NCBI GenBank assembly: GCA_051294905.1
Contig: CM119371.1
Coordinates: 24,802,001-24,866,000, forward strand
Direction: 5' to 3'
Length of the DNA stretch: 64,000 nucleotides
Source: Botryllus schlosseri
Taxonomy: Eukaryota
Position 1 is the stretch's first letter. Every line of letters starts with the position of its first letter. Positions 1 to 64,000 of this stretch are shown here, piece after piece. The position numbers and the translations under genes were made by a program. A model generated the notes under the pieces. The model did not search any database, was not told the origin of the DNA, and saw only the letters and a program-made list of their open reading frames with translations.

Positions 1-257
1 TTCGTCCCTGCTCACGTAATGAATGTGCTGCATTAGGGACAATGAAAAGCATTATCAAACTTAAACATATAACTTATTCGAGTTAATGCGGATCCCGCCT
101 CAGGAATATGTAGAGTTATTGTTCTGCTATATAATCGGATGTCCTTTTTACGCCATCTCCTGCACAAAGCCATACCGCCCCCAGAGCCCAGCGCCTCCCC
201 CCCATTTCGCACCCTGAGCGTTTCCGCCCCTTCAAAATCCAAATCGCCCCTTGGCGC

Positions 258-705
258 TGATGTGGTCTCAAAATGAAGGTAAAAACGAATAAAAATTTTT
301 GGCCGCAGCCATTTCCTTCAGAACGCCACCGTAATGGAGCTGCAATTTATTGAAATTTTCACAAGACCAGCTGCCGCGGCTGCTCAACCCGTTACATGGC
401 ACGATGTCTTCATCGTCGCACTTGCTCGACGCGATATGGCAGTCACTCAGAGAACGAACTTTAGACACATTGCCTTCATAACATCGGCTGACAACTATCT
501 AAAATTCGTTCTCTGCGTGACTGCCTAATCGCGTCGAGCAAGTGCGACGGTGACGGTATCGTGCCATGTAACGGGTTAAGCAGCCGCGGCAACTGGTCTT
601 GTAGAAATTTCAATAAATTGCAGCTCGATTACGGTGGCGTTCTGAAGGGAATGGCCGCGACCCAAAATTTTGGTACGTTTTTACCTTCAATTTGAGACCA
701 CATCA
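258..705. mobile_element. Palindromic (foldback) MITE
   Basis: ~205-bp arms, tgatgtggtctcaaa...tttgagaccacatca, around a ~30-bp spacer. Confidence 0.85.
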
Positions 706-1985
706 ATTTTAGAGCGCAGTGCCCCTTTAAGGTGTTCAGTATGATGTAATCATGAAACTTGTTATATCCATAAGTGTCAAAAAAATTTCAAATTCTTTCG
801 CGGCTATTTTATTATGTTCAATGGCAAGCATTTCCAAGTGGAAGGCCATCCATCGGCATGACCTACATTGGAACATGAATAATAATACTGTTTACTTTAG
901 GCCAGGGTTTGGCAAACTTTTCAGTCTGAGTGCCGCATTCAACATCCGAGTCCGTTCTGGGGCCGCACGATAGTGAAATTCGGATAAGCGAAAACTGATC
1001 ATTTATATGTTCATATAGTAAACAATAAACATATGTTTACGACACATAAAATACTGATTTAATGATAACGCACACGCGTTAGCAACCATGACATGAAGAA
1101 ATCTACGTGTCATCCGGAAAAACACACTAATCAGAGGAATGAAAGTCAAGCATGCCGATTTTTAGAACTGGGTGCAAATGTAGATGCAGCAGATGCAGAA
1201 CGCACAATGCCGACAGAATCATAATTACGGTACCATTAAATACGCTTCAGCTTACTGTGCTACTGGGTAAAACTTGCCTTCCATATATTCGTTCTGAGAT
1301 ATCAACCAAATTTATTGTTTTCTCGAAAATTTTATAATTCGTTTGCCTTTAGATTTAATATATAGGCCCATCAGTCATACTTATTAAATGAACTCCGCAG
1401 CCGAAACGAAAATACTTTTTAGTCGATTCTTTAATACCAAAGAAGCATCCATATGCAACTTTTCGTTTTTTGTATTGAATGAGTTGTAACTAAAGTTTGT
1501 GTTGGTTTTTGTGGTATTCATGGTATTTGCCGACTGCTGTCGTCATTTACACCAGACCAATAAACTGCATTATTTTCCGTAACCGCCGACTCATAGCACG
1601 GCCCACCGCAAGGCTTTTGTAAGACACCACTTTTGCGGATGTTGCGGCGAGGAGGACCCCCAAAGTCTGTGAACGAGTTTAGACCTAACTGCACATTTAT
1701 ATGAAGCCCGCCGAATAGGTGTTTCCAAGTACAGCGCCGATAGCAATAAATTTGTTGGAGTTGACAATCCAAAATTCCACGCACATTATCCGAATTAGGT
1801 CATTTCGGTTTTGATTTTCTGGGATGTTTAGCAACCAAAACCTTTCAAAATTCGTAGGCCCCGAGTTTGGAGCAAGACTATTGCCTATAACTGTCATTCA
1901 AACGATCAAGCTTCATTTATGGTGGGTCCATGAAGTTAGTTGTTCATTGATGCAATAAAAATTTATTGCTTCGGTTACTATAAAT

Positions 1986-3293
1986 CAGTGGTCCTAAACT
2001 CAAACGTGCTGGCGAGCGAATTTCCTAGTTTTTGATGACGTCGCGAGCCGCGGCATCGATAATAGCGATATTCAATGAATATTTTACAATTAACCCTTAT
2101 TTGACGAGACCTTGCACATTTTTAAATCTTTTAAAAAATTGTTGTTGTGCCAGGCATAATTGGTTAGAATAATGCGTTATATACATCATCCGAGACGATG
2201 GATACAGCGTAAAACTGTCGGGATATAACATTGCAGCTATTCGACCTCTGAAGTGCCACGATTTTATGTAGAATATTTTGAAATTAAACTGTATATTGAT
2301 CCGATATCAAAGCATTTGAGCGGTGCAGCCTAATCCTGGTTTTGATACAGTCGTGTCGAAATAAGTAGACTATTGTTACTGTCATTGCCAAATTCAAATA
2401 AATTTAGCATCTGCCAATTATTGACCATAGTGATAGTATTGCTTCTTAACCTTGTTAGCGATCTTACCCTTATGGTACCTATAATAAAATCTAATATTCA
2501 ATTCACAGAGAACCGCGCAGAGTGCGAAGACTATTTTCCAGTTGAATAAAGTGACCAAACAAATATTCCCCATCATATAGGTCTAATCCCTCAATGCACT
2601 TCGTACACCTGATGTGGTGCTTCGTACCACGATGGGGTCTACGGACCCTGTTAAGAACCCCTGGAACAGAAATGTCCAATCGCCGAAGAATTTATTGGTT
2701 TTACTGCTGTGGAGTGTACTATTACCTTACTCGCCGCCGATAATAACTTGGATAAATACAGCAAACAGCACCCATCATGTCACCAACTACAATGGTTGCC
2801 ATAGTGGCCTGATTACATAGCTATATACGCAACGCAAGCTATACGACCTTTTTATATATTACGATTTAACATGACGGTTTCATAAATTATAAGGTCCGTA
2901 GGATTTCGAAGTCACCGTTGCGAGTCGCAAGTCCTTCTCTTATTTTAATATTTGACCCGTCTCAACACGAGTAATTTTTATCAAATCACACGGTCCATCC
3001 AAAATCTAGTAATTTCACCAAACCAGATCAATCACAAATTTCATTCGCGAATCATCAACGGGCCATGTTTTATCCTCTTGACTAGAAATGTGACGTAATA
3101 GCTGATCTTCCATCGCATTGTAGCTTTTAAAGGTGATGTGATAGTAAGGTTTTTTGAGATTCCAGTGAGTTACTAGAAGTTTTTGGGTGAACTTCAAGTT
3201 CCTATATCCAAAATAGATATATGGCACTTAAATATATTTGTGAATACTTGAATCTCCAACATGCTGTGGCGGGACGCGCGTTTGAGACCTCTG
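1986..3293. mobile_element. Old non-autonomous hAT element
   Basis: Ends cagtggtcctaaac / gtttgagacctctg; degenerate TSD ctataaat/ctatagga. Confidence 0.55.
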
Positions 3294-4150
3294 CTATAGG
3301 ACAGTGAATAAGTCGTTTTCCTAGTTCATTGAAAAGCAATATATAAATATTTGCGTCAAATCTGATTCCTGGCATAGTTTATATGCGTGAGCAAAATATG
3401 ATTGGTATGTTTCGATTACGAATTAAGCGTGAACCTTGTAGAGTAGTTCATTATAACGACAAAAGATTGCAAATTTAAAGATGAAATATGTACCGTTCGT
3501 TCGAACACAAAAAATATTCTCAGTTCGATCTAACCCAGAAGAATTCTGTATGTTTCTGCCAAAATTATGACATAACGCATTGTGGCCAAGCTACATATTC
3601 ATTACTATATACTGGTAGGTAATTTTATTATTACGACCATACTCCCGTGGAATGCGACTGCCCTTATTTTTGTGCGCAGTCCCAATTATTTTAGTTTAGC
3701 TGTGGACGCTAATTCGTTTCTTATAGCCCGAGTGATTTGCCGCTCGAGATGAAGACTGTGATGTCTTCGGAAATCTTAGGTATGTGGTGACGGCATACAT
3801 ACAGTTCGCGCTAAACAGTAAAGACTGATCAAGACCTTCTCGCGATATAGGTTTTATCGGACCCATTTATTTTAATCAAGATGCTGAAACCGATAGCTAT
3901 TTTAGGAATAAAAGTACTTAAGGAGGGGCTGCGGCTGTAAATGTGATGTCGTCTTAAACTAAAGTTTTTAGAGCGAAATATTGTTTTAAAATAGCTATTT
4001 GCCACAGCAAGTCATCGCGTTTGAACCGCAGCTAAAAGATGTTCCGGAGTTGTCATATTGCTTGTCACCGATGGCTGTGCGGCTCCGAGGTCACATGTCA
4101 TCGTATAATCCCATTGTGAAATTATATCCTGGTTCGTAGGTGACGCCCCA

Positions 4151-5118
4151 GTAGGGGAGATGTGGTACCGATGGATCACTGGGACCGAAAATACTTGGAA
4201 AAATCTCCATGATAATTCCATGATTACACTCCGTGAATTTGTCTACAATTGCATGCCGGCAGAATCTTTCCTCACATGCAACAACAATCGACCGGCGTGA
4301 GTTATGGGGTCTGTGACGAATGATTTACGTTTTAGGGGGTGTAAAGTAAATTTGGATCGACATTTGCATTTTTCTATATCACCTTTCAGACTAACAAACC
4401 CGCCATAATTTTTGATGTGAAGTATAGGGCTTGTATCAGGCTATATAATGGCACATATATTTTTAATCAATACCATACTCGAGTGGACTATATTCAAGTC
4501 AATTACAATATTTATGGGGTGGGGGACCTATGGTATCATGGTCAAATCAAGCAAAATAGATGGACCAACTAATCACTTAACAACAGAAACTCGCCTACAT
4601 ATATATAGGCTGTAAATCATAGTTACCTGTGGTGTTTTATCGCTATTACGAGGTATTTGAAAGTCAAAATGTCGATTTGCGGGTAATATTTATGTGGCAA
4701 TAATTTTGTAAATTTTAGCGTAAATCAAAGCAAGATTTTATGCCAACATTTGAGTTGATATAATCTAATTTATTCAGGAAGGTCGCAACGAAACATTCTT
4801 CATTTATTTGCTGTAGCTTAGCTTATAGTACACAACAAAACAAGTGAACAAATTTGATTTTTTGAGCGTATGTCTCATAGGTCCCATGGTCGTGTGCCTT
4901 TGGACCCACCGGGTGGGGACCGATGACACGATCGAGCAACAAATTTTAAACGTTTTTAAATATTTTTTGAAAAGGCGGATATTCATGTAAATGTCTGCGA
5001 TAGGTAGAGCTTGAATCGAAGTGTTGAGACAGCAAAAGATCTGCTATTCTCGGCTGAAGATTTGAGGGCCAGAGATCATTTTGCAATTTTTGATCCATCG
5101 GTACCACATCTCCCCTAC
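4151..5118. mobile_element. Non-autonomous DNA transposon with perfect 28-bp TIRs
   Basis: gtaggggagatgtggtaccgatggatca (4151-4178) is the exact reverse complement of 5091-5118. Confidence 0.85.
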
Positions 5119-5571
5119 GTAATATAAGCTGATAACCATGACATATTCATCGCTTGGTCGCGTCGAGAATCTGTAACAGCGAAGTATTTTATTTATCTGC
5201 ATAAAGCAGTATCAATATCATTATTTGTAGTAGTGAAGTATCATTAGCAAGCAACACTTTGTCTACATCGTCTTACTGAATCAAGGACTGCAATATTTAG
5301 TAAAAATAAAACAATATAATTGACTTATACAATATTCAATTAGAGCGCACGTCGATAACACATCGATAAATCTGTTGCAAGTGGAAAGATTCGATCAGAA
5401 AGCCATAGCACAGATTTCATTGTCTGGACGACAGTCAGCATTTCGCAATCTCAGCTAACATCTGTCCCCACACATATTTAACGGATATCAACACGACAGC
5501 TAACTATCTAAAAGTGTAGTTGCTGATTACCAAGCGAATATCACAATCAAAAAAGATATCAAACTGTTTCA

Positions 5572-5638
5572 ATGGCAGAAGGGGGTCACGATCCACGTGC
5601 TCAGGAAATCAGCTCATCATCGAAGCCTAGCATTGCAA
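5572..5638 (+). CDS. NLR exon 1 (MAEGGHDPRAQEISSSSKPSIA)
   Basis: ATG at 5572, open frame, donor AA|GTGAGC; phase 1 matches exon 2. Confidence 0.6.
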
Positions 5639-8600
5639 GTGAGCATTTATTTTTGATAATATGGTCGTAATAGGAAATATAAATTGATTGCGAATGCATA
5701 TAGCGGTCGTTCCTCCATTAATATCCTAAATGTCTTTAATACTCCACATTGTCCAAATGCTACTGTCTCGACAATACCAGCTATATTCGGGATCCTCTAT
5801 CGTTGATTTGGCCATCGGCAGGTAGTGACGACCTGCGAAATAGTTTGCCTTTATCTGCCTGTTTATCTACGCTTTCAGATGAGATGATCATTGATTGATG
5901 CCAGGTGTGCATCCATCATTCATAGCGCGAATTGTCGTGCGTTGCATTTCCTGTCATTATGATACTGGATTGATGCCTTCATAGAGAAATTACTGATTCT
6001 TTGGATTCCAATTAATTATGTTCAGAGAAATATTTGTTACTTACTGACACAACGATTTGTATCCTCTTAGGACATGCACTATTGGCTGAAGGTGATCAGG
6101 TCATTCAATACTTTGAAAATTGTACCGTGAACGTTGTTGCAGGAGACCAGTACACGACGGTCATTAACGGTAAGCAGATGTGATCGTTAACAAAGTACTC
6201 ATAGTTTTTGGGGTAACCGGATGTAACGCCCAGAGCCTGCCTGCCAAATTCCTGCCCGGACGCTTGAATTCATACGAAATGCCCCTGCAGCTATTCAGAT
6301 CAATATGCGGAATTCTTCCGGAATGAATTTACAGAATTATGGAATAATGTCACACCTAAAAAAACACCATTATTTTAAAGGCCGTTGTTTCAAAACACCG
6401 TTTGTTTCGAATGCAACCCTATACAATACATATTCGGTGATTCTCCCTTGATGGAATGCTGTTGCAATCGCCGAAGCTGTTTCAGTTAGTGAGAAATAGT
6501 GATGTTGCGCACATGAAATTAGCTTATTTCTGAAAAAATGAACAATACAAAGTAGAAACAATTTCAGCATTTTAAAATGCAATACTTTTTTGTAACAGAG
6601 ATACCTGTTGCACCAGGCAGTCCTGGAAACAAGTCGGAGCAACAACAGATAAGACTGGAAGCACGTAAGTTACTCTAAAACATTCCATTGGGTTTTATGG
6701 TGTTCAATGTGGATAGAATATATAATTCGTATCAAACGATATTGGTTATACGAAAAGCCGGGAATTGCGCGAGTTGCACCAAGTTCGCTTTAGAGTTCAG
6801 TGACTTCTCACCAATGGCATGGGAGCAAATACCTCATTGGAGATAAAGACTCCCATAAAATAAGACTAACAAATATATAAAGCCTAAAAATTCAGCTGGC
6901 TGATTCATCGGAGGCATCGTTACTTGTCGCGTTAGTACTGATAACTAGGGCCATTTAAAGTCATTAAAGTCATATTTTTTTCTATGCATCAGTAAGTCGT
7001 GAAATCAATTTTAACGCGAAAACCACGTCCCTATGGGGTATATTTAGAAAGTTATAAAGTCATATAAAGTCATATTTTCCTGGTTAGGTCATATTTGAGT
7101 TATAAAGTCATATTGTTGTATACTTTAAATAAAAAGTGCCAATTTAGGCGGTGAAGCAATTAAGCACTAAGAAAGTAGGGCCATTTCTGATTGAACGAAG
7201 TCAAGCTGTAAGGTTAGCCTACATCATATTACAGCCAGAGACCTATGAGGTGACACATTGCATTATGAGGTCGCACATTGCATTGTGATGCTACACAATC
7301 TGTTATACTTCTGTGCACGGAAGTAGGACGTCATTTGAAGTTCAGTCAGTGGGTAGGCAGGCTAGAAAGCTCTATCTTGGTCTAGTTATATACAAATATA
7401 TTTGGATTTGAATAAAATAGTATTAGCGATGGGCACCACGATAATAAATATTTGAAGAATAGGTCACCGAAATATGCCTCCACTACAACAATATTTCAAA
7501 CTTGATACAGAAAATGGAAAGTTGTACGTACACCATCAGAGAGGCTAATGCTGATCTAAATGCTCTTGATTTCAGAAAAGATCCGCTTGAGCTCAAAAAT
7601 TACATTAAGAAGCGAGTAGACAAAAACGATGTGAAACAAATTATGGAGCTACAAAGGCAAGATATTTCACCAGCGCTGTATGCAAAACTGCAAAAGTGTC
7701 AACCCACATTAGCGTCTGTGGAGCGCTCATTTTCCTTACTAAAGTCATTTTACGTCCAAATTGTCACTTTAAGGACTCCAACATTCCACACAACATGAAA
7801 CTGTACTACAACAGTGGTTTAAAATAAAAAATGGATACGTAATACTGCTATGTTGCGTATGTTTTACTCGTCAGTTCCATGAGTGACGTTGGTTACATGT
7901 AAAAATACACCATTTTCACATAAAGTCATATAAAGTCATATTTTCCATAAAATAAAGTCATATAATTGATTTTTTAAGGTCATATAAAAATGGCCCTACT
8001 GATAACGCATTCGTAAGAAGATACTATATTCAGTCTGCAGTGAAAGTGGGTATAGCATAGACATTGAAGCTACATAGCAGCTGTGAAATAGTTGTCGGAC
8101 TCCCTAACTTCACGATATATACCCACCGCCAGTTCACGAAGTCGTCAACACCTAGCAGATTATTTCACTGTGATGCACATAATATCGGATTTTAAAGTTT
8201 CAAATCAGTGCAACCGTGTCTGTCTTGAAATGTGTCATCACCTAGCACCTGTATATAAATAAATTTCGTTTGAACTCTTGAAGGGGTTTTGATGTTCCTA
8301 CCTTGTTGGTATATGGAATTTCGTCATTGATATGACGATGACATGGATTAATACCACGCAGTTAGGTCAGGGCGTCATATAGAATACTTATAAGCAACTT
8401 GTGATGAAAACACGTGATGCTTATGGCTGTCTGAATTATTTACCAGGTTTCCATGTTCTATAATAATAATAGAATAAAATCGGGGAATATAAAGAGTATG
8501 GATTCCGCAATTATACTATGACAACAGGAACAGGCCCGATTGCCCATGCGGTATAGCCTATGTTGTTGAATTGCGCCATCACATGCAAGGCTTGGCAAAT

Positions 8601-11600
8601 CTATGGCCTCTTTAGTATTGATGTTTAAAATAAGTCATCCATAAAATGCAAATAAGTCTTGCACATTCGAACAATCGTGGAATGTGCTCATTATTATTTT
8701 TTGCTTATCTAGAAACGATGGGGCAGTAGATACGTCACCTTGCTTGTCCCTGCGTCATTACTTACTAATTCTTTCAAGCCGCGGACTGATTGCTATTAGC
8801 TTCGTATGACATGTTACCCACGTTCTGGGCCGTTCAGAGTAGCCGTGATAATTAACATTTATCACCCTCAATGTACCCATCATATAAATTAGTAGACTAT
8901 TTTTCTTGACGAAAAAATTCAGAAGTGCAGTCGATGTGATGTTGACCCGCCCAATTTCCAACAGTCGTGATGGGATCAAATCAGTTAACAACTTCTCAAT
9001 GTAGGCTATCCTACTAACGACTTTGGAGTCCAATCTATTATGTCGACTATAGAATCTAGCGATGTCCATATACGATCGACCTAATGTCAGGCTATGTCAG
9101 GGAAAATACTGGACATGTTTTAAACATTAGAGCGATACCGAATTCATTTTGTTCAGTATCCCCCCCCCCCCCCCCAAAAAAAAAAAACTTTCATTCAGAT
9201 TTCACTGCCTATGTCATTAAAGTGCTAGGTCGGTTAAAACAACGATGCACGCCAAATTTGTCTCAATTTCCACCAGTAAAAGCGAGATTCTTGCAGTTGA
9301 AAGTTTTCAATTTATTATTAAAATATGAAAATAAACTTTCAAAATTTTTCTGTCAATTTCATAAAATTGTTAGTCTGTCAGTAGAAGTGATGTACAACAA
9401 ATTCTACTGGTTTGAATTGAACCAAACTTCGTGTGCATCATCTCTACTGAGAGCCTAACAATTTTATGTGGTCGGGAGAAAATTTGAATTTTTTTATATT
9501 TATTTTTGTTATGTTCTTGATCTTGTTTGAACAATAACTCAATGCGACGAGGTTGCAATACAGAATCAGTATATTACCAGCAGAATAACTTTAAGGCAGC
9601 GACACGATCCAGAGTGCAGTTAAATGAAAAGACCACGAGACAATAGAACACAGGATATAAATACAAGCACGACACACGAGGAAATAATGATTGGCGGTAA
9701 TTACTAATCCTATAGAAAGAAAGAGTTGCACGACACTAAAACGTAAATGCACGAACATAACAGTCCTCCCCTATAAGTTGAGAGGGTTGCCCACATTCAC
9801 GTAGGTATGTAGAAATCGGTTGGCTTTCTGTCCCTAAGAGGATAACGTCTACCCGACGTATGAGAAGGATTAGATGCAGGACCTTGTGCCCTGTTCCTAA
9901 CCAATGGTTGCTCAGCTTGCGACTGCGGAGGCTGAGCAACTTCCTGTGTAGCTGTATTATTATGGCCAGCTGAAATCAAGCGTGGTTGGAGTTGGTTTTT
10001 GTGCCTCCTCCAATACCCATGATCCGTTTTTATCATGTACACAACACGCCCCAGTATTTCCGTCACCACGCCAGCAACCCACTTTGGTCCTCTTCGGTAA
10101 CTGCGAGCGTAAACCGAGGAAGCAATCTCGAAATGAGTGACTGATTGTCTAGGCGTAACGGGTTTCGATTTATCGAAGGGCGAGCACAAACTTAACAAAT
10201 TGCGTGACTGCCGACCATGTAAAATCTCGGCAGGCGTTTTCCAGTCTATGCCCGGGTGCGGTGCACATTGGTACGTAGCGAGAAGCGTTTGGGTCGCGAA
10301 GTTGAGATCTTTTCCCCCGTCGCAATTTTTTATCAATCCAGCTTTCAAAGTCTGGACGAATCGCTCCGCTTCCCCGTTCGAGTCAGGGTGAAAAGACGGT
10401 GATACGATAAAGCTGATTGCCAAATTAGAACAAATGGTATCGAATTCATTCGATGTGAATTACGGCCCGCCATCCGTGACAATTGTTATGGGCAAGCCTT
10501 CGATAGAGAAGACTTCCCTCAAAGCGTTGACCACACACGAGGTTGTAGTAGAACCGACATTCATTACTTTAACGAAAGGATATTTCGAATGCGCATCGAC
10601 GATGACAAGAAACATTTTATAGTTTATTGGACCTGCGTAGTCCAAGTGAATCCGTTCAAAGCTTTCAGAAGTTTTTGGCCATTCGCGATACTGACGATCA
10701 GGCGCTTTCATTACCTTACGGCAAGCGTCGCAACTCTTAACGAGATTTTCAATGTCGCGATTAATGGAAGGCCATGCGATGTAACGTCGAACCATCTGCT
10801 TCATTTTCGCGATACCCCAATGTCCTTCGTGCAATAATGATAAGACTCGCGAGCGAAGTGACTGCGGAATTACTACGTGCTGAAAACCATAAATATTGAG
10901 CATGACTATGTCTTCGTGCAGAGAAAGCGAATGTTTGCGAGTAGAAAACCAAGAAAAATCATCAATATGCGTCTTTGGATTCCAATTACTATGAGTGACA
11001 GATAATTTTGCTAGTTTCATGGTTTTGTCCTTCAGCGTCGCGTCGCGAATTTCATTGCGAGTTAACGGTAAGCCATCGAATGCCATATTAATAGCGTGAA
11101 CGATCTCCGCGTTTTCACGAATTTCCAATTCGTCAAACTCAGGGTCTGGACCCTTTGGTAGGCGAGATAAACCGTCGGCGTTTCCGTCCTGATTAGTCGG
11201 TTTATAGCGAATGTCATATTGGTAAGCCATGAGCGTTAGTGCTCATCGCTGTAAGCGTTGCGCTGTAATCACGGGAATTTTCTTGTCCGGCGAGAAAATA
11301 GCTAAAAGCGGTTTGTGGTCCGTTACGAGCGTAAATTTTCGGCCATACAAGAATTGACGAAATTTAGTGACTCCGTAAATGATTGACAGAGCTTCCTTCT
11401 CTATTTGAGAGTAGGATTTTTGCGAATCGGAAAGTGTTTTCGATGCGTGCGCGATGGGTCTCTCTTCGCCATTGTGCTCGATTAAGAGGACAGCGCCGAT
11501 TCCGAATTGAGAAGCATCAGTTGACAAAATGAGCTGATTGTTTATATCATAATGAGCTAACTGCGTAGCGTCGATAACGTTTTTGAGAATGCGAAAAGCT

Positions 11601-14600
11601 GCGTCACAGTCCGTATTCCAAATGAATTTCGCGTCTTTTTGAAGAAGGCGATATAACGAAGCGGCTTTATTCGTAAAATTAGGAATAAACGCGCGATAAT
11701 AATTGACTTTGCCCAGGAATGCCTGTAGCTGGCGAACATCCTGAGGTTTAGGCAACTGTTTGATTGCTTCAACGGATTTGTGAGACGGGCGTTTGCCGTC
11801 CTTGTCGATTATGTGACCAAGATACTCGATACTACTTTTGAAAAATTCACATTTCGCGAAGTTGACGGTGAAACCATATTCGGTGAGGCGCTCAAAATGT
11901 AGCGATAATTTGCGAAAATGATCGCGTTCATCAATGCCAGTAACGATTATGTCATCGATAAAATTAGCAACACCAGGTAAGCCGGCGATCATGGCATCAA
12001 TACAGCGTTGAAAATTTGCGGGACTAGATGCGACTCCGAAACACATGCGGCGATAACGGAATAGACCGAATTGCGTGTTGATGACACACAAATTCGTCGC
12101 ATCATCATCTAATTCTAGCTGAAAATAAGCATCGGCAAGATCAATTTTCGTGAATATACAACCACCCTGTAACTTGTTAAGAATTTCACCCAAGGAGGGC
12201 AGGGGATGTTGATCTATCTGAATTTTTTGATTCAATGCTTTGAAGTCACCACAAATGCGTACTGATCCATTTGATTTAGTGACGGCAACAATTGGTGCTG
12301 CCCAATCACTGTAATTGATTGGTTCGAGGATACCTTGATTGACTAATCTATCCAATTCGGTTTGAACAGCGATTTGCCTTGCGAAAGGCAAAGGGCGCGG
12401 CTTGTTGAATACGGGCTTGGCATTAGGTTTCAAGTGAATTGTCACCTTTGTCTTGGTGCATCGTCCTAATACATTAGAGAAAACGGAGGGAAATTTGGAC
12501 TGAAAAGATACCAATTTGTCGTTCGAATCAGAAATGTCAATAGTATTACATGATTGCGATTTGACCATCTGCGAGGAAATTGCATCCAAAGCAGACGTTC
12601 CCTTAGCGGTCATGGAGAAAGCAAGCGGTCATGGAGAAAGCATCGCTCCAATCGAGACCAAAAATGTTTTTCCCACGGTGTTCGTCGAGAACTACCAATT
12701 TTAAGCCAACTCGAACTTCAGAACCCACCTGCACTGTTACAGTGCAAATACCTTTCACTTTCAGTGGCTTGTCGCCATACGCTACGAAAGAGAAATGGTA
12801 TGCTGAGAGTTTCGGAGAGCCCAATGTTTTGTACCCAGTCAATCCCACCATGGCGGAGGGTGCACCAGTGTCCCACTGTGTCGGCAACGGAATGCCGTTG
12901 ATGCTGGAGTTGATCCAGAGCTGGTTTCCTACGCGTCGATATAGTTCAGTGGTTCCCAACCTTTTTCATCTCGTGCCTCCCTTGGCCGAAATTTAAGCCA
13001 AAATTCCCCCCTTAGAATAAATCTGCCCGATGATTAAAAAAGATGATTTTACCGCGCAAACACCTGTTGATTGAGAGAATAAGACGGGCTGTACCTAGTG
13101 TTTGTTTCTAGCAGTGCTGTAATAACACTTTACAGACCTCCAACAACAATGGTCGTGGTCCCAATCAAACAAATTCTGGAGGCTTGACTCGACAGACCCC
13201 CACACTTCCATTTGTGTTTTCGGCTTACCATGTACCAATCGCTTGCGTATGCATTTGGCCAATAATATTGGTACTTTCACATATGGCAGAGTTGACCAGA
13301 CTCGAGTCTGACTCGAGTCACCATTTTCTGATGACTTGACTTGACTCGAGTCATTTTCTCAAAATACGGAAACGACTCGACTCGACCCGAGACAATCTGG
13401 GTATTGACTCGACTTGGACTCGAGTCATTGTGCATGACTCAAACCAAGCCATATGACTCGAGACTACAAGACGGCCAAGACCGACATTTCATTGTAATTT
13501 CGAAGAACAGTAAAGTGACAACCCAATCGGAATTTCGTCTAGTGATCTTGGTACTTGACAGTTGACACTGCGACAAGAAACTGCTCAAAGTGTGGAAAAT
13601 TAGTGTATCACAAATCCAAATCATTCAATATCACCAAACAGTGTTGACTTGAGTGTGACTTGGACTCGGACTTGAGTCATAATACCATGACTCGGACTCT
13701 ACCCCGTGCTCGGTGACTTGGACTCAGACTTGACTCAATGGTGAATTGAAAGTGATTCGAATTGACTCGAGTCAAAATTATGTAAGTGAGAATAATTTGT
13801 GACTCAGAGCCTCGGGACTTGGTTACAGCATTGATACTTAACGTACACGTGTTCAGATTCCCTGCTGGAACTCCTTGGAAATTAGGACATCCATTACGTT
13901 TCGGCATCATTGCACCGAGTTTAACATTTTTTTTTTCGATCAGGTTGCTGTTCACTAAAAATAAAGCAAGGCTAGCGATCTCTTTGACTTGAATCGATGA
14001 CGTTGAAATATTTTGTCACTGTCTGAAAATGTTGACTTGGAAATATAAAATATATATTTTCACCAGAGGCCTTGTTGTGATAGATTCGGCACGCCATTTG
14101 CTCGCTTAGGATACATTTGATTGAGAGGCCGTCGCTGGCCTACAAAATTGCAGAAAATCTGAACTAGTTTGAGAAAGGGGGGATTGGTATGTGAAAAAGA
14201 GATTTCAAATAGCATTTGAACATACTTTCAGCAAACAAAAAACAGGCATAAGGAGCATGCGTTCGAATATAACTGGTTGAATACATGACAGTTCGGACAT
14301 GAAAAATTCGGGAAATCCGTTACAATTCTAAAGTGGAATTCCTCCCTAAAAATTGCAAAATTCCCCCCAAGGGGGGAATTCCTCCCCCGTTGGGAACCAC
14401 TGATATAGTTGGTCGATGTCGAAGGAGAGGAGTGGCACTGAGCAGAAATTGACGGATGTGACCTGTTGCGTGATACTAGGTTTGGTAGACATGCACACAG
14501 GTTTGATATGACCTTTACGACCACATTTCTGACATACTGCATGTCGATATTGACAGTCTTTTCTCTGGTGATCGATGAAACAGCGGCTGCAGGATTTCGG

Positions 14601-17600
14601 TCTTTCTGGGAAGTTGCCTTGGTTGGATTTGGAAAGTTTTTTCCCCTTCTGATAGCTTCCAGTCATTTTGTCGACGATGGAAGTATCTTTACCGCTACTT
14701 TCGCCTCGGATAACCCTATCAGTTTCCAGCATTCTCACGAGTGTTGCGGCTACTTTGAGAACGTCGTCGAGGAATGGATTGGTTTGTGTTAGACAATGCC
14801 GTCTCACATCCGCGTGCGGCGTTTCTATAATGATGAGATCGCGCATTAGCTCATCAACGTAGCTCTGATCACAGCCTTCTCTTGAGCATGTGAAGTTGCA
14901 ATCCTTGGAGATTCCGCGTAGAGTAGCGATCCAGCAGGCGTACGATTGTCCCCGTTGCATTTTACAGTTGTAAAATTCGTACCTGGCTGCTTGCACATAA
15001 ATGGAGTCTTTGAAGTGCGTAGACAACTTCTCAGTCAACACGTCGAAGGATTGTGCACTCACATCAGCAGCACCAAACAAATTACGTAGGAGCGAGTACG
15101 TTTCAGGTCCGACCCATGAGAGTAGACACGCTCTTTTCCTCTCCATGTTGGAAATGCCGTAAATTGCAAGGTGGTGGTTGAATCGTTGCAGATATTGGTC
15201 CCATTTCTCCTTCGATTTTACAAACGAATCAAACTTGGGAGCGGTAGCTTCAGATGTTGACGCACCGGGACTCAACCTCTGCGTTAACTGTGCCATTTCT
15301 GTCATGACTTTTGCCATTGCTTCGTCATGCTTTGCTTGTTGTTGCACCATCATCTCTTGCTGCTTCGCTTGTTGTTGCGCCATAATCTCTTGCTGCTTCT
15401 CAAGAATTTTCAAAATACCCGATTCCATAATATATATTCGTCGCAGAAATAACTGTGAATCCGACTTCTGACACCAATTGTTATGTTCTTGATCTTGTTT
15501 GAACAATAACTCAATGCGACGAGGTTGCAATACAGAATCAGTATATTATCAGCATAATAACTTTAAGGCAGCGACACGATCCAGAGTGCAGTTAAATGAA
15601 AAGACAACGAGGCAACAGAACACAGGATATAAATACAAGCACGACACACGAGGAAATAATGATTGGCGGTAATTACTAATCCTATAGAAAGAAAGAGTTG
15701 CACGACACTAAAACGTAAATGCACGAACATAACAATTTTTTATATAATAAATTCAAAACTTTTTATAGCAAGAACCTCCTTTCTACCGGTTGGAATTGAG
15801 CCAAATTTGGTGTGCAGCCTTGATATAGCAAACATAATAATTTTATCCCGTATTTGAACATCATCCCTAATCTTCATGCATACGTTGGGTTGATGTGAGG
15901 ATGCTGTTCCTGGACTGATTAAAAACTTTTTGTTTCTTTTTCTTTTCATGCAATACCTATAGAAAACTCTACGACTGTGTTTATGTTTACATAGCATTAA
16001 CATAAAATATTTCGATTCGATGTGATCATGTAATTTCCGATTATGTTTTCAGAAATGGCATTTCTAGCAAAGACCAAGCAACATCTTCGTAACGAAGTTG
16101 GAGAAATCAAAATGCCCGCTCGTCCCACAACAATGGTGATCGATATGCAGACCGCCAACGACGCCAACTTCACAAATGCAACTCATGGTGCTAGCAAAAC
16201 TGTATTTGGTCGTGACGTTCAACCAATCTCTCATGACCAATTTCATGATCCCATGAAAGGTAAATCTCCCAGGCATGTTATGATACTCGGAGAAGCAGGG
16301 GCTGGAAAATCAACCATTTCGGGAATATATTGCTTGGCTGTAGCTGATGGAAATGTTGAGACGCTTCGTAGTGTACAACTTGTTCATTACATCCAGGCAG
16401 CCCAACTTCATAACCATAGTACCGCAAACGTCTTTGATCTCCTATTTACCGAACAAATCGCTTATGATCCTATGACTGAATTGACTGTAAACGAGAGACG
16501 TGCTGGAGCAAACTGGTTAAATGAGAATTCAGACAAAGTATTATTGACAATTGACGGCCTTGATCAATGCTTAGATAACATTGTTGTGAATACTTCCCAA
16601 AGTACCTGCGAACTAACTAATTCAAGAGTCACTAAAATCATCGCTAGAATCATGGGCGGAAACATATGGAGAGGCGCACGCATATTGACCACGTCGCGGT
16701 GGAATATTTACTGGAACTTGACTGCCGAACAGAAACCAAACAAAGTAGTCGGCATGAGAGGATTTGACGACGAAAATCTCAAGTTGGCAGCACAAGCGCA
16801 CTCTGTTGATGGCGGTATGATGATAGATCAACTCCTGAATACTTCCCTGAAATTATTAAATTTATGTAGAAATCCTATGTTTCTAAAGTATACCATGAAA
16901 ATATTCAAAACAAATTCTGAAAACTTGCCAGATAGTATTTCCGGCCTCATGTCAGCATTTTTACGAAATTTCTTCCGCCTGTCCTCTGAGAAGTATGACG
17001 ACGTTACGAGACTCGCCTACCATGCAACATTGGACAATATATTTGTGTTTTCGCGCCGGTACTTAGAAAACCTGGTAATCAACCCAAAAGATCTCACTGA
17101 CTTCTTGTCTGCTGGAGCAAATCCGGAAAAAGATCAGGATGTCGCCAACTCGTTTGACGATGTATTTTCCTTCTCCCATCAAACAATGCAGGTTAGCGAA
17201 GTTGATGTATTTTGTTGCAATAAATCCAATTATTTATTATTGATTAGGCCACCGTATCTCAAACTTTTTTAGACACGCCCCTCGTTTTAAAAGTGAAAAA
17301 ATGCGCGCGAATCGTCATGTTACCAATCCGATCTAAATGCTGGCACTCTAAACTGATATTAAGATGGTCTAGATCAGTGGTTCTCAACCTTTTGTGACTC
17401 GCGCCCCCCTTGGAGATGGCCAAAAAATCGCGCCCCCCTGACCCCCCTTGCATTTATCGTCATGTCAAAAAGAGCACATCATCTAATACAAAGGTGGGCA
17501 ACGTTTTTGATAATCATGGCCGCATTTCGAATGCCTATGTAGCGTGAGGCCGCATTCCAGGGCATAGCAGCAATGAACGATCTGGACGCAATATCCATTC

Positions 17601-20600
17601 CCGGTGAACTCCGGACTATTCTACTTTTCACAATGGCCTATTGTACGCACCGAAATCGGGAGTGGCAATGTTATGAATAGTTGCCGGGCGGTGCATATTG
17701 TCCCGCGGAGCGCGAAAATTTTTCAGGGCCGCGAACGAATTGTTATTTCTTGCCAATTCCCATTCCGGCTCAGATTAAGAAGGGCGCTACTGTATTAAAA
17801 TCGAAAAATGAAGTCTTGTTGAATTGCGCGGAGGGCGAAGAAAATTTCAAGATTAATTAAAATCTCTCGAAAATGCGAGAGATGAATTAGGCGTCGACGG
17901 CCGCTCAAATTCCCTTGTACGGCCGCAGGCTGCCCACCCCTGATCTAATAGCATACATAAGGTATATCTTACGCCAATTTTGAATCTGCATTCCAGTTGT
18001 TGAGTCTTTTACATTGCTGACAAATTTCTCCAAAATTGTGAACAAAAAAAACATTGAACAATACATCTATTAATTAATTTCAAGGTAGGTCACCCTGAGA
18101 CTAATCCTGATGCTGGTAGTGAGTACAGAGAGCAAGGCGTCGGTCTGTCCTGTCATGCTAAATTTGATCAGTTTTGGAAATGAATTAAATTGTGTTGATT
18201 TATAGCCTAATTAAGGGCGAAACCAGGCAACCTATGTTGCATCTAAGTCTTTTTTAGGCAGTGCAGTTCGTAAGCTACGAACAAGAGCTGCCCAGCGCGA
18301 CAAGCTTTAGGCTAGTGTCAAAGCTATGAAGCAATGAATGAATTACACGTGGGAATTGCTCTTTATATTTCCAAAGAATTTCAAAAATTTGCTCAAATGA
18401 GCAAATTGAGCGCGATTGCGCGAGTTTGTATTTTGCAAGCTTTCTTGAATATGGAATAAATTTTATCTTCATTAATCGTCTTCTCACAATGGATGTGAAA
18501 CACATGTTCAGACACGTACAATTTATACTGACTTTGTCAATTTCTCGCCCCCCCCCTATACTGACTCCGTCAATTTCTCGTGCCCCCCGTGAGAGCCTCC
18601 CGCGCCCCCCAGGTTGAGAACCCCTGGTCTAGGTGGCATGGGTGGCTATGACTGTTGATGAGTGATTTCTCAAATATGAAATTTGGACCTATACACTACG
18701 ACATAACTAGGAACTAGAGGTGCGATTTTTTTTCATTTGACCGCAGCTTCGCACCCACTTCAACTGCTTTCACGCCCCCGAGGGGGCGCGCCCCCAGTTT
18801 GAGAACCACTGGAGGCGAGAGGTAATATCGGAACAAATATATACTCTCGAAATTCGAAAATAAAGCTTTACCAACTTGCATCCGATCAACAATAAATTGA
18901 TCATAGAGGTATATGCAGAGGTGGTCAAAGTAGTCAAGAAAGCTACTCAAGTAGAAATAGAAGTAGCGACAAAAAAATCTACTCAAGTACGAGTAGAAGT
19001 ACTTCTTCAACAAGCCACCTAAAACTACTTGAAGTAGAAGTAGAATTGACGGACCTTAAATCTACTCAAGTAAGTAAGTAGTTTTAAAACAGTCTTAATT
19101 CGTTCGCATGGACTGTCAAAAGCTGCGAATTGATCTATGCGGAAGGTGCAGAGAGCTTGAATCGTATTGATGCATCCCAGGAGGTAAAAATTTTCGTCAG
19201 AATAAGCATTCTTTCGCATCATGGGTGCAAATTATAGTATTGATATGAAAATGCGATACTAACCCTTTGTTTACCAGAAGACCCCGTTTTAGAGAATATC
19301 ATGGCATGGCGCCCTACCCCATATTATAAGGCCCCAAGTTTAGGCGAAGAGCAATACGTTGAAATTTTATCGGATACGGTTTCATGACTTTGCGCGATTA
19401 GTATAAGTTAATAACAAATATTGTGGATCGTAAAAGTTATATCTAGTGTAGGTTTATTTTCGAAAAATAGAGGCATTACTACACTTGATTTTATGCTTCA
19501 ACATGTATGTTCTGCAGACAAAAGAACTGAAAGTATAATCAGAACTCAAAGTATGATACTCGCAATTGAAAGTGAAATACAAATACCACTTCTAAGAAGC
19601 GGAAAATATATTTCATGTCTTTTGTCCGTAAAGCTTCGAAGGTGATCTGCTAAAACAGGTGTAACGTTAAAAAAGGCTGGATTTTCCAGATTAGCAAGAT
19701 ACGTAATGGGCTGCTAGACTACGATATGATAGGTAATTGCTAGATCGCAAATTCAAACGTTATGGTGGGCCATATTTACTGTGATGAAATATTTGATATG
19801 GGCGACAATGCGGTGTGAGCGGAACCAAGCAATCCGGTACCTAAATTAAATTCAATGATACTTTCGTGAAAACATATTTGTCACTTCATAACTACTGTGC
19901 GCGAAGCGCAACAAAATTTATGAGCTTTACTTGACTTTTATGAATATTAATGTTGGTACTCCGTGAAAACAGCCCCGAAATTCCTCAGGCTATCTTTCGT
20001 ATTGGGGGAATAGGGGGAATACACTACTTCTACTTGACAAACTAAAAATAGCGTAAAGTAAGTAAGTAGATCACAAAATATTACGAAGTAGAAGTAGAAG
20101 TAGAGAAAATCAGATCTACTTGAGCAAGTACTAGAAGTAGAGGAAAACTACTTGAGTACTTCCAAAAAGTAGAAGTACTTCGTTATTGACCACCTCTGGG
20201 TATATGTACACTTGTACAGTATTCGCCATGAGTATTTTGTGGAAGTTTGTTCAGGAATTTTGCTGCGCGCTACATGTCCCAAATCTTGATCGGAAGGATA
20301 TGAAAGGATTCATTTCGAATCATTTGAACGAGAGTGGAATGGAGTTTACCAGGCAACTTTTGTACGGATTGATTCTCAATGAGAAAGTCACGGAGTCAAT
20401 GAGGAAATACCTGACGGGTGAGTTGACATAGTTGACATAGTTTGCCGTGCTTTTGTCGCGATAGCACAGGGGTGGGCAATTATTTTCCTCCACGGGCCAA
20501 ATGAGGACCAGAAATTACGTTGGCGGACCGAGTGAAAAATTTAGGCTATATTCTCCAGCGTATTTTAATTTTATTTCTAAATATCATTGTTAATAAATGC

Positions 20601-23600
20601 TGCTCAGTGAATGTGTTGATTTTAGTTAATGAGAAAGTGGAGGTTAATTAAAAAAATATCTATTTGCCGTCATGATTTGAAACAATGTTAAACATGATAT
20701 ATTTTCAACTTTCTTTAGACCCCTATCCACGTTCTTCCATTAAAACACTAAAACAGTGGTTCTCAAACTTTTGTTTAGGCACGACTCCTTTATGATAGTG
20801 AACAATTTCGCGCCTGACCCCCCTATCATGATATCACAACATATTAAAAAGAGCAGCCTAAGTGCTAGCAATCGCAACGGGCGGTTTGATGGCATGGGAG
20901 GTTATTGCTGCTGATGTGGCAATTCTGTAGTATCAAAGTCGGACAATACTCGAGCAATAAGTATATTATGGGTTCGGGGTGAATCACACCGAGCGCGGGA
21001 AAAATCTTTATTCAACTTCGACTTCGCGCTTCCTCTCAGATGCTTTCACGCCCCCTAGTTAGAGAACCACTGCACTGAAATGTATATTTAATATTACCAA
21101 GCTTGTCTTGGTCGCTGAATTCCGAGCAGTGTGCATCTCAAATAGCCTTGCTGTTGAGCGAAGTTTGCAGTATTTTGAAATTTGCCCTCCCTTGCCCAAG
21201 TGTTTCGTGTTTTTTTTACAAATTAAAATCCTTAATCTCGGCGCCATGTTCCACAAAAACTACAAGGACGGGTTTACCCCTAACTTCAGTATACAAATAT
21301 TTAGTGCTCTAAACCTTCTTTGAATTTCAGCTTCCGGCTTTCTCTTTTGGACATGCCCGTTCATCCTTCATGGGTGATATATATGATGAGTCATATAGTA
21401 ATCGCGAGCACTGATTGATTTGTTTTACGAATTATTAGGGATTTGGAAACGCCTCACGTAGCAATTTGAAACATAATATAATGCCTAATGTGACAATGGC
21501 AAGAAGGTTGACCTAAACTATATGAAAAAAGTGATTTCTTGTGAACAAAATTGTTACTGATACTTTGCCACATTGCTTTTATTTTGAATCTGGATTACGC
21601 ATGCGAGGTACGTTGGCAGCGTAATCGTGACATAGTAATGAACAGGCTTCAAAGTAGACGAAGTTTCTGTTTAGTTGATACAGCCTATGTGGTTTTTGTC
21701 CACGCAACAATATTCAAAAATCAGTTTTAATGTCATGAATTCTAAGCAACCTTTCGCAGGCTGCACATAATGGCTTTGCGGACCGCATTTGCCCCGCGGC
21801 CCGCCTTTTGCCCAGGTCTGCGATAGCAGTTACGGTAGAATGCAACACACATAGCTCATATTTCTTATGATACGCATTAGTGGATCGGTAGGATCCAGGG
21901 TTGTAACCAAGTGACAAGTCAATTTCACTTTTATTGTTTTGACTCGAGTCAAGTCGAGTCATTTTCAATTGACCACCGAGTCAAGTCCGAGAACAAGTCA
22001 TCGAGCAGAGGGTCAAGTCCGAGTCATGGTATCATGACTAGAGTCCGAGTTCAAGTCATTATATGTTGACTGCTCGGTTTCTAGTTAAAGTCTTGTTAAA
22101 CTCACTCTACATAGCTATGTTTGGTGATATCGAATTTTCGCATTTATAGTATACTAATTTTCCTCACTTTAAGCAGTTTCTGGTCGCACTTTCATGTACC
22201 AGCACCAATCAGACGAAATCCCAGTAGGGTGGTTACTTGACAATTCCTCGAAATCACAATGAAATGTCGGTCTTGGCCGTCTGAGTCTCGAGTCAATGAC
22301 TTGATCCGAGTAATGCGCAATGATTCGAGTCCAAGTCGAGTCAATACACAGATTGACTCGAGTCGAGTCGAATCATTTCCGTATTTTGAAAAAATGACTC
22401 GAGTCAAGTCGAGTCATAAAAAAATCGTGATTTGAGTCGGACTCAAGTCGCGTCATTACAAAACTGGTAGGATCCAATGAGGTTAGTGCGATTCTGATCG
22501 AAAATTTCTCTGGTCCGACTTCTGTTATTCAATACTGGTGTGCGGCTGCGATCCGGCACCGGCCGTATCAGAAAAAAGTGCCCATCCGGGTCCGATCCAG
22601 CTCCGGCCAAAAGTGAAGAAAAATAAATCCGGCTGGATATCCAATCAGCCATACAGGGTACGGTGGTTCCGTGAATTTATGAATAGGGCTCATTTATTTT
22701 CGTACTTGCTTGGCGGTTACTTGGGCGTGGTTGGTGGGATGGTATCGTTATTTAGTTAGTTACAAAAGTCATGCCTATCAATAAAGATTCTATCTGTATC
22801 AAAAGAGTACTGATCCGGCTCCGATCCGGCTCCAGACAAAATTCAAAAAATCCGATCGGATATCGAATCCGGCTCCGGTCCATGCTCCCCACTAGTTTCT
22901 GTACGATGACAAGACTCAGAATAGTAATGAGATCGACATTTTGTATTCTTAAAATTCGAGTTACCAATAACATTTCGATTCCATGCAAGAATTATACAAA
23001 TGGTATTACCATCAATATTTATTACTCCAGATAGGATTTTTGCATCGAAGTCGAGTATTTTCTTGAGTATGATTGTATAATATGTCTATCGTTAACACGT
23101 CACCTTTAAACGGCGTCAGCAACCTATCATTGAGACGAATTAGGAAAACTACGTTTTCGTGTTAACTTCAATAAATGTTTTCCCTTCATTAATAAATTGT
23201 TATTAGTTTCCTCACGCTGCATGGCTCGCAGGTCGCAAAACCTCAATCGAGGAATGTCGTGAGATGATGTTCGAACAATTTATTGACCTCGTGAAGGATG
23301 GCGCTATACTCGACATTACGACTGTTCGTCTCCTGAGCGAGTGCGGAGACAGCACCATTCAGAACATGAAAGAACACGTTCAACGAATTAGAATCAATAC
23401 CGAAGACCTGTTGCACAGTGATCAACTCTTACTGACAATATTGATAAAACGGCTGTCACCCCTTGAAACAACGTTCGTTCGGCAAATCACTCTGGATCCG
23501 TCGATGACAACGTGTGTGAAAGATTGTCTCGATTCTGTTGAAGTATTCGAGGTAACTCCACTTACTTGATGCTGGCATATTCACTCAATTTACTCAATGT

Positions 23601-26600
23601 CTTCTGTTGCAAGGCTGGCTATGAGATCATGGAATCCGTTGAAGAAATTCATTTAGATGATGTAATGACAATCCTTAATCGGTCGAAATTATTCTACGTC
23701 CGTCTTCGGTGTAATGATGGTGTGAAACTATTATTTCTCTTTGATTGGATAAAGAGATCTGAGGTATCACATCTACAGTTTTCGAAGTCAGGTAGCCAAG
23801 GGATCTTTGCCATAATTCTGTACTAAATTTGTTCACATGATTTACTAAACGTTAAGAATGTCAGCTGGTAATTGAATATCGCCGTGTCTGCAAAATTCCT
23901 CAGAAAAGCGACTATACAAACACAACACTGAACAATGAACATCATGAAATTTATTGTGATGAAAATAAATACAGCTAAATATAAATGTTGAAATGAAGAT
24001 GGAATCTGTGTAGAATATAGAGCAATATTAATTCTTCATTCAGGTTCACATGGGCGGCCTTGGCTTATTAAGGATAACTCGAGTTGATACTTTGAGAAAT
24101 TTGTTCAGATTTCTGTCGATACACTCAATAGAAAATCTGCGTTTGAACATTAATCCCGGCATAATCGGACTCCAATTTACAGAGATTGTCACGTCTCGTG
24201 GACCGACAACACGCAAGGTGAGAAATGTTATTATTCAATGTTACTGCAAAATTGATCCCCGTTGACTGCTATACTAAATAGTGTAAAAGTAATTTGGTGC
24301 AGCGTTTGGCAACATCGGATGCTGCATATAGCCCATGTCCATGGCGCAGCAATAGCTATAGTGGTTAATGTAAATCTAATGAGCATGCCTATCGCCCGTA
24401 AAACCGTAGAATCTCGTCTCTATTCGCTACTGGAATTTACATAACAATAACTACTTAATCGAATGAGCGTAGAATAATAGTATTGTATGTCCACACGAAC
24501 AAAGAACCCTCACTTGAGAGGTTGAAACCCTATTTTACGTGCACGAGCATGCGGATGAATCTTTAATTTTGTAACCTAATTTCCGCCAGTCCAAGTGTAT
24601 TCGCATCATTCCACTAGCTTCTATATCCGATCAATGTGAAATATTCATCTCCCTGCATGACCCGTATGGTGCATGGAGAATTACACAACAATTATTTGGA
24701 GTTTTTATGAGCGTCTGCGCAGGTGGTTCTCAAATTGGGGTCAGGGCTTCTTTTGGAGTCCGCAAGATAATTTTTTTAAAACCGTGAAGCACGTTAGGAA
24801 ATTTTTTGATGTAACAATCCAACCTTTTTTTAAAACAAACTGAATGGTGGCCCGACGTTATAACGTTATTCGATATAACATATAATATTTTGGTCGCACT
24901 TCGCGCGTTTTAGTGTCACTATGCAGTTCCTGATTAGATTTCGCCTATACCAACTCCTGAACAAATTACGAGTAATTTTGAAGAAATGAGTCTTCCTGTA
25001 TTCTTAATTATGAGAGCATCACTTCAGACCGTTAACACTACATAGTTTAGGGGTGAGCAACCTTCAGGTGCATCATCGTCGTTTCGGTGCTGTCCACAAC
25101 ACACCAAGGTTACACGAACACGCGATTGTACGGGAAGTGCGCTGCCAAAAAGATTACCAGCGACAAAGCCGTTGCCCGAAATAATCACCGTAAGCTGGAA
25201 CCTTGGAATCTTGCATCTTCAGTTGTTCACTCACCGAAAAAATGCGACCCGCGGAGAAGCACAATGCTCCCGGTTCCAAATGCTAAATACAAAGGAATTT
25301 TGCCTTTAGTTTAGTCTGGTACGTGTGAGCGATTCCAATATCTTTCGAGTAGCGACAATAAATAATCGAGTTCACGAAATACCAATATGCTTTTATCCTT
25401 ACTGCACACTAATTTTAATAACACTAGGCTATGGGTCACCAACACGCGGCTCGCGAGGTCATGTTATGCGGATGGCGACTTAATTTGAGGTTTCGGAAGA
25501 AAGCGAAGAAAACCATTTTGAAAGACTGAAATTGAACACAGTTTTAACAAATTGTTGTGGTTATTGTTGTTTCGAAATAGCTATTTTCCTGTGCCAAACA
25601 TCATTCCACCGAGGGAGAATAATCAGCAGATATGAATGGGTTGGGCATGTTGCCTTGACGTGCAATGTCTCAAACACTGCCGAGACCGAGATGTTTAAAA
25701 ACTGCATAGGGCGGTGGTACCAAAACTGGGGGGGTGCACCCCTGTAGTGGGGACGTGAAAGTATCTGAAGGGGCCACGAAGCTGCGGTCAACTGAAAATG
25801 TTTTTGCGCTACGCACCATTTACGTCACATTCATATTTTGTTTGCTATTGTGGTATGCATGGTGTTTTTCGACTACTATAGTCATTTACACCAGGCCAAC
25901 ATTTCTCATTATTTTTCGTAACTGCCGATTATAGCACGGCCCACCTGTAGGCTTTTTGTGAGACACCGCTTACGTGGATGAGGTGGCGAGGATGAGCCAT
26001 AGGTAAACCATAAACACTTAGGTAATGGAATTCTGAAGTCGACCTCGGTCGGACTCGAGCCCGCACCCATTGGTGTTGCAGCCGCAGATTACACCGGAAA
26101 TCATATTATAGAATTCTCTCATCAACAGTCATAACCTGCCATGCCATCAAACCATCCTTTGGAATTGCTAGCATCCTGGTTGTAATTCGGGATATGATGA
26201 TAAGTGGGGAGCGAAATATTTCAGTATCACAAAGGGGGGCGTGTCTAAAAAAGTTTGAGAACCACTTGCTAAGGGCAGTCCCACTATATCAAGCTTTACG
26301 TGGAGATGGTCTTTCAGCTAGTAACGTATCTCGCTACTCCAAATTAGCCTAAATCAAGTGCAAAATCAAATTCAACAAATTTCGTTTCGTAATTTAATAT
26401 AAAAGTGGCTATCCTTTGCATTGTTGTGTAATTTCGAACACTGCGTCCACTCTCATGGGATAACTGCTGCAATCTTCTAAAATAATTTTTCAGGTCTCCA
26501 TCATGACGATTGAAGATAAATCCATGACGTATAAAATATTTGAGGCTTATTTGGATATTTTCCGGCACTGCAAATTCAGGGGTCTATCTCTAGCTAAGTG

Positions 26601-29600
26601 CGATCTCACCGACAAAGATGTTAACATGATTTTACAATGTTGCAGAAATAATGGTATTAAGGTAAGAATTAGGTCATCTATCAGCTTATAGCTCCAAATC
26701 TGGAATTTTCTATATATATGAATGTATCCAAATCGTTTACCTAAAATTATAAGGTGGCGTATGAAACATTTAAAATTAATGTATATTCCGTACAGAGGTG
26801 ATATTCAAATTTTCATAGCACAGGAAGTCATATTTTTTCGTAAATAAAATTACCTTTTCGTATAAGTTTCACCATATCGTTTCGAGAAGATGAATTGGAG
26901 GCGGTGCAATAGATAAATGAACAGTGCTGCAAGTCACGATTATCCTTACAGACCGATATTAAGAACAGACTGACGTACTGGACGACTCTATGACAACAGC
27001 TTCTCTCACTATAACATTCTTTAAAACCAAACTATCTCACAACATAGTCAAGGTATTTCATTAGTTACAAAAACAGGATGCAACCGCTAGATACAGGGAA
27101 TAGCGCGACGCGTATACAACCCGTCAATGCTAAGAATCACGCTGTTGGAAGCAGTAGTCCCACGACTTTATTCCACAAAGGGAAAATTATTATATTTAAT
27201 AAAATTATCACAATGTATAACTCTCAAGTGCAAACCGGGCCTTATTACATTTTGAAAGAAACTTGAACTACTTGAATCTCAAAAATACTTTGACAGAAAT
27301 CATGCAATATTGCTTACTTTCATGTACGCTGATATGATGACCAAGTATGGTATCGGCGAAACCACGAATTCTAATTAATCAATGGTGAACTAAACAGAAT
27401 AGTCGGTGTTTCCAGCTGAATCTTTGGTATTCCACACCATTTATATGCAGTCCGAAACCCCTTGTTGGCAGAGGGTCAGTGGTTTGCGAGTTTTGCTAGA
27501 GCAGAGTTCCAGACATACGGTTCGCGGAGAAACACTGTATATATGGAGATGAGCTTGCATTAGCCAACACATTTCTATGAAAGTTGATATGTTTGATAGA
27601 GAACACCGTCACATAGGTAATATCTCAAAATGGCCGATATCACATTAAAACCGCCCAGTAACAATGCTGCGTTCTCACCCTAGCCACATTTCGTAACAAT
27701 TCTTTGACTTCAAGTAGGAATGTTCACATTGAATTAATTATTTTTGGGAATGGTTCATTCATATTGGTAAAAAGGTCAATGCGTTAAAGTATTTTATGCG
27801 AATAACCTGAGGTGGGCATGGAGTGAGCCGTTCTAGGCATCATGAGATGCTGAATCACAATAACGAATATCGGAGTGGTAGGATAATGCTGTGAATACTG
27901 CTAGAAACAATTTGTGCTGGTTGTGATATATATAATTTCTGATTTAAAGAAACGCCGTGCTCAAAAGCCACTAGGTATTATCTTAACATTAAACATCAAC
28001 TTTAATTGTATGTTATGTAAAATTATCTTCAAAATCTCCCTTTTCGAGAGCGCTGAGTTAGTTCAGTGCCGCAGATGATTAATCTGTTTGATGCGCTGGC
28101 CATGAATAATATCTGCGGAGTCCCAAATGGCCATTTATCAATAGTGAAAGTGAACTAAATCGAAGAGTCCGTATTTAGAGCTGAATTTTTGGTATTCCAC
28201 ACGACGTCTACTCAGTCGCAGAGCTATCGCCGCATCACGTCTAAATCGAACTGAACATAGAAATACCAAAACTTATATCGTCTTGAACCGCCAGTTACAG
28301 TCGGTATTTGATAATATACACCTCACTTGTATATTTACCAGCACGATTGTCTGCAAATGAAGATGCTGTTAAAAGACAAAAGATAGCCATCGTGATTTCT
28401 ACTATTGTTTATTCTATGTGGGCTCGATATTAAAGCATTGTACATCAATGTTCCCTCGAATTTTTCACGAGTCTGCAAGCACTCACCAACCCACTACGCA
28501 GTCCCTTAGACGACTAAAAAAGGTCATCACTTTGAATAGACTGCCGAATTACGCACTTTTCTTGTTCATTGTGTGGTGTTGACTAGAAAAAGGACATCAT
28601 TTCGGTTTTTTATGTGAGAATAGATTATCTGTGGGCAGTAGGCTACTACGCAATTAAGGACGCGTGCAGTTTAGAGGGAACAGTGTAGCCTACAGTGTTT
28701 CATTTTGTCATTGTTTGACCGGTCCGGCCCGTTTCAAATGCATTTTAGTGACTAGCGCGGGGTAGCTGCTATTGTCACAAAGGAAGGCAGTTGATCTGGC
28801 GGCATGTAATGCGAAATTCAGCGAAGTAAGGTTGTCAGCTTCCAACACCAGGTTCTAAAATGTCTGAACACATACTCTTAAAATTAGGAATCAGATTTGT
28901 AATATGACTTGATAATTATCTATTAATCTATTTTATGTTACTTATTTTAGTTACAATAAATATAAATTAACCATTTGTGCCACTATTTCTTTCATTTGAT
29001 CGATTTTGGCATCTTTTTTTCAAATGCCGCATATAGCTGAATATATACGTCAATGAACATAACAATTGAGAATATGAGTGTACAGAAAGCCATTTACATA
29101 TGACATGTGATATACATGAATACCGATTTTTTTATCCCATACGCAGTCAATAAACTGCCGAATAAATAGAAGCACTCTCAAATATTTTTTCTCCGTTGTA
29201 TCGTCCGTTGCTTCGTATCAATCAGTCGATTATTTCTGTTGTGTAGGATATTATTGTCATGAGAAATTGCAGCGAACGATCGCATGGTTTCGAGTAATCG
29301 CATCTGTGATGTCGTAATTTCATTCAGCTTTCCGAAGTTAGGATATGGGATGGAACGATGGCCTCGGATGTCTATTGTGATGTCGCGACTATTGTCCGTG
29401 TCACAGGATGTGCGAAAGTATCTTTCGGAAATTGCGATTTGACGAAACAAAAATTGGGCTGCTTCACGGCAACCTGCAAAGAAAATCAAATATCAGTGAG
29501 TTGGAAGATGTGTTGATATAATTTTTGAAATCAAAAGAGTGTTTCAAAAACATTTTTTCCGAATGGATAGTTTATATACGCCATTGGTTCTCCGACTACG

Positions 29601-32600
29601 GTCCGCGGGACAGTAATTCAGGACGGCGAAGCACGTCCCAACAAATTCACACAACCCAGAAAAATAAATTATTTTTGGATTGAAAAAAATCAGCAATTTA
29701 GTTTCCAAACCAATGGCACAAAATTATATCGGTAATTAACATGAAGTAGATGATTTTGTTGCGCAGTTATTCGATTACATTGTTGGCTTGTATTGTGCCT
29801 ATGCGCATAATCTTACAGAAAAAAGTCTAACTGTATTCGCAGAAATGCGATACTTGAGTTTATTGGTGTGCAACCTGCAGTTACATCATCGGCTATTTGG
29901 TGCGGGTCTATATTCCGCACCAAGACAGCCCAGATCGTTTGAAGGTTTCGCCAGCATACGACTCCACGAAAAGTGACCTGCCAAAAAGAACAGCAGCAAT
30001 GGAGCCCGGGACCAAAGTGATCTCCACAATCAGGCCGAAATCTTCGACAGTAATATCTCCAGACGAAGAGATAGCCGGCACCGCACCGAGTCATTGCAAT
30101 CTAAGCAATGTGCTGTGTTATTGTGAATTCAAAAGTGATTTCATTCGGTCATGCTCTTGTGAGCGATTACAATATTATTCAAGTAGTCACAACCATTAAG
30201 TGAGTCCACGAAATAACAACGTCAATAGACTGAGTACGTTTCTTTATATTATTGACAAAATATATCCCCTGACTGTAAAATTTTTGCGATTCGCGCGAGT
30301 AGAACACAACTATAAAATGATATTTCATAACACTGGTTGGTGCTTAGAAACGAAGAAATTTGGCGTTTTGCGTTATCTATGCTAAACGCTTGGCGTTAGC
30401 TGTAGCTTGATCATGAATCGGATGGAGGGGGTAAGGTACTCCCAGATCATCAAAATTTTTCATAATTTTTTTTTATTGCAGAATTACAAAGTATGAGACT
30501 AGCTCTTTCCAAAAATGTAATCATCTTGCATGATTTCAAGCTATAAGTAGATTAAAAGTCCATTTAAAATCTCTCATTTTCGTAAAAATTCCAGACACCC
30601 CCCCCCCCCCATATTTTTAACCAGCTCAAAATTGTCACTAAAGACCATATCCTCATAATTTAAACAGTTATTGAAAAGAGCCATATCTGTAATCACTCAA
30701 GCATGAATATCATAACATTCTCTGGCAGCCAAAGCAGTTGAAAAGCACTCACAGGACACTGTTTAGCTATCCTGTTGTCGGTGGCTGATTTTTGAATTAA
30801 TTTACTTATCAAGATAATATTGTGAGAAAACTGATAGTTAGTTGTGATTTTACAATGGGCGGGACAAAGATAACAACAAAACAGGCATTTGACCAGAGAA
30901 GGAGAAAATATTATGATAAAGTCATTCGAGAAAAGTTTGGAACTTTTATCTGCTTTGAAGTCTGATGGTGGTGGATGGAATTCAGAGGAAACCTTTTTCC
31001 TAGCAATTCATGCATGATGCAGTTAGTCAATGTATTGTGACTTGTCCTGATTGTGGTTCAACAGGCATGGGCTATTGGCAAAATATCCAGAAAGGCTTTG
31101 CCACAGAGATTAGCATCGGAGTGTCGTGCTGCAATAAAGAAACTTTTCGTCGGTTCACCTCATCAAAAGAGATGTTGAACAGGAAGGCAAAAAGCATTGT
31201 CATCACCAGATCAACACCAAAGTGGAGCCAATATTATCATAATCCCATCGTAAATGGTGCACCAGGTGCACAGGAAGCCTCGAGGAAGTGTGGGCAATAC
31301 CGATGCCCAACAGCTCAACTCCAGAAGAACCGATGCACGGCAATTCTGATGAAAAGAGGTTCTTTTATTTGAAGGCAAAACTTGAAGATGCTACGATCCA
31401 ATCCGCAAGTATCTGCTGACATCAAAAATGTATCAAACGATCAAACCCGACTTCAAGGACCTTGCAAGTATTGAGCGTTTTTCAAAGTGCATGACTTTGC
31501 AAATGCAGAATGCTAAGGGTTATGCAACTCTAATTAGTATTGGAGTGTTATGATGAAATTGATGCTAAAAATTCTATGTTTGAAAGATCACGGGGGAAAT
31601 ATGGGTGTAGTTTCTTCACTCACACCACCTGCAATCGGTATTTTGACAATGTCGCAGTATTCTTGATATGTTGTTTCAGCTTTACAACATCTAACTGATG
31701 TCCAATTCAAGGTTTGTAATTTTTCGAATCTCGTATAGCAGTTTTGAGTAAAAAGTCATCAAATCACTCATACTTTTTATGACTGATTTTGCATTTAGGC
31801 ACATTCAATTGTCTTCAAATTTGGCTATGTACTGATTAAAGCATGCCTGTACCATTTAAAAGCAACAGATTTCAAATACCTGCTCTACTTTTTCAATAAA
31901 ATATTTTTCAATTTTCAAATTTGGTTTTCTCCTATTTCTAGTTTTTGTTACTATTGTGTCACGGGGACAGGGAATTTTGATATCAGAAATCCTTCAATCC
32001 TGATTAAACTTGGCTCAGTACAAGCAGTAGGACTGTTCTACCTGCTGAAACTATTGTTTCTACTATAAAAGTTTTAGTGTACTTACTTTGCTACTTATGA
32101 TCTGAATTTTATGAAAAAAAGTCGAAAATTCGGCACCGTACCAGTACCAAACACATATTTCGTAAATTTTTTCGAAAAATCGGAAGTTTCAAGCGTTTCA
32201 GCAGGTGCTTAGAGCCTCAGGACACTTTATGAAGCATTGTTTAGGATATCTCGGATTCCATCAAAGAAACAGGCGTTTCCCCGTGCTAACCGTCCGCTTC
32301 GCCAATCTCCCCCTCAATTCGGGCCCAAGGAATTATTGTAAAATGCTAAAATATTTACAGTGTATGAAGTTGAGTATAAATAGTTTACATGCCAATTTTT
32401 GAGAATCTAGCATTGGCTGTTCATGAAATATCGCAATTTGAAAACTTTGTGAGTCTAGCAGTACCTTACCCCCTTAAGGGTAGTGATGAAGTTATCGGTA
32501 GAGGTAAGACAGGTCTGAACGATTTGTTACACAGATATCGGGCTTATAACCTTATGATGATCATTGAATGCTTGAATTTGAAGCAGTTTAATGATATTCA

Positions 32601-35600
32601 CTATATTAGGGTCATCTTGGCAATTACGTAACTAAACATAGCCCAGCTGATCGCAGCTCGGCGTCATATAAATCCGTCACATGACCTCCATAAAATATAA
32701 TGTGTTATATTGTTTTGATTTTAAAAGGGACTGAGATTCAGTTAAAATATTGCAAAGGAACCGCTTCTTGAATTTTGTTTGAAGTTTGAGAACGACTGGT
32801 ATTACAATCACATCGCTAGGTATATTGATAATTCATATTTTCCGACCTATCGAAAAAGCAAAGAATTAAATTGAGCGTAACTTACACTGTATTTGTCAAA
32901 AAATCGTATGTTGTATATATTTCTTGCTTCGTAGCTCTCTCGTCTGCAAATATTGGATCACGAAATGCCAGTTGAAGTTTATCGCGAAATCGCAGTTACT
33001 CTCAAGGCGACGAATAGCAAAGAGATGATGTTCCAAAGCTGCGACTTGACAAGATCAAAGCTTTCTGAATTCCACACCGGATGTCAAGAGAACGCTCTAT
33101 CTGTAAGTTCATTTAATCTATAGAAAACAGGCATTGTAATGACCATATTTCTTACGAGGGCGATCGCTATCCACCACTAGATCATGAGGAGTTTTTGGTA
33201 GACTGTGAGATTCTGCAATCATTACTTGCGGCATTATTACAATCATACGACGAGTAAAACAGACGCTATTGACAGTAAATGTTGGTTATTATTGGCCCTA
33301 TATTTTCAAGTCTTCGTGCCAAGGAGTCATCAACGTATGTCAGTCCACTGTGACACACTATTGAAAATATTTATTAAGGTAATAGCACGCAATTCAAGGG
33401 ATTCGTCGTATGCACCATATTTCTGTGTTGGAAAGTGATAGGATGTTTACACCATTCACCGTCATAATTTCAAGTAGTCGGATTTCCTGCGGTTTCGCAG
33501 TGCTGTACATACTCGGACCACTGTTTCTGCACGACAGTCTAAATCAGTGGTTCCCAACCTTTTTCGACTCATCGCCCCTTTTTGAAGCTCCACACCGATC
33601 ATCGCCCCCCAAATATTGGGAACCGAAAATGGTCAACTTTTCGGTTCGACCACGAAATTTCACTTTTACAGCTAAATTTTCGTTGGGTCGCCTATGGACA
33701 ATTAAACATATATGTATATATATCGAAGTTTTCAGTCAGCACAAGGGCATTCCTTTTCGGCCAAGGTCTTCTCGCTGCTGATCGTTCTGGCATATTTCTT
33801 GGAGTCGTATGTTACATGGCCTATAACTTCATATGTCTTGGAGCGTCGTGGCGCAGTAATGGATGTCGCCGAAGTCTCCATTTCCATAAATTATGCGTAT
33901 TGTTGTTGGGGGTAGGGTACCCCAAAATCATTATATACGACAATATTTAATCGCGCGTAGCGCTAAAATTTTTTGAAAAAGTTGGAAGAATTTCTAGAAA
34001 AATTACTCTATAATTTATGTTAATTCACGAAATAATTTCGGGCCTCTTCGAGTTCGTCCCTCAAATTGCGGGTTTGGGGTGCGGCAGTTACGGTCCTGAC
34101 TCCATCAATGTAGCCGTTTTAACGCGCCATCGCCCCCCTATCGCCCCCTCCGTTGTTTTCGCCCCCTATCGCCCCATTCGTCCGTTTTCGCCCCCCTATC
34201 GCCCCCTTCGATATTTTCACCCCCATACACCGCAAAATCGCCCCCTGGGGGGCGATATCGCCCAAGTTGGGAACCACTGGTCTAAATCCTATGTCGCCGA
34301 TTATACACACAGAAGCCTGTCCAATGTGTCCACTGTCCATGTTGTCTACGGATGCTAACCGTTGTAATTCATACACATATTACACGGGTTTGATCAAACG
34401 TCCAAGTCCAAATCAAATGACTATAGCTGACGCGTAGAACAGCAACAGCAACATACAACCTAATGAAGATAGTTGAAACGTAATACAGCAACAGAAACGT
34501 ACAACCAAATGATAATAGCTATCACGTAAATCAGCAACATACAGCCGAATTATCGTAATAACGTAGGACGAAAGTAAGGAACGTAAACTAACAAGGAAGG
34601 AACGTAGGATGATTATAATTATTTTTGCGACAACGTAAATAACAAGCAATCGGTGCTTCGTCGAGGCTATATATAGTAGTTGCTTTTTTGTTTGTTGTAT
34701 TCATTTTTTATTTTTTATTTTTAGTCTTCTAGTGACACTCAATCTCGCGAAGCGCTCCAAAAATATTTCAGGTTAAATGAGTTTGCCCAAATATAGTATA
34801 TTTATTGTTCACTAAAATGCAAAATATTAAGAGGCATGGCCCCTTTTTCCCTCCTGGCTGATAATTATAGCACACGAGATTAGTCGTCGCCTTTTGTTTT
34901 GGCAACATTGCACGAAGTTTAGCAAATTTTTCTCTCTCGTGTAGCTGTTCACCAAAGTTCAAGCGATCTCTTTGACTTGAATCGATGACGTTTGAATGTT
35001 TTGTTACTATCTAAAAAATGTTAACTTAAAAATAGGTTATAAATACTTTCACCATACAGGCTTCGTTGTGATAGATTCGGCACGACGTTTGCCCGATAAG
35101 GAGAAATTTGGTTGAGAGGCCGTCACGGGCTCAACATAATTGTTTCGCGAACTGAAGTTTTAGCACAATTGAATTAACTTAAAAAATAAGGCGGAATTTG
35201 TATGTAAAGGAAATATTTCAAATAGCGTTTCAACATACTTACAGCACAAAAAAAAGCCAAAAGGTGCAAACATTCGGAATAGACTAATTGACTACTTGAT
35301 TGTTCGGACATCAATAATTTCTAAAGCACCCCCCCCCCCCCAAAAAAAAAAAATACGAATTTCCCCACAAGTGCGGAATTTCCCCGCGCTTCCACTGGCT
35401 TAAGCTTTCAGGTGTCTCATTAACATGGCAACTCTCTTCCCTCGTTTTGATTTAAACTATAGTGCACTAAAACCCACCTCGACCAAATAACTTGTTGTGT
35501 TTCGTACAAGAACGTGTACTATGGCTTTGATGGTCAAGTCTAAGAACTGTTCAGCTGTTCCAAAATACAGTACATGGTATGGTATGGTATGAAAGTATGG

Positions 35601-38600
35601 TATGGTAGTTTCATTGCCTATTTTTGCTGCATTTGTACCGCGGGATCAAGGTTCTAACGGCGGCGATCTTTCTGGGATCGCACTCAGTGGTGGCTAAAAC
35701 ATATCTGCATTGGTGTGCCGTTTTGGCGCTGATAAGCTGCTGCCCAAAAGTCCCGTAACCGCCGGCAGTACACACGAATGTAGTTAGATTCAATTCTGTA
35801 CATCATGCGTATGATTATTTTGGCCAGTTTTTCATTTTTATTTATCAAGAGGCGGGCACACAATTAGACAACTACTGAAACTGTATTACGCGCGAAGCAC
35901 AACGAAAAAATTAAAGTTAATGAATATCTTCAAAAATACTAAACCTTATATTAATAAACAAACAATTCGAAAAATTGGGGGACAGCATGCCACCTTTAGC
36001 CCACACCTGACAACGAATGCAAATCGCTGTACTTCCTACAGGTATTTCACGAGTGTAATGAAACGTCAAAGTCCGATTTAAACAGGAATAGCTGACTCGT
36101 AGAACACCAACAGCAGCATACAACTGCCTCCAGATAGCAGTTACGTAGAACATGCAGCAACATCAACATACAGCCGAATGAAGATAGCTGACACGTATAC
36201 GAATGAACTTAATACCGCAGTAGCAAGGAAGAACTTAACATTTACAATACATCTTGCGACAACGCAAATAACAAACTGTCGCTGCTTCACCGACACTTTA
36301 CGTAGCAGTTTGAACAACCATCCTAAAAGACTTGATTATCAATAATTGCTAAAATACGGAGGCTAATGAAGTTTACCAAACAACATTCGTAGTCACAAAC
36401 TTCCACTTTCCATTAAATATGCTACTGTTTGAAATTCCAGGATTCATACTTGGACAAAAGAATTCAATCGAAAAATCGATAAAAATTTGTGATCTTTGAG
36501 GTTACATTTACAACAGAAGGTAATTTAAAACAAGCATGTTCAAAATGGTGACGTCAAGGTTCTGTGATTGTGACGTCACAGAGGATTGACATTGACAATT
36601 TAAAATATAGGTTAACTACGGTTCCTTCGACGAAAACGGCTTCCAATCACTGTCATAAAAAGACCAAAAATATCTTTAACCAGGAGTATATCATTAAGCA
36701 GCATTCTTACGGTCAGCGGTTTTCATCATCAGAACACCCATTCCGCGCCAATGATGTATATCTACCTATGTTATAACTGTCGAACTGACTACGATTTCGA
36801 GGGTTTTAACCACACTGTATCGTTATGTCGACCATATTGGCTGAAATTCGTCCGCAGTCTAATACTACATGTTTTTTTCGAAATGATTTAAACGATTGTG
36901 GCATAATTAGACAACGTTTGAAAATAAAATTCCGTAAAAAGTATTTGTTTAAAAGTCAATGCTTTAAAACACCCTTTGTTTTAAATATAACACTAGTGAT
37001 ATTACTTTTCATTGGAACCTCGATATTGCTCACTTCCACAAACTAGGTCACCGATATTGAAACGGTTGATTTTAAATCACTGCGACATCTTTCAGCAACA
37101 CGACGAATAGTTTACTACGATAGTGGTTATCAGTTCTGGTGAAGTAAGAAATATATATGAATTCACTGAGTCGCCTCATATTTAAAACACCCGGATACTT
37201 GAAAGTTACTGACTCATCTCATCAATAGGTGTGAGGCTAATTTCCGAATAGTTTACACTTTATGTTCGCTTTTATTGCTGGTGTAGTACAAAATCGCTCG
37301 AATACAGTGACACGGTCACCAAGTTGCATTCACGTGACAATGAAATGCGACCGAATGCAAGTAATATAGGTTCAGTTTATCTTGAAAATTAATACAGAAT
37401 ATTTCAATAGATTTCAATTTGTGATATTCTTGCCGCTTGATTATTGCCAACTTCTATTTATCTGAGAGGGGAGATTTTAATTTTTAGTGGGGTAGAAATA
37501 CTCAAGGGATGATATATTGGCCTCTGGAACGCTATGAAATGGCCAGAAAGATGGGATAGCAGGATACCTTAATAATTCCCATTACAAAATAACTATTTAC
37601 CAGAATAGTCAAATGCCAACATTATTCGTCGCGCGATAAACACGGACGATAAGCATAATTTCACGAATGCATGCGTCATCACAATATCATGCATCATGTA
37701 ACATATAATCTTCTTACGCAGATGTGACACCGCAATCGGTTATCCAAAGCAATCGGATAGTTACAGCATTCTTATTTTGTAGCTCTCGAGGTTGCACATA
37801 ATCGATGTCAAAATGCCAGCCGAATGTTTTCGCGAAATGGCAATTATAGTCAAGTCCATCAGTTGCAAAAAGATAACATTCGAACATTGTGAATTGACGA
37901 GACGGAAGCTTTCTGAATTCTACACTGGATGCAAAGACAGCGACTTATGTGTGAGTTCATTTTATGTACCGGAAACGCGCATATGTTCAGATCGGGGGAG
38001 CTTACACTCTTAGAAATATTCGTAGATTTACCCAAATTATACCGGTAAATTTGTCCCGTCAGTTATATTAACGGTAAATGCCCGTTAAATTAATATACGG
38101 GCACGTCAAAAGTAAATTTACTTGTTTTTAGAGGGTGAAAAAATTACAGATTAAATTCGTAGAAGCAATTTACGGGATAACCAGTATTTCAGATTTACTT
38201 TTGGATTTGTAAAAGCAATTTACTGGATAATAAGTATTCCGGATTTACTTTTGCATTCGTAAAAGCGATTTACTGGATAATCATTATTTGCAACATTGCT
38301 ATTGAACTCACAATTCGATCATTTTACACGCTTACGGTCTTATGTACATATAAATATGTGATTTGCGTAATTACATCATGTTTCAATCATCAACCAAATT
38401 ATGACACCGATGGCCTTGCTGATTGCTAATCGGTGAATGGTATCCGAACATTTGGGCATTGCAGATACCATCGTTTATATCGCTTCATAAATAGTATCCT
38501 TTGAGACATCAAGGTCTAGCAATAGTAGCATGCCAAGCGAATTTGGTATGTTATGCAGTTTTACTGCAGGTATGATCTTTTGTGTAATTATCTGTTGGAC

Positions 38601-41600
38601 CAGTTCTGCCACCATTGTAGACTCCTTAACGCATGTATGATGCAAACTATATATCGAAACACTGGAGCTGGAGTTTAGCCGCCATGCTCCTTTGCCATTG
38701 CGACGAGAGCTTAGCAGTGTTGCCACTCTAGGTTCGCGGAAAAACACAAGATTATGTCGTGAAAAAACACTAGATTGGCGAAAAAAACACTAGATTAGTA
38801 AATTGCACGAAAAATTTGCCGTTGCCAAGTAATCATGATGACCCATAAGTACAAATCCATAGATAAGAAGTGTTCCACACATGAATTCGATACATATGCA
38901 TAATATACTGCTTGATTATTCAACGAAAATTAATGAAACGAATTCAATAGCGCAAAGAAAAATTGAATATTGTCGTTTTCGAATTGTACGGCATCATGAA
39001 AATTATCTTTCGATTGTACACCGTCCATCAAACATAAGCATCTTTTGTGGGGCATCATGATCACTACCAAACGATGGGAGACGTCATGTGCAGCATACTT
39101 CATTTCCACGAATGCAGTGTAATGTGGCAATGCCAAGAGATTCGTCATGATCTTCCCCAGTCAAGGGAAATTTGATTCACCGAAGCCATTGTGCACAGAT
39201 TTCAATTTTTGCAAAAATTCTGTTGGAGGGCATTGACTGATAACCTGCAGGTTATTTTGTGACCTTGCCAAAATAGCCCATTCGCCCGACAAAACATCAA
39301 GTTCATCAAATAATATCACAGAGGGAAATCGCACAGCTAAAGGAATGATTGATTTTACTATTCTTTGTGTTGATAAGGCTGTTAACGGATTCAACTCAAG
39401 TAAGTATGCTGTCCTCGGCAAATGAACATCTTGCCCGAATCCACAGACTGAGCGCACCCTGTTACGTAATTATTGCTTGTTACTGCACCACCACATAGAA
39501 TTGTTGAAAACAACCACAGCCAGAGAGACCAAATCGCCTTATTAGCGATAAATTTAGCATATAATTTAGTAGTCTAACGTTTAAATATGAATTGTTCACA
39601 CAATTGCAGAAAAACACTAGATTAGCAAAATTGTGCGAAAAAAAACACTAGAACACTAGGACGACCGAAAAAACACTAGATCTAGTGTTAAAACACTAGG
39701 AGTGGCACCACTGGAGCTTAGTGGACGAGGGTAGTAGACGTCCTTTACCTTTTTCCTGCGAATGGCCTTGTGAATTGTTTGATCATGAATTCGTAGCTGC
39801 TCGAGCGAACAGTACATTGTGACGCCATACATATTCCAGACATAGTGGCGTCAGACGTCAGACATATCTGAGCCTGAGCACGTGCGGCTGAATGTTCCGA
39901 GATAGATATTATATCGACGCGATGTTTTCGTATTGGATAATAACAAGATGCGTTGCTGTAAGATATTGAGGGTTTCGAAGCCACAGCTTAACTCTAGCTT
40001 TAGAATATTGCAGGTGTTGATAGCAGATATTGTAGGTATAGCAGTATCCGAGCTCAAATCTGGCAAGTTATTCTCAGTCATGTTTCTGAAGACGCATGTA
40101 TTTTCGTTACAGTTTAATGGTGAACAGAAGCTATGGCTTATAAGAATGTATTACATTTTCTGACATTGAACTACACGAAAATGGAAGCGTTATGGCATTA
40201 TGAATCATGACGTCGAATGCTTACGTGATAGAAAGGGATCATTTTGCCTCTCGCTTCTAGCACGATGCCGTGCGAAATACATTGGACGTGCGATGGAAAG
40301 GAGTATTGCCAGAAAAGTTTGCAATCACGCTGGAAAAGACGATTCAGGTACGAAGTCCTAGGCCAAGGGTGTCCGTATCAAACTCAACTTGCGTCGCTGG
40401 CCAGATTCAAACTTTCAAACCGCTCGCGGGCCGGATCAGTCAAATCATTCCAAAATGTTACGGTACATCAAAACGCCTGACCTTACTTTTCGCTTAAATA
40501 GTTTATTATCAATCCTGTATACATTTTGGTATATTACATAACATTCACGATCATATCATATGGATATATTCTAGCAGCACCTTTACTCGCAAACAACGGA
40601 AGTTTGGCAAAAATTCAAAGATTGATCGTTTGAATTCAACCGCTTAAACACTGACTCTAACCACGGAATAAGCTGACATATTTGTATGCTCCCTTTGTTT
40701 TAATCGTAATCTGCCGTTAACTCATCGTATGCGCTTTGAGGAACACAAGTGATTTAATTGTTAACGCAGACGTTAGAATTTGGCTCATTATTAATCGTCA
40801 TTCGGGTTTCTCTGTCTGTCTGGGGCCTTAGAGTAGAAGTGATACAGCAATGCGACCAAATATATTTGAATTGTATTTTTTATAACTATTATATTTTCAA
40901 TGCCACCTGCATATAACAGTTTTTTTCACTTCACGAATAACTACTTTTATGCTCATTTCTTCATAAAAATATGAACTCAGTGTGCACTTTTTGGAGTTTT
41001 TGGAATTGGATGTCAGTATCACCAACTTGTTCCTGATGATGACTAGAGTAAAACCATAACACCACTGTCGGATAATTATATCACGGTCTATGATCTTGAC
41101 ATTTGTGGCCTTGCGGGAAGCATTTCTTACAATAATATCTCAAAATTTGTTAGAAAATGTGCTGGGTAATACAGGGGTTTTTCAAACTACTCGGAATTGC
41201 TTCGCAGGCCGCATGCGGCCTGCTGGCCTTATGTTCGACATCGCTATCCTAGGCCATCATTATTTGAGAAATTGAAAAGAATATGAAAAGTCGCAATATG
41301 TCATACTATAGCGTCTCAAAGTTTCCAAATTGTAGCGGTGTTGATGACAGCATAATCTTTGTTCAGATTATAGAAGAACCTACAAAAGAGCATGGCCCAA
41401 AGTACAGTCCTTCAACTGCTGCTGAAGTTTTGATGAAGCCCTCTTCATTCAGGCAGTTGCTGACCAATGATCTCCACAAGAAAGACTGGATTTTCGTCAT
41501 TATCCACACTTACTTTTTTTTACGTGTTCCCGCACCAAATAAACCTGATTCAAATTTACTTGTCTCAGGAACGTAAAACTGCTGCAAGGGACCAGACGAG

Positions 41601-44600
41601 TATATTGATATTACAGCAGATTTCTGTTACCTTAGGTTACGGAAATTTTCCGTAAAATTTCCTACGGTCAGCATATGTAAAATCATATTACGGGGAGAGT
41701 TATTTCGAATTTACTGGTCTCATCAGCGTAAAACTGCTGCACTGGACTAGACCAGTAACTTGGTATTACAGCCGTTTTCCGTTACATCAGATAACGGGAA
41801 TTTTCCGTAAAAATTTTAACAGTCAGTCTTTGTAAAAATAAATTACGGTCAATAATATTTACTGGAAAATATTTTTCAAATTTACTGGTCTCAGAGTCGT
41901 AAAACTGCTGCCAGGACCAGACCAGTAATTTGGCATAGAATATTTTTAACAGTGTACCAGATCGATTGTGATCTACCGGCATATCGTAAACTTATGTCGT
42001 GGCGTAGGCTATTCCGTATAGATTGAGATTAGTTACCGCACTGTAAAAAATCTGGTAGATTTACTGGGAAATCTCTGTACATTTTACCACGAATTACCGG
42101 TCGCAGCCAATTACTCTGCGCAGCTTGTCATTTTACATTTTGATATGTAATATTACCTTAATATAGCTGTAAAGTAAGTTACCAGAATTTCTTCGCAAAA
42201 TTACTGACAGTTACTCGTTACTGCAGTTTACCGGGCTATTGGCAAAATCGATTAGCTTCAAAATCGCTGCAGCCAATGTATACGTAGAACTGAATGTTAC
42301 TGATATATCATTCTAGAGGTGATTTGACCTGATTGAACCTCGATCGTTTTCGAGACTGGGGTCTGTCATACCGAAATTGTTGGCCCTAGTATCAATTTAA
42401 GCTTAGTAGGGTACAAGAAATAACTGACAATCGTAGCTAATGTGGTACACCGTAGCCATATTATATTATAAGGCAATGGCTGTACGGCAAGTCTCGCTGG
42501 TTACATTCGTTGTCACGGATAAGGCTGATAAGTTAGAAAATTAGTTCAGGATGTATAATATTGCTCGGGGAAACTAGAAATATCAGCAACGCATGCTCAG
42601 CTGACCATTTGTTAATGGCGGACAAGGCGACCTGTAATAAGTTACATTAGGTGTCAGGTGATTGCTTTTTCTGAGATTCGTAGTAAACAACCAACGCACA
42701 ACTGTGACATCACAAGCTGCGTCTGGTTAGGTAAGTACAGTAAGTAGTGAACAACACATGGAATATATATCAATTTATACGAAATTAGATGAAAAAAGGG
42801 ACTATATGCAATGATAAATGTTTCTGTATGGAAAAAACGACCCAGATCAAACATTATAACGTGGCCAGTAAATATTATTGGTGCCATGTGTCAGCGGATG
42901 AATACCATTTATTTCGAAATCGTTCGAGTGTCGTCTGGCCAGTGGCCATTACTCATTAGTGAGATTTGAGCAAAGGGTGGAGCGAAGCTTGTGCTTGAAG
43001 AAAATGGACACGATCGTTGAAGATTCCTAGGAATGCTGAATGGAATACGCATCTTTAAAGGTAATACAGTACTATATAGTATTTGTTACCGTGAATATCT
43101 GACTCTGCACACCAGCCCTCGATGTCTTAGATTTCATGATTGATATATTTCATTCGCCGCATTCTCTGTTCTATTTTGGGATATTTGTCGACTTATATAG
43201 TGACCACATACTCCGCTGCGGAGGAATTGAAACTGTTGGCTTGGTAATGTCATTTTCGGGCCATAGCATAGATATGTTTTCATCCACTGCAGGATTTGTT
43301 TGCCACACATGCCACCTTAAACTAGGAACCTTTTGCTTCAATACAGAGATAAAGTCTGCTATGTCATGTAAAAGGCGGAGCCGTCATCACACAATGTGCC
43401 AGTACCGGTACTTCAAAACATGTTATATTTTTATTAGCCTATTTGTCTTGGTCTTTATAATGTCATGTCCACTGTCCAGGTTAGGAACTTTGCTTTATAT
43501 AGCGACTTAATTATAAGCGACTGAATTCTTTTTAGTGGAACTGCAAGATACTACTTACACAGAAGGAATGAGAACGAGAAAAAGAAACAATTGGAAGTTT
43601 GGCCGGTGGTGGAATTAATTCACGTTTTCTTGAGACCACTCGTGTTACTGCATGTCTCCTAAAGAAGAATTAGACCTCCAGCAGCAATATTTTTCCATCG
43701 ATAACCACTTCATCGTGATATCATGAATGAATATACAGTTTGTTCCAATGTCGTTTTGGGGATGTGAAGAAAATGTTGCGATATTTTTGCATCGGGTTGC
43801 TTTGCGATAGGTATGGATGTACGTGAATTTACAAGCTGGTATGTAATCCTGATTTACAGGTACAGCTTGTAGGTAGGTAGGCGGTAAAATGACAGTCTCG
43901 ATCGCAAATGTACAGGAGAACATGTAGATTAGATATACCGGAGGTGACTGTAACATTACAGTCTGGCGTGTAAAGTGAGATTACCGGACGAGCGTAAGTT
44001 AAATTTACATTGACTAACGGTAATGTTAGATTACCACGAAATGTCTGGCTACCGTGCTTCCAAACATTTCGCGGTAAATCGAGGTTTTTATTTTTTACAG
44101 TGCGGTATATCGAGCCTCAATGCTAATCAAAAGTTTCAAAACGAGAAACGGGCGATATTGACGGTAATCGTTCATTAGTTAGGAGATTGGTAGATTACGG
44201 TGACGTCAGAATCCGTACTGTAAATACACTGTAAAAAAAAACTCGATTTACCGCGAAATGTTTGGAAGCACGGTAGCCAGACATTTCGTGGTAATTTAAC
44301 ATTACCGTTAGTCAATGTAAATTCAACTTGCACTCGTCCAGTAATCTCACTTTACACGCCAGACTGTAATGTTACAGTCACCTCCGGTATATCCATCTAC
44401 ATTTTATCCTGTATATTTGCCACTCAGACTGTAATTTTACCGCCTACCTACATCCATGCTGTCTGTGTAAATCAGGATTACATACCAGCTTGTAAATTCA
44501 CGTACATCCCATACCTATCGCAAAGCAACCCGATGCTAAAATATCGCAAAAGCTTCTTCACACCCCCAAAACGAGATTGGAACAAACTGTATATTCATTA

Positions 44601-47600
44601 TTCATTCATGATTCACGATGAGAAGATTATCGATGGAAAAGTATTGCTGCTGGAGGTCTAATTCTTCTTTAGAAGACATGCAGTAACACGAGTGGTCTCC
44701 CACCATCGGCCAAACTTCCAATTGTTTCTTTTTCTCGTCCTCATTCCTTCTGTGTAGCTAGTATCTTGCAGTTCCACTAAAAAGAATTCATGCGTGAGTC
44801 GCTATATTAAGCAAAGTTCCCAACCTAGAAATGACATTATAAAGACTACTAAGACAAATAGGGCAACAAAAATATAACAATTTTTGAAGTACCGGTACTG
44901 GTACATTGTGTGGTGACGGCTCCGCCTTTTAGATGATATAGCAGAGATTCATGACTTACTTTATCAAATGCAGCGGGCAAGTTATAAATGATATTGCATC
45001 TTCGTGTGGGCCAATTATTATTAGTCATGCACTTTATTGCATTCTGTTATTTCTTGACCCCCGATCAGGATTGTCCATCATATCGGTAGTGGAAATATAT
45101 TGAAATCACCCAAATACACCATAAAAAAAATTCTTTCGTGAGCACACTATTCTGATTCCTGGTCAGATTTAGAAGGGCGCTACTATATTAGAATCGAAAA
45201 ATTAAGTTATGTTGAATTGCGTGGAGCGCGAAGAAAATTTCAAGAATAATTAAAATCTCTAAAAAAATTGGGAGTGAATTAGTAATTTCAATTTGCATGT
45301 CGACGGATGCTAACACATACTAATTGAATTAGGTGTTGGCAGCCGCACAAATTCCCATCTACGGCAGCAGGTTGCCCATCCCTGATCTAATAGTATACAT
45401 ATGATATGTCTTACGCCAAGTTTGAATCCGTATTCCAGTCTTTAACATTTTTGACAAATTTTCCCAAACTTGTTTGAAAATAGCAAAAAAGATTGGACAG
45501 GACATCAATTTGTTTCAAGGTAGGTTGCACTGAGACTAACCCTAATACTTGTAGTGACTACAGAGAACAACACGTCGTTCTGTACTGCCATGCCCAATTT
45601 GATCAGTTTTGGAATTGAATTGAATTAAATTATGTTGATATAGGGTAGCTTAATTGAGGGCGAAACCGAGCAACCTATATTGCATCTAAGTCTGTCTTAC
45701 GCAGTGCAGTTCGCCAGCTATTAACAACAGCTACCCAGCGCAACGAGCTTTATGCTACTGCCAAAGCTATGAAGTAATGAATGACTTACACGTGGGAATT
45801 CCTCTAAATCTTCAAAGAATATCACAAATTTGCTTAAATGAAGTTGAGCGCGACTGCTGGAGTTTGAATCTGGCGAGGTTTCTTGAATACGAAATAAGTT
45901 TCATCTTCAACAATCGTCTTCTGAAAATGGTTATGAAACACGTGTTTAGTCAGAATTCATACAGACTTAGTCAATTTCTCGCGTTCCCCAGGTTGAGAAC
46001 CACTGATCTTATATATTGAAGCAAAAGGTTCCTCATTTGAGGTGGCATGTGTGCCAAACAGGTCCAGCAGTGGGTGGAAACATCTCTATGCTATGGCCCA
46101 AAAATGACATAAACATGCCAACAGTTTCAACTACTCCGCGGCAGAGTATGTGGTGTCACAGGTCAGTATATAGGTCGACTAACATCTCAAAATAGAACAG
46201 AGAATGCGGCGAATGAGATATTTCAATCATGAAATCAAAGTCATCCCGGTGGTGTGCACAGTCGTAGGTAGACATTCACGGTAACAAATACTATGTAGTA
46301 CTGTACCTTTTACGATGCGTATCCCAATCAGCATTCCTAGGAATCTTCAACGATCGTGTCCACTTTCTTCAAGCACAAAAAGCTTCGCGCAAAAAGCTCA
46401 AATCTCAATAATGGCCAGACGACGACAGGGTTGCCAGACATCTTTTGCGAAAAAGGGCCAAACAGCGCCGGAAAAGGGGCCAAAAAGGGCCAAATTGTTC
46501 AATAACGTCAATAACGTTGCAACATTACCCATAGACACCTGGAATTCCAGTTATATATTGTTGATACTGTTGTAGGACACCAATTCCACTACCTGCAACT
46601 ACACTGGATCCAACTACAATAACTGCTTCCTTATTTCAAGCCTTTTCCGACCGAATATAAAATCGTAAATAAAACTTTTTGTGCCTTTTTCTGCTACATA
46701 GCTTCCAGCCATGTTCGATGCTTTTTCGTCCACCTGTTCACAAATCTGTATTTACAATTCCAACACAGTCTTCATTCTACGAAAACAAATCCAAATCTTC
46801 TACAGTGTTTCCACTCGAATCTTTGACATTGGCATAAACATTGTCAGGTCAATTTGCGAGATAGATTTATTTGGATACTTAGTTTGACCGTATGTCTCAA
46901 CTGCTTCCAAAAAGGGCCAAAAATTGAAAATAAAAGGGCCAAGAGGCTAAATTAATATTTTGGGGGCCAACTGCCTCTAAAAAGGGCCAAATTTCACGAA
47001 TTTGGCCCCAAAATGGCCAATCTGGCAACTCTGGACGACGATACGACACTCTAGCGATTTCAAAATAAGTGGTATTCATCCGCTGACATGCCACCAATAA
47101 TATTTACTGGCCACTGCGTTATAATGTTTTATTCAGGTCGTTTATTTTTTACAGAAACATTTATCATTACATCTAGTCCCTTCCTTTCCCATCTAATTGC
47201 GCATAAATTGATATTTATTCCATGTGTTTTCACTACTTACCGTACTTACTTATAACCAGACGCTGCTTGTGATGTCACAGTCGTGCGTTGGTTGTTTACT
47301 ACGAATCTCAGAAAAATCAGTAACGCGTAACGGTAACCTAATGGAAGCTATTACAGGTCGCTTTGTTCGCCATTAACAACTGGTCGACTTAGCATGCGGT
47401 GCTGATATTTCTAGTTTCCCGAACAATATTATACATCCTAAACTGATATTCTAACTCATCAGTCCTATCCGTGACAACAGATGTAACCAGCGAGACCGGC
47501 CGTATAGCCACAGCCTTATAATATAATATAGTGGCTATCTACGATTGTCAGTTGTTTCTTTTACCCCACTATGTACTATACTGAAATTGGTACTAGGGCC

Positions 47601-50600
47601 AACAATTTCCGTATGACAGACCCCAGTCTCGCGAACGAGGTTGAATCAGGTCAAATCAGGTCAATCATATTACCACTATTGACAATTGAGTTGGTGAATA
47701 TATCTCTGACTCTTGATCAATGTTCCCTCTTATTTTTGACGAGTCTGCGCACACTCGACAATTTATTGCGCAAACCCTTGGACAACAGTGCGTAACGACT
47801 AAAAAAAGGTCATCACTTCGGATTTTTTGTGCGCAACTTGGATTTTCTGTGCGCAGAGACCGCGTCAGCACTGCGCATTTGCGCACGTGCGCAGCTTAGA
47901 GGGAACATTGCTCTTGATCTGTTTTAACGACTGTACGCAATGCCCACACGTGAGAAATGGTAACAAAATGTCATTGATTTGTGCAGCGAATAAATCCCAT
48001 CCATGAGCATGAGCATTGCACTAAAATTTATGTATATGTATATTAGGGTTCTTCAAAATTTGGAAAATCTTAAAAAGTATCCGTGATTGTGTCTCATTCT
48101 ATAGATTATTGATAAAAAAAAAACTATTAGCCTGAAAGAAGCTAACAGAAATGCCGTTAAGATTTCGGTCAAAGCGTTTGAAAGTAGCTGCTCAAGAATG
48201 GGCGTGCCACCGACCATAGAACGGCGAGAAGACTAGTAATCAAATAACAACGGCTCTTGTTCTGCTAATCGGCTATGCTTCAATGATCACGGCGGCAGCA
48301 GCTTGCTGATTAGGTGTTCAAGAAGACTGCTACGGGCGGGGATTCTGAGTGCGCATTGTTAGTATTTTGGCAGGTGATGATTTAAGATTAATTCAGGACA
48401 TGTTGAGTTACGAAATACATGATGAACAAACAACACCTGCTTCTCAGAAGCTTTTACAGCACGACTGCTTTATTGTGAAGGAAACGGCTGAAGCCTACAT
48501 GCCGTGTTTTCATCGAGATAAAGCAAAGGCGCTTATGCAAGTGTTGAGCGAATTCACCGTTTCAGTACGGATCCATTATCAGTGAATACAAATATATAAC
48601 GCGTAACAATGACACTATACTTTGTGTGATCTTATTTGGCTGAAGCTGTAGTATATAGGTGACGTTTTGAATGCTCTAGGAATCGGCGGAATCAGCCGGT
48701 TATGTTTGGCACTAATCAGACGCCTACAGCAAATTGAATGCACTTGTAGGCGTTGTTAAAGTCATTAATGATAACGCAGAAAATAGGTGGTAATGTACGC
48801 ACACTCGCACAGGCCATGCTGGATATGGTATGTCAAAGTCCTTATTAATCCCGCTGAAAAGAGGTGTGAAGAAAAGCACAGACTATGCTGCATATAGTAT
48901 CCAGCAAAGTTTGGATATGATATAAAGCATAGCCTGTGCTTACCTTGCACCTCTTTTCTGCAGCATCATTAAGGACTTTGACAACTCTTATAAGTGAATT
49001 CAATTTGCTGTAAGTATAACTGCCAAGCACAACCGGCCGATTCAGACGATCCCCCAAAGTATAGTGTCATAGTCAAGCTTTATTTGTATTCACTGATGAT
49101 GGATCCGTTCTTAAACGGGGAATTCGTTCACCACTTGCATAAGCGCCTTTGCTTTTCCTCGATGAAAACACGGCATGTAGGCTACAGCCGCTTCCTTCAC
49201 AATAAAGCAGTCGTGCTGTAAAAGCTTCTGAGAAGCAGGTGTTGTTTGTTCATCATATATTTCGTAACTCAACATGTCCTGAATTAATCTTAAATCATCA
49301 CCTGCCTAAATACTGACAATGCGCACTCAGAATCCCCACCGGTAGCAGACTTCTTGAACACCTAATCAGCAAGCTGCTGCTGCCGTGATCATTGAAGCAT
49401 AGCCAATATGCCAATCAAGAGCCGTGGGTATTTGATTACTAGTCTTCTCGCCGTTCTATGGTCGGTGGCACGCCCATTCTTGAGCAGCTACTTTCAAACG
49501 CTTTGACCGAAATCTTAACGGCTTTCCTGTAAGCTTCTCTCAGGCTAATTGTTATTTTTCATCAATAATCTACAGAATGAGACACAATCACGGAGACTTT
49601 TTAAGATTTTCTAAATTTTGGACAACCCCTTATATATATGTATGTTTATGTATATCTAGTTTCATCATCCAAACTCTATCACAGGCCTTTATCAAAATGT
49701 AAACGCGTGAAAAAAGCATCATCCCCCTCATACATGCCTGGAACACAATGTTTGGTCATAAGGCAGTGTCGAAATTTGCCACCGTTAATACTGTAAATTA
49801 AAAGATGGTCGAAATTTCAATTAAAGATCGCATGGCCTTTACTGGTGGGAATTGACTGAAATTTGGAGTCTAGCGTTTTTCAGACAACCTGACAATTTTA
49901 TCCCTAAGCAAGTGAAATTTGGAAAAAAAGTGATTTTTGAACAACCCCACTGTATATATTTGGCATACGTGATACGTCTTCCGGCTGGAGCTCATGAAAA
50001 TGCATGGTGTCTTCGAACATTTAGGAAACCCATGCCATCGCACAGTTGAGACTATTCATGTTCCGGGTGGGTCGACATTATTTTGCTGAAGAATGTTGTT
50101 ATTTCGTGAACTCCGGTGAAGATTGTGTCAGGCTATACTCAAAAGGTTCAAAATTCGTATTTCATGACTGGGTGATGTGTTTTCCTCTTCGTCCCGCATT
50201 CGTACCGCTGGGCTCGGCCTTCAAGGGCAAGACTATTCGTTACCGTCATTTTAGAGCCTATCTTATCGACAGTTTGGACATGAAAAATTTGGTAAATCAG
50301 TTACAATTCTACAGCAGAATTCCTCCCTAAAAATTACAAATTTCTCCCTGACCCGAGTCACTTTACAAAAATGTTGGTTGGGTCGTGTCCAGAGGAGTCA
50401 ATTTCAAGTCATCAAGCAGACGGTGTTGACTTAGTGTCTGTTGTACGCACGTCGTACATATTCTCGAAACGCCGCTACGACCTGTTAGAGCAGGGGTGGG
50501 CAAACTACGGCCCGCAACACCGTTCTGTGCGGCCCGCGAGAGAGTCTAAAGAAACTTTTTGAAAATATTGATTAAATGCGTACTAAAAATCGAATTATTG

Positions 50601-53600
50601 CAGGGACTTGACTGACTTTTTCTCAGTATGTTTCACCATGATATTTCTAAGACAGTGGTTCTCAAACTGGTGGGCACCCCCTCCCCTTGGGAGCGTGAAA
50701 GCATCTGGAGGAAAGCGCGAAGCTGAGCTTGACTAAAAAAAATTCGTCTTCCGCGCGATTTACATCCAGTTCATAGTTGTTGCACTGTATTTAATCTGAA
50801 TTACATATTTAAAAATCTCTCATCCACAGTCGTAACCTTCCACGCCATCAAACTACCCATTGGGTAACTATTATCCATTAGGTTTGCTAGCATCCTGGTT
50901 GCATTTTGTGATGTGACGATAAGGGGGCGCGAAATCTTTCACCATCATAAGGGAGGGGGGGGACACGTCTTTAAAAGTTTGAGAACCACTGATCTGAAGT
51001 AAATACTTATTATCACAGCGGGATAGCTGCAACGAGATTGAAATAATTTGGATCGCGAGTGAGATTTCAGATTTGCCACTCCATTTCTAATTATTTCAGT
51101 GATATACTTATAAAAACCTATCCGGGCGTGTCTTAGGTAGATTCGTTGTCTGTATACGTATAATTAGGGTATTTATATTTTATCTACACATAGTAGAAGG
51201 GTGGGGGCTAACATAGTTATGATGCTGTCAGCATTGTGTGTCTTGGAACTGAATCAAAAGTGGAATTAGTAAATCTATGAACAGATCGCTGCTCACAGAT
51301 TTAAATTTCAATCCTGTTCTAAGAATCGGGCCAACCGACTTTCATCTCTATATAGTTTTGACAAATTGGTTATTGAGGTCCGCCACTATATGTTTCTGAC
51401 GCGTGTACGATATCATCGAAGCAATGTTTGGCTTTTTTTAAATCAGCATATATATTATCTCCATGTCCTCATTATATAATCAAATATCAATATTGCGTTT
51501 TGGTTAATAATCCCAATTTTAAATAGTGCGGCCCGCGAATGGATTCAGATGTTGAATGCGGCCCGCCAGCTCAAAAGTTTGCCCACCCGTGTGTTAGAGT
51601 AACCAGTCAATAAACGATTGTGCAGCCTGGTTTTACTCGGCCTCCCATCATTGACACCGAGTTGCGACAAGGCAGCAAGTGCACACTGAGAGCAGAGTTC
51701 TAGTGAAAATGCATAAAGAGTAGAGTTATTCACAGACACGAAACGCCTACGCGAAACCGTTGCATGTAGGTTACATGGAAAATATAAGAGTTACACAAAA
51801 ATACAATTCTAATATCTGTGATCGCTCTGCTGCATCACTTCAGACCGAAAAGTACCTCGACCAGATCCTGCCGAATGAACCATATTCCAATGCCCTCGTT
51901 TAGAGGTAAATAATGATTATATTGCATTCCTTACAACACATACGATGGGCTAACGCCAGATAGAAACTACAAATGTACAAATGGAGCTTAGAAGTTTGCC
52001 AGCTTATATCGCAATAAGTTTATCAATTCCATAGTTTTCGAATAAACGTATTGCTGTAAAATAACTACTACGATCCGTAATGTAATGTGTATGTATAATA
52101 TTACGTATATGTCACATTCGTATTATCTCGACAATTAGAGAGAGAGAGAGAGAGTCTTTATTTTCATCGAACCAAAATACATAACAAACGGCAGTGATGG
52201 TGGTACAGAAAATATGCGTGCACAGTATTCGGTATTAGATAGGAATGATCGATAAGACCGTGAAGGTCATCTAGTCTGATCACACCAGCATCAAACAGGT
52301 ACACTTGACTCAGAACAGTCTGGCTGTAAAAAAAATGTTTAGTTAGGAAAGGAAAATAGAAAAAAATTAAACAATGGTAGCAAATGATCAATGAAGCAAT
52401 GTCTGGGCGAGGTAGAGCAACAGTGTTAGTGTAACGACAAGAGGTGATCAAGTAGGGCTTTTTTGAATCTATTATAAGACAATTCACGGATATGTGATGG
52501 TAATGCATTCCAGATGATAGGTCCCGAGTAGTCGATAGATCTCTTAGTTAGGTTGCTATTGGATTGGGGTGAGTAGACGTTTCCTTTAGACGAAGATCTC
52601 GTGTAATGGGAATGGACATGTTTAGCAGGTATGAAAAAATCATCAAACACAGGAGGGAGACTATTGGAAAAATATTTGTGAACAACTTTTGATACTTCGA
52701 AGCGATACAGTTCATCAACTCGCAAAATTCGATGCTTACGGTATTAAGGCGATAAATTGGTACATAATTAGCACCGAAACTAAATGAATATATACATATA
52801 CGAATTAGATCACTACGATCGATCACCATTTAGGAATTCACGAAACCAGTCACAATCCTTCTGCCGTATAAAATTATGCTTCGACAGAGCATTGCCTCTC
52901 TGACAGGCTTGAGTATTTGGTTGCCATATTCAATATAATTTTGTGCTAGCATAAAGCAGGTATCGAGGTATCGAGACCCTTGTGGTAATTAGTGATTTGC
53001 CTATGCTCTGGGAGTCGAGGACAGGAAAATTAAATACCAATGATTGTTAGTGGTGCTATTGGTGGTTCACTTTAGAAGATTTTAATTCATATTTCTATGT
53101 AGAAAAAAAAACACCTTTGAGGAATGCATACCCAACTAAAATGTATACGAACAGTCGACGAGTCGCTTAAATCGCCAGCTTGCCAAGCGTAAGCCTGGCG
53201 TCAGACCGATACTATGAATATTAAACGGTCGGGTGCAAAGAAATCAATAGGATGGATATCACATGTCAAATCTTCGAGTGGGTCGGTATATTGCTATGTG
53301 GTAACCGTCACACCCGGCGTGAGAGCCTAGTGCTAAAATCCACAGCTGTCACAACAACGTGTTGCGGAGTCGAGTCCGACCGAGGTCGACTCCAGAATTC
53401 CTTCCTAAATGTTGAAGGTTTATCTAGACTCGTCCGCGTAAGCGGTGTCTTATGAAAAGCTTAAAATTGAGCCGTGCTACAACTTGGCAGCTAAGGAAGA
53501 AAAATTAGGAATATTGGCTCGATTCAAGTGACTATATAGTAGTCGATAAACAACGTGGAAACCACAAAAAACAACAGCACACCCGGTGCGGCTGAATAGC

Positions 53601-56600
53601 ATTCAGATCATTGCTTTTTTTAACGTTTTCTGAGCACAATCCGCACTTTTGTGCAAAAATAATTTCATCCCAATAAAATTGTTATAGAAACAGAAACTGA
53701 AGATACGTATCTATATTATAGTCAGGTGTGTTACAAATATATGTTCCAGTTTGGGCCATCAAGTTTCACATTAAATGAATAACTCTTTTCCCTCATTTTG
53801 ATCTCAACGATAATGCACTAAAATTCTTTTCGGTAAAACAAGTGTATGGCTTAGTACAAGGATTTCAAGTGCTTCGATAGTCATGTCCGTATAAGAACCA
53901 TCCAACACTCATATCCAAAATTTTCCCAAGTGAAAAATACTCGCTGTTTCGAAGTTTTCATGAACGCATGCAGTTCATAGAAGGGGTGCCGAACCCACAT
54001 GTTTGTTTTATTGCTTCAGCCTGAAGACTTGAAAAATAAGCTCCAAAGCATTGATGAAAGTTGGTACATAAGAGCTCGATGCCTTATAATACACGTATCT
54101 TTTTTTTAAATCAAATTTTCAATTCCCTGTCCCACGAGTATTGCAAGGGCAAAGAAATTCACAATACCGTTGTGTTCGGCTCTTCATCTAAATATTTCAA
54201 GAATATCCATAGCAGTGCAATAACCTTCAATAACGGGTTGAATTGAATGGTATTCAACCGTCACTAAAGTTCACCACGGAAAAATAGATCGTCAATTCAT
54301 TAGCATTCCATGATGTTTTGGTTAAAAAGACGGGTGCTAATTTTGTTACATCAGTTTACCGTAAGCCTACATTCAGTTGGCAATACATCGCGCCATTCGC
54401 GTCTGACCGCCGAGGTGTGCGGACGTGTCTAGATTGAGCAGCTCGTCCTGCAATCAGCGTCGAGAGCTTGTTGCGAGGTTTCGGGTTTCTGGTGTGAAGA
54501 CTTACTTATAGTAGTACTCTAGCGGTATTCGGATAGGATTACTTGCAGTGACAAGTTATTAGCTGTATAAGCCACCATTCCGCCTGATAGCAGCGGATGT
54601 TGGTAACGATGACACGGAATTTACTGTTGTCACATCAAAACGCAGTAAAAAGGGTTCACAAAGCAAGTCGGATGGTGATAGTCCGCCATTGAAATCAATG
54701 AATAATAAGTCTGAGGCAGTCTATTCTGGCCGCTCAGCCAATTCAGCTCGCGCCGAAAATTTGAAAATAGTTGTAAAGGGTAAAGAGAGGAAGATGAAAC
54801 ACTATCATCCTACCACAGTGAACAAGTGCTTGCACGCAGTGATTGGTAATTATGACGGGATCCGTGTCTTCCCGTCTGGAGACTTACTCGTCACCTGCCA
54901 CAATCGCACGCAGGCCGATAAGCTCCTACCTCTAGACATGTTCACGGACGGAGTAGTGTCAATTCCAGTTAATACCGGATGTTACGATGAGAGTAAACTG
55001 CATCAGCATGCGTCTAGGGCCATTGTCCGAGGTGTGCCAGCTGATATGTCAGAATACGAAGTTGTTGAATTCCTCAGCGAATCACACGTGTGCTTTGCTA
55101 AACGGCTAAAACGCAAGTCAACTGATGGCTATGTTGCTAGTTTGTCAATGCTGCTCGGGTTCAATGTTCCAACACCTCGAGATGAGTTGTAAATTGGATA
55201 TCTTCGATTCAAGACCAATCCCTATAATCCTACCCCATTGAGGTGCCACCGATGCAATCGATTCGGTCACACGAAGGCAAATTGCGGTGTAAGAAAAACG
55301 TGCTCCAAATGTGGGAGTCATGAGCATGAGCATCATCAGTGCGATCAGGAAAAGAGATGTGTCAATTGCAAAATGCCCCATAGCGCAGCTTACGGTGGGT
55401 GCCCAGTGTATAAGAGGGAAGCCAAAATACAAATAATTCGAGAACGAGAGAGTCTATCGTATGTCGATGCTAAAGCGAAAGTATCGCGTGTCGATGCTAA
55501 AGCGAAAGCACCAGAAACATCTTAACCCTTTCAATGGGGGGCCAGATTTTGCAGAAGTGACCATCACTTTGCAAATTCATACCGTGACCTCACCAAGACC
55601 TTAATCTGAGCTGTTCCAGTTTAAAAGTGGCCGGAGTATAGCCGTCTGCCGTTTCAACCCTTGATCGACACCTCATGCCATGTCTAGGGTTCTTTATACG
55701 ACTAAATATACAAACTTTTTCTCTGAAAAATATCTTTCTCTCTCTCATTTTTCCGTGACTGACCCCCAGGATAGCGTCAGAGTCAGAAATGATGCCTCAG
55801 TGCGTAGCCACCGTTGCCTGGTTTCAAACAAGCCGCGCGGCTCGCCAGATATCGAAAATCAATAATACATGAAAAATTTACATATGGGCGTGGTCAGTGA
55901 GTGGTCATAATAGTCAAGTTCAAGATCAATACCGAACCGGACCCCTACCACTCAGTTAATGGCATGAAACAACGTGGTATACTTTCTCCTGTCATAACTC
56001 ACTATTTGCAGACATAGTTAACCAGTTTATGACTCGTTTACGTATTGAACTTGGCCATGTTCTTGAAAATCATCGAAGCGAGACCACAATTAAACAAACC
56101 CCCTGTTCCAGGGCTCTTAGTACCAGGGCACTTGGTCGGATCAGATAGCTAGGAGCAGCCAAAATAAACCTCCCACACTTGGGAAGGAATTCTTGAGTCG
56201 ACCTCGATCGGACTGAAACCCGGAACTTATTGGTGTTGCAGCTGTGGATCACACCATTCAGCTAGCTCGTCACTTATTTGATCGAATAATTCGAACTATC
56301 TGGTATCTGGTGAAAGACCATGTTGATATGTCGAACTTTTTGATTTGGGCACAATGCACAAGTTACTATAAATCGGCCTCTCTCGACATGCGGTGCTAAA
56401 AGAACACAGATTAGAGTAGGAGACTGAGTCAACTGTAACGGAAGAAATGTCGACTCAAAATCCTATCACTCCGGAATTCGATTTCTCCCTCCACCATCGA
56501 AAACTGAAGTCATTTGTACAGTAAATCCCTAATATCAGAAACATTTAAAACATTTCATATTCGAAAGAGATTAACGACTCAATTAAATACCGGAATTTTA

Positions 56601-59600
56601 CTACTTTTCTACACTTAAGATTGATTTAAGGTGGTTGGGACGGGAAAAAAAGAAATTATCAATAAACTTTATCATCATTCGAAAGTTAAGATTATTATTG
56701 GAATTTCGATACCTATTTACTTTTATGCGGTCGTAAACGTGGGCGAATATAGTTCGAACGTGCGGAATAGTCTTCATTCCCACCTTCTGATTTATTCCCA
56801 GCCTTCATTACCCACCAAGACCGTAACAGCGGTTCGTGTGTTGGTCTTGCCCCCCCCCCCCAGGGTGATAAACCAAACAAAGGTCCCAAGAACCCCTCAG
56901 TCTCCCTGAGCCTGTATGCTTTCCCCGTTACTTATCAGCTACATTAAGTCTACTGTTTAGTGCGACGGCTTATTTCGACTTAACGCTCAAAGCGCGAAAA
57001 TATTATATAATTCATGTTTGAATCGGTCAATATGATCAGGAATTGCATGTATTTTACCATCAATATTTTATTCCCTCTCTGCTCACGTAATCAGATTTAT
57101 CGGTAGAGCTGAGTGAAGTAAGGTAAGACCCCTAAATAAGTATTAAACATCTTCGGGCGGACCCGTTGGTATATTGACTTCGTTACATTATGCTATTTCA
57201 TGACCTCCTATATCTGCTATGTCAAAAGATACGGAAATCGCCGAAACTAAAAGGCACACACGATTTCAAATTGGTATTGCCTTACTGGCAAATAATTTTT
57301 CCCTGCGTGATGGCATTCGTATTGTGGGGTTCAGATCGCAAGGACAGGAACATTTGGCGCAAGCCATTTAGCCCCCTATGGACAATTAAAGATATATGTA
57401 TATTGTATATATAACATAACATCATTGGGTTTTATTTTTTTATCTGAACAAGTCACACACAACGTACAATGCGATAAGACACAATGCGATGTCATGAACA
57501 GATAGGAGGATGTCGAACGACACGCATCAGTAGCGATTATTTATTCCAACATCCACCTCGGCCTAGAGTGCCCGATGTCACAGTTCTTTTCTATGATGAT
57601 CTTTTTTGAAGCCTTTCTACTAGTTCTTTCCATTCCTTGTGAGTGCTTTCTTTCGTCGAGTCTTTCACTGGGCTTTTTGTCATCGTAAGAACGGCAACAG
57701 CGGGGGAAAAGGAGCCCAGATAAACCTCCGACGGGAATCCAAGTCGGTCCGTCAGATTATCGTAACCACTACACTATCTCCCCCGAAGTTTTCGGTCAGC
57801 ATAAGGACATTCTTCGGCCAAGCTCTTCTCGCTGCTGATCGTTCTGGCACACTTCTCGGGGTCGCATGTTACATGGCCTGTAACTTCATATGTCTTGGTG
57901 CGTCGTGGCGCAGTAATGGCCGCCGCCGAAGTCTCCATTTCTATAAAATCTACGTATTTTCGTGGGGATGGTTACGCAATAATCGATATATTCGGCAATA
58001 TTAAATCGCGACCCAAAGCGAAAGCTTTTTGAAAAAGTAGCAAAAATTTCCCAAAAAATACTCTATAATTTATGTTAATTCACGATATAATTTTGGGCCC
58101 CTTCGAGCTCGCCCTACAATTGGGGAGTTACGGTCCTGTTCCACACTAACCAACACTTTTTTCATCACAGAGTAGCTATTTGCTGGTATGACTACACAAG
58201 ACACCCAACCACACCAGTACGCAAGACAATCGCCTCTAACTGCAACATAAAACGTATTGTGAACCGATACCAATAACGGTCAAAATTTTGTCACGTCAAA
58301 CTAGTAGTGCTGGATGCGTTTGTGACACAATGGGCCGTATGCACCAACATGTTTTGAACCCAAACTGGAGCTCAAACAGGGGTTCAGGAGATATTTCCAA
58401 AGCACCAACACCGAAACGTCAATGATCTAGCGTTCACTCGCGCCGAATTTGATCGAAAAGTAAACAACCGCGGGAGGTTGTTTAAAACGTAGATCAGTGC
58501 TTTGGCTTGATTGTCGCTGATCGTGGTCTCCTGTTTCTCGCGACTGGTTGACTGTAAATTGGTTCATGGTGAAGACGTAGGTGCATTATTTTCTATCTTT
58601 CCGTAAATTAGCAGACTTTCTAAGCTGTAGGAATAGATTTTATATGTTTCCGAACCCAGTTTCACCAATGTGAGGCCGAATGGCTTACAGTTTACAGTTG
58701 ATCGGTATACAGGTATCAGCGAGTTTAGTGGTGAACCAGGAAATCCATATGCCTGCCTCAAGGTACTGGTAATGAAGATGTGATATTCTTGTCTTGCGCC
58801 TTGTAGGTTTGAATGAAAGACCTTAGGGTCAAAAATATATGGAAATTATGACCAAGTCTGACGTCTGTAGGTATACAGTGTACAGTTTTTGAAGTACCCT
58901 ACGGGGTGCAATGGATGAGGCGTTTTCCCAATAAAGCTTGATATATTTCACCATCATTGAAGCTATGTCAGTACAGCCGATATTACAGTAGATTGTCATC
59001 ATAGCCCAAATGACCGGGTTGGAATCCCGGTACGTTTAGCGTAATATATTTGGTGTCCCAAGACGGTTTTCAGCGTCACACCTGTGTGTATTAGTAGAAT
59101 CTTTGATGTACACGAGACACCGATTCCATATTGGCGAAATGGAAAGCACGGCATGTCATGAATTGCTGAATCCTCTTTTATGTAACTGTTTCAAGTTTAG
59201 TATGAAGTATGAGTACGGAATTTAGTAAAATGGACCTAATACAAAACTGAAAGTAGATTTGCTTGATAATGATGTAGGTTGTCGATTGAGTAGTGGGAGC
59301 AGAAATTGTATGGATTTGTACTAGACGTCAGGAATCGTGGTCCTGTGATTTGCGCTCGCGGTCGGCTGTAGATAGGTTGGTTTTGGAGCCGCATGTCTTG
59401 CAAATCTCTATATTATAGTAATTTTACAGGTTTTAGGTTACATGAGTGAAATATTACAACAATAAAGCGTTTCACTAATCTGGAGATTCTTGGAATAGGT
59501 CACAGTCAATGAGTACCGGCATTATCAAGTGATGTCGGCCAAGAGACCATCCTCAAAAATGTGCATAATATGCAAAAATATTATGTTGGAAGAAGACACA

Positions 59601-62600
59601 TTTACAGATACAAAAGAATCACCATCAAACTGAAGGTTATAGATTCCGATTTTGATGTACTTCGCAAAGAAGAGGGGCCTAACTATCCTGAGTCGTATGT
59701 CAATCGTTAGAGATTTGGGCTGAATATCATTACAAAGTTATCTGTCTGAGTCAAATTCCCCAAAAAGTAAATGACTGCAAGAATTCTCTGCTGGTAGGAC
59801 CGAGAAATCAAGAAACCAGTCATGGAAATGTGCATAATATGACTGATTTGGAATTGAATCATGTTGGGGGAAGGTAGCCTACATCAACATGGACCACATT
59901 CATCTCGATTTCTACAATATCATCAACATGCAACTGAAGGTCATCCATTCTGATATGGATTTACTGCTCAAAGAGGCGACAAACTGCTCTGGGCCGAACG
60001 TCAATTGCTAGAGATTTGGGCTGAATATCATTACAAAGTTTGCTGTCTGTGTCAAATTCCCCAAAAAGTCAATGACTACAAGAATACTCGAGTGGTAGGA
60101 CCGTGAAATCAAGAAACCAGTCATGGAAATTTGCAAATATGACCGATTTGGAATTGTACCATGTTGGGGGAATGTAGCCTACATCAACATGGACCACATT
60201 CATCTCAATTTCTACAATAGCATCAACAATTCAACATGCAACTGAAGGTTGTCCGTTCTGATATTGATGTACTGTGCCTGTGTAATGATGGGACTAACTA
60301 CCTTGGTCCGAAAGTCAATTTCTTCAGATTTTGACTGACCGTCATTCCGAAGTTTGATGCTTGAGTCAACTCGCCAAAAATATGAATATACCACCAATCA
60401 AAATATAGTGAATGATTAGATCGACTCTGAAAAATGCTTCGGTTGGCACTATGACAAGGGATGTACCATGACAAATAATCTTTTATCTCTAGCAAGGTGC
60501 TGACAATAATGCTTGAAGAATTCGGTATGTATAGCATGGTATTTTATCATGTCTAGCAGAAAATGTTAGGTGTGCACACTGTGCAGTACTCATGATTGAA
60601 AGAAAAGGTTTTTACTTGGATGAGTTTGTCTTTGTAGACTATTTTCATTTCATGTGTTTGGCTATCATCATAATTTATTGTGTGATGATGAAGACCAGAC
60701 CCTGGAGATTCCTATTTACTCAACAAAAATGCAAATTGAAGGATTTCAGTTCTTTTCACAAACTGTTCAAGTATACAACATGATCATGAACAATGAAATA
60801 AGTCTGCCGATTTGTGTTACTTTATCAGTTGAGAATGTTGAATATATGCTGTGCAGATATGGTAGTTGGATTGGATTGTCGGGCTATTGAGAGAACACAG
60901 TAATGGTGGAATCTCGGCAAGTTTTGCGCAATTGATTAGGGGAGCACTGATGATTTCCAAGGTGACAGTAAGGTACTCCCAAGGAATTAAGGGAGCACAG
61001 GACACTCATTCCGTGCGGGTTAGATTCGAATGTGGATAAAACAACAAAGGTGACATTCCGTACTGTGAACACACAGAACAAGTTGTGCGCGGTGAAGACA
61101 GCGGGTGAAAAGCGCCATTGGCCCCTCGATTTTTACAGACAGTGTGGTGTCAAATATATATTCATAAGCCAGGATATTGTAAATTTTCGCCCTGTCCTTC
61201 AATTTACCTCCTGGCAGGGCATCGCCAGTAAAGTCATGACTAAATTTTGGAACTCTGAAAGCATGATGGCAAATCTAGCCATGGTATTTGATTCGAAAAT
61301 GGTTACAGAAATATAGCCGGAGTTTTTTTAATGCGCTCAGCTGCTCATCATTGAAATAGATATCGCGCTAGCGACCGCTGAGTTCCACAAAAAAATTGTT
61401 TTGTTTACTATTCTGTCGGCCTTGAGTAGCTTTTCAGTACAAATTGAGCATCTATTTACTGAACGCTAGCTCGTCTCAATGATCATCAGTTCGTCTGAAC
61501 GGCGTTTAAATATTGATGGTGCATCGCGAGAAATTTTGAACTGATGTTCCGTTTGAGTTATGTTCGAGCGAACAGACGATCAGACTTGAACTTGTTCAAT
61601 GTTGGTGCATACGGCCCCATGATTGGCAATCTAGAGTTCAAAATGAGGTTTTGTGAACTACACGCAATATAATTTTCGGTACATACATTCCAGAGCAGTT
61701 AACTGGTAACGGTATAATTGTGCATGTGTCTCCTTGAATATGTAGACTGTCCCGTATACAATTTTGAACAAATGCGTCCATTCCCACCAAAAACCATTGA
61801 ATTTGGGAACCACTGCTCTACACCAATACTCCCTCTAAGCTGCACTCGAGAAGTGCTGATACGGTCTATGTGCAGTGAAAATCTAAGCTGCGCACAAAAA
61901 AATCCGAATTCATGACCTTTTTGTTAGTCGTTTCGCAGTGTTGTCAAAAGGGACCATGCAGTGAGTTGGTGATTACGCGTAGACTCGTTAAAAATTAGAT
62001 GGAGTATTGCTCTACACGTCATAATATAGTGTATTTTGTCATCGCAATGTGTCCGTAACGTGTTTATATTAGCCAATACGCAGTCTATGAACTGGTGAAC
62101 ACATGTATGTGTCTCTAAATTTTTATCTTCATTTTATCATTCAAAGTTTCGAATCAACCAAGTCGACTATATCATTCGAATGCGAAATGAATGTGAGGAA
62201 TCGCAGCGAGAAATCGTGATGTGCTTACGAGTATTAACAAGTGAGAGGTTGCATTTTCATTCAGCTTTCTCATCTGTCGATATGGGATGGAACAATGACG
62301 TCAGATGTCTATTGCGATATCGCGGCTATTATCAGTATCACGGGATGTTCGGCAGTATCTTTCGTGGACTGCAATTTGACAAAGAAGAAGATGAGATGTT
62401 TCGCGGTAACCAGCAAAAGAAATCAATTATCTGTAAGTTGTAAAGTGTGCTAAGACATTTGCGGTTTTATAGATAGTTGTTATTCCGAAGACAGGACAAG
62501 AAAAGAGGCCAAGTATAAATCATACGAAGTCATCACGTTGATTTTAAATTCCCTTTGGACAATTGCAATATACCATGACGTCGCTATACCTATATTGATA

Positions 62601-63392
62601 ACACCTGCCTGCAAAATAATCTGGTTTCGATTTTTGATTTTTTCAAGTGGTTTTCCCAATTTTTGGGTACTGAATCCGCATATGATCTTAAATTAGGTCT
62701 AAAGCGTCAGGTGTTTTAGTAATCAAGATTAATTTAACTCACGAATTTTTGCATTTATCGCATTGATATTGTAAAAAGTAATTAATTAAACTTAGTCAAA
62801 TTAGATTAGAGCATAGACCACCAGGACCTAATACTACTAAAATGTAGAGAGTACGATCGACATCGGCAACATTTGCAAGAAAGTGAGCGGTATCATAACA
62901 TAGCTATGGAAATTAAACAGCGGCTCTCCAGCCTTTATACCTGTAGTAGTACAGTATTTACATTTGTCATATCATCCGTTAGAGAAATATGACATTAGGA
63001 TAGCCTTTATATACTACAGTATAGAACTTTCGATTTTGAAATGGACTGATGCAAAAAACCATCCACAGTTAAACGAAGGATTTCCAATTATACATACATA
63101 GACTACATACGCGCCACCACCTAATTCGGGGCCCTCGTAAAGTGCGTAAGACGTGTGTTGAGATCGAGTTTTAGATGTTTGACCTAAGGTGAAATGGTGC
63201 GGCTACCATTCAGAATATTCATGGCATAGACTATATAGGAAAAAAGAAGGCATTTGGATGATTGTAATTTCTGTCTTGTGAATGTCACAGGTTACAGACG
63301 TTGAAAAGCATTTTATTCCACACCTGTACTTGGATTCTGCATTGCGACCCAGCTCCTATTTCTGTTTTTACTCATCTTCCTCGAATCGATGA
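5572..63392 (+). CDS. Spliced NLR-like gene (short N-terminus with RHIM-like motif, NACHT, winged helix/HD2, LRRs), ~1039 aa. Exons: 5572-5638, 6071-6169, 6599-6664, 16053-17191, 20255-20417, 23232-23551, 23614-23763, 24044-24217, 26494-26661, 29328-29495, 32935-33102, 37783-37950, 62265-62432, and tentatively 63291-63392
   Basis: Every junction is GT..AG with matching phases (1,1,1,0,1,0,0,0,0,0,0,0,0), giving one stop-free frame. The NACHT winged-helix motif FSHQTMQ|EFCCALH is reconstituted across the 17191/20255 junction. Confidence 0.8.
6071..6169 (+). CDS. NLR exon 2, RHIM-like segment (RHALLAEGDQVIQYFENCTVNVVAGDQYTTVIN)
   Basis: Acceptor atcctcttag|, donor G|GTAAGC; 99-nt symmetric phase 1-1 exon with an open frame. 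Confidence 0.7.
6599..6664 (+). CDS. NLR exon 3, linker (EIPVAPGSPGNKSEQQQIRLEA)
   Basis: Acceptor tttttgtaacag|, donor C|GTAAGT; 66-nt phase 1-1 exon that joins in frame to 16053. Confidence 0.7.
6946..7998 (+). mobile_element. Internally deleted hAT transposon with a transposase C-terminal remnant
   Basis: TIR tagggccattt, 8-bp TSD CTGATAAC, subterminal aaagtcata repeats, and ORF 7502-7798 containing TLASVERSFS. Confidence 0.9.
9507..9762 (-). repeat. 3' LTR
   Basis: Direct repeat of 15479-15734 with 5 substitutions; preceded on the minus strand by PPT TAGGGGAGGAC. Confidence 0.97.
9797..12946 (-). pseudogene. pol: Gypsy pol (protease, RT, RNase H, integrase), disrupted
   Basis: Motifs DTGA, ICGDFK, FIDD, TDAS, EKEA, TDHKPL, HEGH..CDAC, HLDYAGP, VTDGGP, NGEAER. 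Lesions: a 19-bp tandem duplication frameshift (12605-12642) and nonsense codons at 11243 (RLQR*) and 10460 (DGGP*). Confidence 0.95.
12947..14402. mobile_element. Non-autonomous hAT (Charlie/Buster-type) inserted between gag and protease
   Basis: TIR CAGTGGTTCCCAAC, perfect TSD ATATAGTT; removing it restores DIDQLY-RRVGNQ in one frame. A partial related copy lies at ~34950-35400. Confidence 0.95.
13287..13833. mobile_element. GACTCGAGTC-repeat MITE, copy 1, nested in the hAT
   Basis: Dense gactcgagtc/gactt repeats; reverse-complement homolog of 21896-22466. Confidence 0.85.
14403..15428 (-). pseudogene. gag: Gypsy gag (two zinc knuckles), cut off from the protease by a hAT insertion
   Basis: WDQYLQRF...LLSWVG Mag-type gag; CSRCFIDHQRKDC and CQKCGRKGHIKPVC knuckles. 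Confidence 0.9.
15457..15476 (-). promoter_or_regulatory. Primer binding site complementary to a tRNA-Leu 3' end
   Basis: Minus strand TGGTGTCAGAAGTCGGATTC lies 2 nt after the 5' LTR and resembles the complement of the eukaryotic tRNA-Leu end (...GAATCCCACTTCTGACACCA). Confidence 0.8.
15479..15734 (-). repeat. 5' LTR
   Basis: Direct repeat of 9507-9762; followed on the minus strand by the PBS. Confidence 0.97.
16053..17191 (+). CDS. NLR exon 4: NACHT NTPase domain
   Basis: Walker A GEAGAGKST, Walker B VLLTIDGLD, sensor-1 ILTTSR, GF motif, LCRNPMFL, FSHQTMQ. Acceptor gttttcag|, donor CAG|GTTAGC. Confidence 0.95.
17375..18626. mobile_element. hAT MITE with a nested hAT MITE (17489-17942, TSD ATCTAATA)
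   Basis: TIR cagtggttctcaacc / ggttgagaacccctg, TSD gtctagat/gtctaggt; a second partial copy of the same composite lies at ~45150-46005. Confidence 0.9.
18916..20198. mobile_element. hAT MITE with AAGTAG subterminal repeats
   Basis: TIR cagaggtggtcaa, perfect TSD GGTATATG; ends 56 bp upstream of exon 5. Confidence 0.9.
20255..20417 (+). CDS. NLR exon 5: end of winged helix / HD2 (EFCCALHVPNL...QLLYGL...RKYLT)
   Basis: Completes the H-x-T-x-Q-E-F-x-x-A motif. Acceptor ttgttcag|, donor G|GTGAGT. Confidence 0.9.
20467..21820. mobile_element. hAT MITE with a nested MITE (20754-21072)
   Basis: Ends caggggtgggcaa / ttgcccaggtctg, TSD CGATAGCA; inner element cagtggttctc, TSD cactaaaa/cactgaaa. 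Confidence 0.9.
21896..22466. mobile_element. GACTCGAGTC-repeat MITE, copy 2, inserted in a GATCCGG-repeat MITE (~21878-22895)
   Basis: Ends cagggttgtaa / ttacaaaactg, perfect TSD GTAGGATC. Confidence 0.9.
23232..23551 (+). CDS. NLR exon 6: HD2 / start of LRR region (GRKTSIEECREMMFEQ...RLLSEC...VEVFE)
   Basis: Phase-1 acceptor cgcag|, donor GAG|GTAACT; overlaps ORF 23264-23569. Confidence 0.8.
23614..23763 (+). CDS. NLR exon 7 (AGYEIMESVEEIHL...WIKRSE)
   Basis: Follows a 62-nt intron; acceptor gttgcaag|, donor GAG|GTATCA; 150 nt, phase 0-0. Confidence 0.7.
24044..24217 (+). CDS. NLR exon 8, LRR (VHMGGLGLLRI...IENLRLN...TTRK)
   Basis: Acceptor cttcattcag|, donor AAG|GTGAGA; 174 nt, phase 0-0; IxxLxL motif. 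Confidence 0.8.
25870..26096 (-). mobile_element. tRNA-derived SINE copy
   Basis: B-box-like GGCTCGAGTCC followed by GACCGAGGTCGAC; homologous to 53320-53530 (+), ~1540-1700 (-) and ~56170-56255 (-). Confidence 0.6.
26494..26661 (+). CDS. NLR exon 9, 168-nt LRR cassette type C (VSIMTIEDK...FRGLSLAKCDLTDKDV...GIK)
   Basis: Acceptor tttttcag|, donor AAG|GTAAGA; ribonuclease-inhibitor-like xxLxLxxCxL motif. Confidence 0.85.
28446..28685 (+). mobile_element. Small hAT MITE (family also at 47718-47910 and 61824-62009)
   Basis: TIR caatgttccctc / gagggaacagtg; shared internal acgactaaaaaaggtcatc. Confidence 0.8.
29328..29495 (+). CDS. NLR exon 10, 168-nt LRR cassette A1 (LSEVRIWDGTMASDVYCD...VSFGNCDLTKQKL...NQIS)
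   Basis: Acceptor tttcattcag|, donor TCA|GTGAGT; open 56 codons, paralogous to 62265-62432; absent from the ORF track. Confidence 0.85.
30427..32473 (+). mobile_element. Kolobok-like DNA transposon remnant with degraded transposase
   Basis: Perfect 14-bp TIR GGGGGTAAGGTACT with TTAA at the right end; internal fragments CPDCG...KGFATEI...C and SKC...QNA. Superfamily assignment is inferred. Confidence 0.65.
32935..33102 (+). CDS. NLR exon 11, 168-nt LRR cassette B1 (LSRLQILDHEMPVEVYRE...MFQSCDLTRSKLSEFHTGC...ALS)
   Basis: Acceptor gcttcgtag|, donor TCT|GTAAGT; open 56 codons, paralogous to 37783-37950. Confidence 0.85.
33545..34279. mobile_element. hAT MITE with ATCGCCCCC subterminal repeats
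   Basis: TIR cagtggttcccaac, perfect TSD GTCTAAAT; partial copy at ~57780-58140. Confidence 0.92.
37783..37950 (+). CDS. NLR exon 12, 168-nt LRR cassette B2 (LSRLHIIDVKMPAECFRE...TFEHCELTRRKLSEFYTGC...DLC)
   Basis: Acceptor attttgtag|, donor TGT|GTGAGT; open 56 codons. Confidence 0.85.
38715..39713 (-). mobile_element. Deleted hAT transposon with transposase fragments
   Basis: TIR cagtgttgccactc, TSD GAGCTTAG, aaaacactag repeats; minus-strand fragments ..LAVRFP..LSGEW.. and LLALPHYTAFVE. Confidence 0.88.
40364..41247. mobile_element. Degenerate hAT (Charlie-type) element
   Basis: TSD TCCTAGGC; gcgggccg / ggccgcatgcggcc subterminal motifs. Confidence 0.7.
42039..44102 (+). mobile_element. 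CACTG-ended (CACTA/EnSpm-like) element, copy 1
   Basis: TIR cactgtaaaaaa, 2-bp TSD CG. Confidence 0.85.
44227..47670 (-). mobile_element. Inverted second copy of the CACTG element, interrupted by further insertions
   Basis: 44227-44945 is the reverse complement of ~43350-44102, and ~47045-47670 of ~42315-42935. Confidence 0.85.
46426..47033. mobile_element. hAT MITE with AAAGGGCCAA repeats
   Basis: TIR cagggttgccaga / tctggcaactctg, TSD GACGACGA. Confidence 0.9.
47718..47910 (+). mobile_element. Small hAT MITE
   Basis: TIR caatgttccctct, TSD CTCTTGAT. Confidence 0.9.
48044..49630. mobile_element. 1.6-kb foldback element with ~600-bp inverted arms
   Basis: 48044-48650 is reverse-complementary to 49030-49630; a further inverted match lies inside the spacer (48755-48830 vs 48905-48985); TA-rich flanks. 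Confidence 0.9.
50491..51591. mobile_element. hAT MITE with a nested MITE (50653-50991)
   Basis: TIR caggggtgggcaaac / gtttgcccacccgtg, TSD TGTTAGAG. Confidence 0.9.
52137..52740 (-). mobile_element. 5'-truncated CR1/L2-group LINE (ORF2 C-terminus, 3' UTR and (CT)n tail)
   Basis: HSHYTRS...SIDYSGPIIWNALP...FKKAL motif; the minus strand ends AATAAAGACTCTCTCTC. Confidence 0.85.
53320..53530 (+). mobile_element. tRNA-derived SINE copy
   Basis: GGAGTCGAGTCCGACCGAGGTCGACT head and a body shared with 25870-26096. Confidence 0.6.
54370..55525 (+). mobile_element. 5' portion of an I/Nimb-like LINE: 5' UTR plus pseudogenised ORF1 with three zinc knuckles; no ORF2
   Basis: PLRCHRCNRFGHTKANC..TCSKCGSHEH..C..RCVNCKMPHSAAYGGCP; in-frame TAA at 55190; begins CATTCAGTT. 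Confidence 0.85.
58332..61617. mobile_element. PIF/Harbinger-like non-autonomous element with unidentified cargo
   Basis: Perfect 19-bp TIR GGGCCGTATGCACCAACAT; the 3-bp flanks aat/cat match only imperfectly. Confidence 0.75.
59628..60400. repeat. ~300-bp tandem repeat, about 2.5 copies, coding-like
   Basis: tagagatttgggctgaatatcattacaaag at 59708 and 60009; aactgaagg at 59628, 59932 and 60240. Confidence 0.9.
61824..62009 (-). mobile_element. Small hAT MITE, inverted relative to the 28446 and 47718 copies
   Basis: Ends caatactccctctaa / ttagatggagtattg, TSD CTCTACAC. Confidence 0.85.
62265..62432 (+). CDS. NLR exon 13, 168-nt LRR cassette A2 (LSHLSIWDGTMTSDVYCD...VSFVDCNLTKKKM...NQLS)
   Basis: Acceptor tttcattcag|, donor TCT|GTAAGT; open 56 codons; 34/56 aa identical to A1 by manual count. 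Confidence 0.8.
63291..63392 (+). CDS. Possible terminal coding exon of the NLR (VTDVEKHFIPHLYLDSALRPSSYFCFYSSSSNR*)
   Basis: Acceptor-like ttctgtcttgtgaatgtcacag| with a phase-0 frame open to TGA; no homology support. Confidence 0.35.
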   Translation, partial: VTDVEKHFIPHLYLDSALRPSSYFCFYSSSSNR

Positions 63393-64000
63393 ATTTTTTT
63401 CACTATTCCTCTTAGATTGATCACACGACGATCATAAAGATCTTAACTTTAATTGAACCCTGATGCATCAAATGAAATTCTTTGTTTCTTAATTTTATCG
63501 GGGTAAATCACCTGGATTTGCCAAATCACAATGCAGAGTTTAGGGCCCTGAGATTCTAAAAACAACAGCGTAATATTTATATTATATTTATTTCAGGGGA
63601 GAGTTTAACATATTGCCATGATATACCAATTCATCTCTTAAAAGAGTTGGTGGCATGAATACCATTCCGAGGAATGGACGGTATTTATATATAGCTCAAA
63701 ACGCATGTAAAATAGGGTTATCATCATACATGTTCCTTTTTCCAGGTTTTTGAAAATATCCTCCTAGGACGCCTAAACGTCTTCCATTTCGGAAGTTCGT
63801 GCTCCTTTACAGCTTTTAGAGCAGTAGTTCCCAATCGGTGGGGAGAACACCACTGATGGGAAATTCAATGATTTCTGCTGGAGAATAGACGCATTTGCTA
63901 AACATCATATACAGCAGGGGTTCTCAACTTCACATGTACAACGGGCCGCATTTTGCCCGCAAAAGAAGCTGCGGGCCGCAAAACATTATTGCCATGCATT

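What the first reader, a model, noticed from the sequence alone, without database searches (positions are those of the whole stretch)
6071..6169. NLR with no death-fold domain but a RHIM-like amyloid motif in its own symmetric N-terminal exon
Seen: only ~77 aa (exons 1-3) precede the NACHT exon, too short for a CARD, PYD, DEATH or DED domain. Exon 2 encodes VIQYFENCTVNVVAGDQYTTVIN, a beta-prone, N/Q/G/V-rich stretch flanked by disordered S/P/Q-rich exons. Known: the RIPK3 RHIM reads VNIYNCSGVQVGDNNYLTM, sharing the NC...VxxGD layout; insect cryptic RHIMs (PGRP-LC/LE, Imd) lack the core Q; fungal and bacterial NLRs signal through N-terminal amyloid motifs. Inference: this may be an animal NLR that signals by amyloid templating to a separate effector carrying the same motif. 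The core here (VVAG) is non-canonical, so the resemblance could be coincidental.
Basis: partly seen in the sequence, partly recalled or inferred. Interest (0 to 1): 0.8.

Follow-up and report, generated by a model that had tools for sequence, protein, structure and literature searches.

The report
Short motif shared by NLRs and kinases
A 33-codon exon at the start of this immune-receptor gene encodes a short conserved motif that recurs in front of about ninety related receptor genes and a few kinase genes in the same animal genome, so it looks like a new docking module that could link sensors to effectors.

Summary
Window 6071-6169 is a 99-nt, phase 1-1 exon with AG/GT borders. It encodes HALLAEGDQVIQYFENCTVNVVAGDQYTTVIN and sits in an open six-exon reading frame that leads into a NACHT exon. 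No death-fold domain was found.

The motif is not a chance resemblance. Two searches of the genome gave 136 places. Of these, 88 have a same-strand NACHT exon within 25 kb downstream, against 0 on the opposite strand.

The motif is better conserved than the NACHT domain: 48-64% against 21-26% identity in distant paralogs.

It is not a RHIM by any test run here. The Pfam RHIM model hits 0 of 29 copies. The (V/I)-Q-(V/I/L/C)-G tetrad is present in 0 of 29. A profile search of solved structures found no RHIM or HET-s chain.

The functional idea gained support. The same exon lies 1.1-4.6 kb upstream of five IRE1/RNase-L-type kinase exons. One pair joins in frame, and ribonuclease (KEN) exons follow it.

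Best reading: a new, exon-shuffled homotypic signalling motif that couples NLRs to kinase/RNase effectors. An amyloid-like mechanism is possible but unproven.

No RNA reads covered this gene, so its splicing rests on comparison with paralogs.

The parts
5572..5638 (+). Exon 1 coding part (ATG, 22 codons + 1 nt; MAEGGHDPRAQEISSSSKPSIA); donor GT at 5639
   Evidence: Read. First in-frame ATG after a TGA at 5524-5526. The ATG, the donor and a 6-nt indel are conserved in 3 paralog loci.
6071..6169 (+). Exon 2, the finding: a 99-nt phase 1-1 exon encoding the conserved motif (family consensus xAxLAEGDxVxQxFENxTVNVVAGDQxxxxIN)
6599..6664 (+). Exon 3, 66 nt, phase 1-1; a P/S/Q-rich linker (IPVAPGSPGNKSEQQQIRLEA)
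   Evidence: Acceptor ACAG|AG and the donor are conserved, with a 6-nt indel, in paralogs.
9506..15734 (-). LTR retrotransposon inside intron 3 (257-nt LTRs, 98% identical; gag, RT and integrase reading frames on the minus strand)
   Evidence: RNA reads lie only on this repeat.
16053..17191 (+). Exon 4: pre-NACHT linker plus NACHT domain (Walker A GEAGAGKST)
   Evidence: Pfam NACHT 2.8e-12. Best solved relatives are 5irl/5irm, E 7e-6. Acceptor in phase 1, donor in phase 0.
20255..20417 (+). Exon 5 (EFCCALHV...); continues the reading frame after the NACHT exon
23232..23551 (+). Exon 6, phase 1 in and phase 0 out
26464..38013 (+). Region with repeated reading frames of about 57-60 aa (26464-26691, 29310-29516, 32935-33123, 37783-38013). 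They look like NLR-type leucine-rich-repeat exons by eye only. The bounds given are reading-frame bounds, not exon bounds.
   Evidence: No Pfam hit at E<=0.01. No solved-structure hit for the one frame tried, 32935-33123.

Best explanation
Exon 2 encodes a lineage-specific N-terminal signalling module of about 30 residues: LAEG[DE]-x-V-x-Q-x-F-x-N-x-[TS]-V-N-V-V-[AG]-G-[DN]-Q. It sits in a symmetric (phase 1-1) exon that has been shuffled onto two kinds of genes. The first kind is about half of the NACHT/NLR-like receptor genes listed in this genome. The second is a small set of IRE1/RNase-L-type kinase genes, at least one of which has KEN ribonuclease exons downstream.

Proposed mechanism (inferred, not shown): ligand-driven oligomerisation of the NACHT module brings several copies of the motif together. 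The clustered motifs form a beta-sheet assembly, either amyloid-like stacking or beta-augmentation. This assembly recruits proteins carrying the same motif. The recruited kinase-RNase is then switched on by induced proximity, which is how IRE1 and RNase L are activated (established knowledge). On this reading the motif does the job that CARD, PYD or Death domains do in vertebrate NLRs, and that RHIM or fungal and bacterial amyloid motifs do elsewhere, without being a sequence member of any of them.
For: SHOWN, gene structure:
- The exon and its reading frame are intact.
- 28 of 30 copies keep the acceptor in the same phase.
- Exons 1 and 3 keep their ATG and splice sites, with 6-nt indels, in paralogs.

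SHOWN, link to NACHT genes:
- Of 136 motif places, 88 have a same-strand NACHT exon within 25 kb downstream, median distance 7.1 kb.
- Controls: 0 on the opposite strand and 2 on the upstream side. My arithmetic expects about 0.6 by chance.
- 82 of 168 listed NACHT places have a motif upstream.

SHOWN, conservation and composition:
- The motif outlasts the NACHT domain. Examples: C9 copy 63% against 21% identity; C16 56% against 24%; C12 60% against 23%; C2 62% against 22%.
- Composition is V 13%, N 13%, A 12%, T 9%, Q 7%, G 6%, K+R 2.5%, P 0.2%.

SHOWN, non-NLR carriers:
- In L054 the motif exon (cag|GA ... G|gtgagc) lies 1.1 kb upstream of a single-exon Pkinase reading frame (2.3e-43).
- That frame's acceptor, tttcag|GT, is in phase 1, so the two exons join in frame.
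- VAIK, HRDLKPSN, DFG and APE are all present.
- The best solved relatives are IRE1 kinases, E 1.6e-29.
- KEN exons lie 8-9 kb further down the same strand.
- Four more motif places lie 1.2-4.6 kb upstream of paralogous kinase exons. Controls gave 0 and 0; about 0.1 is expected by chance.

SHOWN, no death-fold module:
- 0 of 136 motif places have a listed Death or caspase exon within 25 kb on the same strand, upstream or downstream.
- Only 5 CARD places exist in the genome, none within 50 kb of a motif or NACHT place.
Against: - No transcript evidence. Depth was 0 on exons 1-4 in four sampled RNA runs. Intron 3 carries a young LTR element. The closest paralog, L049, has an in-frame TAA in its exon 3 and no motif exon in the 4.6 kb upstream that was fetched.
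- No physical evidence of self-association or fibrils.
- AlphaFold2 on the 29-sequence alignment gave pLDDT 73.8 with no assigned secondary structure.
- Four of the five kinase pairs rest on weak motif hits (E 0.04-1.1), and I hold no sequence for them.
- The five pairs may go back to a single shuffling event followed by duplication.
- The kinase carries the motif at its N-terminus. The kinase genes are not next to NLR genes. Both points differ from fungal and bacterial amyloid pairs.
- 43 of 136 motif places are unassigned.
- 0 of 84 named kinase relatives from other species carry the motif.
- All feature lists are lower bounds.
Confidence: 0.5

Rival explanations
1. The motif is a docking or regulatory handle for a separate folded partner, such as an E3 ligase, a chaperone or an inhibitor. 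Each carrier is controlled individually, and there is no motif-to-motif contact.
For: - The sequence is short, extended and strongly conserved, as expected for a linear binding motif.
- It occurs on unrelated catalytic modules.
- One orphan copy lies 5.5 kb upstream of a RING finger (1.6e-10) inside a kinase+RING gene cluster.
- AlphaFold2 gives no beta structure for the monomer.
Against: - About 25 constrained positions is long for a linear docking motif.
- The N/Q/G/V/T-rich, K/R/P-poor composition and the three beta-prone segments seen in the longer subfamily exons fit self-stacking better.
- No candidate partner domain was identified.
Confidence: 0.2
2. It is a true but very divergent RHIM (or cryptic RHIM) homologue that forms RIPK-type hetero-amyloids.
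For: - It sits at an NLR N-terminus and in front of a kinase, which recalls the RHIM-NACHT proteins reported in Branchiostoma (PMC4262963; passages, section 4 and supplement read).
- V-x-x-G, given as the cryptic-RHIM core in PMC13506858 (passage), is present in 22 of 29 copies.
- By eye against the RIP3 row of that supplement, anchored on N-C, 5 of 21 positions are identical.
Against: - The Pfam RHIM model hits 0 of 29 members at E<=10.
- In the whole genome the same model gives 3 matches, none over its cut-off, and all look like chance.
- The tetrad (V/I)-Q-(V/I/L/C)-G (PMC9444067, passage) is present in 0 of 29.
- A profile search of solved structures finds no RHIM or HET-s chain.
- The matching C and Y are variable in the family, and the family's conserved V-N-V-V-[AG]-G does not line up with G-[IV]-Q-[IV]-G without gaps.
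- V-x-x-G carries almost no information.
Confidence: 0.08
3. The exon is one part of a small folded N-terminal domain that also includes exon 3 and the first ~70 residues of the NACHT exon. It acts in cis, for example in autoinhibition, and is not a free signalling motif.
For: 156 residues precede the P-loop, which is room for a small domain. AlphaFold2 confidence of 70-90 for 24 of 32 residues hints at some preferred conformation.
Against: - Exons 1 and 3 are low-complexity and poorly conserved compared with exon 2.
- The motif exon joins directly to a kinase exon in another gene, and to quite different pre-NACHT regions in other subfamilies, so it does not need its present neighbours.
- Pfam finds no domain there.
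Confidence: 0.1
4. This particular copy is a silent or decaying gene. The family motif is real, but the window's gene no longer makes protein.
For: - Zero RNA depth on exons 1-4 in 4 runs.
- A 6.2-kb LTR element with 98%-identical LTRs lies in intron 3.
- A neighbouring paralog shows decay: a TAA in its exon 3.
Against: All six exons examined are open with intact AG/GT sites. Only 6-13% of each run was read, and NLR genes are often weakly or conditionally expressed, so zero depth is weak evidence.
Confidence: 0.12

Closest known systems
RHIM (RIP homotypic interaction motif) and insect cryptic RHIM
   Same: A short, non-globular, beta-prone motif flanked by linkers. It occurs on sensors and on a kinase. 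It sits where death-fold domains usually sit. Animal RHIM-NACHT architectures were reported for Branchiostoma (PMC4262963).
   Different: No match to the RHIM profile and no I/V-Q-I/V-G tetrad. The motif lies N-terminal to the kinase, whereas the RHIM of RIPK1/3 lies C-terminal to it. The kinase here is of IRE1/RNase-L type, not a RIP kinase.
NLR-associated amyloid signalling motifs of fungi (HET-s/HRAM, sigma, PP) and bacteria (BASS)
   Same: A motif of about 20-40 residues at the N-terminus of a NACHT receptor, with the same motif on a separate effector protein. Composition is rich in N/Q/G and V/I.
   Different: No Pfam match to those families. The effector copy is N-terminal, not C-terminal. 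Receptor and effector genes are not adjacent. The effector is a kinase/RNase rather than a pore-forming domain. Amyloid formation has not been tested.
Death-fold modules (CARD/PYD/DD) that link vertebrate NLRs to kinases, for example NOD1/2-RIPK2
   Same: The same logic: one homotypic module shared by many NLRs and by a downstream kinase. The NACHT exon's best solved relatives are chains 5irl/5irm, which I recall as NOD2.
   Different: About 30 residues in one exon instead of a six-helix bundle of about 90 residues. The genome has only 5 CARD places, none near a NACHT exon.
IRE1 / RNase L kinase-KEN effectors
   Same: The motif-bearing kinase is closest to IRE1 kinases (1.6e-29) and has KEN exons downstream. 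Named relatives in octocorals, a tunicate and a springtail carry Pkinase plus Ribonuc_2-5A.
   Different: A short shared motif takes the place of the lumenal sensor domain (IRE1) or the ankyrin/2-5A sensor (RNase L). 0 of 84 named relatives show the motif.

Membership tests
RHIM (Pfam PF12721) | Match to the RHIM profile HMM | tested here: not met
   Window peptide: 0 families at E<=10. 0 of 29 family members match. Genome-wide, 3 matches at E 2.6-9.4, none over the cut-off, in chance-like reading frames.
RHIM (Pfam PF12721) | Core tetrad (V/I)-Q-(V/I/L/C)-G (PMC9444067, passage read) | tested here: not met
   Regular expression found it in 0 of 29 copies. The family has V-N-V-V-[AG]-G instead.
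RHIM (Pfam PF12721) | Sequence relationship to solved RHIM or HET-s fibril chains | tested here: not met
   A family profile against 177,635 distinct PDB sequences gave one chance hit at E 3.1 (histidine utilization repressor) and no RHIM or HET-s chain. A profile-profile test could not be run.
RHIM (Pfam PF12721) | Forms homo- and hetero-amyloid fibrils | not testable with these tools
   Needs ThT, EM and fibre diffraction.
Cryptic RHIM (insect IMD pathway) | V-x-x-G core (PMC13506858, passage read) | tested here: inconclusive
   Present in 22 of 29 copies, but a four-residue pattern with two free positions says almost nothing.
NLR-associated amyloid signalling motifs (fungal and bacterial) | Short motif at the N-terminus of a NACHT/NB-ARC receptor | tested here: met
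   The motif occupies residues 24-55 of the predicted protein. 88 of 136 places lie upstream of NACHT exons.
NLR-associated amyloid signalling motifs (fungal and bacterial) | Same motif on a separate effector protein | tested here: met
   In-frame motif exon plus IRE1-type kinase exon in L054, and four further positional pairs. The motif is N-terminal rather than C-terminal, and a single transcript has not been shown.
NLR-associated amyloid signalling motifs (fungal and bacterial) | Receptor and effector genes adjacent in the genome | tested here: not met
   For the 5 motif places paired with a kinase exon, the nearest same-strand downstream feature is the kinase, not a listed NACHT exon. Distances between these kinase genes and NACHT exons were not measured directly.
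NLR-associated amyloid signalling motifs (fungal and bacterial) | Match to a described motif family held in Pfam (I recall HET-s_218-289, NACHT_sigma and Ses_B/PP as those held) | tested here: not met
   No Pfam family at E<=10 for 28 of 29 members; one spurious potato_inhibit hit at 0.049. BASS families are not in the libraries on hand.
NLR (NACHT-LRR receptor) | NACHT NTPase domain with Walker A | tested here: met
   PF05729 E 2.8e-12, 47.2 bits against a cut-off of 26.7; GEAGAGKST present.
NLR (NACHT-LRR receptor) | C-terminal leucine-rich repeats | tested here: inconclusive
   Repeated reading frames of about 57-60 aa downstream look LRR-like by eye. No Pfam hit at E<=0.01, and no PDB hit for the one frame tried.
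NLR (NACHT-LRR receptor) | Death-fold N-terminal effector domain (CARD/PYD/DD/DED), typical but not obligatory | tested here: not met
   None in the 156 residues before the P-loop. 0 of 136 motif places have a listed Death exon within 25 kb on the same strand, upstream or downstream. The 5 CARD places are all more than 50 kb from any motif or NACHT place. DED and PYD were not searched genome-wide.
IRE1/RNase L kinase-KEN family (the putative partner, L054) | Protein kinase domain closest to IRE1, followed by a KEN (Ribonuc_2-5A) domain | tested here: met
   Pkinase 2.3e-43. IRE1 chains are the best solved relatives. KEN halves at C3:47598-47822 and C3:46480-46644, on the same strand and in the right order. 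KEN sequence was not inspected, and a single transcript has not been shown.

The most novel reading that the evidence does not exclude
An animal lineage has evolved its own prion-like signalling motif, unrelated in sequence to RHIM. It replaces death-fold domains on roughly half of a large NLR repertoire. By templated beta-sheet polymerisation it couples those sensors to IRE1/RNase-L-type kinase-ribonuclease executioners. This would be a metazoan counterpart of the fungal NWD2/HET-S and bacterial BASS systems, with RNA cleavage rather than membrane attack as the output.
Probability: 0.25. Interest if true: 0.9.

Novelty: new variant of a known kind. Interest (0 to 1): 0.7.

Why it matters
Most invertebrate NLR repertoires have N-termini with no recognisable domain, and how they signal is an open question. 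Here a single ~30-residue exon is the best-conserved part of about ninety NLR-like genes. It reappears, in frame, on a kinase of the IRE1/RNase L kind.

That gives a concrete, testable wiring diagram: sensor, then shared motif, then kinase/RNase. It offers a new family in which to ask whether amyloid-like templating, known from fungi, bacteria and the RIPK necrosome, is used more widely by animal NLRs. It is also a clean example of a phase 1-1 exon being shuffled between immune gene families.

Tried and rejected
- RNA holders: the look-up of sequencing runs listed no RNA holder of the NACHT exon. The listed raw-read runs of the same species label were then laid.
- Complex prediction with four copies of the motif returned "no answer" (score 0.02). 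It counts neither for nor against binding.
- AlphaFold2 of the motif alignment gave pLDDT 73.8 with no secondary structure assigned. This is uninformative.
- The search for homologous proteins found nothing with the motif frame or with the NACHT exon.
- The 1.84-billion-protein library gave 17 hits at E<=0.001. Twelve are short reading-frame fragments (40-160 aa) with intron-like flanks. Five are long repetitive false positives. None shows a full-length architecture.
- The search of earlier findings returned nothing in three look-ups.
- The own genome cannot be searched with an alignment.
- Orphan motif places L053, L055 and L057: no domain within about 4 kb. L055 is interrupted by a retroelement.
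- L056: SH2 exons (1.5e-10 and 7.7e-11) lie 2.3-3.6 kb downstream of a motif exon, but a direct splice is out of phase and no linking exon was found. This is left open.
- Motif place #13 has a RING finger 5.5 kb downstream with no kinase exon in between. This too is left open.
- The taxon was not determined. An early guess of amphioxus was dropped: neither the NACHT exon nor the kinase found close named relatives, and no canonical RHIM was detected.
- Literature: five searches found no paper describing this motif. The four peptide strings searched occur in 0 papers. Alignments printed only as figures cannot be searched.
Full report
**1. The observation**

The window is animal DNA, about 40% G+C. 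At 6071-6169 there is a 99-nt exon with AG at 6069-6070 and GT at 6170-6171. Its inner 32 codons read HALLAEGDQVIQYFENCTVNVVAGDQYTTVIN.

A first coding exon (5572-5638) starts at the first in-frame ATG after a TGA at 5524-5526. A third exon (6599-6664) follows. Both flanking exons are low-complexity. All three end in phase 1.

The next exon (16053-17191) is the NACHT exon. Pfam gives PF05729 at E 2.8e-12, and the Walker A reads GEAGAGKST. Joined by coordinates, six exons up to 23551 read open for 618 codons with AG/GT at every border. 156 residues precede the P-loop.

Pfam finds no death-fold family in the exon-2 peptide or in the NACHT exon, the two parts that were scanned. The best solved relatives of the NACHT exon are chains 5irl/5irm at E 7e-6; I recall these as NOD2.

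Intron 3 is long because it holds an LTR retrotransposon on the minus strand (9506-15734), with 257-nt LTRs that are 98% identical.

**2. Transcript evidence is missing**

No RNA holder was listed for the NACHT exon. Raw reads of four RNA runs of the same species label, sampled at 6-13% each, gave depth 0 over 5221-6380 and 16241-16820. Reads lay only on repeats.

Support for the exon structure is therefore comparative. In paralogs, exon 1 keeps its ATG and its GCAA|GTGAG donor and differs by a 6-nt indel. Exon 3 keeps ACAG|AG and its donor, again with a 6-nt indel.

The closest paralog by NACHT (89% identical, L049) has an in-frame TAA in exon 3 and no motif exon in the 4.6 kb upstream that was fetched. 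Some copies are therefore decaying.

**3. The motif is a family feature**

Searching the window's own 495.5-Mb assembly with the 32-residue peptide gave 85 places. Of 30 fetched copies, 28 have an AG acceptor in exactly the same phase, and most have a phase-1 GT donor after 29-35 codons.

Twenty-nine distinct copies align to the consensus xAxLAEGDxVxQxFENxTVNVVAGDQxxxxIN. L4 is invariant. A2, A5, Q12, F14, N16, N20, A23 and G24 are at 90% or more.

A second search, with the copy from a kinase gene, gave 123 places. The union of the two searches is 136.

NACHT exons were listed by three searches: 108, 94 and 85 matches from 195-224 candidates. These merge to 168 places. All are lower bounds.

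- 88 of 136 motif places have a same-strand NACHT exon within 25 kb downstream; the median is 7.1 kb and the range 0.5-23 kb.
- Controls give 0 on the opposite strand and 2 on the upstream side.
- Conversely, 82 of 168 NACHT places have a motif upstream, and 6 have two. In L048 two motif exons stand in tandem.

The motif is more conserved than the ATPase it precedes. In the distant subfamily the NACHT exon is 21-26% identical to the window's, while the motif is 48-64% identical. That subfamily matches NACHT plus NOD2_WH.

Composition is V and N 13% each, A 12%, T 9%, Q 7%, G 6%, K+R 2.5% and P 0.2%.

**4. It is not a RHIM by any test available**

- The Pfam RHIM model matches neither the window peptide nor any of the 29 members at E<=10.
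- Over the whole genome the model gives three sub-threshold matches in chance-like reading frames.
- The tetrad (V/I)-Q-(V/I/L/C)-G, which defines RHIM (PMC9444067, passages read), is present in 0 of 29 copies.
- A family profile against all solved chains finds no RHIM or HET-s chain.

The supplement of Kajava et al. 2014 (PMC4262963, read) prints the RIP1, RIP3 and HET-s rows. By eye, anchored on the shared N-C, the window peptide and human RIP3 agree at 5 of 21 ungapped positions. The agreeing C and Y vary within the family. The family's conserved V-N-V-V-[AG]-G does not fall on G-[IV]-Q-[IV]-G.

The cryptic-RHIM core V-x-x-G (PMC13506858, passage) is present in 22 of 29 copies but carries almost no information.

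**5. The same exon stands in front of non-NLR genes**

Among the places without a listed NACHT, one (C3:57824-57925, minus strand, locus L054) reads cag|GA...LSTLAEGEQITHRFTNSTVNVVGGDQFIIYDTFG...G|gtgagc.

- 1.1 kb downstream lies a 284-codon reading frame that is a protein kinase (Pkinase 2.3e-43), with VAIK, HRDLKPSN, DFG and APE.
- Its acceptor, tttcag|GT, is in phase 1, so the two exons join in frame.
- Its best solved relatives are IRE1 kinases (1.6e-29).
- The two halves of a KEN/Ribonuc_2-5A domain lie 8-9 kb further down the same strand, in the right order.
- Named relatives, the best being an octocoral protein at 34% identity, carry Pkinase plus Ribonuc_2-5A. None of the 84 shows the motif.

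This kinase has many single-exon paralogs: 84 matches at E<=1e-15 from 272 candidates. Four further motif places lie 1.2-4.6 kb upstream of such exons on the same strand. Both controls give 0, and about 0.1 is expected by my arithmetic. Those four motif hits are individually weak (E 0.04-1.1), and I could not fetch their sequence.

Two looser cases remain.
- SH2 exons lie downstream of a motif exon in L056, but a direct splice is out of phase.
- A RING finger lies 5.5 kb downstream of another motif copy, inside a large kinase+RING tandem cluster.

No listed caspase or Death exon lies within 25 kb of any of the 136 places on the same strand, upstream or downstream. The genome has only 5 CARD places, none within 50 kb of a NACHT or motif place.

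**6. Interpretation**

The following is shown:
- a symmetric exon encoding about 30 strongly constrained residues;
- its place as the N-terminal module of about half of the listed NLR-like genes;
- its presence, in frame, on at least one IRE1/RNase-L-type kinase gene.

That pattern is the signature of a modular interaction element shared by sensors and effectors, as CARD is between NOD1/2 and RIPK2, or RHIM between ZBP1/TRIF and RIPK1/3.

The rest is inferred. About 30 residues is too short for a globular domain. The composition is rich in N, Q, G, V and T and poor in K, R and P. The longer subfamily exons show three beta-prone segments. Together these point to a beta-sheet assembly, possibly amyloid-like, nucleated by the oligomerised NLR. 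IRE1 and RNase L are activated by dimerisation or oligomerisation (established knowledge), so recruitment into such an assembly would be enough to switch the effector on.

None of this is demonstrated. The complex prediction gave no answer, and the monomer model is uninformative.

**7. Comparison with what is known, and novelty**

Kajava et al. 2014 already reported RHIM motifs at positions usually held by death-fold domains in Branchiostoma proteins, including a NACHT protein. Fungal and bacterial NLRs use N-terminal amyloid motifs (abstracts and passages read). The principle is therefore not new.

The sequence family is new as far as I can tell:
- no Pfam family matches it;
- no described amyloid motif family matches it;
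- no hit in any long protein appears among 1.84 billion representatives;
- no paper holds the motif strings;
- no paper turned up in four other searches.

The pairing with IRE1/RNase-L-type kinases is also unreported in what I could search. I file it as a new variant of a known kind. Figures, and papers that are not open access, could not be searched.

**8. Verdict**

| Claim | Confidence |
|---|---|
| The exon is a genuine, conserved family module | about 0.85 |
| It works as a homotypic coupling motif | about 0.5 |
| It is amyloid-forming | about 0.25-0.3 |

Interest: 0.7.

Noticed in passing
window 9506-15734 (minus strand): An LTR retrotransposon fills most of intron 3. It has 257-nt LTRs that are 98% identical, with gag, RT and integrase reading frames. 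RNA reads from all four runs map to it, with many variants, so related copies are expressed.
   Followed up: partly
L049 (G000:C1:24383000-24392999), 3262-3385: The closest paralog (NACHT exon 89% identical) has an in-frame TAA in its exon-3 homologue, a GTCAGT donor, and no motif exon in the 4.6 kb upstream that was fetched. Its N-terminal part is probably decaying.
   Followed up: partly
L048 3477-3551 and 3956-4039; also 6 of 168 NACHT places: Two motif exons stand in tandem about 0.5 kb apart, upstream of one NACHT exon (variants ...NATINVIGGNQ... and ...NANINVIGGNQ...). Some receptors may carry two copies, as HET-s and ZBP1 carry repeated motifs.
   Followed up: no
G000:C3:16.1-17.6 Mb, minus strand: A large tandem array in which an IRE1-like single-exon kinase is followed 0.5-3 kb downstream by a zf-C3HC4_3 RING exon, at a dozen or more pairs. 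One motif copy (C3:16440081) lies in this array next to a RING with no kinase exon.
   Followed up: partly
many contigs, e.g. G000:C11:4507177/4522833, C3:8197890/8213540, C16:14429888/14446023: Near-identical-scoring copies of a ~100-aa Death-domain reading frame and a 257-aa caspase-like reading frame recur about 16 kb apart on the same strand. Many Death copies occur as inverted pairs about 10 kb apart. This looks like a multi-copy, possibly mobile, unit carrying death-fold and caspase-like genes.
   Followed up: no
whole genome: There are at least 168 distinct NACHT exon places (up to 224 candidates) but only 5 CARD places, none within 50 kb of a NACHT exon. This repertoire largely does without CARD.
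   Followed up: partly
G000:C3:13.05-13.79 Mb and other sites: 31 KEN (Ribonuc_2-5A) places, several inside single reading frames of 590-650 aa. This points to an expanded set of kinase-RNase genes in this genome.
   Followed up: no
P0016 and P0019 (library fragments): In two short library fragments the motif begins at the initiator Met (MAEGE...). This recalls the window's exon 1 start, MAEGG, and the motif's LAEG. Exon 1 may be a remnant or duplicate of the start of the motif.
   Followed up: no
window 54563-55525 (+): Two adjacent reading frames (209 and 110 aa). The second is rich in CX2C...H...C zinc-knuckle-like spacing. It is probably a retroelement gag. Pfam gave no hit at E<=0.01.
   Followed up: partly

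Follow-up and report, generated by a model that had tools for sequence, protein, structure and literature searches.

A NACHT gene of Botryllus schlosseri with thirteen equal two-repeat exons, probably encoding a leucine-rich repeat solenoid diversified between paralogs

We analyzed a window of 64,000 nucleotides of Botryllus schlosseri DNA (contig CM119371.1, positions 24,802,001 to 24,866,000) that contains part of a NACHT-LRR gene in which all 13 repeat exons are equal in length, frame-preserving and made of two repeats each. The array probably encodes a long, mostly serially spliced leucine-rich repeat (LRR) solenoid that is diversified between genes, a kind known from vertebrate NLRPs. In this explanation, the most likely one, the 13 exons would be spliced mainly in series into a solenoid of the ribonuclease inhibitor (RI) type with about 26 repeats (728 amino acids), bounded by a fixed first repeat and by a fixed last repeat plus cap. 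Since every repeat exon is in phase 0-0 and forms one structural unit, blocks of exon plus intron could be duplicated, lost or exchanged between paralogs in frame. Such exchange would yield genes differing in solenoid length and strand-face residues, with unequal crossing-over as the presumed mechanism of exon-number change. The diversity would be germline, lying between genes and probably also between alleles, and the product may bind ligands on its concave face and have an immune role. The firm parts of this picture are the exon anatomy, the gene boundaries, the differing exon counts, the block relationships and the selection pattern.

Anatomy of the gene

The NACHT exon scored 47.1 bits against PF05729 (curated cut-off 26.7), as expected of the NACHT NTPase of an animal NLR, and is followed by repeat exons of the same gene (Table 1), in agreement with the NLR-type (NACHT-LRR) gene described in the first-pass annotation. 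The helical-domain exon was absent from that account. In P0018, an intronless Logan ORF, homologues of the linker exons, of the first repeat (L0) and of class A run through in that order. Because the NACHT exon starts in phase 1, an upstream exon is expected; Pfam revealed no N-terminal effector exon in 44 of the 96 upstream ORFs, nor did a tblastn search that used the Styela N-terminus as query, and neither FISNA nor B30.2 was detected in the Pfam scan of the NACHT exon. The NACHT exon is closely preceded by an LTR retrotransposon.

Table 1. Features of the focal gene (window positions unless marked C1)
Feature	Position	Strand	Evidence or remark
NACHT and winged-helix exon, phase 1 in/0 out	16053..17191	+	Pfam NACHT E=3e-12; splice sites from sequence
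Helical-domain exon, phase 0-1	20255..20417	+	P0018 residues 1-55, 45%, E=1e-11
Helical/linker exon, phase 1-0	23232..23551	+	P0018 residues 54-164, 38%
150-nt linker exon, phase 0-0, inferred donor	23614..23763	+	P0018 residues 163-214, 42%
174-nt transition exon, phase 0-0	24044..24217	+	P0018 residues 213-270, weak (E=1.3); less certain
First repeat exon, class L0	26494..26661	+	One per gene; after NACHT exon in 8/8 C1-cluster genes
Repeat exon A1, two beta-alpha units	29328..29495	+	AlphaFold pLDDT 93; 82% to first A exon of paralog N6
Repeat exon B1	32935..33102	+	82% to first B exon of paralog N6
Repeat exon B2	37783..37950	+	82% to second B exon of paralog N6
Repeat exon A2	62265..62432	+	Best paralog match only 68%
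Repeat exons past the window	C1:24886135, 24891529, 24894042, 24894353, 24902368, 24953960, 24954273, 24956300		
Cap exon	C1: about 24962915-24963085		After thirteenth repeat exon
Probable last exon	C1: about 24969617		After cap exon

We recovered all five 168-nt exons of the first-pass annotation at their positions, each preceded by AG, followed by GTRAG and in phase 0, with frame 0 as the sole open one of the three plus-strand frames. These five had been described as the array; in fact they open a series of 13 repeat exons, eight further 168-nt exons lying past the window end. The introns between them, given earlier as 2.7-24 kb and transposon-filled, measure 2666, 3439, 4680 and 24314 nt and contain dispersed and palindromic repeats. 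As a control for chance, stop-free AG-168nt-GT stretches were counted in the whole window (20 on the plus strand and 9 on the minus strand); when a YAG acceptor and a GTRAG donor were required, exactly the five repeat exons were left on the plus strand and none on the minus strand. The donor is GTRAG in 13/13 repeat exons of the focal gene, and the acceptors include one GAG and two AAG. In a wider survey of 58 repeat exons, AG and GT stood at the 168-nt register in 56, and 57 were stop-free. Between the first and the last repeat exon the classes run A B B A B B A B B A B; identity is 61% (amino acids) and 75% (nucleotides) between A1 and A2, and 50% and 70% between B1 and B2. A broken exon remnant is also tolerated.

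The focal gene is at least 150 kb long, extends about 100 kb past the window and includes introns of 21-51 kb. An assembly gap of 100 N at C1:24915559 separates repeat exons 10 and 11, so that only scaffolding links the final three repeats and the cap to the rest. That A2 belongs to a different gene is ruled out, since the stretch separating it from the earlier exons contains no second NACHT, first-repeat or cap exon; alternative 3' ends were ruled out by the single cap per NACHT exon in all eight paralogs.

Predicted fold and relatives

When the five window repeat exons were scanned singly, Pfam recognized an LRR family in none of them, and the LRR call thus relies on structure prediction. 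The AlphaFold model of a repeat exon is strand-helix-strand-helix, i.e., two beta-alpha units. Two repeats per exon, as first annotated, was therefore correct, but the strand spacing in the predicted structures divides them into 27+29 residues and not 28+28. In fold searches the single-exon model reached at best E=0.19 with Foldseek and Z=5.0 with VIA, neither of them significant. P0005, an 8-repeat Styela homologue (profile E=1e-82), is modelled as a solenoid that matches the fold of RI/NLRP chains with E down to 3e-10. Taken together, the exon model and the fold of the Styela clava homologue point, indirectly, to a C-terminal RI-type LRR solenoid encoded by the focal gene. A sequence search of the PDB gave weak matches only, including pentapeptide-repeat proteins at E=0.006 and ribonuclease inhibitor at E=0.03; the pentapeptide fold was ruled out by the helices in both models (single exon and P0005).

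A profile search of 1.84 billion protein representatives recovered 75 proteins, none of them more than 50% identical per repeat to the focal exons, so that no spliced product of Botryllus schlosseri was among them. The best matches were the uncharacterised Styela clava NACHT proteins XP_039248824.1, XP_077976001.1 and XP_077976009.1, which likewise consist of NACHT, linker and then repeats with a period of 54-58 amino acids, but share just 16-39% identity per repeat with the focal exons. XP_077976001.1 has an N-terminal Death domain, whereas no effector exon was found in the focal gene. In the Styela clava RefSeq models, a single chain holds 11, 23 or 32 such repeats. Word-index protein searches for longer relatives returned nothing, and a near-length protein search gave two single-exon-like proteins. 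In the literature covered, from which subscription journals are mostly absent, we found no description of this ascidian family.

Among known systems, the closest resemblance is to vertebrate NLRPs and ribonuclease inhibitor, in which NACHT is followed by equal, frame-preserving exons of two RI-type repeats (Hoss et al., 2019, PMC6642158). Those exons measure 171 nt (28+29 amino acids), whereas the focal ones measure 168 nt (27+29); the focal family also differs from NLRPs as described there by the lack of a Pfam LRR match, by the 4-23 repeat exons of neighbouring paralogs and by introns of up to 51 kb. The focal array is thus NLRP-like in its working, yet it is not an NLRP. Zebrafish NLR-C genes resemble it in forming lineage-specific NACHT gene clusters and in having a single large NACHT exon, with LRR exons scattered over tens of kilobases, and they show copy-number variation; that study counted gene copies (NACHT plus B30.2 exon) and not LRR exons (PMC11192531). 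Brown algal ROCO genes have symmetric LRR exons, duplication and shuffling, and variable concave-face residues; they differ in their ROC-COR GTPase in place of NACHT and in having one 72-nt phase-2 exon per repeat, and alternative splicing of the LRR exons as well as positive selection are reported for them (PMC11378527).

Variation between paralogs

In the single haplotype analyzed, the focal gene is one of eight tandem paralogs in the C1 cluster. NACHT, L0 and cap exons occur once per gene in 8/8 paralogs, and one last-repeat (C) exon was found in seven of them. The comparison of exon number between paralogs proposed in the first pass revealed a strong difference: we found 8, 4, 12, 6, 14, 23, 11 and 13 repeat exons per gene, all of these counts being lower bounds except that of the focal gene (13). 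The first four repeat exons of the focal gene correspond to the first four of N6, in the same order, at 82-84%. A later A-B block, together with its introns, is 90% identical to N7 over 955 nt, and the A exon of this N7-like block is 79-82% identical to N1, N3 and N5 and at best 59% to N6. In a tree of 58 exons, from which about half of the paralogs' exons are absent and which is biased to A-class matches and their neighbours, a single clade was rejected both for the four A exons of the focal gene (p-AU 0.002) and for its seven B exons (p-AU <1e-100), with exon groups named after the tree was seen. In N6, five A copies have loci 99.3-99.9% identical over 2.3-3.2 kb. Judged from sequence, the focal array is a patchwork of blocks common to different paralogs; combined with the differing exon counts, this supports germline gain, loss and exchange of repeat exons.

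Repeat exons are under purifying selection, exposed strand positions excepted. On 20 disjoint sister pairs, pN/pS was 0.40 at 50 positions versus 1.13 at the 6 exposed ones on the strands, numbers 3, 5, 7, 30, 32 and 34 (p=6e-5 by Fisher's test); the selection sets excluded L0, a stop-containing exon, two C exons and four N6 copies that are identical. The exposed strand positions are the most variable between repeat exons, consistent with the recognition-surface diversity put forward in the first pass; their pN/pS does not exceed 1 significantly (p=0.44) and could thus reflect relaxed constraint.

Splicing, competing explanations and significance

Four bulk RNA runs (6-13% of each run read; source individuals and tissues not known) were compared at 92% likeness with positions 19000-38999. 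Reads fell almost entirely on intronic repeats, the linker exons and A1 had zero depth in 4/4 runs, and none of the 15 read joints listed for this stretch, which does not include A2, connected one exon to another (three more joints were left off the list), so that these runs are uninformative on splicing. No RNA dataset was listed as containing the NACHT exon. This lack of a focal-gene transcript weighs against the serially spliced solenoid, as does the fact that the Styela clava models are predictions of low identity to the repeat exons. The long introns, the GAG and AAG acceptors and the tolerated exon remnant would all permit skipping.

Frequent and functional skipping of internal repeat exons, regulated or stochastic, would give many LRR surfaces per gene. 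All 11 internal exons are in phase 0-0 and structurally equivalent, the introns are long and some acceptors weaker, and there are precedents on a smaller scale in brown algal ROCO (PMC11378527) and in human NLRP3, in which one LRR exon is skipped in about 33% of transcripts (PMC6642158). Nevertheless, tandem exon duplication alone already demands symmetric phase, the donors are near consensus, and the four annotated isoforms of one Styela clava gene (X1-X4) differ by only one residue or a truncation, with no internal repeat skipped. We therefore regard such skipping as rather unlikely, although it may occur occasionally, by analogy with human NLRP3. Silence or decay of the focal gene or of its distal exons, with the array arising as a side effect of repeat-driven duplication, is improbable. 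The near absence of exon reads, the missing upstream effector exon, the adjacent LTR retrotransposon and the stops in the NACHT and L0 exons of paralog N5 would fit this; against it, the NACHT exon and 13/13 repeat exons are open with AG/GT sites, selection across sister pairs is purifying, and the RNA coverage was small and of unspecified origin.

Dscam-type arrays cluster same-class alternatives between constant exons, with intronic docking/selector complementarity and one alternative per transcript. Mutually exclusive splicing of A1/A2 and B1/B2, suggested in the first pass, would place one A and one B exon in each transcript; the two recurring classes and a partial similarity of flanking introns (about 200 nt upstream of A1 and A2, 71%) point that way. 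However, A and B exons intermingle over the full length of the 13-exon array instead of forming separate clusters, no docking or selector element is common to the 26 flanks of 300 nt (longest inter-exon reverse-complement match 12 nt), flank similarity tracks the duplication history of the exons, and the models of relatives have 11-32 repeats in series. It is hardly credible here. A very improbable candidate combines two layers of LRR diversification in tunicate cytosolic receptors, germline block exchange and cell-by-cell exon skipping between the fixed first repeat and the cap; if true, an invertebrate chordate would have an analogue of lamprey VLR diversity that works by splicing and may serve pathogen or non-self recognition, and the focal gene alone could yield as many as 2^11 in-frame forms.

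Extensive skipping, if true, would constitute a new route of somatic diversification; as the evidence stands, the design is one already known from vertebrate NLRs. Since the repeats have no Pfam LRR match and every Styela relative bears the name "uncharacterized", counts of ascidian NLRs are probably too low. Its neighbouring genes having 4 to 23 interchangeable repeat exons and a variable strand face, this cluster is a clean system for the renewal of receptor surfaces in an animal without adaptive immunity.

Organization of the gene

The five 168-nt exons reported by the first-pass annotation were all present, each preceded by AG, followed by GTRAG and open in frame 0 only. When every stop-free 168-nt stretch of the whole window was filtered for a YAG acceptor and a GTRAG donor, exactly five were retained on the plus strand and none on the minus strand. 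The introns between the five repeat exons (2.7, 3.4, 4.7, and 24.3 kb) contain dispersed and palindromic repeats. In the 24-kb intron lie two large fold-back-like palindromes, each about 1.6 kb long and 80-83% self-complementary, both nested among further inverted repeats.

Features of the window (CM119371.1:24802001-24866000; window positions; start only for repeat exons)
Feature	Position	Strand	Remark
Dispersed element	6940-8010		about 1.07 kb; holds a 111-aa ORF
Gypsy-type LTR retrotransposon	9506-15734	-	257-nt terminal repeats, 98% identical
NACHT exon	16053-17191		
Linker exon	20255-20417		absent from first-pass annotation
Linker exon	23232-23551		absent from first-pass annotation
Linker exon	23614-23763		absent from first-pass annotation
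Linker exon	24044-24217		absent from first-pass annotation
L0, first repeat exon	26494	+	168 nt
A1	29328	+	168 nt
B1	32935	+	168 nt
B2	37783	+	168 nt
Fold-back-like palindrome	43355-44945		
Fold-back-like palindrome	48033-49642		
209-aa ORF	54563-55192	+	no Pfam match
A2	62265	+	168 nt

The phases of the four linker exons between NACHT and L0 fit one another and lead into phase 0 of the repeat exons. A public ORF without introns (P0018, from Logan) spans, in order, the linker exons (three matched well, the fourth weakly), L0 and an A-type repeat, from which we infer that it derives from the transcript of a relative. An N-terminal exon was sought upstream of NACHT and not found. Downstream, an HMM scan over a 264-kb region that includes the window located eight further 168-nt exons, giving the order L0 A B B A / B B A B B A B C (the slash marking the window end; A and B, two alternating classes; C, the last repeat), then a cap exon; the exon after the cap is probably the gene's last. 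The series from L0 to C is uninterrupted by any other NACHT, L0 or cap exon, so A2 belongs to the same gene as the other four exons and not to a different one. An assembly gap of 100 N (C1, that is CM119371.1, 24915559-24915658) lies between repeats 10 and 11, within the gene's 51-kb intron.

Stops lie between the gag, RT/RNase H and integrase-like frames of the Gypsy-type element, and about 320 nt separate this element from the NACHT exon downstream. The dispersed element has at least 40 copies across the genome (86-96% identity), and the 209-aa ORF presumably resembles ORF1 of a non-LTR retrotransposon.

Nature of the repeats and selection

Pfam reported no LRR in the five exons, nor in their Styela relatives. 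AlphaFold, run on a 53-exon alignment, modeled the repeat exon as strand-helix-strand-helix (pLDDT 93) with strands 27 residues apart; a fold search with this single unit, which is too small, gave no significant match. A profile search of 1.84 billion representatives returned "uncharacterized" Styela clava proteins as best matches, and the predicted fold of one with eight repeats is a solenoid with 29/27 alternation, matching NLRP and ribonuclease-inhibitor chains (E down to 3e-10). Given the exon model and these solenoid matches, the repeats are predicted to be divergent RI-type LRRs of 27+29 residues. Taken alone, the best profile matches make an ascidian source probable. Another profile match (P0011, 1687 aa) combines a Ribonuc_2-5A domain and LRR-like repeats in one protein.

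The repeat scaffold is conserved: dN/dS pooled over all pairs, which are non-independent, was 0.34 for 26 A exons and 0.42 for 24 B exons. At six exposed strand positions, fixed in advance on the basis of the LRR consensus and the model, it was about 1.4-1.5. Among 20 disjoint sister pairs, pN/pS was 0.40 over the remaining positions and 1.13 at these six (Fisher p=6e-5), a value not significantly above 1 (p=0.44). The strand face is probably the binding face, and this putative binding face is either free or diversifying.

Splicing of the repeat exons

The proposal that A1 and A2, or B1 and B2, are chosen in a mutually exclusive manner was not borne out. The A and B classes are interleaved, no shared complementary element of the docking type was found within 300 nt of the exons, and in predicted Styela models a single chain carries 11, 23, or 32 repeats; together, these indirect lines make mutual exclusion unlikely. 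The four predicted isoforms of one Styela gene differ by one residue or by truncation only. Internal repeat exons may be skipped: all are symmetric, introns of up to 51 kb occur, and one acceptor reads GAG. Reads from four bulk RNA runs, sampled at 6-13% per run, were mapped on 19000-38999: depth was zero over 23002-25002 and the A1 bin in all four and below 1 in the bins with L0, B1, and B2, and none of the 15 joints listed was an exon-exon joint. This sparseness may come from low expression, tissue or allele divergence.

Modular evolution of the array

The gene is the last of eight tandem NACHT paralogs (N1-N8) on C1 (23.45-24.82 Mb; 71-89% identity to its NACHT), and about 20 more relatives lie on other contigs (38-57%). 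One L0 and one cap follow each of the eight C1 NACHT exons, and one C exon was found in seven of the eight paralogs. Cassette number, which the first-pass annotation had suggested might vary between alleles, differs among paralogs: from N1 to N7 there are at least 8, 4, 12, 6, 14, 23, and 11 repeat exons, all lower bounds, and 13 in the gene under study, which is not one. Of 58 exons examined, a set biased to intact best matches, 57 lack a stop and 56 are bounded by AG and GT in the 168-nt register. N5 (C1:24164829-24252517) carries a TAA in its NACHT exon and a TGA in L0, yet no stop is present in the 13 following repeat exons or in the cap; this paralog may be a recent pseudogene or serve as a donor pool for exons. 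Further arrays of repeat exons with caps occur at C7:28.46-28.66 Mb, C11:4.40-4.98 Mb, and C3:25.36 Mb. The NACHT search gave no close match near them among the matches listed; any NACHT there may have diverged further or have escaped scoring.

The gene's NACHT is 89% identical to that of N6 and 79% to that of N7, and its first four repeats match the first four of N6 in the same order (82-84%). A later A-B block, introns included, aligns with N7 at 90% identity across 955 nt, and the A exon of this block reaches 79-82% with exons in N1, N3, and N5 and at most 59% with N6. For this middle part of the array, loss of a block in N6 could be the explanation instead of recombination in the gene under study. 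The gene's cap is 60% identical to that of N6, whereas the N6 and N7 caps share 84%, a contrast that spans the gene's assembly gap. The gene's A exons were rejected as one clade, as were its B exons, these groups having been named after the tree was inspected.

N6 also contains five tandem A-B units (C1:24431735-24458769, L024-L028) with protein-identical A exons and loci and flanks 99.3-99.9% identical, reflecting either a very recent expansion or an assembly artefact. Near-identical stretches of this sort are also present on C7 (28.56-28.59 Mb). At C1:24904410 (L034), a truncated B-exon remnant retains the 3' third without the donor and, with its downstream intron, is 86% identical to the N7 exon at 24775377. 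Taken together, the paralog match patterns, clade tests, N6 copies and B remnant show that exon blocks have been gained and lost, and suggest that they have also been exchanged between paralogs.

Two-LRR, frame-preserving exons of 171 nt are described for NLRP genes by Hoss et al. (PMC6642158), with exon 5 of NLRP3 skipped in 33% of transcripts. In brown algal ROCO genes, one-repeat exons are reported to be shuffled and alternatively spliced, and the concave face to be under selection (PMC11378527); for zebrafish NLR-C genes, expanded clusters of variable copy number are reported (PMC11192531). No account of this ascidian family was among the papers listed by our literature search. The present gene resembles NLRP in its modular-array design, but has its own exon length (168 nt), and the number of exons varies unusually widely among its neighbors. 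The array is a real feature, of an NLRP-type modular design already known in kind, and its germline modular evolution is supported.
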